A stretch of 64,000 bases of DNA from Cyanophora paradoxa CCMP329 (GCA_004431415.1 QPMI01000679.1:95197-159196); one strand, 5' to 3'; positions 1 to 64,000 are shown, counted from the stretch's first letter. The notes: generated from the letters alone by a model not told the origin. A program made the numbers and translations.

Positions 1-11895: not shown

Positions 11896-12586
11896 TGATG
11901 AAAACTCGAAACTCCTGCCCCGGCCGGAGCCGACTGCGCCGGGGGTACGGCGGGCGACTCAATTGCAACTATCCGCATGTCAGGCCCCGCGGCCGGCTCC
12001 GGCCGCGCCGGCCGCCGACGCGGTATTCCAAGCTCCGGAGGCTCGATGCTCGCCAAATCTTCTGCAGCTGCGCATGTCAGGCCCCGCGCCGGGCCCGCGG
12101 CCGCGGCCGGCTCGAGCTCCGGCCGGCCGCCGACGTGGCCCACGCGGGTTCCAAGGAATCAAGCTCGATGCTCGCCGAATCGAACTCTCGGCGGCTGCCG
12201 GGCTACCGGCTGCGCTTGCGCGCGGCGCGCGCCGGCCGCCGGGGCGCGCCGGCAGGCCGGCAGGCCGGCAGGCCGCCGACGCGGATCATGCCCATCATCG
12301 GATCATGATCAGGCGCCTGAATCACCTGCTTAGCCCCGGCCGCTAGCTATAGCTACGCAGCCCGCGCGCCGTCGCCCGCCGGCATGCCATGGCCATGATG
12401 CGATCGAACCTATAGCTAGCTTTAGGCCTGCAGCTGCGATCGAGCAGGCAACCCGCGGCCGAGGAGGCAGACGCTGCCGCGGCGCGCGGCCGCTAATTAT
12501 AAAGCTAGACCGGCCGCGGCAGCGAGCTCGAGGCAGCCGCAGCCGCATGCGCAGCTGCAGCAGCAGGCGCGGTGGCCAGGCTAGCG

Positions 12587-13150
12587 CTCGGCGGGCGGCG
12601 GCGCGGCTCGCCGGGCGGGGCGGCTCCCCGGAGGCGTCGCGCGCGGGTGGCGGTGCAGCTCGCTGGGTGGGCCGGGGCGGAGGCGCCGCGGGCGGCGGCG
12701 CGGCTCGCCGGGCGGGGCGGAGGCGCGGCGGGCGGCGGCGCGGCTCGCCGGGCGGGGCGGAGGCGCGGCGGGCGGCGGCGCGGCTCGCCGGCGGGGCGGC
12801 TCCCCGGAGGCGTCGCGCGCGGGTGGCGGTGCAGCTCGCTGGGTGGGCCGGGGCGGAGGCGCCGCGGGCGGCGGCGCGGCTCGCCGGGCGGGGCGGAGGC
12901 GCGGCGGGCGGCGGCGCGGCTCGCCGGGCGGGGCGGAGGCGCGGCGGGCGGCGGCGCGGCTCGCCGGGCGGGGCGGCTCCCCCGGAGGCGTCGCGCGCGG
13001 GTGGCGGTGCAGCTCGCTGGGTGGGCCGGGGCGGAGGCGCCGCGGGCGGCGGCGCGGCTCGCCGGGCGGGGCGGAGGCGCGGCGGGCGGCGGCGCGGCTC
13101 GCCGGGCGGGCGGAGGCCCGGCGGGCGGCGGCGGGGCTCGCCGGGCGGGG
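12587..13150. repeat. Very GC-rich minisatellite, ~40-bp unit in a ~180-bp higher-order repeat (about 3 copies)
   Basis: Unit ggcgggcggcggcgcggctcgccgggcggggcggaggcgc; the interrupting block ctccccggaggcgtcgcgcgcgggtggcggtgcagctcgctgggtgggcc recurs at about 12624, 12800 and 12978. Confidence 0.9.
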
Positions 13151-13960
13151 CGCTTCTAGACCTCTAGATCTCCCCCAGCCCTCGGGACGGGTACGGTGAG
13201 CCGGCGGAGAGGCCGCGCTCGCGATCGCGAATTCGAAGAATCGATCTTGCTAGAGTCTTTGGCTATCGAAGTCGACGGCCGTCTCGTCCCGCAGGCTTTG
13301 GAGTTCAAGCCACCTGGAAGCTTCGAGGCCCGCCCCGCCCCGCCCCCGCCCCCCTATAAGCTAGCTAAGACTAAGACTTGCCCGGGTGAGCGCTAGCTGC
13401 AGCCTGCATGCGTGTTCTTTCTTTGTTAATTTAGACCCCGCCCGGCCTTGCACATCTTGAGACGAGCGGGGGGCGGGGGCGAGCCGAAGACTTATTTGCA
13501 ATTGATTGATGTCAAAATCAACAGCTGCGCATGCACTACAAGTACTAGTATAGCGCAGCTAGCTCTAGCAATAGTTATTCAGCTCAGAAAATATTTATAT
13601 TCGATGTAGAGGTACGTATACTAATGAAAACAAAGTTGAGCTTGCGAGTCGATCGATATCCCTTTGCTGCATGAGCCTGCAAATGCATTGTCGGTCTAGA
13701 TCTAGCTATATAGCTCTCTATACACTTATACGTATATATACGTATAAATATATAAGAAGTCGTAAGAATGTACTTATGTATACGTACATGTATAGCTATA
13801 GATATCGATGGCGAATCGATTCGAAAGCGCCGTGGCGCGGCGCGGGAGAACAATATTAATATTGTTCTCTATGATGCAAATCGAAGAACGAAACTTGAAA
13901 AGAAAGCTCTAAGCTCTAAGGTGAAGGATGAAGGACGCGCGAATTCGAAGCCCTGTATAT

Positions 13961-14263
13961 GGAGCTCGAGGCTATGGTACGCTGACCTCATGATCACGAG
14001 TCGACGTCATGATAAACGATCACGAAGGACGGGCACGTCGACGTCCTGCCCGCTGTCGACGTCGCGAGCCGTTGAGCCCGATCGCGATCGCGAGCTCGAC
14101 GGAGCTCGAGCCCGGCGAGGCTATGCATATGGTACGCTGACCTCATGATCACGAGTCATGACAAACGATGACGAAGGACGGGCCCGGGCACGTCCTGCAC
14201 CGTTAGGCTGCCCGCTGTCGACCGTCGGACGTCCGATTACGGCCGCGAGCCGTTGAGCCCGAT
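13961..14263. repeat. Old diverged direct duplication (13961-14082 vs 14101-14263)
   Basis: Shared ggagctcgag..ctatg..gtacgctgacctcatgatcacgagtc..aaacgat.acgaaggacggg..cccgctgtcgac..gcgagccgttgagcccgat; copies differ by four 6-bp palindromic indels plus a few other indels. Confidence 0.9.
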
Positions 14264-14459
14264 GATGGCCCCGGTCGCGGGCTCGGCGTGGAGGTCGTAT
14301 ATATATATGCATGGGGATCCGGAGGGATCGGAGGAGCAACTGCAAGCGCCGGCGAGCCTCGGAGCCCGGCAGCGCTTGCTCGATCGGCGTGGACGGATGG
14401 ATAGAGGAGGCCTCGGGGGAGGGGCTCGAGGAGGGTCGGGCTCCAAGTCTGCAGGCTCG

Positions 14460-14501
14460 CTCGAGCTCGAGCTCGAGCTCGAGCTCGAGCTCGAGCTCGA
14501 G
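14460..14501. repeat. (CTCGAG)7 palindromic microsatellite
   Basis: Read directly from the sequence. Confidence 0.95.
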
Positions 14502-15049
14502 CCGGGCCGGCGGCCCGGCGGGGATATGTACATGTTCATGTGTGTAGCTATCCGGGTCCAGACTGGGTCGCCAGCTCCGGCCATGCCAGCCGGCCTGGCG
14601 GGCCGGGCCGGAGCGCGCGCGGGAGCGGCCCGGCGGGATCCGGAGCCCGAGCCGTTCATCATGAGCTGGAGGAGTCACAAGAAGGGGAAGGGGGGCCCCG
14701 ATCGCGATCGCGAGGAGGATTGGCGGGCCCGGGGTCGGTTGTATGTGCACGGGATTGGAGCCGAAGGAAAGAAAGGGAAGAAAAGAAAAGGAATTCGAAG
14801 GAAAGAAGAAGGGAAAGCGCTGCAAGCTGGGCGCCGATGCTGCTGGATCGCTGGCGCTGGCGCCGGTTCAGCGAAGGGTCCAGCTGCGAACAGAGAGAGA
14901 CTTCAGTATGAGCTTGAGCTTGAATAAGAAGAATTCTAAAAAGAATGGCGAGCTCAAGAACAGCAGGATGACGCACCACGTGCATGCAAAAGCGCCTTCT
15001 CGGAAGACGCGGGGCGAGGGGCGGAGATCTGAGGCCGAGAGGCCTGCTC

Positions 15050-18000
15050 GCGCTCAGCGGGCGGAGTTTGCACCTCCCGGCGCCGGCGCCGCGGCCGGGG
15101 CCGGCGCCGTGCCTGCACCCGCATGCATGTGGGGCTCGAGCTCGAGGCCAGGGATGTGATAAGCTGCAGCTGGCGGCGCGCGGCGCTTTCGGCGCGACGT
15201 CGACCCCGCGGTACCAGCTGCAGATGCGCCCGCCGGGAGCTCAAGCGCGATGGGCGGCGGGTGTACATGCATATGTGAGCTCGAGGCTGCGGCGACGGGC
15301 GCGGCAGCGGCCGCGGCAGCGGCCGTGGGCGACCGCGACGTCGACTGCGGCTGCGGCTGCGGCCCGGAGCTCGGAGCTGGCTCCGCGTCCCGCGCCGGCG
15401 CCGGCGCCGCAGCGCTGCGGGCCGGGCTGCAGCTGGCGCTGGCGCCGGCGCTGGCCGTGGAGGAGGCGCCGCCGGGCTGCAGCTGGCCGGAGCCGTGCTC
15501 CGGACCCGCCGGCGTTGACCCCGAGCTCGAGACCGGGCCGGGCTCGAGCTCGAGTTCGCCGTACGCGTCCGCCTCGGGCGCGGGGGCGACGGAGGTGGTG
15601 GCAAGCAGCGGCGGTGGCTCCGGCTCCTGCGTGAACGTTCGCAATGAGCGAATGCGATAAATGTGCAGAGAGCACATCTAGCTATAGCTATAGATATCGA
15701 TCAGATGGCTTTGCGCTGCCTGGCCATGGCCATGGGGCGCGCGCGCGCACCTGATCATGATCATGATCATGATCGATATCCGGCGGCATGCGAGGCTGGC
15801 CCTGGCGCCGGCCCAGCGTCTGGCCGCGACCGACGCCCTCGAGCTCGCGATCGCGATCGCCCGTGCACGTGCCGCGAGGGGGGCGCCGGCGCGCTGGCGC
15901 TGAGATCGCGATCGGATCCGGATCGGGCTTCGAATTCGCGATTGCTGTCGGCTTCGAATCCGACCGATCGATATCGCGATCGACGTCCCGATCGCGACGT
16001 CCGCGCGAGTGCTGCTGCCGCGCCACCGGTACCGCCGCCGCCGAGGGCGGCGGTCGGCGCGGCGGCCCCGCGACGGCACCCGCGCCGTCACTGACTGCAC
16101 CAAGCGGACGGGCTCTGGATCCGGGTCCGCCGGCGCCGGCGCCGCGGCATATGCACATGTGCACGCATGCACGGCCGGCGCCAAGCGAGCCTCTCGATCC
16201 ATAGCCATGGCCAGCCGCACCTGCAAGTCGCGCGCGCCGATCGATAGTTAGCTATATAGCTATAGGTTAGGTTAATGAAACGTTAACGTTGCATTGGAGG
16301 CGACGGGGCCCAAGGCTGCCGCGTGCGGCGCCGAGGCGCTGTGTGCTGCACCTGTCCGTGGCCCAAATGTAGATCCGGAGGGCTAGCCACCTGCACGCTG
16401 GGGCTGTAGCTGTAGCTAAAGCCAGAGCTCGAGCTGCAGCTGGTCGCGTGCGCGCTTGTCAGGACCATCGGGCTGCAGTAGCTGTAGCTGGAGCTCGAGC
16501 TGGGGAGGAAGAAGGAGGCAGAGGGGCCCGGGGCGCCGGCGGATCCGGAGATCTAGAGCCAACGTTAACGTTGGCGTTCACGTTGCAGAATTCGAACCCA
16601 TGCTGCGCCGGACGCGTTTACGTTAGCGGGAAGCTTAAGTTTAAGCTTGTAATTATAATTGAGGCGAATCAGCTGAAGAATGGGCAGGGTCGGAGAAATG
16701 CACAACGTTATAATTACGTTAACATGAACGTTCGTGCATGTGTCGCACCTGCAGTCGGCCTGCATGCGCAGGTGGGAAGGGAGGGCCTGCCGCGTTGAAT
16801 CCATGCACCATATGGCGAGTGGCGGCAGCGGCTGGGGCCGTGGGGAGCGGCCGCGGCCTCCACTGCAGGTGCTCGCGCACGCGGGCGCTGAGAGTCGACA
16901 TCGACGGCGCGACCGAGGTCGCCGGGGCTGGCGCCGGCGCCGGCCACGGCGCAGGCTGGGCGTGTACATATGCACACGTCCCGGCGGCCGCCCGACCTTG
17001 ATCATGATCATGATCATGAAGACGCAGCTGACCAAGAATGTGGAACCCAGCTGCATGCGCAGCTGCGGCCGCCCCCTCTCCTTCCGGGTCCACCCCCGCC
17101 GGAGCTTCCTGGATGCAGCTCGCGATCGTCGATGTCTCCGCTTTGGTGCCCTCCGAGTGCGAGAAGCTGGGGATCCCGTGTTCCTCCGCGGCGCCGGCTG
17201 CACGTGCACCCGTCCACGGCCAGCAGCTGCGGCTGCCCGCGGCCCCGGCCGCGCCCGCGGTACCGGTAACGAGTGTTCGCCGCAACGAGCTCGAGATAAG
17301 ATGCAGATATTTAAATGTAAGCGCCGCGGACGCCGGCGGCCGCATGCTTAGATAATTATGTGCGCATGCGCACCTGCATCGCGATCGGCTCGAGGTAGAA
17401 GAAGCCCAGCGGTCCCTGCAGCTGCGCCTGCAGCCGCGCCTGCATTCGCGCGAGCTCGCCATGGCCATCGATCCCGATCGCGAGCGGCGTCGGCGCCAAT
17501 GTCCCCTGCGGCGCGCCTCCGGATCCGGACGTCGATCCGGATCCCGCCACGGCCGCGGATTGCAATTGATCGTGGTCATCACCGCGTTCATGATCAGGAA
17601 CTCCCCGCTGGTTCGACTCCGCATGCGGCGCAGCCTGCGTGTACGTATACGCGCGCGACGCCCGTCAGATTAAACTCGAGCTCGAATTTCACAACGTGCA
17701 CCCGTGCATGCACGTTTAAGCTTAATATAAGGGACGATCGAACGCACCCCCGAGTTGTACACCTCGCGAGCGACGTCGCGATCGATATCGGGCGCGTACG
17801 TATACGGGGCCTCGAGCTCGAGCTCGAGCTCGGGGAGCAGCTGCAGTCCATGGAGATCGAGAGAGCCCGACGTGTCCATTGCAATTGGCCAGCTGCAGGT
17901 ATCCTCCGCGGTCGAATCCGGCGGCGGGAAGCTTGAAGCGCACGCGGCTCCGGTGCCGCGGCCGGCGCCCGCCGCGGCGCGGAGCTGATCATGAATTCGA

Positions 18001-18630
18001 TGCTGCTTCATGTTCAGCGCCAGCTGCAGCTGCGGGTCCAGTTCGTCGCCGCCGAGATCGCGATCCCGACCGCCATCGATGTCCAGGCCCAAGTCGAGGT
18101 CGGGCTCGAGCTCTAGATTTAGATCCATGTCGACCTCCTGCAGCTGCCCCTGCGATCCGTACACGTAGGCCCCTTCGAATTCGAATTCCGCGTTGTCTCT
18201 GCGAGGTCCCGGGCCGGGCCGGGCGTTAGCTGCGGGCACGGACGAGCCTCGCGATCGAATGCGAATGTAAATGCGCCGATCGGGGATCTAGATCTAGATC
18301 TAGAGCGGAGGGCGGGGGCTCACTCAAGCTCCATCGGCCTGCCACGCTTGAGACTGGCCGCGCTGACGGGGGCCTGCGTGTGGCGATCGCGATCGTGGGA
18401 GATCCCGCGCGGCCGGACGTCGACTCCGGATCCGTCGCCAGCGCTAGCCGCACTTGCAGCCGCAAATGGAGCGAGCGTTTCGAAAGCGTCCGTAGGCGAG
18501 TCCGAAGGCGCTGCTGACGGTGCGCCATGCGCATTCCCGTGCTCTTCAATTTCTAAGGCTACACCCGCCGGGACCGCGGCCGGTAGAAAGGCAGGTGCCG
18601 GCCGGCGCCGGCGCCGGCAACAACGGCCGC

Positions 18631-18693
<63 letters not shown>

Positions 18694-18770
18694 AGTCCAC
18701 GCGCCGAAGACTCGCGGCGCGAGCGGGCGCGGCCACTCTGCCCTTTCCCCGAATCCCGTGAGTTCATGGT
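15050..18770 (-). pseudogene. Probable decayed low-complexity protein gene (poly-Q, A/P/S-rich, acidic), heavily palindromised; second copy at +7512
   Basis: Protein-like stretches on the - strand (GLQ20PRPLLP; DELDPQLQLALNM; EPEPPPLLATTSVAPAPEADAY) with ELELE/DLDLD/DHDHD runs from 6-bp palindromic repeats; no coherent exon chain could be built. Confidence 0.3.
18632..18693. repeat. (CTG)~20 trinucleotide repeat; second copy at about 26143-26205
   Basis: Read directly; poly-Q on the - strand. Confidence 0.95.
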
Positions 18771-21700
18771 GGTTTCCGATATCGATGGGATCCTTGGGTC
18801 GTCAATCCGACTCGTTTGCTTGAACGCTGACCTGGTGCATGCAAAAAGCAGGTCAACGTTTACGTCAAGCGCCTGGCCATGGCGGGCTGCGCGCGTGGCT
18901 CGAGCTCACCGACCTCAAAAACATTCCATGATTATGATCCAGGTGTCCGGAATATGGCCCGACCATTAATATCCCTTCTGCCGACCGGAATTTCATGTCG
19001 GCTGGGAGAAGTGAACGCTAAGGTGATCATGATTGCACCTAGGCCTTTTTCTGCATACCTTTACTCGCGTATCCAAAGGCAGAAGTCGGCTGCGCGCGGC
19101 GCCAATTGCAATTGCAATGTCGCGAGCTCCGCAGGCTGCAGCGAATTCGGATCTAAGATGCACAGGCGCCGAAAATGAAAGGGATTAATATTGAGGCGAA
19201 TCACGCACGGAGGTCGTGTTTGCTTCCTTGCTGGAGCCCGACTGGTCATGAACGATGGGCACCGATATCCATTGCCATGGTGCACGTGATGCGAGGAGTT
19301 GGCCACTTGTGCAGATGGACCACGGCTGGGCGCGGCCTCAAGCTCCAGATCTCCTGATACCGTCGATCGCGATATCGCAACCGTGGCCATGACCGGCTAT
19401 GAATTCGGAGTGAATGCTGCACTGCTTCGAATCCACAAACTAATTATAAAGATGCTCGCGATCGGTCGGCCTGCAGCTGGCCATGGGCGCGCATATCTGG
19501 ATAAACGGGACGTCAATATATATACGTATATACGTGTGCCGCATGCGCAGCACTGCGCATGCGGATCCGGATACCTTGTGCATGGTAGATTCGAATTCAA
19601 CAATAACGGTTACCTTGAGACGACGTCGACCACGTGTACGTGCACAGCAGAGGCAGAGTCTAGTTCTCCCGCGCTGTGCACGTGGCAACGTCAACCGCAA
19701 TCGTCGACGTCAGTCCTGCAGAGAGACGCGTGCACGTGCAGACACGATTGCAAAGAACGCGAACCTAGGCCTGTGGTCGCACACGATCTAGGCGCGGTAG
19801 GCCTATAGCTAGAGGTCGCGATTGCAATCAGTTCTTGCAATTGATTAATTGCAAAGCGGAAGGCCCGTCCGCGCGGAGGCCAGGTGCACGGCGGATGCCG
19901 AATCCCACGGACTATATATGGCCAGCTGCAGTATACTCGTGAGTGCTGCACGACGTGGAACGATCCAACATGTAGCTGCAGGCGCTGCTAGCTATAGGCG
20001 TTGCGCTCCATTTTGCAATTTGCTAATTGCATTCGAAATTCTAGATCTTAGGCCGCAACCGAGACCGTCGGACGTGTCATGGCCTTTCAGTTCGAATATC
20101 AAGGACTCCTAGGTCTAATGGTATACGTAACCATGAACTTCGGAAGGATCATGCAAGCTGCAGCTACAGCTGCAGCTGTGAGCTGGCGAGAAGCGGGCTG
20201 TACATGTGACCGGCACTCCAGCTATAGATCTGCAGCTGGTACGGTTCCATACGCGCGGCGATTGCAAGACCGATGATCGATCGCGGGCAATTGCAATCGA
20301 TATCGCGAGCCGAGCCGATCGCGACTAGGCGATTCCGAAGTTCCAACCGCAGCGACTGATCCTGCAGCTGACACCGACGTTGACCGACGCCGAGCTCAGC
20401 GGCTCGACTCTCTCGGAGAGCTCGTGGTCGGGCGCGACGCGCAACGCCGTACTACGTGCGCCTGCGTATACGTATACGTATATATACGCGTGGCGCTGCT
20501 GGCGCACTGCGGGAGCTTACCGTAGTACAGCTGGAAGAATTTTACTACTCAGTTAATATTAATTCCACTGTCCGTTCCCACAGTCGAGCTGGGCCACAGA
20601 TCTATAGCTAGCTGGCTCTGCAGACTCTGACTGAGATCATCATCAGCAGGCTGACAGCAGCAGATGTGCTGTAAACGGTAGACTCCCACAGGGGTAGCCC
20701 ACCAAACTCGATTATTCACGCTGTTTTGCTTCATAAATTCACGCGCAATTTTAATTTAAATCTCTACGTGAGATCGACATGCATATATATATACACGTGG
20801 TATATATATGATGATGACAATTAATATTGATATATATTTGATCTGATCGATATATCGCGATCGATTAATTTGAATTTCGACAACCGGCCATGCAGCGCCC
20901 GGCGGCCGCGCGCGGGCCCGGCGGCCGGCCGAACGGCGACGGGCCGCGGCGACGGCGCCGGCGGCGCGGCAGTGCGGCGGCACTGCGGCATGTGCGGCGG
21001 GCCGCATCATGGGCCGATTCATGGCCCGCATGGCTTAAAATAGCCTTTCCTAACCCTAGGCCCTAGCTAGTAGCTAGTACTACGGTATAGAGTCCTATAG
21101 ACGTTGCACTTGGCAAGTTCAATGGCAACTTGGCAATGCTACCTTGGTAGACGTCACGTCAGTGACGTCACTGAGTCAGCGTCACGTCACGGCGTTGTTG
21201 TACCGGTCGCTGCAGCTGACTCAGTGAGGCCGTTGCAATTGCCTCCATGGCCAACTCTCAAGAGTCCGCCGCGCCGGTCTAGATCTAGATCTCTGACGGC
21301 GACTCGTCGGCGAGGCCTACATTGTTATATAGGCTACATGGCTATATATATGATGATCGGATCGCTCATCATCATCCGAATGATCGGATGATCCTGGGCC
21401 TGCATATTTATGCACATGCTACAGTGATATCGATCATGATCATGAACGGGCCCGGCCCGGCCGCGCGCGGGGTCAGATCTACTAGGCTAAATGGGGCCGC
21501 GCCGGCCGGGCCCATTGCCCACGCCAGCCTGGCAGGCCGGCGCCGGCCGCGCCGCGCGACCGCGTCGGACGTAAACGACCGTCAGAAGACTAGCTATAGC
21601 TAGTACTAGTACCGTAGTAGTACTGCGGAGCCGGCTCGAATTTGCCTCGAAAACCTACGCGAATCTGACCGGCGATCGCTTGCGCAGGAGCTGCTTCAAG

Positions 21701-21817
21701 TTCGTCGCACCAGCCAACGCCAACGCCTGCAGTGCGTGCCCGCCTCCCGTAGCGCTGCGAGCTTGCTCGCATAGAGATTCTCTATTCAATTGGATCGCTA
21801 GATCTGCCCCGCGCATA

Positions 21818-22338
21818 GAGCCTTCTCATTGCTCGGCGATCGCTTTGTGTTCGGCGCCATACCCAGCGAGTCCGACCTCTAACAAAGAGCTGCTGGGCCG
21901 GCGATCGCTTCTGGGTTCTCAGTTCTAACGGTCGCCGCGGGCTTGACGTCCACCGCCTTCTCATTGGCCAAGCGATCGCTGCTTTTCGGTGTCTTATGCC
22001 CGACTGCGCAGCATGTCGACCCCAGGAGCACACTCTTTGGGGAGGAAGAGATGGAGTGGACCTCCAGCTCATCTCCCAACCCCCTTCTGGCGGGCCGCGC
22101 GGCGGGTGGTGGCCTCGTGGGCGGCCTCGGGGGCGGCTCCGGCCTTGAGCTTGTCCCCGCCCCTCCCCCTCCCCCGGGCCCCGCCCCTCCCCCGGCCCCG
22201 CCCCTCCCCCGGGCCCGTCCCTCCCCCGGGCCCGCCCCTCCCCCGGGCCCGTCCCTCCCCCGGCCCCGCCCTCCCCCGGGCCCGCCCCTCCCCCGGGCCC
22301 GCCCCTCCCCCGGCCCGCCCTCCCCCCGCCCCCCCCTC
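21818..22338 (+). mobile_element. Truncated left end of the non-autonomous Harbinger cargo element
   Basis: Starts with TIR GAGCCTTCTCATTGCTC at 21818, matches 34589 onward, cut at the duplication breakpoint. Confidence 0.9.
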
Positions 22339-25300
22339 CTGGGCGCCGATGCTGCTGGATCGCTGGCGCTGGCGCCGGTTCAGCGAAGGGTCCAGCTGCG
22401 AACAGAGAGAGACTTCAGTATGAGCTTGAGCTTGAATAAGAAGAATTCTAAAAAGAATGGCGAGCTCAAGAACAGCAGGATGACGCACCACGTGCATGCA
22501 AAAGCGCCTTCTCGGAAGACGCGGGGCGAGGGGCGGAGATCTGAGGCCGAGAGGCCTGCTCGCGCTCAGCGGGCGGAGTTTGCACCTCCCGGCGCCGGCG
22601 CCGCGGCCGGGGCCGGCGCCGTGCCTGCACCCGCATGCATGTGGGGCTCGAGCTCGAGGCCAGGGATGTGATAAGCTGCAGCTGGCGGCGCGCGGCGCTT
22701 TCGGCGCGACGTCGACCCCGCGGTACCAGCTGCAGATGCGCCCGCCGGGAGCTCAAGCGCGATGGGCGGCGGGTGTACATGCATATGTGAGCTCGAGGCT
22801 GCGGCGACGGGCGCGGCAGCGGCCGCGGCAGCGGCCGTGGGCGACCGCGACGTCGACTGCGGCTGCGGCTGCGGCCCGGAGCTCGGAGCTGGCTCCGCGT
22901 CCCGCGCCGGCGCCGGCGCCGCAGCGCTGCGGGCCGGGCTGCAGCTGGCGCTGGCGCCGGCGCTGGCCGTGGAGGAGGCGCCGCCGGGCTGCAGCTGGCC
23001 GGAGCCGTGCTCCGGACCCGCCGGCGTTGACCCCGAGCTCGAGACCGGGCCGGGCTCGAGCTCGAGTTCGCCGTACGCGTCCGCCTCGGGCGCGGGGGCG
23101 ACGGAGGTGGTGGCAAGCAGCGGCGGTGGCTCCGGCTCCTGCGTGAACGTTCGCAATGAGCGAATGCGATAAATGTGCAGAGAGCACATCTAGCTATAGC
23201 TATAGATATCGATCAGATGGCTTTGCGCTGCCTGGCCATGGCCATGGGCGCGCGCGCGCACCTGATCATGATCATGATCATGATCGATATCCGGCGGCAT
23301 GCGAGGCTGGCCCTGGCGCCGGCCCAGCGTCTGGCCGCGACCGACGCCCTCGAGCTCGCGATCGCGATCGCCCGTGCACGTGCCGCGAGGGGGGCGCCGG
23401 CGCGCTGGCGCTGAGATCGCGATCGGATCCGGATCGGGCTTCGAATTCGCGATTGCTGTCGGCTTCGAATCCGACCGATCGATATCGCGATCGACGTCCC
23501 GATCGCGACGTCCGCGCGAGTGCTGCTGCCGCGCCACCGGTACCGCCGCCGCCGAGGGCGGCGGTCGGCGCGGGCGGCCCCGCGACGGCACCCGCGCCGT
23601 CACTGACTGCACCAAGCGGACGGGCTCTGGATCCGGGTCCGCCGGCGCCGGCGCCGCGGCATATGCACATGTGCACGCATGCACGGCCGGCGCCAAGCGA
23701 GCCTCTCGATCCATAGCCATGGCCAGCCGCACCTGCAAGTCGCGCGCGCCGATCGATAGTTAGCTATATAGCTATAGGTTAGGTTAATGAAACGTTAACG
23801 TTGCATTGGAGGCGACGGGGCCCAAGGCTGCCGCGTGCGGCGCCGAGGCGCTGTGTGCTGCACCTGTCCGTGGCCCAAATGTAGATCCGGAGGGCTAGCC
23901 ACCTGCACGCTGGGGCTGTAGCTGTAGCTAAAGCCAGAGCTCGAGCTGCAGCTGGTCGCGTGCGCGCTTGTCAGGACCATCGGGCTGCAGTAGCTGTAGC
24001 TGGAGCTCGAGCTGGGGGAGGAAGAAGGAGGCAGAGGGGCCCGGGGCGCCGGCGGATCCGGAGATCTAGAGCCAACGTTAACGTTGGCGTTCACGTTGCA
24101 GAATTCGAACCCATGCTGCGCCGGACGCGTTTACGTTAGCGGGAAGCTTAAGTTTAAGCTTGTAATTATAATTGAGGCGAATCAGCTGAAGAATGGGCAG
24201 GGTCGGAGAAATGCACAACGTTATAATTACGTTAACATGAACGTTCGTGCATGTGTCGCACCTGCAGTCGGCCTGCATGCGCAGGTGGGAAGGGAGGGCC
24301 TGCCGCGTTGAATCCATGCACCATATGGCGAGTGGCGGCAGCGGCTGGGGCCGTGGGGAGCGGCCGCGGCCTCCACTGCAGGTGCTCGCGCACGCGGGCG
24401 CTGAGAGTCGACATCGACGGCGCGACCGAGGTCGCCGGGGCTGGCGCCGGCGCCGGCCACGGCGCAGGCTGGGCGTGTACATATGCACACGTCCCGGCGG
24501 CCGCCCGACCTTGATCATGATCATGATCATGAAGACGCAGCTGACCAAGAATGTGGAACCCAGCTGCATGCGCAGCTGCGGCCGCCCCCTCTCCTTCCGG
24601 GTCCACCCCCGCCGGAGCTTCCTGGATGCAGCTCGCGATCGTCGATGTCTCCGCTTTGGTGCCCTCCGAGTGCGAGAAGCTGGGGATCCCGTGTTCCTCC
24701 GCGGCGCCGGCTGCACGTGCACCCGTCCACGGCCAGCAGCTGCGGCTGCCCGCGGCCCCGGCCGCGCCCGCGGTACCGGTAACGAGTGTTCGCCGCAACG
24801 AGCTCGAGATAAGATGCAGATATTTAAATGTAAGCGCCGCGGACGCCGGCGGCCGCATGCTTAGATAATTATGTGCGCATGCGCACCTGCATCGCGATCG
24901 GCTCGAGGTAGAAGAAGCCCAGCGGTCCCTGCAGCTGCGCCTGCAGCCGCGCCTGCATTCGCGCGAGCTCGCCATGGCCATCGATCCCGATCGCGAGCGG
25001 CGTCGGCGCCAATGTCCCCTGCGGCGCGCCTCCGGATCCGGACGTCGATCCGGATCCCGCCACGGCCGCGGATTGCAATTGATCGTGGTCATCACCGCGT
25101 TCATGATCAGGAACTCCCCGCTGGTTCGACTCCGCATGCGGCGCAGCCTGCGTGTACGTATACGCGCGCGACGCCCGTCAGATTAAACTCGAGCTCGAAT
25201 TTCACAACGTGCACCCGTGCATGCACGTTTAAGCTTAATATAAGGGACGATCGAACGCACCCCCGAGTTGTACACCTCGCGAGCGACGTCGCGATCGATA

Positions 25301-26142
25301 TCGGGCGCGTACGTATACGGGGCCTCGAGCTCGAGCTCGAGCTCGGGGAGCAGCTGCAGTCCATGGAGATCGAGAGAGCCCGACGTGTCCATTGCAATTG
25401 GCCAGCTGCAGGTATCCTCCGCGGTCGAATCCGGCGGCGGGAAGCTTGAAGCGCACGCGGCTCCGGTGCCGCGGCCGGCGCCCGCCGCGGCGCGGAGCTG
25501 ATCATGAATTCGATGCTGCTTCATGTTCAGCGCCAGCTGCAGCTGCGGGTCCAGTTCGTCGCCGCCGAGATCGCGATCCCGACCGCCATCGATGTCCAGG
25601 CCCAAGTCGAGGTCGGGCTCGAGCTCTAGATTTAGATCCATGTCGACCTCCTGCAGCTGCCCCTGCGATCCGTACACGTAGGCCCCTTCGAATTCGAATT
25701 CCGCGTTGTCTCTGCGAGGTCCCGGGCCGGGCCGGGCGTTAGCTGCGGGCACGGACGAGCCTCGCGATCGAATGCGAATGTAAATGCGCCGATCGGGGAT
25801 CTAGATCTAGATCTAGAGCGGAGGGCGGGGGCTCACTCAAGCTCCATCGGCCTGCCACGCTTGAGACTGGCCGCGCTGACGGGGGCCTGCGTGTGGCGAT
25901 CGCGATCGTGGGAGATCCCGCGCGGCCGGACGTCGACTCCGGATCCGTCGCCAGCGCTAGCCGCACTTGCAGCCGCAAATGGAGCGAGCGTTTCGAAAGC
26001 GTCCGTAGGCGAGTCCGAAGGCGCTGCTGACGGTGCGCCATGCGCATTCCCGTGCTCTTCAATTTCTAAGGCTACACCCGCCGGACCGCGGCCGGTAGAA
26101 AGGCAGGTGCCGGCCGGCGCCGGCGCCGGCAACAACGGCCGC

Positions 26143-26205
<63 letters not shown>

Positions 26206-29177
26206 AGTCCACGCGCCGAAGACTCGCGGCGCGAGCGGGCGCGGCCACTCTGCCCTTTCCCCGAATCCCGTGAGTTCATGGTGGTTTCCGATATCGATGG
26301 GATCCTTGGGTCGTCAATCCGACTCGTTTGCTTGAACGCTGACCTGGTGCATGCAAAAAGCAGGTCAACGTTTACGTCAAGCGCCTGGCCATGGCGGGCT
26401 GCGCGCGTGGCTCGAGCTCACCGACCTCAAAAACATTCCATGATTATGATCCAGGTGTCCGGAATATGGCCCGACCATTAATATCCCTTCTGCCGACCGG
26501 AATTTCATGTCGGCTGGGAGAAGTGAACGCTAAGGTGATCATGATTGCACCTAGGCCTTTTTCTGCATACCTTTACTCGCGTATCCAAAGGCAGAAGTCG
26601 GCTGCGCGCGGCGCCAATTGCAATTGCAATGTCGCGAGCTCCGCAGGCTGCAGCGAATTCGGATCTAAGATGCACAGGCGCCGAAAATGAAAGGGATTAA
26701 TATTGAGGCGAATCACGCACGGAGGTCGTGTTTGCTTCCTTGCTGGAGCCCGACTGGTCATGAACGATGGGCACCGATATCCATTGCCATGGTGCACGTG
26801 ATGCGAGGAGTTGGCCACTTGTGCAGATGGACCACGGCTGGGCGCGGCCTCAAGCTCCAGATCTCCTGATACCGTCGATCGCGATATCGCAACCGTGGCC
26901 ATGACCGGCTATGAATTCGGAGTGAATGCTGCACTGCTTCGAATCCACAAACTAATTATAAAGATGCTCGCGATCGGTCGGCCTGCAGCTGGCCATGGGC
27001 GCGCATATCTGGATAAACGGGACGTCAATATATATACGTATATACGTGTGCCGCATGCGCAGCACTGCGCATGCGGATCCGGATACCTTGTGCATGGTAG
27101 ATTCGAATTCAACAATAACGGTTACCTTGAGACGACGTCGACCACGTGTACGTGCACAGCAGAGGCAGAGTCTAGTTCTCCCGCGCTGTGCACGTGGCAA
27201 CGTCAACCGCAATCGTCGACGTCAGTCCTGCAGAGAGACGCGTGCACGTGCAGACACGATTGCAAAGAACGCGAACCTAGGCCTGTGGTCGCACACGATC
27301 TAGGCGCGGTAGGCCTATAGCTAGAGGTCGCGATTGCAATCAGTTCTTGCAATTGATTAATTGCAAAGCGGAAGGCCCGTCCGCGCGGAGGCCAGGTGCA
27401 CGGCGGATGCCGAATCCCACGGACTATATATGGCCAGCTGCAGTATACTCGTGAGTGCTGCACGACGTGGAACGATCCAACATGTAGCTGCAGGCGCTGC
27501 TAGCTATAGGCGTTGCGCTCCATTTTGCAATTTGCTAATTGCATTCGAAATTCTAGATCTTAGGCCGCAACCGAGACCGTCGGACGTGTCATGGCCTTTC
27601 AGTTCGAATATCAAGGACTCCTAGGTCTAATGGTATACGTAACCATGAACTTCGGAAGGATCATGCAAGCTGCAGCTACAGCTGCAGCTGTGAGCTGGCG
27701 AGAAGCGGGCTGTACATGTGACCGGCACTCCAGCTATAGATCTGCAGCTGGTACGGTTCCATACGCGCGGCGATTGCAAGACCGATGATCGATCGCGGGC
27801 AATTGCAATCGATATCGCGAGCCGAGCCGATCGCGACTAGGCGATTCCGAAGTTCCAACCGCAGCGACTGATCCTGCAGCTGACACCGACGTTGACCGAC
27901 GCCGAGCTCAGCGGCTCGACTCTCTCGGAGAGCTCGTGGTCGGGCGCGACGCGCAACGCCGTACTACGTGCGCCTGCGTATACGTATACGTATATATACG
28001 CGTGGCGCTGCTGGCGCACTGCGGGAGCTTACCGTAGTACAGCTGGAAGAATTTTACTACTCAGTTAATATTAATTCCACTGTCCGTTCCCACAGTCGAG
28101 CTGGGCCACAGATCTATAGCTAGCTGGCTCTGCAGACTCTGACTGAGATCATCATCAGCAGGCTGACAGCAGCAGATGTGCTGTAAACGGTAGACTCCCA
28201 CAGGGGTAGCCCACCAAACTCGATTATTCACGCTGTTTTGCTTCATAAATTCACGCGCAATTTTAATTTAAATCTCTACGTGAGATCGACATGCATATAT
28301 ATATACACGTGGTATATATATGATGATGACAATTAATATTGATATATATTTGATCTGATCGATATATCGCGATCGATTAATTTGAATTTCGACAACCGGC
28401 CATGCAGCGCCCGGCGGCCGCGCGCGGGCCCGGCGGCCGGCCGAACGGCGACGGGCCGCGGCGACGGCGCCGGCGGCGCGGCAGTGCGGCGGCACTGCGG
28501 CATGTGCGGCGGGCCGCATCATGGGCCGATTCATGGCCCGCATGGCTTAAAATAGCCTTTCCTAACCCTAGGCCCCTAGCTAGTAGCTAGTACTACGGTA
28601 TAGAGTCCTATAGACGTTGCACTTGGCAAGTTCAATGGCAACTTGGCAATGCTACCTTGGTAGACGTCACGTCAGTGACGTCACTGAGTCAGCGTCACGT
28701 CACGGCGTTGTTGTACCGGTCGCTGCAGCTGACTCAGTGAGGCCGTTGCAATTGCCTCCATGGCCAACTCTCAAGAGTCCGCCGCGCCGGTCTAGATCTA
28801 GATCTCTGACGGCGACTCGTCGGCGAGGCCTACATTGTTATATAGGCTACATGGCTATATATATGATGATCGGATCGCTCATCATCATCCGAATGATCGG
28901 ATGATCCTGGGCCTGCATATTTATGCACATGCTACAGTGATATCGATCATGATCATGAACGGGCCCGGCCCGGCCGCGCGCGGGGTCAGATCTACTAGGC
29001 TAAATGGGGCCGCGCCGGCCGGGCCCATTGCCCACGCCAGCCTGGCAGGCCGGCGCCGGCCGCGCCGCGCGACCGCGTCGGACGTAAACGACCGTCAGAA
29101 GACTAGCTATAGCTAGTACTAGTACCGTAGTAGTACTGCGGAGCCGGCTCGAATTTGCCTCGAAAACCTACGCGAAT
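22339..29177. repeat. Copy 2 of the tandem segmental duplication (interrupted at 29178 by the Harbinger element)
   Basis: ORF track repeats at an offset of 7512-7513; junction ..ccccctc|ctgggcgccgatg versus tgcaag|ctgggcgccgatg at 14827. Confidence 0.95.
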
Positions 29178-29197
29178 ACGAGCCTTCTCATTGCTCG

Positions 29198-29341
29198 GCG
29201 ATCGCTTTGTGTTCGGCGCCATACCCAGCGAGTCCGACCTCTAACAAAGAGCTGCTGGGCCGGCGATCGCTTCTGGGTTCTCAGTTCTAACGGTCGCCGC
29301 GGGCTTGACGTCCACCGCCTTCTCATTGGCCAAGCGATCGC
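29198..29341. promoter_or_regulatory. Left subterminal cluster of palindromic GCGATCGC motifs (29198, 29263, 29334)
   Basis: Three copies within 165 bp of the left TIR; the third lies in an internal TIR-like copy (gccttctcattggccaagcgatcgct). Role as Myb-like protein binding sites is inferred. Confidence 0.6.
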
Positions 29342-29638
29342 TGAACTTGGATGAATGGGCAATAGGTGGTAGCCAGGTGCTGCTTGACCCCCGGTTTCTG
29401 GGCGGCGCGATCGAGGGAGTTCCTGGACACGGTTTTACTTTTACAAGCTGTGCGGAATGCATGCTCGTTGCTTTGGCGAAGAAGCGTGGTCGCTCTGGGG
29501 AGTTCTCGCGAGTGCTGGTGTTCTTCTTGGGGTACAGCTACCCCGCCAATTACCTGTACCCAGAGGAGCGCCAACGTACACTTTCAGAGCGTCCAGAGCG
29601 CCAGATACGGCATCGCATTCGCATGCTTCACGAAGGAC

Positions 29639-31508
29639 ATGGAGTTCCGTCTGCCGCCCGACCCGTTCGGGCCACCGGGACAGCCGCCTGCGCCAGCGCG
29701 GCCGTCTGAGCTTCCAGCTCCGACCTGGTGGGTTGCTGTGCTTTGAACATGCTTCTTGCTTCTTACTTGTGTCAGGCGACCGCCGGCTCCGCCGCCTCTT
29801 CGGGCCGCGCCACAAGTTCACGGGTTGAACATGCCCTCGCTCGCAGCCTCATTCAGTGCGCCCCGTACGACTTCAGTGTGCGTGAAGAACCTTTGTTTTC
29901 ACAGTTCCGCCTCATCCGGTCGCGCCCGACTGCTGTAGCTAACTTCGTCGCCGCAGTGCCGTTGCCGTTTCCATCGCTTCTGGGGCCGCCGGGCCAGAAC
30001 ATCTGGCTCGAGAAACGTGCGCTTTTGCATGCTTGACTCGCCGGTTCGCTTAAACGCGACCGCAGGCGTCCAGTCGGGCCGTCCGTGGGGAACAAGGCCG
30101 TCCCACTTGTCGCCCAGAGCTCAGTACATGGCGCCCCGTGCGCATCTCCGTGCTCCGCGTTTGTGTTTGCCATGCTTATAATGATGTTCCGCAGCGCTCC
30201 TGGCGCCCCTGCGCCGTCACTTGCTCCGCTTGCGAAGTGGGTTCTTTCCCATTTAAGCTCTTCTCTTGCACGGTTTTGCGCTGACGCGTTCGCCGGCAGG
30301 CGGGCGAAGAGCGATGACAAAGGAGCCAAGTCAGTTGCTTTCCGGTACTTTTGTCCCGACTTCCACCCTGTTCCTCGATGCACAGCCTTACTCTTCTTCC
30401 TTTTCCTTTTCACAGGTGTGACTGGATGGGCTTTCCGGCGGCTGTTACTCTCATGATCAGCTGCATCGTCGATATCGGATTGGAACTGAGGCTCAAGGAT
30501 ACCGCCAGGAACACTGTCGAAACAGATCATGTCACCCAAGCTTTCAACAAGTTTCTTGCCCAAGGTGTCCTGGTACGCTGACACGGTTGCATTTTCTTCA
30601 AGGCTTTGTCTCTGACATGCTTCCCAGCGGGACAACATCAGGCCCTTCGTCCTGGATTTGCAGGGGCTAGACATGTCGGCAGGGCGCACGAAGTTCCTCC
30701 GCAGGTGGCAGAAGGTGGTCAAGTACTACCGCATCTACAACGAAGCAGAGAAGAGCGGAAAGAAGCTCACAGATGCAGATTTCCCGTTGAACTTCCAGCT
30801 CACACCACAAGACTACATGGTACCCGTCCTGCTCTGCTCCCGACAGCGTGTTCTGGCTGATCACGACGTGATACACTAGAAAGTCAAGCCCTATCTTGAT
30901 GGTGCGCCAGAGGAGAACCCACATTACTCAATGGAGTCCGATGGAGATCGGGTTTGCGAAGATTGTGTTTTAATTCCGTACCCCCCCGTTGACTTTTTCT
31001 GCAGGATCTTCACCCAGTACCGGCTTCATGGCTCCCCTCCTCACAGCTGCAGGAGGAGGGGTCAAGCTCGAGGTGTGCACTGTCTTCCTTTCTTCTATCT
31101 CTACTGCTGCATGCCTTCAACTGATTTTCTTGCAGTTCCAGCCCCGCAAAGCCGGGGCGCCCGCCCAGGCCTGGCGAGGGGATTGCGAAGTCGCAAATCA
31201 ACAAGCGCAACCCAACTCAGGTGGCAGCTGAGGGGATGTCAAAGCTTTCAGCCAGTGTTGACCGGGTTGGAGATCAGCTCAGCCGCAGCAATGAACTTCG
31301 TGAACGGGCAGCCGAAGAGCGGGCGGCGGAGGCTAGGGAACGGGCAAAGTTCCGTCGGTTTCTGGTGCATTCTGCAACTGCTATACTCTTGCTCAGTTCT
31401 TTCTTTATTTTACCCACACAGATGGAGCAAGCTAAGAAGAAGGAGGGGCTGGACAAGCGTCCCCGTGAGCCGGGCCCAGACTCGGACCAGGAGGGGACGC
31501 TATCCTAA
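29639..31508 (+). CDS. Harbinger Myb/SANT-like (trihelix) DNA-binding protein, multi-exon
   Basis: Pro-rich start MEFRLPPDPFGPPGQPP; core CDWMGFPAAVTLMISCIVDIGLE..GRTKFLRRWQKVVKYYRIYNEAEKSGK resembles helices 1 and 3 of trihelix/MADF domains; coiled-coil C-terminus SNELRERAAEERAAEARERAK; TAA ending at 31508. Identity partly inferred from context; N-terminal exons uncertain. Confidence 0.7.
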
Positions 31509-31521
31509 CCACTGGAGGCCG

Positions 31522-33154
31522 CTACTGGAGGCCGTACAGGTGGTCCACCTGCCAGTCCCGCTCGGCCTTCGCCTCATTCTGCTCAGCTTGGTTGGGGGGG
31601 GCGTGCCCCTGTGCTGCTCCGCCCGGTGCGTCTCCCTCAGCAGCCTGGTCCAGCGGCCACACATCGTCTCCCAGCTCACAGACGTTGTGCAGTAGGAAGC
31701 ACACCTGTTCCGATGCATGTCACATATCAATCTGAAGTGCACGGTTGGTGCTTACATAGATAGTTTGGCACGCCCGACCAAGGTTCTTGCGGTTGATCCC
31801 GGCTTCAAGCTCGAGCCATCTCATCTTCAATCTTCCAAATGCTCGCTCGATGACCTTCCTGCACATTGAATGCACGAAATCAAAGTTTCTTTTTGCCAGA
31901 CCGAGGCCACCAACAATATCTGGTGGCATTTGGTCAGAACCCTTGCTGTACCCCCCCCCTTCTGTAGTACATGTGCCTCACCGTGAATGCTGTGTGGGGG
32001 AATGCATCCCTTCTCCATGCGGTACCCTCGATCAACAAGCCTGTAATCACCGTCGCTATAGATCATGTTCCGCCCCTTGTGAAGTCTTGAGTTGTCATAC
32101 ACCCTCTGATCGTGCACGCTCCCTGGATATTTAATGCTCACCTGCTTTCTCATTAGGGCGCAGTACTTGCACTCTTTCAACTCACTCACATCATTAAAAA
32201 CACCATTTGCATTGCAGGCTGCTTGAACATTCAGAGACTTCCTTCCTTTGCGACTGAAGAACTTCGTCCGATGCTGCTGAGGAGGGTTCTCGATCACGAT
32301 AAGGGTTCCATCTGAAACAAATATGCATGTCACAATGTACTCGGCACATTGCCTTCGCAAAAAAAATGCTTGCCGACAGCTCCGACACACTTGGTGAAAC
32401 CTGTCGCATAGAAGTTCCTTTTGTTCCAGTACTTTGCCAGACTCTCAAATCCAGCTCGAGCCCTGGCCTTCTGCTCTGGGGTACGCGGGAAAAGATCTTG
32501 CATATGTGTCTTTCGAAACATCTCACATATGGCTGCCTGCGTGCGGGAAAGCGCTGCAGTCGAACAACACAGTGAGGATCAAATTAAATACAGAATCGAG
32601 GTACCTCACTGAAATCAGCAAACTCACCCTCAGCAATGAAGCCCTGAGATACAGGGAAGTCTCCTTGGAGTGCTTCATAGCCTGTCCGCTGGCCAAGACG
32701 CCTCAGTGTGATTGCAAGCTGCAGTTCCACGGATTGCTGAGCAACATTCCCCCTGGACTTGTATACCCAGCTGTGCTGGATTCGATCGTGAATATACGTG
32801 AAGGTCGTCACGGTCATGCGAAAAGCCCAGAAGAATTTGGCATCGTAGTCGCCTGCGAACGAAGGCTTTTTTTTGAGGGGGGAGGAACTTGGGAGAGCTA
32901 CGCGCAGCCAACGCACCATCCACGATGCGATCAATCATCTCATGCCACCATGTGTGCATTCGCGGCTGGCGGGGACGCCTCGCCTGCGCCAGAAGCTCCG
33001 CCGCCGTAGCCGCGGCTTCAGCGATCACACCGGCGGCCTCCTCCTCGAGCTCCATAGCATCGTCCTCGTCATCATCATCGTCATCGTCGTCTAGTTCCGC
33101 TTTCGCCAGCTCGAAAAGCTCATCCAGATCGGCGTTCAGCAGCGCGTCCCCCAT
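31522..33154 (-). CDS. PIF/Harbinger DDE transposase (HARBI1/DDE_Tnp_4-like), multi-exon
   Basis: FFWAFRMTVTTF; SVELQLAITLRRLG; GFTKCVGAV(D)GTLIVI; FFSRKGRKSLNVQAACN; YPGSVHDQRVY; LVDRGY; HSMCRKVIERAFGRLKMRW; VCFLLHNVC. All three catalytic residues present. ATG at 33154. Confidence 0.95.
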
Positions 33155-33438
33155 CGCCGTCACGCGAGATCTGGTATCCCTCGCGGCCGCGGTGGGCTCC
33201 TCGGTCTTTGCTGTCGTTCTTCGGTCGTTCTTCGCGCCCTCACTTACCTCTTCGTACGGCCTCAGAGCTTCCGAGACGACGACGGCGTTGCTGGCGGTGG
33301 GCCGCGGTCGTGTGTGTGCTGGACAAGGGAGGCTTCGCTGGAAACAGGACGCCGTCGTTTCGGCGGAAAATCTCTTGCATTAGCACACAACACAACTACA
33401 ATGAGTTTCACATCGCCCAATAAATCTCTCCGACTAGA

Positions 33439-33673
33439 TACTATCGAGGACCGTCGTATGCTGTGCTTTAGAAAGTACAAAATGAACGAAAGGTTTGAAG
33501 GTTTCGTGTCTAGATATCTAGCTAAGGAGGTTTCTAACTAATACTAATGATGTGGATGTGTACTACTATCGAGGACCGTCGTATGCTGTGCTTTAGAAAG
33601 TACAAAATGAACGAAAGGTTTGAAGGTTTCGTGTCTAGATATCTAGCTAAGGAGGTTTCTAACTAATACTAAT
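33439..33673. repeat. Perfect ~110-bp direct repeat (period 125) upstream of the transposase
   Basis: tactatcgaggaccgtcgtatg...gtttctaactaatactaat at 33439-33548 and 33564-33673, AT-rich. Confidence 0.95.
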
Positions 33674-34332
33674 ACTAATACTACTAATACGACTGTCGTT
33701 TCGGCGACACAAACCCCCACTACAACGGCGCGGGTCGCGGTGCATCCCTTCCTGTCTGTCCGCTCTCACGCAGCCAACCGCCACTCATTCTTTCCTGCAC
33801 GGCCACCTCATCTGCCGTCAGGCTTTCACGGCGGTGAGCTCGACAGCATCGTCTCTTGCGCCCATCTGACGTGTCTCCGGTGCGCGGGCTGCGCTGGGGC
33901 CCGACTCTGTCCGCGCGCGCGCCGTGCTCAGCCCCGCGGCGCCACGCCCGCCCCGCAGGCGACTTCGCCGCGCCCGCGCACGCGAGGAGTACACATCGCT
34001 CGCTTCATCGGCTCACCCGCGGCGCCGGCGGCGCGCTAGCTACACGCTTTCGCTTGTCCGAGGTTCACATCATCGAATTCTGCAGCCGTCGCCCCTTCCT
34101 CGGCCGCTGTAAGGCGGCGCGCAGGGATTCGATCTCTCAACCATGGCGTCGCCCGGCGGGCCCAGCGCAAGCAGCTCTGAGTCAGTAGGTACGTCCCGGA
34201 ACCGCCCTCGGACCTGCCTGGGCGCGCTTTCTTCCGATCCTTCTAAAAAGCGTGTTTTCGGAGCGAAATTTTGGCACTATGTTCACTATGCCCGCCGGCC
34301 GTGGGCTCGGATCTGGCCGGGGCCTTTTTCAA

Positions 34333-34451
34333 GCGATCGCCGGCGCCGCGTCCGTCGTCCGACGGTTCGCGCTGGCGATCGCCCCGGAGTACTCGGTACC
34401 AGGGCCTAGCGATCGCCGGAGCGATGAGAAGGCTCTCTGACCGGCGATCGC
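34333..34451. promoter_or_regulatory. Right subterminal GCGATCGC motifs (34333, 34375, 34409) plus one just outside the TIR (34444)
   Basis: Read directly; repeated in each array unit. Function inferred. Confidence 0.6.
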
Positions 34452-34821
34452 TTGCGCAGGAGCTGCTTCAAGTTCGTCGCACCAGCCAACGCCAACGCCT
34501 GCAGTGCGTGCCCGCCTCCCGTAGCGCTGCGAGCTTGCTCGCATAGAGATTCTCTATTCAATTGGATCGCTAGATCTGCCCGCGCATAGAGCCTTCTCAT
34601 TGCTCGGCGATCGCTTTGTGTTCGGCGCCATACCCAGCGAGTCCGACCTCTAACAAAGAGCTGCTGGGCCGGCGATCGCTTCTGGGTTCTCAGTTCTAAC
34701 GGTCGCCGCGGGCTTGACGTCCACCGCCTTCTCATTGGCCAAGCGATCGCTGCTTTTCGGTGTCTTATGCCCGACTGCGCAGCATGTCGACCCCAGGAGC
34801 ACACTCTTTGGGGAGGAAGAG

Positions 34822-37800
34822 ATGGAGTGGACCTCCAGCTCATCTCCCAACCCCCTTCTGGCGGGCCGCGCGGCGGGTGGTGGCCTCGTGGGCGGCCTCG
34901 GGGCGGCTCCGGCCTTGAGCTTGTCCCCGCCCCTCCCCTCCCCGGGCCCCGCCCCTCCCCCGGCCCCGCCCCTCCCCCGGGCCCGTCCCTCCCCCGGGCC
35001 CGCCCCTCCCCCGGGCCCGTCCTCCCCCGGCCCGCCCCTCCCCCGGGCCCGCCCTCCCCCGGGCCCGCCCTCCCCCGGGCCCGCCCCTCCCCCCGCCCCC
35101 CCCCTCCCCCGGCCCGCCCTCCCCCGGGCCCGCCCCTCCCCCGGGCCCGCCCCTCCCCGGGCCGCCCTCCCCCGCCCCCCCCCTCCCCCGGCCCCGCCCC
35201 TCCCCCGGCCCGTCCCTCCCCCGGCCCCGCCCTCCCCCGGCCCGCCCCCCCCCGGCCCTGTCCCTCCCCTCCCCCCGGCCCGGTGCGCGGCGCGGGAGGC
35301 GGCGCGGGAGGCGGCGCGGGAGGCGGCGCGGGAGGCGGCGCGGGAGGCGGCACGGGAGGCGGCGCGGCGGGTGGCGCCCTGGACGGCGCAGCGGGCGGCG
35401 ACGCTGGTGGCGCTGGCAGAAGGCGACAAGCACATGCACCCTTCGAGATCTGTGCGTTTCTCTGTGAAATCTGCACGCCGCCTCTTTGTCTTATCATGTT
35501 TGCAGATCTGGACCCCCAAGTGCATTATGTGGAGGACATCATCGTCGACCTGCCCCCTGCCAGATGCTTGCGTGCACTGCGCAACCTGTTTGTGGGCACA
35601 AAGGGAGCGTTTCGAGGCCCCAAATTTCAGAGTTGTGTTGATTGGCTTGATGAGGTGCTCTGCAGCTCAAAGAATTGATCGAATGGAATCTAAGACCAAC
35701 TTATCCAGGTGACAGAAGCGGCTCGGCAAGCTCAGGCGAACGCTTGTCGGTTGCAGTTTCGAGGTGAACCAGCAAAGAACCGGACACGGACACTGGAGGA
35801 TCTCCATGCTCTGAAGCACTTCATGAGCACTGTGCGTCCTCGATCTTCTTTAGCTTGAGATTCGCCATGAGATACTGCATTTAGGTCGCACTCGAATCGC
35901 CAAGCCTTCAGCGCACCGGTCCCGACCCTCATCCAGATGCTGATATAGCTGCTGGCGACAAGGAAGATACCTCAAGCTCTTCTCAACTCGATGAGCTCAT
36001 TGATATGGACGTAAGCATCTATCTATCTTGGCCAGTTGAAGCACGGCACTCACTGCAGGCACAGTGTGCATTTCTGGGCCTTGGCGTGCCAGGGGCGCAC
36101 GGTGAGTTTGCAGTGGATACGGACCTTCGAGCCAGGCACTACGACTGGCTAAAGGCCCGGGTGACGAGCTTCTATACCAACAAGATCTACATCCGTGAGA
36201 GACGACTGCGAGAGATAGATCTGGCACGTGTCCATGCCAGCTTGCCTCGTGCTTCTTCTGCTTACTTGCTGCCCGGTCAGGTCATCTTGTCTCTGGACTT
36301 TCAGGAGGGCAAGGATGACACAAGTACTAGCGATGACAAACGATCATACGCTGTTGAATCGAAGATGTTCCTATCGCTCTGGATAGAGGTGTTCTTCTAC
36401 GGGCGATCGAGCAATTCATCACTCGATTTCTACAGTACGTCCCCTTCAAATCACTGCATTCTATTTTGAAAACCGAAATGTGATGCAGCCCCTGATGATG
36501 GCGAGATCCGCTCAGCTGCTGCTGTGCTCACACAGCTTCTGGCCCTGCGGCCAGGAGACGCTGAGTTGGACCGTGAGCCTGCACGGGCACAAGGTCTTGC
36601 AAATGCTTTCATGGAGGTGCACGATGCTTTCATGCTCTGTCTTTTCGTAACATGTTCTTAATTTTATATTAGGTCACAAACGGACAGTCTGAAATCAACC
36701 TTCTGCGTATGCAAGCGACTCTCGGGCTCAGCCAGCAAGCAATGTACCTTGGCACGAAGGAAGAAATGAAGGGCCAGTTCCGCAGTCTCGCTCAATCAGT
36801 GCACGCAGCACAGCAGCAGACACGGGAAGGCGAATCACTCCAGCTGTGGTATGCATCCGGGGGGGGGGGGGGGGCGGAGGGGGGTAAAGTTTTTTTTCTT
36901 ACCAATGGCGACGCAGGCTTCATGCATGTGTGGAGCTTGCAGCAGCAGCTGCAGAGGCCGCGTTGGTGGAAGAGTTGCCACGTGGGAAAGGGCGGAAGCG
37001 CAAGGCGCAGGACGATCTCGTGTCGTACCCGGAGGTGAAGAAGCTTCTTCGGAAGTGCAACGCGTACGGAGGCAACAGGGATGTCGGTCGTGGCGGCAAG
37101 ATTGCAAGCGATGTGCAGGTCCTGCAGGCTGTTCGGAAGAGCGGCAAGGAGCTTCTTCGCCTTCTTGCAGGGCCGGCAAGCAGCATATCAGTCGGCATTA
37201 TCTTCTCAGACCTTGTCCGCAAATCGCGTTTTCGGCGGTGGGCGACAATTGCCAACCAGCTCATATTCAAAGGCCTTGTAGATCTAGCCAAGGCATTCGA
37301 CGACGAGGAGCACGGCAACGCAAGGCGGGCGCGAGCAGCGTGGGAGGCCGCGCGGCAAGCAGGTCAAGACCCAGGCCCGGCTCCCGAACAGGCGCCAAGT
37401 CCAATGGAGGTTCGACTACCCCCCCCTCCAACCCCCCTCCCCTTCGCTACGCGTACCCCCCCCCCCCCGACACGTGGAGCTGATGCGCGTACCCTGCCGT
37501 TCTCCACAGGCGTGCCACGAGGCAATGGGAAACCCTGCCGTTCTCCACCACGAAGCGCCGGCGAACGAGCTCTTCACCCGGCTGCGCATGAAGCCAGAGC
37601 TGGCGGTGCGTGCGAGGGGTACGAAGACGACGCCACAGAAGGGGTTACTGAACTCTAATTCCGGTGCAGGAGAAATACGGTACAGGTCGCGCAGCGGAGA
37701 ACAGCTTTCAGGCTCTGAAGCAAGTGGCTGCAGTGCTGGAACAGATGGGCTCCAAGTCAGATGTTCTAACACACCGGATGCTGAATGGGGGCAACGACTC

Positions 37801-38974
37801 TGGAGAGGAGTACCCCGAGGTGGACGAACTCGGCGCGACGGCATACAGGAGAACTACACGGAAAGTCCAACAGGTACGAGCAACGGTTATCGCAAATGCT
37901 CAAGCTCACGAGAAACTCAGCCAAACGGCGCGGGACAATTGGTCGATGTGGACATCGATGTTGAGGCGTATGTGCCTCCGCCATACACGAGGCGAAACAA
38001 GCCTCTATGGCTAGGCACACCTGAGCGGCCTATTCCGACACCCATCCTGTCCTGCTTGTACAGACGGTCCGCGTACCCCCCTTCTCTTTTCTTTCTTTTC
38101 CTTTGTTTCTTTTCCTTCTTATTTCCCTTCTCCCGCTGAACGTGCTCTGACTTGGGCGCGTCGCAGCGTGGCGAACACCGAGAACCGATACTTCAACGCG
38201 CTGAGCAATACCCTGAAGGCGAAACTGCACTGGTTCCCTGCAATGTCACGGGAGGAAGGAGGCTCCAGATCGGTACGGGGGAGCATCGCCGTGGTCGCAA
38301 CCGCGATACGGGACGCGAGGGCAGCGAGCCCCGCAGCACGTGCGTACGTCGAGAAGCTGGCTCGCCTACCGCCAAACGACGGTGCACTGGAGTGCACGGC
38401 CACGCAAGGTGCCGCGCGCTGCAGCGTCTCCAGTCAAGTGCACCGGCTTGATGTACCGGGAACAACACCGGAGGCAACAATGGTTATCCTCCGGGGCTTC
38501 ACCAATCTCGAGTGGGACCACTGGCCGTGCGCCTCTTCCTTTTTCTACTTGTGGTTTCCTTTTTTCTGTCCATGGATATCAGTAACCACTCTTGCTGATT
38601 GCCTCGAGCTCATATATATCACGAGCAGAGTCACCATCAAGAGTCACGCCGCTGCATTAGTGCAGGCCCTCCTTCAGCTCTCGGAGCCTGTGCATGATAT
38701 GACCTTCCACACGACCGCTGGCTCCATCTTCAAGGCAAGATGCCGAGCTGACCGCGTGCTCGAGATTCTTTTCTCGCCTCGATGGGGTCGGGTGGTATGC
38801 GCCGGGCACCACCAGCGCAGCCCAATGGACTGCGCACCATTTGTTGCGGTTGCGAAAGAATGGTTCCGCAAGCCGCTAGTGGCCGAGGAGGATCGGTTTG
38901 CTGACCCAGGTAGACTAGATGAGCTAGTGGAGCGGTGCAAGCAGTTTGTAGGGCCGCAGTTGAACTTCCAGTGA
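34822..38974 (+). CDS. Large intron-containing cargo protein of unknown function (roughly 1000+ aa) with N-terminal (PPGPAP)n and (GGGA)n repeats
   Basis: Exons join largely in frame through about 11-12 short introns: MEWTSS..; LDPQVHYVEDIIVDLPPARCLRALRNLF..DWLDE | VTEAARQ..HFMST | VALESP..LIDMD | AQCAFLG..; WLHACVELAAAAAEAALVEE..PSPME | ACHEAMG..; EKYGTG..RKVQQ | PNGAGQLVDVDIDVEAYVPPP..; VANTENRYFNAL..EWDHWP | VTIKSH..GPQLNFQ*. Alternative start at 34767. Confidence 0.75.
34926..35370 (+). repeat. C-rich 18-bp repeat (cccgggcccgcccctccc) followed by 12-bp repeat (ggcgcgggaggc); present in each array unit
   Basis: Unit lengths are multiples of 3, compatible with Pro-rich and Gly-rich coding; run-length differences between copies look like sequencing error. 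Confidence 0.9.
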
Positions 38975-39846
38975 GCGTAGAGTTCTTGAGCGCCTTGCAA
39001 TTTTGTGGAGCAAGTCAAATTTCGTCGATGTACCCCAGAGCCTTCGCTTTTAAGCCACCGAGCCCCCAAGTTTAGGGGGGAATGAGTCGGGGGGTACCCC
39101 GACCTTCGAAAGTGAGGCGCGCGGCGTCGACGCAAAGCTCGCGCAAAGCTCGCGCATAGCGCTTCGCAGCGCGCGCGCCGTGCTCAGCCCCGCGGCGCCA
39201 CGCCCGCCCCGCAGGCGACTTCGCCGCGCCCGCGCACGCGAGGAGTACACATCGCTCGCTTCATCGGCTCACCCGCGGCGCCGGCGGCGCGCTAGCTACA
39301 CGCTTTCGCTTGTCCGAGGTTCACATCATCGAATTCTGCAGCCGTCGCCCCTTCCTCGGCCGCTGTAAGGCGGCGCGCAGGGATTCGATCTCTCAACCAT
39401 GGCGTCGCCCGGCGGGCCCAGCGCAAGCAGCTCTGAGTCAGTAGGTACGTCCCGGAACCGCCCCTCGGACCTGCCTGGGCGCGCTTTCTTCCGATCCTTC
39501 TAAAAAGCGTGTTTTCGGAGCGAAATTTTGGCACTATGTTCACTATGCCCGCCGGCCGTGGGCTCGGATCTGGCCGGGGCCTTTTTCAAGCGATCGCCGG
39601 CGCCGCGTCCGTCGTCCGACGGTTCGCGCTGGCGATCGCCCCGGAGTACTCGGTACCAGGGCCTAGCGATCGCCGGAGCGATGAGAAGGCTCTCTGACCG
39701 GCGATCGCTTGCGCAGGAGCTGCTTCAAGTTCGTCGCACCAGCCAACGCCAACGCCTGCAGTGCGTGCCCGCCTCCCGTAGCGCTGCGAGCTTGCTCGCA
39801 TAGAGATTCTCTATTCAATTGGATCGCTAGATCTGCCCCGCGCATA

Positions 39847-42800
39847 GAGCCTTCTCATTGCTCGGCGATCGCTTTGTGTTCGGCGCCATACCCAGCGAGT
39901 CCGACCTCTAACAAAGAGCTGCTGGGCCGGCGATCGCTTCTGGGTTCTCAGTTCTAACGGTCGCCGCGGGCTTGACGTCCACCGCCTTCTCATTGGCCAA
40001 GCGATCGCTGCTTTTCGGTGTCTTATGCCCGACTGCGCAGCATGTCGACCCCAGGAGCACACTCTTTGGGAGGAAGAGATGGAGTGGACCTCCAGCTCAT
40101 CTCCCAACCCCTTCTGGCGGGCCGCGCGGCGGGTGGTGGCCTCGTGGGCGGCCTCGGGGCGGCTCCGGCCTTGAGCTTGTCCCCGCCCCTCCCCCTCCCC
40201 GGGCCCCGCCCTCCCCCGGCCCCGCCCCTCCCCCGGGCCCGTCCCTCCCCCGGGCCCGCCCCTCCCCCGGGCCCGTCCCTCCCCCGGCCCCGCCCCTCCC
40301 CCGGGCCCGCCCCTCCCCCGGGCCCGCCCCTCCCCCGGGCCCGCCCCTCCCCCCGCCCCCCCCTCCCCCGGCCCCGCCCCTCCCCCGGGCCCGCCCCTCC
40401 CCCGGGCCCGCCCCTCCCCCGGGCCCGCCCCTCCCCCGCCCCCCCCTCCCCCGGCCCCGCCCCTCCCCCGGGCCCGTCCCTCCCCCGGCCCCGCCCCTCC
40501 CCCGGGCCCGCCCCCCCCCGGCCCTGTCCCTCCCCCTCCCCCGGCCCGGTGCGCGGCGCGGGAGGCGGCGCGGGAGGCGGCGCGGGAGGCGGCGCGGGAG
40601 GCGGCGCGGGAGGCGGCACGGGAGGCGGCGCGGCGGGTGGCGCCCTGGACGGCGCAGCGGGCGGCGACGCTGGTGGCGCTGGCAGAAGGCGACAAGCACA
40701 TGCACCCTTCGAGATCTGTGCGTTTCTCTGTGAAATCTGCACGCCGCCTCTTTGTCTTATCATGTTTGCAGATCTGGACCCCCAAGTGCATTATGTGGAG
40801 GACATCATCGTCGACCTGCCCCCTGCCAGATGCTTGCGTGCACTGCGCAACCTGTTTGTGGGCACAAAGGGAGCGTTTCGAGGCCCCAAATTTCAGAGTT
40901 GTGTTGATTGGCTTGATGAGGTGCTCTGCAGCTCAAAGAATTGATCGAATGGAATCTAAGACCAACTTATCCAGGTGACAGAAGCGGCTCGGCAAGCTCA
41001 GGCGAACGCTTGTCGGTTGCAGTTTCGAGGTGAACCAGCAAAGAACCGGACACGGACACTGGAGGATCTCCATGCTCTGAAGCACTTCATGAGCACTGTG
41101 CGTCCTCGATCTTCTTTAGCTTGAGATTCGCCATGAGATACTGCATTTAGGTCGCACTCGAATCGCCAAGCCTTCAGCGCACCGGTCCCGACCCTCATCC
41201 AGATGCTGATATAGCTGCTGGCGACAAGGAAGATACCTCAAGCTCTTCTCAACTCGATGAGCTCATTGATATGGACGTAAGCATCTATCTATCTTGGCCA
41301 GTTGAAGCACGGCACTCACTGCAGGCACAGTGTGCATTTCTGGGCCTTGGCGTGCCAGGGGCGCACGGTGAGTTTGCAGTGGATACGGACCTTCGAGCCA
41401 GGCACTACGACTGGCTAAAGGCCCGGGTGACGAGCTTCTATACCAACAAGATCTACATCCGTGAGAGACGACTGCGAGAGATAGATCTGGCACGTGTCCA
41501 TGCCAGCTTGCCTCGTGCTTCTTCTGCTTACTTGCTGCCCGGTCAGGTCATCTTGTCTCTGGACTTTCAGGAGGGCAAGGATGACACAAGTACTAGCGAT
41601 GACAAACGATCATACGCTGTTGAATCGAAGATGTTCCTATCGCTCTGGATAGAGGTGTTCTTCTACGGGCGATCGAGCAATTCATCACTCGATTTCTACA
41701 GTACGTCCCCTTCAAATCACTGCATTCTATTTTGAAAACCGAAATGTGATGCAGCCCCTGATGATGGCGAGATCCGCTCAGCTGCTGCTGTGCTCACACA
41801 GCTTCTGGCCCTGCGGCCAGGAGACGCTGAGTTGGACCGTGAGCCTGCACGGGCACAAGGTCTTGCAAATGCTTTCATGGAGGTGCACGATGCTTTCATG
41901 CTCTGTCTTTTCGTAACATGTTCTTAATTTTATATTAGGTCACAAACGGACAGTCTGAAATCAACCTTCTGCGTATGCAAGCGACTCTCGGGCTCAGCCA
42001 GCAAGCAATGTACCTTGGCACGAAGGAAGAAATGAAGGGCCAGTTCCGCAGTCTCGCTCAATCAGTGCACGCAGCACAGCAGCAGACACGGGAAGGCGAA
42101 TCACTCCAGCTGTGGTATGCATCCGGGGGGGGGGGGGGGGGGGGGGGGTAAAGTTTTTTTTCTTACCAATGGCGACGCAGGCTTCATGCATGTGTGGAGC
42201 TTGCAGCAGCAGCTGCAGAGGCCGCGTTGGTGGAAGAGTTGCCACGTGGGAAAGGGCGGAAGCGCAAGGCGCAGGACGATCTCGTGTCGTACCCGGAGGT
42301 GAAGAAGCTTCTTCGGAAGTGCAACGCGTACGGAGGCAACAGGGATGTCGGTCGTGGCGGCAAGATTGCAAGCGATGTGCAGGTCCTGCAGGCTGTTCGG
42401 AAGAGCGGCAAGGAGCTTCTTCGCCTTCTTGCAGGGCCGGCAAGCAGCATATCAGTCGGCATTATCTTCTCAGACCTTGTCCGCAAATCGCGTTTTCGGC
42501 GGTGGGCGACAATTGCCAACCAGCTCATATTCAAAGGCCTTGTAGATCTAGCCAAGGCATTCGACGACGAGGAGCACGGCAACGCAAGGCGGGCGCGAGC
42601 AGCGTGGGAGGCCGCGCGGCAAGCAGGTCAAGACCCAGGCCCGGCTCCCGAACAGGCGCCAAGTCCAATGGAGGTTCGACTACCCCCCCCTCCAACCCCC
42701 CCTCCCCCTTCGCTACGCGTACCCCCCCCCCCCCGACACGTGGAGCTGATGCGCGTACCCTGCCGTTCTCCACAGGCGTGCCACGAGGCAATGGGAAACC

Positions 42801-44956
42801 CTGCCGTTCTCCACCACGAAGCGCCGGCGAACGAGCTCTTCACCCGGCTGCGCATGAAGCCAGAGCTGGCGGTGCGTGCGAGGGGTACGAAGACGACGCC
42901 ACAGAAGGGGTTACTGAACTCTAATTCCGGTGCAGGAGAAATACGGTACAGGTCGCGCAGCGGAGAACAGCTTTCAGGCTCTGAAGCAAGTGGCTGCAGT
43001 GCTGGAACAGATGGGCTCCAAGTCAGATGTTCTAACACACCGGATGCTGAATGGGGGCAACGACTCTGGAGAGGAGTACCCCGAGGTGGACGAACTCGGC
43101 GCGACGGCATACAGGAGAACTACACGGAAAGTCCAACAGGTACGAGCAACGGTTATCGCAAATGCTCAAGCTCACGAGAAACTCAGCCAAACGGCGCGGG
43201 ACAATTGGTCGATGTGGACATCGATGTTGAGGCGTATGTGCCTCCGCCATACACGAGGCGAAACAAGCCTCTATGGCTAGGCACACCTGAGCGGCCTATT
43301 CCGACACCCATCCTGTCCTGCTTGTACAGACGGTCCGCGTACCCCCTTCTCTTTTCTTTCTTTTCCTTTGTTTCTTTTCCTTCTTATTTCCCTTCTCCCG
43401 CTGAACGTGCTCTGACTTGGGCGCGTCGCAGCGTGGCGAACACCGAGAACCGATACTTCAACGCGCTGAGCAATACCCTGAAGGCGAAACTGCACTGGTT
43501 CCCTGCAATGTCACGGGAGGAAGGAGGCTCCAGATCGGTACGGGGGAGCATCGCCGTGGTCGCAACCGCGATACGGGACGCGAGGGCAGCGAGCCCCGCA
43601 GCACGTGCGTACGTCGAGAAGCTGGCTCGCCTACCGCCAAACGACGGTGCACTGGAGTGCACGGCCACGCAAGGTGCCGCGCGCTGCAGCGTCTCCAGTC
43701 AAGTGCACCGGCTTGATGTACCGGGAACAACACCGGAGGCAACAATGGTTATCCTCCGGGGCTTCACCAATCTCGAGTGGGACCACTGGCCGTGCGCCTC
43801 TTCCTTTTTCTACTTGTGGTTTCCTTTTTTCTGTCCATGGATATCAGTAACCACTCTTGCTGATTGCCTCGAGCTCATATATATCACGAGCAGAGTCACC
43901 ATCAAGAGTCACGCCGCTGCATTAGTGCAGGCCCTCCTTCAGCTCTCGGAGCCTGTGCATGATATGACCTTCCACACGACCGCTGGCTCCATCTTCAAGG
44001 CAAGATGCCGAGCTGACCGCGTGCTCGAGATTCTTTTCTCGCCTCGATGGGGTCGGGTGGTATGCGCCGGGCACCACCAGCGCAGCCCAATGGACTGCGC
44101 ACCATTTGTTGCGGTTGCGAAAGAATGGTTCCGCAAGCCGCTAGTGGCCGAGGAGGATCGGTTTGCTGACCCAGGTAGACTAGATGAGCTAGTGGAGCGG
44201 TGCAAGCAGTTTGTAGGGCCGCAGTTGAACTTCCAGTGAGCGTAGAGTTCTTGAGCGCCTTGCAATTTTGTGGAGCAAGTCAAATTTCGTCGATGTACCC
44301 CAGAGCCTTCGCTTTTAAGCCACCGAGCCCCCAAGTTTAGGGGGAATGAGTCGGGGGGTACCCCGACCTTCGAAAGTGAGGCGCGCGGCGTCGACGCAAA
44401 GCTCGCGCAAAGCTCGCGCATAGCGCTTCGCAGCGCGCGCGCCGTGCTCAGCCCCGCGGCGCCACGCCCGCCCCGCAGGCGACTTCGCCGCGCCCGCGCA
44501 CGCGAGGAGTACACATCGCTCGCTTCATCGGCTCACCCGCGGCGCCGGCGGCGCGCTAGCTACACGCTTTCGCTTGTCCGAGGTTCACATCATCGAATTC
44601 TGCAGCCGTCGCCCCTTCCTCGGCCGCTGTAAGGCGGCGCGCAGGGATTCGATCTCTCAACCATGGCGTCGCCCGGCGGGCCCAGCGCAAGCAGCTCTGA
44701 GTCAGTAGGTACGTCCCGGAACCGCCCCTCGGACCTGCCTGGGCGCGCTTTCTTCCGATCCTTCTAAAAAGCGTGTTTTCGGAGCGAAATTTTGGCACTA
44801 TGTTCACTATGCCCGCCGGCCGTGGGCTCGGATCTGGCCGGGGCCTTTTTCAAGCGATCGCCGGCGCCGCGTCCGTCGTCCGACGGTTCGCGCTGGCGAT
44901 CGCCCCGGAGTACTCGGTACCAGGGCCTAGCGATCGCCGGAGCGATGAGAAGGCTC
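39847..44956 (+). mobile_element. Non-autonomous Harbinger cargo element, unit 2 (cargo stop at 44239)
   Basis: Near-identical to unit 1, both TIRs present. Confidence 0.9.
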
Positions 44957-45110
44957 TCTGACCGGCGATCGCTTGCGCAGGAGCTGCTTCAAGTTCGTCG
45001 CACCAGCCAACGCCAACGCCTGCAGTGCGTGCCCGCCTCCCGTAGCGCTGCGAGCTTGCTCGCATAGAGATTCTCTATTCAATTGGATCGCTAGATCTGC
45101 CCCGCGCATA

Positions 45111-48100
45111 GAGCCTTCTCATTGCTCGGCGATCGCTTTGTGTTCGGCGCCATACCCAGCGAGTCCGACCTCTAACAAAGAGCTGCTGGGCCGGCGATCG
45201 CTTCTGGGTTCTCAGTTCTAACGGTCGCCGCGGGCTTGACGTCCACCGCCTTCTCATTGGCCAAGCGATCGCTGCTTTTCGGTGTCTTATGCCCGACTGC
45301 GCAGCATGTCGACCCCAGGAGCACACTCTTTGGGGAGGAAGAGATGGAGTGGACCTCCAGCTCATCTCCCAACCCCCTTCTGGCGGGCCGCGCGGCGGGT
45401 GGTGGCCTCGTGGGCGGCCTCGGGGGCGGCTCCGGCCTTGAGCTTGTCCCCGCCCCTCCCCTCCCCGGGCCCCGCCCCTCCCCCGGCCCCGCCCTCCCCC
45501 GGGCCCGTCCCTCCCCCGGGCCCGCCCCTCCCCCGGGCCCGTCCCTCCCCCGGCCCCGCCCCTCCCCCGGGCCCGCCCCTCCCCCGGGCCCGCCCCTCCC
45601 CCGGGCCCGCCCCTCCCCCGCCCCCCCCCTCCCCCGGCCCCGCCCTCCCCCGGGCCCGCCCCTCCCCCGGGCCCGCCCCTCCCCCGGGCCCGCCCCTCCC
45701 CCGCCCCCCCCCTCCCCCGGCCCCGCCCTCCCCCGGGCCCGTCCCTCCCCCGGCCCCGCCCCTCCCCCGGGCCCGCCCCCCCCCGGCCCTGTCCCTCCCC
45801 TCCCCCGGCCCGGTGCGCGGCGCGGGAGGCGGCGCGGGAGGCGGCGCGGGAGGCGGCGCGGGAGGCGGCGCGGGAGGCGGCACGGGAGGCGGCGCGGCGG
45901 GTGGCGCCCTGGACGGCGCAGCGGGCGGCGACGCTGGTGGCGCTGGCAGAAGGCGACAAGCACATGCACCCTTCGAGATCTGTGCGTTTCTCTGTGAAAT
46001 CTGCACGCCGCCTCTTTGTCTTATCATGTTTGCAGATCTGGACCCCCAAGTGCATTATGTGGAGGACATCATCGTCGACCTGCCCCCTGCCAGATGCTTG
46101 CGTGCACTGCGCAACCTGTTTGTGGGCACAAAGGGAGCGTTTCGAGGCCCCAAATTTCAGAGTTGTGTTGATTGGCTTGATGAGGTGCTCTGCAGCTCAA
46201 AGAATTGATCGAATGGAATCTAAGACCAACTTATCCAGGTGACAGAAGCGGCTCGGCAAGCTCAGGCGAACGCTTGTCGGTTGCAGTTTCGAGGTGAACC
46301 AGCAAAGAACCGGACACGGACACTGGAGGATCTCCATGCTCTGAAGCACTTCATGAGCACTGTGCGTCCTCGATCTTCTTTAGCTTGAGATTCGCCATGA
46401 GATACTGCATTTAGGTCGCACTCGAATCGCCAAGCCTTCAGCGCACCGGTCCCGACCCTCATCCAGATGCTGATATAGCTGCTGGCGACAAGGAAGATAC
46501 CTCAAGCTCTTCTCAACTCGATGAGCTCATTGATATGGACGTAAGCATCTATCTATCTTGGCCAGTTGAAGCACGGCACTCACTGCAGGCACAGTGTGCA
46601 TTTCTGGGCCTTGGCGTGCCAGGGGCGCACGGTGAGTTTGCAGTGGATACGGACCTTCGAGCCAGGCACTACGACTGGCTAAAGGCCCGGGTGACGAGCT
46701 TCTATACCAACAAGATCTACATCCGTGAGAGACGACTGCGAGAGATAGATCTGGCACGTGTCCATGCCAGCTTGCCTCGTGCTTCTTCTGCTTACTTGCT
46801 GCCCGGTCAGGTCATCTTGTCTCTGGACTTTCAGGAGGGCAAGGATGACACAAGTACTAGCGATGACAAACGATCATACGCTGTTGAATCGAAGATGTTC
46901 CTATCGCTCTGGATAGAGGTGTTCTTCTACGGGCGATCGAGCAATTCATCACTCGATTTCTACAGTACGTCCCCTTCAAATCACTGCATTCTATTTTGAA
47001 AACCGAAATGTGATGCAGCCCCTGATGATGGCGAGATCCGCTCAGCTGCTGCTGTGCTCACACAGCTTCTGGCCCTGCGGCCAGGAGACGCTGAGTTGGA
47101 CCGTGAGCCTGCACGGGCACAAGGTCTTGCAAATGCTTTCATGGAGGTGCACGATGCTTTCATGCTCTGTCTTTTCGTAACATGTTCTTAATTTTATATT
47201 AGGTCACAAACGGACAGTCTGAAATCAACCTTCTGCGTATGCAAGCGACTCTCGGGCTCAGCCAGCAAGCAATGTACCTTGGCACGAAGGAAGAAATGAA
47301 GGGCCAGTTCCGCAGTCTCGCTCAATCAGTGCACGCAGCACAGCAGCAGACACGGGAAGGCGAATCACTCCAGCTGTGGTATGCATCCGGGGGGGGGGGG
47401 GGGCGGAGGGGGGGTAAAGTTTTTTTTCTTACCAATGGCGACGCAGGCTTCATGCATGTGTGGAGCTTGCAGCAGCAGCTGCAGAGGCCGCGTTGGTGGA
47501 AGAGTTGCCACGTGGGAAAGGGCGGAAGCGCAAGGCGCAGGACGATCTCGTGTCGTACCCGGAGGTGAAGAAGCTTCTTCGGAAGTGCAACGCGTACGGA
47601 GGCAACAGGGATGTCGGTCGTGGCGGCAAGATTGCAAGCGATGTGCAGGTCCTGCAGGCTGTTCGGAAGAGCGGCAAGGAGCTTCTTCGCCTTCTTGCAG
47701 GGCCGGCAAGCAGCATATCAGTCGGCATTATCTTCTCAGACCTTGTCCGCAAATCGCGTTTTCGGCGGTGGGCGACAATTGCCAACCAGCTCATATTCAA
47801 AGGCCTTGTAGATCTAGCCAAGGCATTCGACGACGAGGAGCACGGCAACGCAAGGCGGGCGCGAGCAGCGTGGGAGGCCGCGCGGCAAGCAGGTCAAGAC
47901 CCAGGCCCGGCTCCCGAACAGGCGCCAAGTCCAATGGAGGTTCGACTACCCCCCCCCCCAACCCCCCCTCCCCCTTCGCTACGCGTACCCCCCCCCCCCC
48001 GACACGTGGAGCTGATGCGCGTACCCTGCCGTTCTCCACAGGCGTGCCACGAGGCAATGGGAAACCCTGCCGTTCTCCACCACGAAGCGCCGGCGAACGA

Positions 48101-50223
48101 GCTCTTCACCCGGCTGCGCATGAAGCCAGAGCTGGCGGTGCGTGCGAGGGGTACGAAGACGACGCCACAGAAGGGGTTACTGAACTCTAATTCCGGTGCA
48201 GGAGAAATACGGTACAGGTCGCGCAGCGGAGAACAGCTTTCAGGCTCTGAAGCAAGTGGCTGCAGTGCTGGAACAGATGGGCTCCAAGTCAGATGTTCTA
48301 ACACACCGGATGCTGAATGGGGGCAACGACTCTGGAGAGGAGTACCCCGAGGTGGACGAACTCGGCGCGACGGCATACAGGAGAACTACACGGAAAGTCC
48401 AACAGGTACGAGCAACGGTTATCGCAAATGCTCAAGCTCACGAGAAACTCAGCCAAACGGCGCGGGACAATTGGTCGATGTGGACATCGATGTTGAGGCG
48501 TATGTGCCTCCGCCATACACGAGGCGAAACAAGCCTCTATGGCTAGGCACACCTGAGCGGCCTATTCCGACACCCATCCTGTCCTGCTTGTACAGACGGT
48601 CCGCGTACCCCCCTTCTCTTTTCTTTCTTTTCCTTTGTTTCTTTTCCTTCTTATTTCCCTTCTCCCGCTGAACGTGCTCTGACTTGGGCGCGTCGCAGCG
48701 TGGCGAACACCGAGAACCGATACTTCAACGCGCTGAGCAATACCCTGAAGGCGAAACTGCACTGGTTCCCTGCAATGTCACGGGAGGAAGGAGGCTCCAG
48801 ATCGGTACGGGGGAGCATCGCCGTGGTCGCAACCGCGATACGGGACGCGAGGGCAGCGAGCCCCGCAGCACGTGCGTACGTCGAGAAGCTGGCTCGCCTA
48901 CCGCCAAACGACGGTGCACTGGAGTGCACGGCCACGCAAGGTGCCGCGCGCTGCAGCGTCTCCAGTCAAGTGCACCGGCTTGATGTACCGGGAACAACAC
49001 CGGAGGCAACAATGGTTATCCTCCGGGGCTTCACCAATCTCGAGTGGGACCACTGGCCGTGCGCCTCTTCCTTTTTCTACTTGTGGTTTCCTTTTTTCTG
49101 TCCATGGATATCAGTAACCACTCTTGCTGATTGCCTCGAGCTCATATATATCACGAGCAGAGTCACCATCAAGAGTCACGCCGCTGCATTAGTGCAGGCC
49201 CTCCTTCAGCTCTCGGAGCCTGTGCATGATATGACCTTCCACACGACCGCTGGCTCCATCTTCAAGGCAAGATGCCGAGCTGACCGCGTGCTCGAGATTC
49301 TTTTCTCGCCTCGATGGGGTCGGGTGGTATGCGCCGGGCACCACCAGCGCAGCCCAATGGACTGCGCACCATTTGTTGCGGTTGCGAAAGAATGGTTCCG
49401 CAAGCCGCTAGTGGCCGAGGAGGATCGGTTTGCTGACCCAGGTAGACTAGATGAGCTAGTGGAGCGGTGCAAGCAGTTTGTAGGGCCGCAGTTGAACTTC
49501 CAGTGAGCGTAGAGTTCTTGAGCGCCTTGCAATTTTGTGGAGCAAGTCAAATTTCGTCGATGTACCCCAGAGCCTTCGCTTTTAAGCCACCGAGCCCCCA
49601 AGTTTAGGGGGAATGAGTCGGGGGGTACCCCGACCTTCGAAAGTGAGGCGCGCGGCGTCGACGCAAAGCTCGCGCAAAGCTCGCGCATAGCGCTTCGCAG
49701 CGCGCGCGCCGTGCTCAGCCCCGCGGCGCCACGCCCGCCCCGCAGGCGACTTCGCCGCGCCCGCGCACGCGAGGAGTACACATCGCTCGCTTCATCGGCT
49801 CACCCGCGGCGCCGGCGGCGCGCTAGCTACACGCTTTCGCTTGTCCGAGGTTCACATCATCGAATTCTGCAGCCGTCGCCCCTTCCTCGGCCGCTGTAAG
49901 GCGGCGCGCAGGGATTCGATCTCTCAACCATGGCGTCGCCCGGCGGGCCCAGCGCAAGCAGCTCTGAGTCAGTAGGTACGTCCCGGAACCGCCCCTCGGA
50001 CCTGCCTGGGCGCGCTTTCTTCCGATCCTTCTAAAAAGCGTGTTTTCGGAGCGAAATTTTGGCACTATGTTCACTATGCCCGCCGGCCGTGGGCTCGGAT
50101 CTGGCCGGGGCCTTTTTCAAGCGATCGCCGGCGCCGCGTCCGTCGTCCGACGGTTCGCGCTGGCGATCGCCCCGGAGTACTCGGTACCAGGGCCTAGCGA
50201 TCGCCGGAGCGATGAGAAGGCTC
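45111..50223 (+). mobile_element. Non-autonomous Harbinger cargo element, unit 3 (cargo stop at 49506)
   Basis: Near-identical to unit 1, both TIRs present. Confidence 0.9.
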
Positions 50224-50377
50224 TCTGACCGGCGATCGCTTGCGCAGGAGCTGCTTCAAGTTCGTCGCACCAGCCAACGCCAACGCCTGCAGTGCGTGCC
50301 CGCCTCCCGTAGCGCTGCGAGCTTGCTCGCATAGAGATTCTCTATTCAATTGGATCGCTAGATCTGCCCCGCGCATA

Positions 50378-53300
50378 GAGCCTTCTCATTGCTCGGCGAT
50401 CGCTTTGTGTTCGGCGCCATACCCAGCGAGTCCGACCTCTAACAAAGAGCTGCTGGGCCGGCGATCGCTTCTGGGTTCTCAGTTCTAACGGTCGCCGCGG
50501 GCTTGACGTCCACCGCCTTCTCATTGGCCAAGCGATCGCTGCTTTTCGGTGTCTTATGCCCGACTGCGCAGCATGTCGACCCCAGGAGCACACTCTTTGG
50601 GAGGAAGAGATGGAGTGGACCTCCAGCTCATCTCCCAACCCCCTTCTGGCGGGCCGCGCGGCGGGTGGTGGCCTCGTGGGCGGCCTCGGGGGCGGCTCCG
50701 GCCTTGAGCTTGTCCCCGCCCCTCCCCTCCCCGGGCCCCGCCCCTCCCCCGGCCCCGCCCCTCCCCCGGGCCCGTCCCTCCCCCGGGCCCGCCCTCCCCC
50801 GGGCCCGTCCCTCCCCCCGGCCCGCCCCTCCCCCGGGCCCGCCCCTCCCCCGGGCCCGCCCCTCCCCCGGGCCCGCCCCTCCCCCGCCCCCCCCCTCCCC
50901 CCGGCCCCGCCCCTCCCCCGGGCCCGCCCCTCCCCCGGGCCCGCCCCTCCCCCGGGCCCGCCCCTCCCCCGCCCCCCCCTCCCCCGGCCCGCCCCTCCCC
51001 CGGGCCCGTCCCTCCCCCCGGCCCCGCCCCTCCCCCGGGCCCGCCCCCCCCCGGCCCTGTCCCTCCCCTCCCCCCGGCCCGGTGCGCGGCGCGGGAGGCG
51101 GCGCGGGAGGCGGCGCGGGAGGCGGCGCGGGAGGCGGCGCGGGAGGCGGCACGGGAGGCGGCGCGGCGGGTGGCGCCCTGGACGGCGCAGCGGGCGGCGA
51201 CGCTGGTGGCGCTGGCAGAAGGCGACAAGCACATGCACCCTTCGAGATCTGTGCGTTTCTCTGTGAAATCTGCACGCCGCCTCTTTGTCTTATCATGTTT
51301 GCAGATCTGGACCCCCAAGTGCATTATGTGGAGGACATCATCGTCGACCTGCCCCTGCCAGATGCTTGCGTGCACTGCGCAACCTGTTTGTGGGCACAAA
51401 GGGAGCGTTTCGAGGCCCCAAATTTCAGAGTTGTGTTGATTGGCTTGATGAGGTGCTCTGCAGCTCAAAGAATTGATCGAATGGAATCTAAGACCAACTT
51501 ATCCAGGTGACAGAAGCGGCTCGGCAAGCTCAGGCGAACGCTTGTCGGTTGCAGTTTCGAGGTGAACCAGCAAAGAACCGGACACGGACACTGGAGGATC
51601 TCCATGCTCTGAAGCACTTCATGAGCACTGTGCGTCCTCGATCTTCTTTAGCTTGAGATTCGCCATGAGATACTGCATTTAGGTCGCACTCGAATCGCCA
51701 AGCCTTCAGCGCACCGGTCCCGACCCTCATCCAGATGCTGATATAGCTGCTGGCGACAAGGAAGATACCTCAAGCTCTTCTCAACTCGATGAGCTCATTG
51801 ATATGGACGTAAGCATCTATCTATCTTGGCCAGTTGAAGCACGGCACTCACTGCAGGCACAGTGTGCATTTCTGGGCCTTGGCGTGCCAGGGGCGCACGG
51901 TGAGTTTGCAGTGGATACGGACCTTCGAGCCAGGCACTACGACTGGCTAAAGGCCCGGGTGACGAGCTTCTATACCAACAAGATCTACATCCGTGAGAGA
52001 CGACTGCGAGAGATAGATCTGGCACGTGTCCATGCCAGCTTGCCTCGTGCTTCTTCTGCTTACTTGCTGCCCGGTCAGGTCATCTTGTCTCTGGACTTTC
52101 AGGAGGGCAAGGATGACACAAGTACTAGCGATGACAAACGATCATACGCTGTTGAATCGAAGATGTTCCTATCGCTCTGGATAGAGGTGTTCTTCTACGG
52201 GCGATCGAGCAATTCATCACTCGATTTCTACAGTACGTCCCCTTCAAATCACTGCATTCTATTTTGAAAACCGAAATGTGATGCAGCCCCTGATGATGGC
52301 GAGATCCGCTCAGCTGCTGCTGTGCTCACACAGCTTCTGGCCCTGCGGCCAGGAGACGCTGAGTTGGACCGTGAGCCTGCACGGGCACAAGGTCTTGCAA
52401 ATGCTTTCATGGAGGTGCACGATGCTTTCATGCTCTGTCTTTTCGTAACATGTTCTTAATTTTATATTAGGTCACAAACGGACAGTCTGAAATCAACCTT
52501 CTGCGTATGCAAGCGACTCTCGGGCTCAGCCAGCAAGCAATGTACCTTGGCACGAAGGAAGAAATGAAGGGCCAGTTCCGCAGTCTCGCTCAATCAGTGC
52601 ACGCAGCACAGCAGCAGACACGGGAAGGCGAATCACTCCAGCTGTGGTATGCATCCGGGGGGGGGGGGGGGGCGGAGGGGGGTAAAGTTTTTTTTCTTAC
52701 CAATGGCGACGCAGGCTTCATGCATGTGTGGAGCTTGCAGCAGCAGCTGCAGAGGCCGCGTTGGTGGAAGAGTTGCCACGTGGGAAAGGGCGGAAGCGCA
52801 AGGCGCAGGACGATCTCGTGTCGTACCCGGAGGTGAAGAAGCTTCTTCGGAAGTGCAACGCGTACGGAGGCAACAGGGATGTCGGTCGTGGCGGCAAGAT
52901 TGCAAGCGATGTGCAGGTCCTGCAGGCTGTTCGGAAGAGCGGCAAGGAGCTTCTTCGCCTTCTTGCAGGGCCGGCAAGCAGCATATCAGTCGGCATTATC
53001 TTCTCAGACCTTGTCCGCAAATCGCGTTTTCGGCGGTGGGCGACAATTGCCAACCAGCTCATATTCAAAGGCCTTGTAGATCTAGCCAAGGCATTCGACG
53101 ACGAGGAGCACGGCAACGCAAGGCGGGCGCGAGCAGCGTGGGAGGCCGCGCGGCAAGCAGGTCAAGACCCAGGCCCGGCTCCCGAACAGGCGCCAAGTCC
53201 AATGGAGGTTCGACTACCCCCCCCTCCAACCCCCCCTCCCCCTTCGCTACGCGTACCCCCCCCCCCCCGACACGTGGAGCTGATGCGCGTACCCTGCCGT

Positions 53301-55488
53301 TCTCCACAGGCGTGCCACGAGGCAATGGGAAACCCTGCCGTTCTCCACCACGAAGCGCCGGCGAACGAGCTCTTCACCCGGCTGCGCATGAAGCCAGAGC
53401 TGGCGGTGCGTGCGAGGGGTACGAAGACGACGCCACAGAAGGGGTTACTGAACTCTAATTCCGGTGCAGGAGAAATACGGTACAGGTCGCGCAGCGGAGA
53501 ACAGCTTTCAGGCTCTGAAGCAAGTGGCTGCAGTGCTGGAACAGATGGGCTCCAAGTCAGATGTTCTAACACACCGGATGCTGAATGGGGCAACGACTCT
53601 GGAGAGGAGTACCCCGAGGTGGACGAACTCGGCGCGACGGCATACAGGAGAACTACACGGAAAGTCCAACAGGTACGAGCAACGGTTATCGCAAATGCTC
53701 AAGCTCACGAGAAACTCAGCCAAACGGCGCGGGACAATTGGTCGATGTGGACATCGATGTTGAGGCGTATGTGCCTCCGCCATACACGAGGCGAAACAAG
53801 CCTCTATGGCTAGGCACACCTGAGCGGCCTATTCCGACACCCATCCTGTCCTGCTTGTACAGACGGTCCGCGTACCCCCCTTCTCTTTTCTTTCTTTTCC
53901 TTTGTTTCTTTTCCTTCTTATTTCCCTTCTCCCGCTGAACGTGCTCTGACTTGGGCGCGTCGCAGCGTGGCGAACACCGAGAACCGATACTTCAACGCGC
54001 TGAGCAATACCCTGAAGGCGAAACTGCACTGGTTCCCTGCAATGTCACGGGAGGAAGGAGGCTCCAGATCGGTACGGGGAGCATCGCCGTGGTCGCAACC
54101 GCGATACGGGACGCGAGGGCAGCGAGCCCCGCAGCACGTGCGTACGTCGAGAAGCTGGCTCGCCTACCGCCAAACGACGGTGCACTGGAGTGCACGGCCA
54201 CGCAAGGTGCCGCGCGCTGCAGCGTCTCCAGTCAAGTGCACCGGCTTGATGTACCGGGAACAACACCGGAGGCAACAATGGTTATCCTCCGGGGCTTCAC
54301 CAATCTCGAGTGGGACCACTGGCCGTGCGCCTCTTCCTTTTTCTACTTGTGGTTTCCTTTTTCTGTCCATGGATATCAGTAACCACTCTTGCTGATTGCC
54401 TCGAGCTCATATATATCACGAGCAGAGTCACCATCAAGAGTCACGCCGCTGCATTAGTGCAGGCCCTCCTTCAGCTCTCGGAGCCTGTGCATGATATGAC
54501 CTTCCACACGACCGCTGGCTCCATCTTCAAGGCAAGATGCCGAGCTGACCGCGTGCTCGAGATTCTTTTCTCGCCTCGATGGGGTCGGGTGGTATGCGCC
54601 GGGCACCACCAGCGCAGCCCAATGGACTGCGCACCATTTGTTGCGGTTGCGAAAGAATGGTTCCGCAAGCCGCTAGTGGCCGAGGAGGATCGGTTTGCTG
54701 ACCCAGGTAGACTAGATGAGCTAGTGGAGCGGTGCAAGCAGTTTGTAGGGCCGCAGTTGAACTTCCAGTGAGCGTAGAGTTCTTGAGCGCCTTGCAATTT
54801 TGTGGAGCAAGTCAAATTTCGTCGATGTACCCCAGAGCCTTCGCTTTTAAGCCACCGAGCCCCAAGTTTAGGGGGGAATGAGTCGGGGGGTACCCCGACC
54901 TTCGAAAGTGAGGCGCGCGGCGTCGACGCAAAGCTCGCGCAAAGCTCGCGCATAGCGCTTCGCAGCGCGCGCGCCGTGCTCAGCCCCGCGGCGCCACGCC
55001 CGCCCCGCAGGCGACTTCGCCGCGCCCGCGCACGCGAGGAGTACACATCGCTCGCTTCATCGGCTCACCCGCGGCGCCGGCGGCGCGCTAGCTACACGCT
55101 TTCGCTTGTCCGAGGTTCACATCATCGAATTCTGCAGCCGTCGCCCCTTCCTCGGCCGCTGTAAGGCGGCGCGCAGGGATTCGATCTCTCAACCATGGCG
55201 TCGCCCGGCGGGCCCAGCGCAAGCAGCTCTGAGTCAGTAGGTACGTCCCGGAACCGCCCCTCGGACCTGCCTGGGCGCGCTTTCTTCCGATCCTTCTAAA
55301 AAGCGTGTTTTCGGAGCGAAATTTTGGCACTATGTTCACTATGCCCGCCGGCCGTGGGCTCGGATCTGGCCGGGGCCTTTTTCAAGCGATCGCCGGCGCC
55401 GCGTCCGTCGTCCGACGGTTCGCGCTGGCGATCGCCCCGGAGTACTCGGTACCAGGGCCTAGCGATCGCCGGAGCGATGAGAAGGCTC
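50378..55488 (+). mobile_element. Non-autonomous Harbinger cargo element, unit 4 (cargo stop at 54771)
   Basis: Near-identical to unit 1 with a few 1-nt deletions. Confidence 0.9.
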
Positions 55489-55642
55489 TCTGACCGGCGA
55501 TCGCTTGCGCAGGAGCTGCTTCAAGTTCGTCGCACCAGCCAACGCCAACGCCTGCAGTGCGTGCCCGCCTCCCGTAGCGCTGCGAGCTTGCTCGCATAGA
55601 GATTCTCTATTCAATTGGATCGCTAGATCTGCCCCGCGCATA

Positions 55643-58600
55643 GAGCCTTCTCATTGCTCGGCGATCGCTTTGTGTTCGGCGCCATACCCAGCGAGTCCGA
55701 CCTCTAACAAAGAGCTGCTGGGCCGGCGATCGCTTCTGGGTTCTCAGTTCTAACGGTCGCCGCGGGCTTGACGTCCACCGCCTTCTCATTGGCCAAGCGA
55801 TCGCTGCTTTTCGGTGTCTTATGCCCGACTGCGCAGCATGTCGACCCCAGGAGCACACTCTTTGGGAGGAAGAGATGGAGTGGACCTCCAGCTCATCTCC
55901 CAACCCCCTTCTGGCGGGCCGCGCGGCGGGTGGTGGCCTCGTGGGCGGCCTCGGGGGCGGCTCCGGCCTTGAGCTTGTCCCCGCCCCTCCCCTCCCCCGG
56001 GCCCCGCCCCTCCCCCGGCCCGCCCCTCCCCCGGGCCCGTCCCTCCCCCCGGGCCCGCCCTCCCCCCGGGCCCGTCCCTCCCCCGGCCCCGCCCTCCCCC
56101 GGGCCCGCCCCTCCCCCGGGCCCGCCCCTCCCCCGGCCCGCCCCTCCCCCCGCCCCCCCCTCCCCCCGGCCCGCCCCTCCCCCGGGCCCGCCCTCCCCCG
56201 GGCCGCCCCTCCCCCGGGCCCGCCCCTCCCCCGCCCCCCCCCTCCCCCGGCCCCGCCCCTCCCCCGGGCCCGTCCCTCCCCCGGCCCCGCCCCTCCCCCG
56301 GGCCCGCCCCCCCCCGGCCCTGTCCCTCCCCTCCCCCGGCCCGGTGCGCGGCGCGGGAGGCGGCGCGGAGGCGGCGCGGGAGGCGGCGCGGGAGGCGGCG
56401 CGGGAGGCGGCACGGGAGGCGGCGCGGCGGGTGGCGCCCTGGACGGCGCAGCGGGCGGCGACGCTGGTGGCGCTGGCAGAAGGCGACAAGCACATGCACC
56501 CTTCGAGATCTGTGCGTTTCTCTGTGAAATCTGCACGCCGCCTCTTTGTCTTATCATGTTTGCAGATCTGGACCCCCAAGTGCATTATGTGGAGGACATC
56601 ATCGTCGACCTGCCCCCTGCCAGATGCTTGCGTGCACTGCGCAACCTGTTTGTGGGCACAAAGGGAGCGTTTCGAGGCCCCAAATTTCAGAGTTGTGTTG
56701 ATTGGCTTGATGAGGTGCTCTGCAGCTCAAAGAATTGATCGAATGGAATCTAAGACCAACTTATCCAGGTGACAGAAGCGGCTCGGCAAGCTCAGGCGAA
56801 CGCTTGTCGGTTGCAGTTTCGAGGTGAACCAGCAAAGAACCGGACACGGACACTGGAGGATCTCCATGCTCTGAAGCACTTCATGAGCACTGTGCGTCCT
56901 CGATCTTCTTTAGCTTGAGATTCGCCATGAGATACTGCATTTAGGTCGCACTCGAATCGCCAAGCCTTCAGCGCACCGGTCCCGACCCTCATCCAGATGC
57001 TGATATAGCTGCTGGCGACAAGGAAGATACCTCAAGCTCTTCTCAACTCGATGAGCTCATTGATATGGACGTAAGCATCTATCTATCTTGGCCAGTTGAA
57101 GCACGGCACTCACTGCAGGCACAGTGTGCATTTCTGGGCCTTGGCGTGCCAGGGGCGCACGGTGAGTTTGCAGTGGATACGGACCTTCGAGCCAGGCACT
57201 ACGACTGGCTAAAGGCCCGGGTGACGAGCTTCTATACCAACAAGATCTACATCCGTGAGAGACGACTGCGAGAGATAGATCTGGCACGTGTCCATGCCAG
57301 CTTGCCTCGTGCTTCTTCTGCTTACTTGCTGCCCGGTCAGGTCATCTTGTCTCTGGACTTTCAGGAGGGCAAGGATGACACAAGTACTAGCGATGACAAA
57401 CGATCATACGCTGTTGAATCGAAGATGTTCCTATCGCTCTGGATAGAGGTGTTCTTCTACGGGCGATCGAGCAATTCATCACTCGATTTCTACAGTACGT
57501 CCCCTTCAAATCACTGCATTCTATTTTGAAAACCGAAATGTGATGCAGCCCCTGATGATGGCGAGATCCGCTCAGCTGCTGCTGTGCTCACACAGCTTCT
57601 GGCCCTGCGGCCAGGAGACGCTGAGTTGGACCGTGAGCCTGCACGGGCACAAGGTCTTGCAAATGCTTTCATGGAGGTGCACGATGCTTTCATGCTCTGT
57701 CTTTTCGTAACATGTTCTTAATTTATATTAGGTCACAAACGGACAGTCTGAAATCAACCTTCTGCGTATGCAAGCGACTCTCGGGCTCAGCCAGCAAGCA
57801 ATGTACCTTGGCACGAAGGAAGAAATGAAGGGCCAGTTCCGCAGTCTCGCTCAATCAGTGCACGCAGCACAGCAGCAGACACGGGAAGGCGAATCACTCC
57901 AGCTGTGGTATGCATCCGGGGGGGGGGGGGGGGCGGAGGGGGGGTAAAGTTTTTTTTCTTACCAATGGCGACGCAGGCTTCATGCATGTGTGGAGCTTGC
58001 AGCAGCAGCTGCAGAGGCCGCGTTGGTGGAAGAGTTGCCACGTGGGAAAGGGCGGAAGCGCAAGGCGCAGGACGATCTCGTGTCGTACCCGGAGGTGAAG
58101 AAGCTTCTTCGGAAGTGCAACGCGTACGGAGGCAACAGGGATGTCGGTCGTGGCGGCAAGATTGCAAGCGATGTGCAGGTCCTGCAGGCTGTTCGGAAGA
58201 GCGGCAAGGAGCTTCTTCGCCTTCTTGCAGGGCCGGCAAGCAGCATATCAGTCGGCATTATCTTCTCAGACCTTGTCCGCAAATCGCGTTTTCGGCGGTG
58301 GGCGACAATTGCCAACCAGCTCATATTCAAAGGCCTTGTAGATCTAGCCAAGGCATTCGACGACGAGGAGCACGGCAACGCAAGGCGGGCGCGAGCAGCG
58401 TGGGAGGCCGCGCGGCAAGCAGGTCAAGACCCAGGCCCGGCTCCCGAACAGGCGCCAAGTCCAATGGAGGTTCGACTACCCCCCCCTCCAACCCCCCTCC
58501 CCCTTCGCTACGCGTACCCCCCCCCCCCCGACACGTGGAGCTGATGCGCGTACCCTGCCGTTCTCCACAGGCGTGCCACGAGGCAATGGAAACCCTGCCG

Positions 58601-60721
58601 TTCTCCACCACGAAGCGCCGGCGAACGAGCTCTTCACCCGGCTGCGCATGAAGCCAGAGCTGGCGGTGCGTGCGAGGGTACGAAGACGACGCCACAGAAG
58701 GGTTACTGAACTCTAATTCCGGTGCAGGAGAAATACGGTACAGGTCGCGCAGCGGAGAACAGCTTTCAGGCTCTGAAGCAAGTGGCTGCAGTGCTGGAAC
58801 AGATGGGCTCCAAGTCAGATGTTCTAACACACCGGATGCTGAATGGGGCAACGACTCTGGAGAGGAGTACCCCGAGGTGGACGAACTCGGCGCGACGGCA
58901 TACAGGAGAACTACACGGAAAGTCCAACAGGTACGAGCAACGGTTATCGCAAATGCTCAAGCTCACGAGAAACTCAGCCAAACGGCGCGGGACAATTGGT
59001 CGATGTGGACATCGATGTTGAGGCGTATGTGCCTCGCCATACACGAGGCGAAACAAGCCTCTATGGCTAGGCACACCTGAGCGGCCTATTCCGACACCCA
59101 TCCTGTCCTGCTTGTACAGACGGTCCGCGTACCCCCTTCTCTTTTCTTTCTTTTCCTTGTTTCTTTTCCTTCTTATTTCCCTTCTCCCGCTGAACGTGCT
59201 CTGACTTGGCGCGTCGCAGCGTGGCGAACACCGAGAACCGATACTTCAACGCGCTGAGCAATACCCTGAAGGCGAAACTGCACTGGTTCCCTGCAATGTC
59301 ACGGGAGGAAGGAGGCTCCAGATCGGTACGGGGAGCATCGCCGTGGTCGCAACCGCGATACGGACGCGAGGGCAGCGAGCCCCGCAGCACGTGCGTACGT
59401 CGAGAAGCTGGCTCGCCTACCGCCAAACGACGGTGCACTGGAGTGCACGGCCACGCAAGGTGCCGCGCGCTGCAGCGTCTCCAGTCAAGTGCACCGGCTT
59501 GATGTACCGGAACAACACCGGAGGCAACAATGGTTATCCTCCGGGGCTTCACCAATCTCGAGTGGACACTGCCGTGCGCCTCTTCTTTTTCTACTTGTGG
59601 TTTCCTTTTTTCTGTCCATGGATATCAGTAACCACTCTTGCTGATTGCCTCGAGCTCATATATATCACGAGCAGAGTCACCATCAAGAGTCACGCCGCTG
59701 CATTAGTGCAGGCCCTCCTTCAGCTCTCGGAGCCTGTGCATGATATGACCTTCCACACGACCGCTGGCTCCATCTTCAAGGCAAGATGCCGAGCTGACCG
59801 CGTGCTCGAGATTCTTTTCTCGCCTCGATGGGGTCGGGTGGTATGCGCCGGGCACCACCAGCGCAGCCCAATGGACTGCGCACCATTTGTTGCGGTTGCG
59901 AAAGAATGGTTCCGCAAGCCGCTAGTGGCCGAGGAGGATCGGTTTGCTGACCCAGGTAGACTAGATGAGCTAGTGGAGCGGTGCAAGCAGTTTGTAGGGC
60001 CGCAGTTGAACTTCCAGTGAGCGTAGAGTTCTTGAGCGCCTTGCAATTTTGTGGAGCAAGTCAAATTTCGTCGATGTACCCCAGAGCCTTCGCTTTTAAG
60101 CCACCGAGCCCCCAAGTTTAGGGGGGAATGAGTCGGGGGGTACCCCGACCTTCGAAAGTGAGGCGCGCGGCGTCGACGCAAAGCTCGCGCAAAGCTCGCG
60201 CATAGCGCTTCGCAGCGCGCGCGCCGTGCTCAGCCCGCGGCGCCACGCCCGCCCCGCAGGCGACTTCGCCGCGCCCGCGCACGCGAGGAGTACACATCGC
60301 TCGCTTCATCGGCTCACCCGCGGCGCCGGCGGCGCGCTAGCTACACGCTTTCGCTTGTCCGAGTTCACATCATCGAATTCTGCAGCCGTCGCCCTTCCTC
60401 GCCGCTGTAAGGCGGCGCGCAGGGATTCGATCTCTCAACCATGGCGTCGCCGGCGGGCCAGCGCAAGCAGCTCTGAGTCAGTAGGTACGTCCGGAACCGC
60501 CCTCGGACTGCCTGGGCGCGCTTTCTTCCGATCCTTCTAAAAAGCGTGTTTTCGGAGCGAAATTTTGGCACTATGTCACTATGCCGCCGCCGTGGCTCGG
60601 ATCTGGCCGGGCCTTTTTCAAGCGATCGCCGGCGCCGCGTCGTCGTCCGACGGTTCGCGCTGGCGATCGCCCGGAGTACTCGGTACAGGGCCTAGCGATC
60701 GCCGGAGCGATGAGAAGGCTC
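55643..60721 (+). mobile_element. Non-autonomous Harbinger cargo element, unit 5 (cargo stop at 60020)
   Basis: Same sequence with many 1-nt deletions in its second half. Confidence 0.88.
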
Positions 60722-60875
60722 TCTGACCGGCGATCGCTTGCGCAGGAGCTGCTTCAAGTTCGTCGCACCAGCCAACGCCAACGCCTGCAGTGCGTGCCCG
60801 CCTCCCGTAGCGCTGCGAGCTTGCTCGCATAGAGATTCTCTATTCAATTGGATCGCTAGATCTGCCCCGCGCATA

Positions 60876-63800
60876 GAGCCTTCTCATTGCTCGGCGATCG
60901 CTTTGTGTTCGGCGCCATACCCAGCGAGTCCGACCTCTAACAAAGAGCTGCTGGGCCGGCGATCGCTTCTGGGTTCTCAGTTCTAACGGTCGCCGCGGGC
61001 TTGACGTCCACCGCCTTCTCATTGGCCAAGCGATCGCTGCTTTTCGGTGTCTTATGCCCGACTGCGCAGCATGTCGACCCAGGAGCACACTCTTTGGGAG
61101 GAAGAGATGGAGTGGACCTCCAGCTCATCTCCCAACCCCCTTCTGGCGGCCGCGCGGCGGTGGTGGCCTCGTGGGCGCCTCGGGGCGGCTCCGGCCTTGA
61201 GCTTGTTCCCGCCCCTCCCCCTCCCCCGGGCCCCCGCCCCCCCGGCCCGCCTCCCGCCCCTCCCTCCCCGGCCCGCCCTCCCCCGGGCCCCTCCCCCCGG
61301 GCCCGCCTCCCCCGGCCCGCCCCTCCCCGGCCCGCCCTCCCCCGGGCCCGCCCCTCCCCGCCGCCCCTCCCCCGGCCCCGCCCTCCCCCGGCCCGCCCCT
61401 CCCCCCGGGCCCGCCCTCCCCCGGGCCGCCCTCCCCCCGCCTCCCCGCCCCCCCCTCCCCCGGCCCCGCCCTCCCCCCGGGCCCGTCCCTCCCCCCGCCC
61501 GCCCCTCCCCCGGGCCCGCCCCCCCCCGGCCCTGTCCCTCCCCCTCCCCGGCCCGGTGCGCGGCGCGGGAGGCGGCCGGGGAGGCGGCGCGGGAGCGGCG
61601 CGGGAGCGGCGCGGGAGGCGGCACGGGAGGCGGCGCGGCGGGTGGCGCCCTGGACGGCGCAGCGGGCGGCGACGCTGGTGGCGCTGGCAGAAGGCGACAA
61701 GCACATGCACCCTTCGAGATCTGTGCGTTTCTCTGTGAAATCTGCACGCCGCCTCTTTGTCTTATCATGTTTGCAGATCTGGACCCCCAGTGCATTATGT
61801 GGGGACATCATCGTCGACCTGCCCCCTGCCAGATGCTTGCGTGCACTGCGCAACCTGTTTGTGGGCACAAAGGGAGCGTTTCGAGGCCCCAAATTTCAGA
61901 GTTGTGTTGATTGGCTTGATGAGGTGCTCTGCAGCTCAAAGAATTGATCGAATGGAATCTAAGACCAACTTATCCAGGTGACAGAAGCGGCTCGGCAAGC
62001 TCAGGCGAACGCTTGTCGGTTGCAGTTTCGAGTGAACCAGCAAAGACCGGACACGGACACTGGAGGATCTCCATGCTCTGAAGCACTTCATGAGCACTGT
62101 GCGTCCTCGATCTTCTTTAGCTTGAGATTCGCCATGAAGATACTGCATTTAGGTCGCACTCGAATCGCCAAGCCTTCAGCGCACCGGTCCCGACCCTCAT
62201 CCAGATGCTGATATAGCTGCTGGCGACAAGGAAGATACCTCAAGCTCTTCTCAACTCGATGAGCTCATTGATATGGACGTAAGCATCTATCTATCTTGGC
62301 CAGTTGAAGCACGGCACTCACTGCAGGCACAGTGTGCATTTCTGGGCCTTGGCGTGCCAGGGGCGCACGGTGAGTTTGCAGTGGATACGGACCTTCGAGC
62401 CAGGCACTACGACTGGCTAAAGGCCCGGGTGACGAGCTTCTATACCAACAAGATCTACATCGTGAGAGACGACTGCGAGAGATAGATCTGGCACGTGTCC
62501 ATGCCAGCTTGCCTCGTGCTTCTTCTGCTTACTTGCTGCCCGGTCAGGTCATCTTGTCTCTGGACTTTCAGGAGGGCAAGGATGACACAAGTACTAGCGA
62601 TGACAAACGATCATACGCTGTTGAATCGAAGATGTTCCTATCGCTCTGGATAGAGGTGTTCTTCTACGGGCGATCGAGCAATTCATCACTCGATTTCTAG
62701 TACGTCCCTTCAAATCACTGCATTCTATTTTGAAAACCGAAATGTGATGCAGCCCCTGATGATGGCGAGATCCGCTCAGCTGCTGCTGTGCTCACACAGC
62801 TTCTGGCCCTGCGGCCAGGAGACGCTGAGTTGGACCGTGAGCCTGCACGGGCACAAGGTCTTGCAAATGCTTTCATGGAGGTGCACGATGCTTTCATGCT
62901 CTGTCTTTTCGTAACATGTTCTTAATTTTATATTAGGTCACAAACGGACAGTCTGAAATCAACCTTCTGCGTATGCAAGCGACTCTCGGGCTCAGCCAGC
63001 AAGCAATGTACCTTGGCACGAAGGAAGAAATGAAGGGCCAGTTCCGCAGTCTCGTCAATCAGTGCACGCAGCACAGCAGCGACACGGGAAGGCGAATCAC
63101 TCCAGCTGTGGTATGCATCCGGGGGGGGGGGGGGCGGAGGGGGGGTAAAGTTTTTTTTCTTACCAATGGCGACGCAGGCTTCATGCATGTGTGGAGCTTG
63201 CAGCAGCAGCTGCAGAGGCCGCGTTGGTGGAAGAGTTGCCACGTGGAAAGGGCGAAGCGCAAGGCGCAGGACGATCTCGTGTCGTACCCGGAGGTGAAGA
63301 AGCTTCTTTCGGAAGTGCAACGCGTACGGAGGCAAAGGATGTCGGTCGTGGCGGCAAGATTGCAAGCGATGTGCAGGTCCTGCAGGCTGTTCGGAGAGCG
63401 CAAGGAGCTTCTTCGCCTTCTTGCAGGGCCGGCAACAGCATATCAGTCGGCATTATCTTCTCAGACCTTGTCCGCAAATCGCGTTTTCGGCGGTGGCGAC
63501 AATTGCCAACCAGCTCATATTCAAAGGCCTTGTAGATCTAGCCAAGGCATTCGACGACCGAGGAGCACACGGCAACGCAAGGCGGGCGCGAGCAGCGTGG
63601 GAGGCCGCGCGGCAAGCAGGTCAAGACCCAGGCCCGGCTCCGAACAGGCGCCAAGTCCAATGGAGGTTCGACTACCCCCCCTCCAACCCCCCTCCCCTTC
63701 GCTACGCGTACCCCCCCCCCCCCGACACGTGGAGCTGATGCGCGTACCCTGCCGTTCTCCACAGGCGTGCCACGAGGCAATGGGAAACCCTGCCGTTCTC

Positions 63801-64000
63801 CACCACGAAGCGCCGGCGAACGAGCTCTTCACCCGGCTGCGCATGAAGCCAGAGCTGGCGGTGCGTGCGAGGGTACGAAGACGACGCCACAGAAGGGGTT
63901 ACTGAACTCTAATTCCGGTCAGGAGAAATACGGTACAGGTCGCGCAGCGGAGAACAGCTTTCAGGCTCTGAAGCAAGTGGCTGCAGTGCTGGAACAGATG
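60876..64000 (+). mobile_element. Non-autonomous Harbinger cargo element, unit 6 (partial, runs off the right edge)
   Basis: Left TIR at 60876, same interior, many indels. Confidence 0.88.

Follow-up and report, generated by a model that had tools for sequence, protein, structure and literature searches.

How did a Harbinger-type transposon come to stand at the head of a tandem array of elements that have its ends and carry a different gene, and could its proteins move them? Elements of this type are a model for two-protein cut-and-paste transposition, and the non-autonomous elements that accompany them are as a rule very small MITEs without coding capacity. In a stretch of 64,000 nucleotides from the glaucophyte Cyanophora paradoxa CCMP329 (GCA_004431415.1 QPMI01000679.1:95197-159196; the window) the partner is full-sized, retains a conserved orphan gene and is arrayed beside its presumed helper. 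This layout, one transposase-bearing element (E1) followed by an array of same-ended cargo elements (E2), is confirmed as real and unusual. A literature search on Harbinger elements in glaucophytes found nothing. The features are listed in Table 1.

Table 1. Features of the locus, numbered from the first nucleotide of the window.
Feature	Coordinates	Strand	Basis or remarks
Flank block X, copy 1 (host-side, low-complexity)	14827..21664	.	empty site at its right edge, 21664|21665
Spacer "a" abutting X directly (cgcgaat|ctgacc...)	21665..21817	+	same sequence as the array spacers
Truncated E2 left end, 522 bp	21818..22339	+	164-bp shared end and part of the 17-bp microsatellite
Flank block X, copy 2	22339..29177	.	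right edge bears E1 (filled site)
E1, autonomous-type element	29180..34435	+	5,256 bp tip to tip; tip searches and alignments
E1 shared left end	29180..29343	+	GCGATCGC motifs at 29198, 29263, 29334
E1 second gene, putative DNA-binding helper	30172..31508	+	canonical GT-AG borders, open frames
E1 transposase gene, ~7 exons	31522..33154	-	Pfam DDE_Tnp_4 and minus-strand reading
125-bp tandem duplication, 1.9 copies, 100% identical	33439..33673	.	upstream of the E1 transposase start
E1 shared right end, 523 bp	33913..34435	+	GCGATCGC motifs at 34333, 34375, 34409
Candidate outward-facing first exon	34143..34188	+	aaccATGG start, donor AG|GTACGT; in every unit; sequence reading only
Spacer "a"	34436..34588; repeats 39693-39846, 44957-45110, 50224-50377, 55489-55642, 60722-60875	+	tip searches
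E2 unit 1, cargo element	34589..39692	+	tips, alignment
17-bp microsatellite CCCGCCCCTCCCCCGGG, ~20 copies, in each E2	34925..35269 (unit 1)	.	length shifts the reading frame from unit to unit
Cargo gene, unit 1, multi-exon	35506..38974	+	stop 38972-38974; exon-by-exon alignments
E2 unit 2	39847..44956	+	tips, alignment
E2 unit 3	45111..50223	+	tips, alignment
E2 unit 4	50378..55488	+	tips, alignment
E2 unit 5	55643..60721	+	34 single-base deletions when compared with units 1-4
E2 unit 6, incomplete at the window end	60876..64000	+	32 single-base deletions in 2.75 kb

E1 and its insertion site

E1 is an element of the Harbinger superfamily (PIF/Harbinger, PHIS). Two exons match Pfam DDE_Tnp_4 (PF13359), at 31830-32390 (E=2.3e-15) and 31723-31977 (E=3.6e-4), and the minus strand reads in order the D of CVGAV-D-GTLIV, the D of LVDRGY and the E of VIERAFG, with LLHNVC close to the C-terminus. 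The transposase is open apart from a single frame break within a G9 homopolymer (31951-31959), which could be a real inactivating mutation or, alternatively, a homopolymer miscall. Convergent with it runs a second gene with exons at 30416-30572, 30664-30819, 31005-31072, 31136-~31365 and ~31422-31505 and a TAA stop at 31506-31508; its start is uncertain, the ATG at 30172 being one option. The product is probably the DNA-binding helper of the transposase. The original prediction had spoken of transposase and Myb-like genes: the transposase and a second spliced gene are both present, but the Myb/SANT-like identity, in which this gene is to be compared with its PIF/Harbinger counterparts, is here a sequence pattern only (a visible W...W...Y helix pattern: W..., RRWQKVVKYY), and its exons, searched singly, had no match in Pfam, PDB sequences or the atlas.

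The borders of E1 can be read from a 7.5-kb tandem duplication upstream of it (14827-22339 and 22339-29177 onwards), in which the two copies of flank block X are 99.93% identical across 6,841 bp by self-BLAST. Copy 1 shows an empty site, cgcgaat|ctgacc, and copy 2 the filled one, cgcgaat-AC-GAGCC...GGCTC-T-ctgacc. Because of this comparison E1 is shown to be a discrete insertion bordered by its repeat tips. The canonical 3-bp target duplication was not found: TWA is absent at every border in the window, and the empty site shows no duplication at any offset, a single base (T) at most being ambiguous; the result from the paralogous empty site represents one event. In this E1 departs from PIF/Harbinger sensu stricto. 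Harbinger relatives with 0- and 2-bp target duplications exist (PMC4482050, PMC4122938, PMC12730594), among them the Spy group of PHIS, single-ORF elements of invertebrates which insert at AAA|TTT with no target duplication (PMC4122938). E1 resembles Spy in an insertion without duplication revealed by a paralogous empty site, here for one event; its site is, however, GAAT|CTGA and it has two genes, and on these two grounds membership of the Spy group was rejected in spite of the shared lack of duplication. With this empty site the few PHIS elements that insert in this way may gain a two-gene member. E1 and E2 have CGCG[A/C]ATA in common in their left flanks, and their right flanks are the same, a hint either of target specificity or of borders not yet understood.

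E2 and its cargo gene

Self-BLAST and exact tip searches located the left tip GAGCCTTCTCAT at the start of E1 and of all six E2 units, and the right tip at the end of E1 and of the five complete units. Terminal inverted repeats of 13 bp, perfect (AGAGCCTTCTCAT), are present in both elements; if one mismatch and one gap are allowed, the inverted match is 27-28 bp long and reaches the first GCGATCGC, and the inverted arms measure 26 nt with 85% complementarity. In alignments of E1 with E2 the left 164 bp are 100% identical, stopping just past the third GCGATCGC, and the right 523 bp differ by one 1-base indel only; the identity then breaks off abruptly into unrelated interiors, between which tblastx and blastn returned noise only. 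The GCGATCGC motif occurs 60 times in the 64,000 nt against 4.6 expected, seven per period, with three subterminal copies per end arranged as mirror images between left and right, and E2 has all six of the subterminal motifs of E1. The elements have a GC content of 55-60%, compared with ~70% for the host.

Much of the original prediction is upheld by these alignments. It had described at least six elements of ~5.1 kb following the autonomous one, with exactly its ends (164 bp on the left, closing just after the third motif, and ~523 bp on the right), each keeping both TIRs and holding one large spliced gene in a different interior. E1 is indeed followed by five complete E2 elements of 5,079-5,113 bp and a sixth cut by the window end, the 1-base indel being the one exception to the identity of the ends. 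Since every E2 keeps both inverted repeats, it is formally a non-autonomous, gene-carrying partner that the E1 proteins should recognise.

The cargo gene is spliced, as is shown by exon-by-exon alignments of a diverged paralogue and of models from the C. paradoxa annotation; the conserved C-terminal half lies in unit 1 at 37507-38974. Its exons matched no DDE or other domain in Pfam, and the protein had only nine matches at E<=0.001 among 1.84 billion proteins. Six of the nine are C. paradoxa models and three are unattributed (two Logan assemblies and one weak ENA match); in these searches the protein is thus shown to be confined to C. paradoxa records and unattributed assembly matches. By these comparisons the cargo is an orphan gene, specific to this alga and with no recognisable domain. 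Cluster members included, the family is found on at least 12 contigs, its diverged paralogues being gene models taken without flanking context.

The pair recalls the PIF/Harbinger pairs (Ping/Pong with mPing) in having a DDE_Tnp_4 transposase and a second gene in one element, short inverted tips, repeated subterminal motifs and a partner, E2, with the same termini and no transposase. It differs from them in that E2 equals the autonomous copy in length, has an intact orphan gene of its own and lies in a uniform tandem array; E2 is neither a deletion derivative nor a MITE. Pack-MULE-type elements are non-autonomous DNA transposons that carry fragments of host genes, and E2 likewise has coding cargo between the borrowed ends of a non-autonomous DNA transposon. 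The E2 cargo is, in contrast, a complete gene of several exons, and its named relatives, in diverged subfamilies, are without exception other C. paradoxa models. An extra protein-coding gene beyond those for transposition is also found in other Harbinger-superfamily elements, PHISTA with TET/JBP and HarbingerS with a SET domain, but there it lies within the autonomous element and encodes a known enzymatic domain (PMC12730594), whereas here it is carried by E2, a separate element with the same ends, and encodes no domain that could be recognised.

Origin of the array

We think it probable that E1 and E2 are an autonomous/partner pair of the Harbinger superfamily and that the array grew by copying of the element together with its spacer. 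One PHIS-superfamily family would exist in C. paradoxa in two forms with common ends; the E1 proteins would bind the GCGATCGC motifs and the tips and could thereby excise E2, or several units together, in trans. This trans-mobilisation we infer from the shared ends. Neither a lone copy of E2 nor an empty site for it was seen in the window, and metagenome scans for dispersed copies or mobilisation gave no matches. If E2 is so mobilised, it would be a natural case of a DNA transposon family dividing its genes between two vehicles.

The elements do not abut. They are separated by spacers of 153-154 bp that are identical but for one C and that contain the seventh GCGATCGC together with the left tip in degenerate form. 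Units 1-4 are only 1-6 substitutions apart in 4.85 kb (>=99.8% identical), and the gaps are as uniform as the elements, the mark of slippage or unequal exchange. The same spacer throughout, with near-identical units, speaks against a string of independent or serial E2 insertions and points to duplication of element plus spacer: one E2 and its adjoining 153-154 bp would have multiplied as a 5.26-kb period through unequal sister-chromatid exchange or replication slippage, and the same process would maintain the uniformity. Unequal exchange has been active at this locus, because the adjacent 7.5-kb duplication joins within the element's own microsatellite, the truncated E2 left end being cut where the duplication meets X copy 2. 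In coral CMITE arrays, too, complete repeat-bounded elements lie head to tail with highly similar gaps, and identical gaps were read as slippage and not transposition (PMC2872659); CMITEs are, however, short, non-coding and piggyBac-related, where E2 is 5.1 kb long and carries a gene.

That transposition itself built the array, either by repeated site-specific insertion at CGCG[A/C]AT|CTGACCGG or by multi-unit "trains" cut at their outer tips, is improbable. The flanks of E1 and E2 are near-identical (left CGCGAATA vs CGCGCATA, right TCTGACCGG), PHIS groups have strong target preferences, the Spy group inserting without duplication, and the spread of cargo genes over at least 12 contigs would suit such a mechanism. 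Insertion without target duplication regenerates no target, however, so that serial insertion requires a pre-existing row of spacer monomers, of which there is no sign; the end of X and the spacer share no wider similarity (local alignment score 19 vs shuffle mean 17), and many of the contigs are possibly unresolved fragments of the same few arrays.

A different route to uniform units and spacers would be multiplication of element plus spacer as an extrachromosomal circle by rolling-circle replication, with re-integration of the concatemer. The left edge of the array in X copy 1 coincides precisely with the outer face of a right tip (X|spacer), where a transposase would be expected to cut a concatemer. 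There is no replication-initiator gene and no evidence of circles, and unequal exchange covers the same facts by a mechanism already visible in the adjacent duplication; we regard the circle as the least probable of the origins considered.

Nearly as remote, in our view, is that the array, or its length and uniformity, is a product of assembly, a consensus built at a contig end over a repeat that had been collapsed or over-extended. The assembly is from PacBio RSII reads, with Illumina correction only where reads mapped, and uncovered stretches retained raw PacBio sequence (PMC6704402). To the near-identity of units 1-4 are added the many single-base deletions of units 5 and 6, the stop of the window inside the array and the presence of the same gene on many short tig contigs. 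Over all six units 58 of the 77 single-base deletions (75%) are in homopolymer context, and the divergence of units 5 and 6, being mostly of this kind, is as expected for an unpolished PacBio contig end. Against an artefact of this sort, the joints between right end, spacer and left end and between E1 and E2 must exist in real molecules, because the 5.26-kb period fits well within single PacBio reads, and the microsatellite lengths vary among units. The objection touches copy number and not architecture: the assembled number of E2 copies is unreliable, since the array continues past the window and units 5 and 6 bear deletions of the assembly-error type.

The right end and the start of the cargo gene

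Copying of element plus spacer is compatible with a further proposal, which we hold to be possible though doubtful, that the working unit is the 5.26-kb period and not the repeat-bounded element. The right end would supply an outward-facing promoter and a short first exon spliced onto the cargo gene of the next unit, the splice passing over the right tip and spacer and then over the left end and microsatellite of that next unit to reach exon 2; the cargo would then be expressed only from head-to-tail units, and selection would maintain the array. The right end is conserved over 523 bp, far more than the binding motifs need, which therefore suggests an additional function, and it contains an ATG in strong context (aaccATGG, 34143) with a donor, AG|GTACGT, 15 codons on. 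The phases of this donor and of the E2 acceptor at 35505 (tgtttgcag|) fit, G + AT giving Asp, an agreement that has a one-in-three probability by chance. From unit to unit the microsatellite is read through in different frames (offsets 917, 925, 925, 927 and 923), and the stretch before the acceptor is therefore non-coding. On the other hand, the implied intron is 1,317 bp long, the other introns read measuring 53-185 bp; the cargo gene could begin within E2 at an in-frame ATG (35496); and the plus-strand gene of E1 has no upstream right end in the window, the two acceptors examined there being out of phase.

If the cargo is read across the border, expression of a transposon gene would be tied to a tandem arrangement; to our knowledge cross-border expression dependent on tandem arrays has not been described for eukaryotic DNA transposons. 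Unlikely, but the fullest form that these observations could take, is a three-component system in which transcription of the third, family-specific gene, on a same-ended partner, starts in the right end of the unit before it and hence depends on head-to-tail arrays, integration proceeds with no duplication at a preferred CGCGMAT|CTGACC-type site, and the array is an adaptive, "operon-like" state and not an accident of recombination.

Organization of the elements and their common ends

The architecture, in which an autonomous-type element (E1, carrying a transposase gene and a second, putative helper gene) is followed in tandem by same-ended elements with a cargo gene instead of the transposase (E2), is real. 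Borders in 14827-64000 were set by self-comparison and by exact searches for the repeat tips, and the resulting features are listed in the table, including two copies of a host-side flank block (X) and the spacer, a 153-154-bp sequence between elements. Alignment of E1 with E2 gave common ends of the very lengths originally predicted (164 bp left, 523 bp right), but that prediction had overlooked the spacer and the upstream left-end fragment of E2.

Features of the E1/E2 locus (positions in the window)
Feature	Position	Strand	Remarks
X copy 1	14827-21664
Spacer	21665-21817
E2 left-end fragment	21818-22339		522 bp
X copy 2	22339-29177		99.93% identical to copy 1
E1	29180-34435
Second E1 gene	exons 30416-30572, 30664-30819, 31005-31072, 31136-~31365, ~31422-31505	plus	clean GT-AG borders
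Transposase gene	ATG 33154 to TAG 31522	minus	~seven exons, GT-AG borders and one GC-AG
E2 unit 1	34589-39692		complete, preceded by spacer
Cargo gene, E2 unit 1	exons 35506-35654, 35709-35831, 35885-...; stop 38972-38974	plus
E2 unit 2	39847-44956		complete, preceded by spacer
E2 unit 3	45111-50223		complete, preceded by spacer
E2 unit 4	50378-55488		complete, preceded by spacer
E2 unit 5	55643-60721		complete, preceded by spacer
E2 unit 6			incomplete, window ends at 64000

The left ends of E1 and E2 are 100% identical and the right ends identical except for one 1-base indel. Similarity stops abruptly, on the left just past the third GCGATCGC motif and on the right at GCGCGCGCGCCGTGC. The element tips (AGAGCCTTCTCAT / ATGAGAAGGCTCT) form a perfect 13-bp inverted repeat, and the match reaches 27-28 bp (one mismatch, one gap), as far as the first GCGATCGC. 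This octamer, with 60 occurrences in the window where 4.6 would be expected, is present three times per element end, the first 18-19 bp inside the tip at either end, and the bases around it (CCG-GCGATCGC-TT) are mirror images between the left and right end; a seventh copy lies at the spacer start. E2 is a same-ended, gene-carrying partner of E1, and its mobilisation in trans by E1 is plausible. A deletion or rearranged derivative of E1 was also considered for E2 and ruled out, the two interiors having nothing in common.

The G+C content is ca. 70% at the left side of the window versus 55-60% within the elements. The right half of X (18000-22000 and 26000-29000) is element-like at 56-59%, unlike the ca. 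70% GC host DNA further left. Host-side DNA also contains a 176-bp tandem repeat (12589-13152; 3.2 copies, 98% identical), within which a GC-rich period of 40 bp recurs, and a 339-bp inverted repeat of 89.7% identity joins 98-429 and 4882-5213. No known RNAs or tRNAs were found in 14000-40000.

The empty site and the genes of E1

E1 belongs to the Harbinger superfamily and constitutes a discrete mobile unit. X copy 1 is empty and runs directly into the spacer (...cctacgcgaat|ctgaccggcgatcgc...), and copy 2 is filled (...cctacgcgaat-AC-GAGCC[E1]GGCTC-T-ctgaccggcgatcgc...). The element is thus present at one paralogous site and absent at the other, and the difference starts and stops at the repeat tips. 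The paralogous-empty-site test has been used for defining target sites in the PHIS superfamily (PMC4122938); here it shows that E1 inserted into, or was excised from, one X copy after a very recent duplication. No 3-bp target duplication is present at this site, a single event in which only one T is ambiguous. When the borders were shifted by -2 to +2 bases and the flanks compared with TWA, AT, TA, ANT, CWG and C|TNA|G, no shift fitted any of them. The missing duplication, resting on one event, moves E1 away from canonical Harbinger elements but leaves it within the PHIS superfamily, since members with 0-, 2- and 3-bp duplications are known (PMC4482050, PMC12730594). The left tip is ACGAGCC in E1 and AGAGCC in E2; the left flanks are alike (CGCGAATA in E1, CGCGCATA in E2), and on the right both are followed by the same spacer start. 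Target preference or microhomology could possibly lie behind the alike flanks and the odd E1 tip.

The transposase gave a Pfam match to DDE_Tnp_4 on two exons and contains FFWAFRM...F, which we take to be the N-terminal helix-turn-helix region typical of this transposase family. Its first catalytic D spans a splice site (CVGAV|DGTLIV) and is followed, in order, by GSVHD, the second D (LVDRGY), the E (VIERAFGRLKMRW) and LLHNVC. The frame breaks within a run of nine G (31951-31959) that lies after the second and before the third residue of the triad; one extra G would restore it. A homopolymer miscall seems likelier here than a true lesion, since most errors in this contig are single-base homopolymer deletions. 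Upstream of the transposase start, in the likely promoter region, there is a 125-bp perfect tandem duplication (1.9 copies; 33439-33673).

The second gene is convergent with that for the transposase, and since the stop codons are only 13 bp apart (31508 and 31522, within 31506-31524) the 3' untranslated regions of both must overlap. Shared overlapping UTRs are a feature of Cyanophora paradoxa according to its genome paper (PMC6704402). Two 52-codon exons of the second gene resemble a Myb/SANT/trihelix domain in its three helices (W-MGF...TLMI..., ...VTQAFNKFL..., then ...GRTKFLRRWQKVVKYYRIY...SGKK). Searched singly, its exons found no match in Pfam, PDB sequences or the language-model atlas, and the "Myb-like" label for this putative helper is a pattern-level one.

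Probable growth of the array by duplication, and likely assembly error

The array, with a period (spacer plus E2) of 5,233-5,267 bp, is most probably a duplication product. The same spacer occurs at every unit, which independent insertions would not yield, and serial insertion is likewise disfavoured because insertion without target duplication regenerates no target. The simplest account would have element and spacer multiplied together by unequal exchange or slippage; the slippage argument has a precedent in coral MITE arrays, whose gaps are likewise uniform (PMC2872659). Such exchange or slippage is plausible at this locus, since the neighbouring 7.5-kb duplication, in which 14827-22339 is repeated from 22339, shows that these events occur there.

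The spacer differs from ordinary host DNA. It starts with the left-type motif CCGGCGATCGCTTG, also includes a degenerate left tip plus flank (CGCATAGAGATTCTCTATTC...GGATCGCT), and may be an old end fragment. A 15-bp palindrome in the spacer (ATAGAGATTCTCTAT, 34538-34552) consists of the first left-tip bases and their own reverse complement and may be a footprint-like relic. The possibility that X is a degenerate spacer monomer was rejected, only the last 7-8 bases being similar and the wider alignment lying at shuffle level.

Compared over 4.85 kb, with the microsatellite left out, units 1-4 show 1-6 substitutions and a few single-base indels relative to one another. Unit 5 has 34 single-base deletions versus 3 insertions, and unit 6 has 32 versus 6; over all six units, 58 of the 77 single-base deletions adjoin an identical base. 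The assembly consists of PacBio RSII reads corrected via Illumina mapping, in which stretches without coverage stayed PacBio (PMC6704402). Since the deletions are mostly in homopolymers and PacBio sequence was kept where uncovered, the growing "divergence" of the units nearest the window end is best explained by assembly error. The true divergence between units is about zero, and the assembled E2 copy number is not reliable.

The cargo gene of E2

The C-terminal half of the cargo gene (37507-38974) was confirmed exon by exon in two comparisons. Four C. paradoxa gene models (P0002, P0003, P0012, P0013) match it at 97-100% identity, and the paralogue P0001 (tig00000821) at ca. 38-72% inside exons (39% along the read-through ORF). 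Conserved blocks include YV.PPYTRRNK..W.GT.ERPIP, LYRRVANTENR...TLKAKLH.FPAM.REE and NLEWDHWP, while C-R.DRV.E.LFSP.WGR.VC..HH.R.P..C.PF is invariant in three subfamilies. Because single-exon alignments (A1, A2) were too unstable for a search profile, the natural model P0001 alone was used as the HMMER query against 1.84 billion representative proteins, and nine matched at E<=0.001. Six are C. paradoxa models, which with cluster members place the family on at least 12 contigs; two are Logan assembly fragments, organism unrecorded, that form a third, more distant subfamily; and one is a weak ENA match. The named relatives are EukProt EP00741_Cyanophora_paradoxa records whose tig* gene names go back to the PacBio assembly of 2019 (PMC6704402), which independently confirms C. 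paradoxa as the source of this DNA. Pfam searches with seven cargo exon pieces and five gene models were blank apart from one sub-threshold LETM2_N match in one model, as was a PDB sequence search. AlphaFold models reached a pLDDT of 45 (conserved C-terminal half) and 42 (last exon), and the leads from the language-model atlas, to fungal DUF6698/DUF6532 proteins, were weak and fell short of its reliability marks. Nothing supported a SUMO/NEDD8-protease-like end. The cargo is a genuine orphan gene that has diversified, and this favours an old, established gene over a captured fragment.

Within their length limits, word searches found no match for the N-terminal exon of the cargo or for the transposase exon, and metagenomes scanned with the tip sequence and with the protein gave none either. 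Our literature searches turned up no description of Harbinger elements, or of arrays like this one, in glaucophytes. This analysis adds the empty site that lacks a target duplication, the argument from the spacer, the profile of assembly errors and an exhaustive search marking the cargo as an orphan.

One reading of the 5' end is worth keeping, namely that a candidate first exon in the right end is spliced across the element border onto the cargo gene of the next unit. The right end offers aaccATGG at 34143, 15 codons and then a good donor, whose phase agrees with a good acceptor at 35505 in E2, and the stretch between the two is not open in all units. The implied intron, however, would be 1.3 kb as compared with 53-185 bp for the other introns read in this DNA, and the gene could instead start at an internal ATG, at 35496. 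If true, a border-spanning transcript would account for the identical 523-bp right end and the persistence of arrays.

At the same place in every unit (34925-35350 in the first) lies a 17-bp C-rich microsatellite of ca. 20 copies, with six copies of GGCGCGGGAGGC behind it; the microsatellite differs in length between units. It was rejected as a coding N-terminus of the cargo, its frame shifting between units. At the joint of the 7.5-kb duplication (22339) the 17-bp microsatellite of an E2 is fused to the beginning of X, the two sharing 2-3 bp of microhomology, and the microsatellite may be a recombination-prone site. A G-rich run of up to 16 G in the cargo gene region (36857-36884) also differs from unit to unit and, together with the C-rich microsatellite, makes up imperfect inverted repeats.
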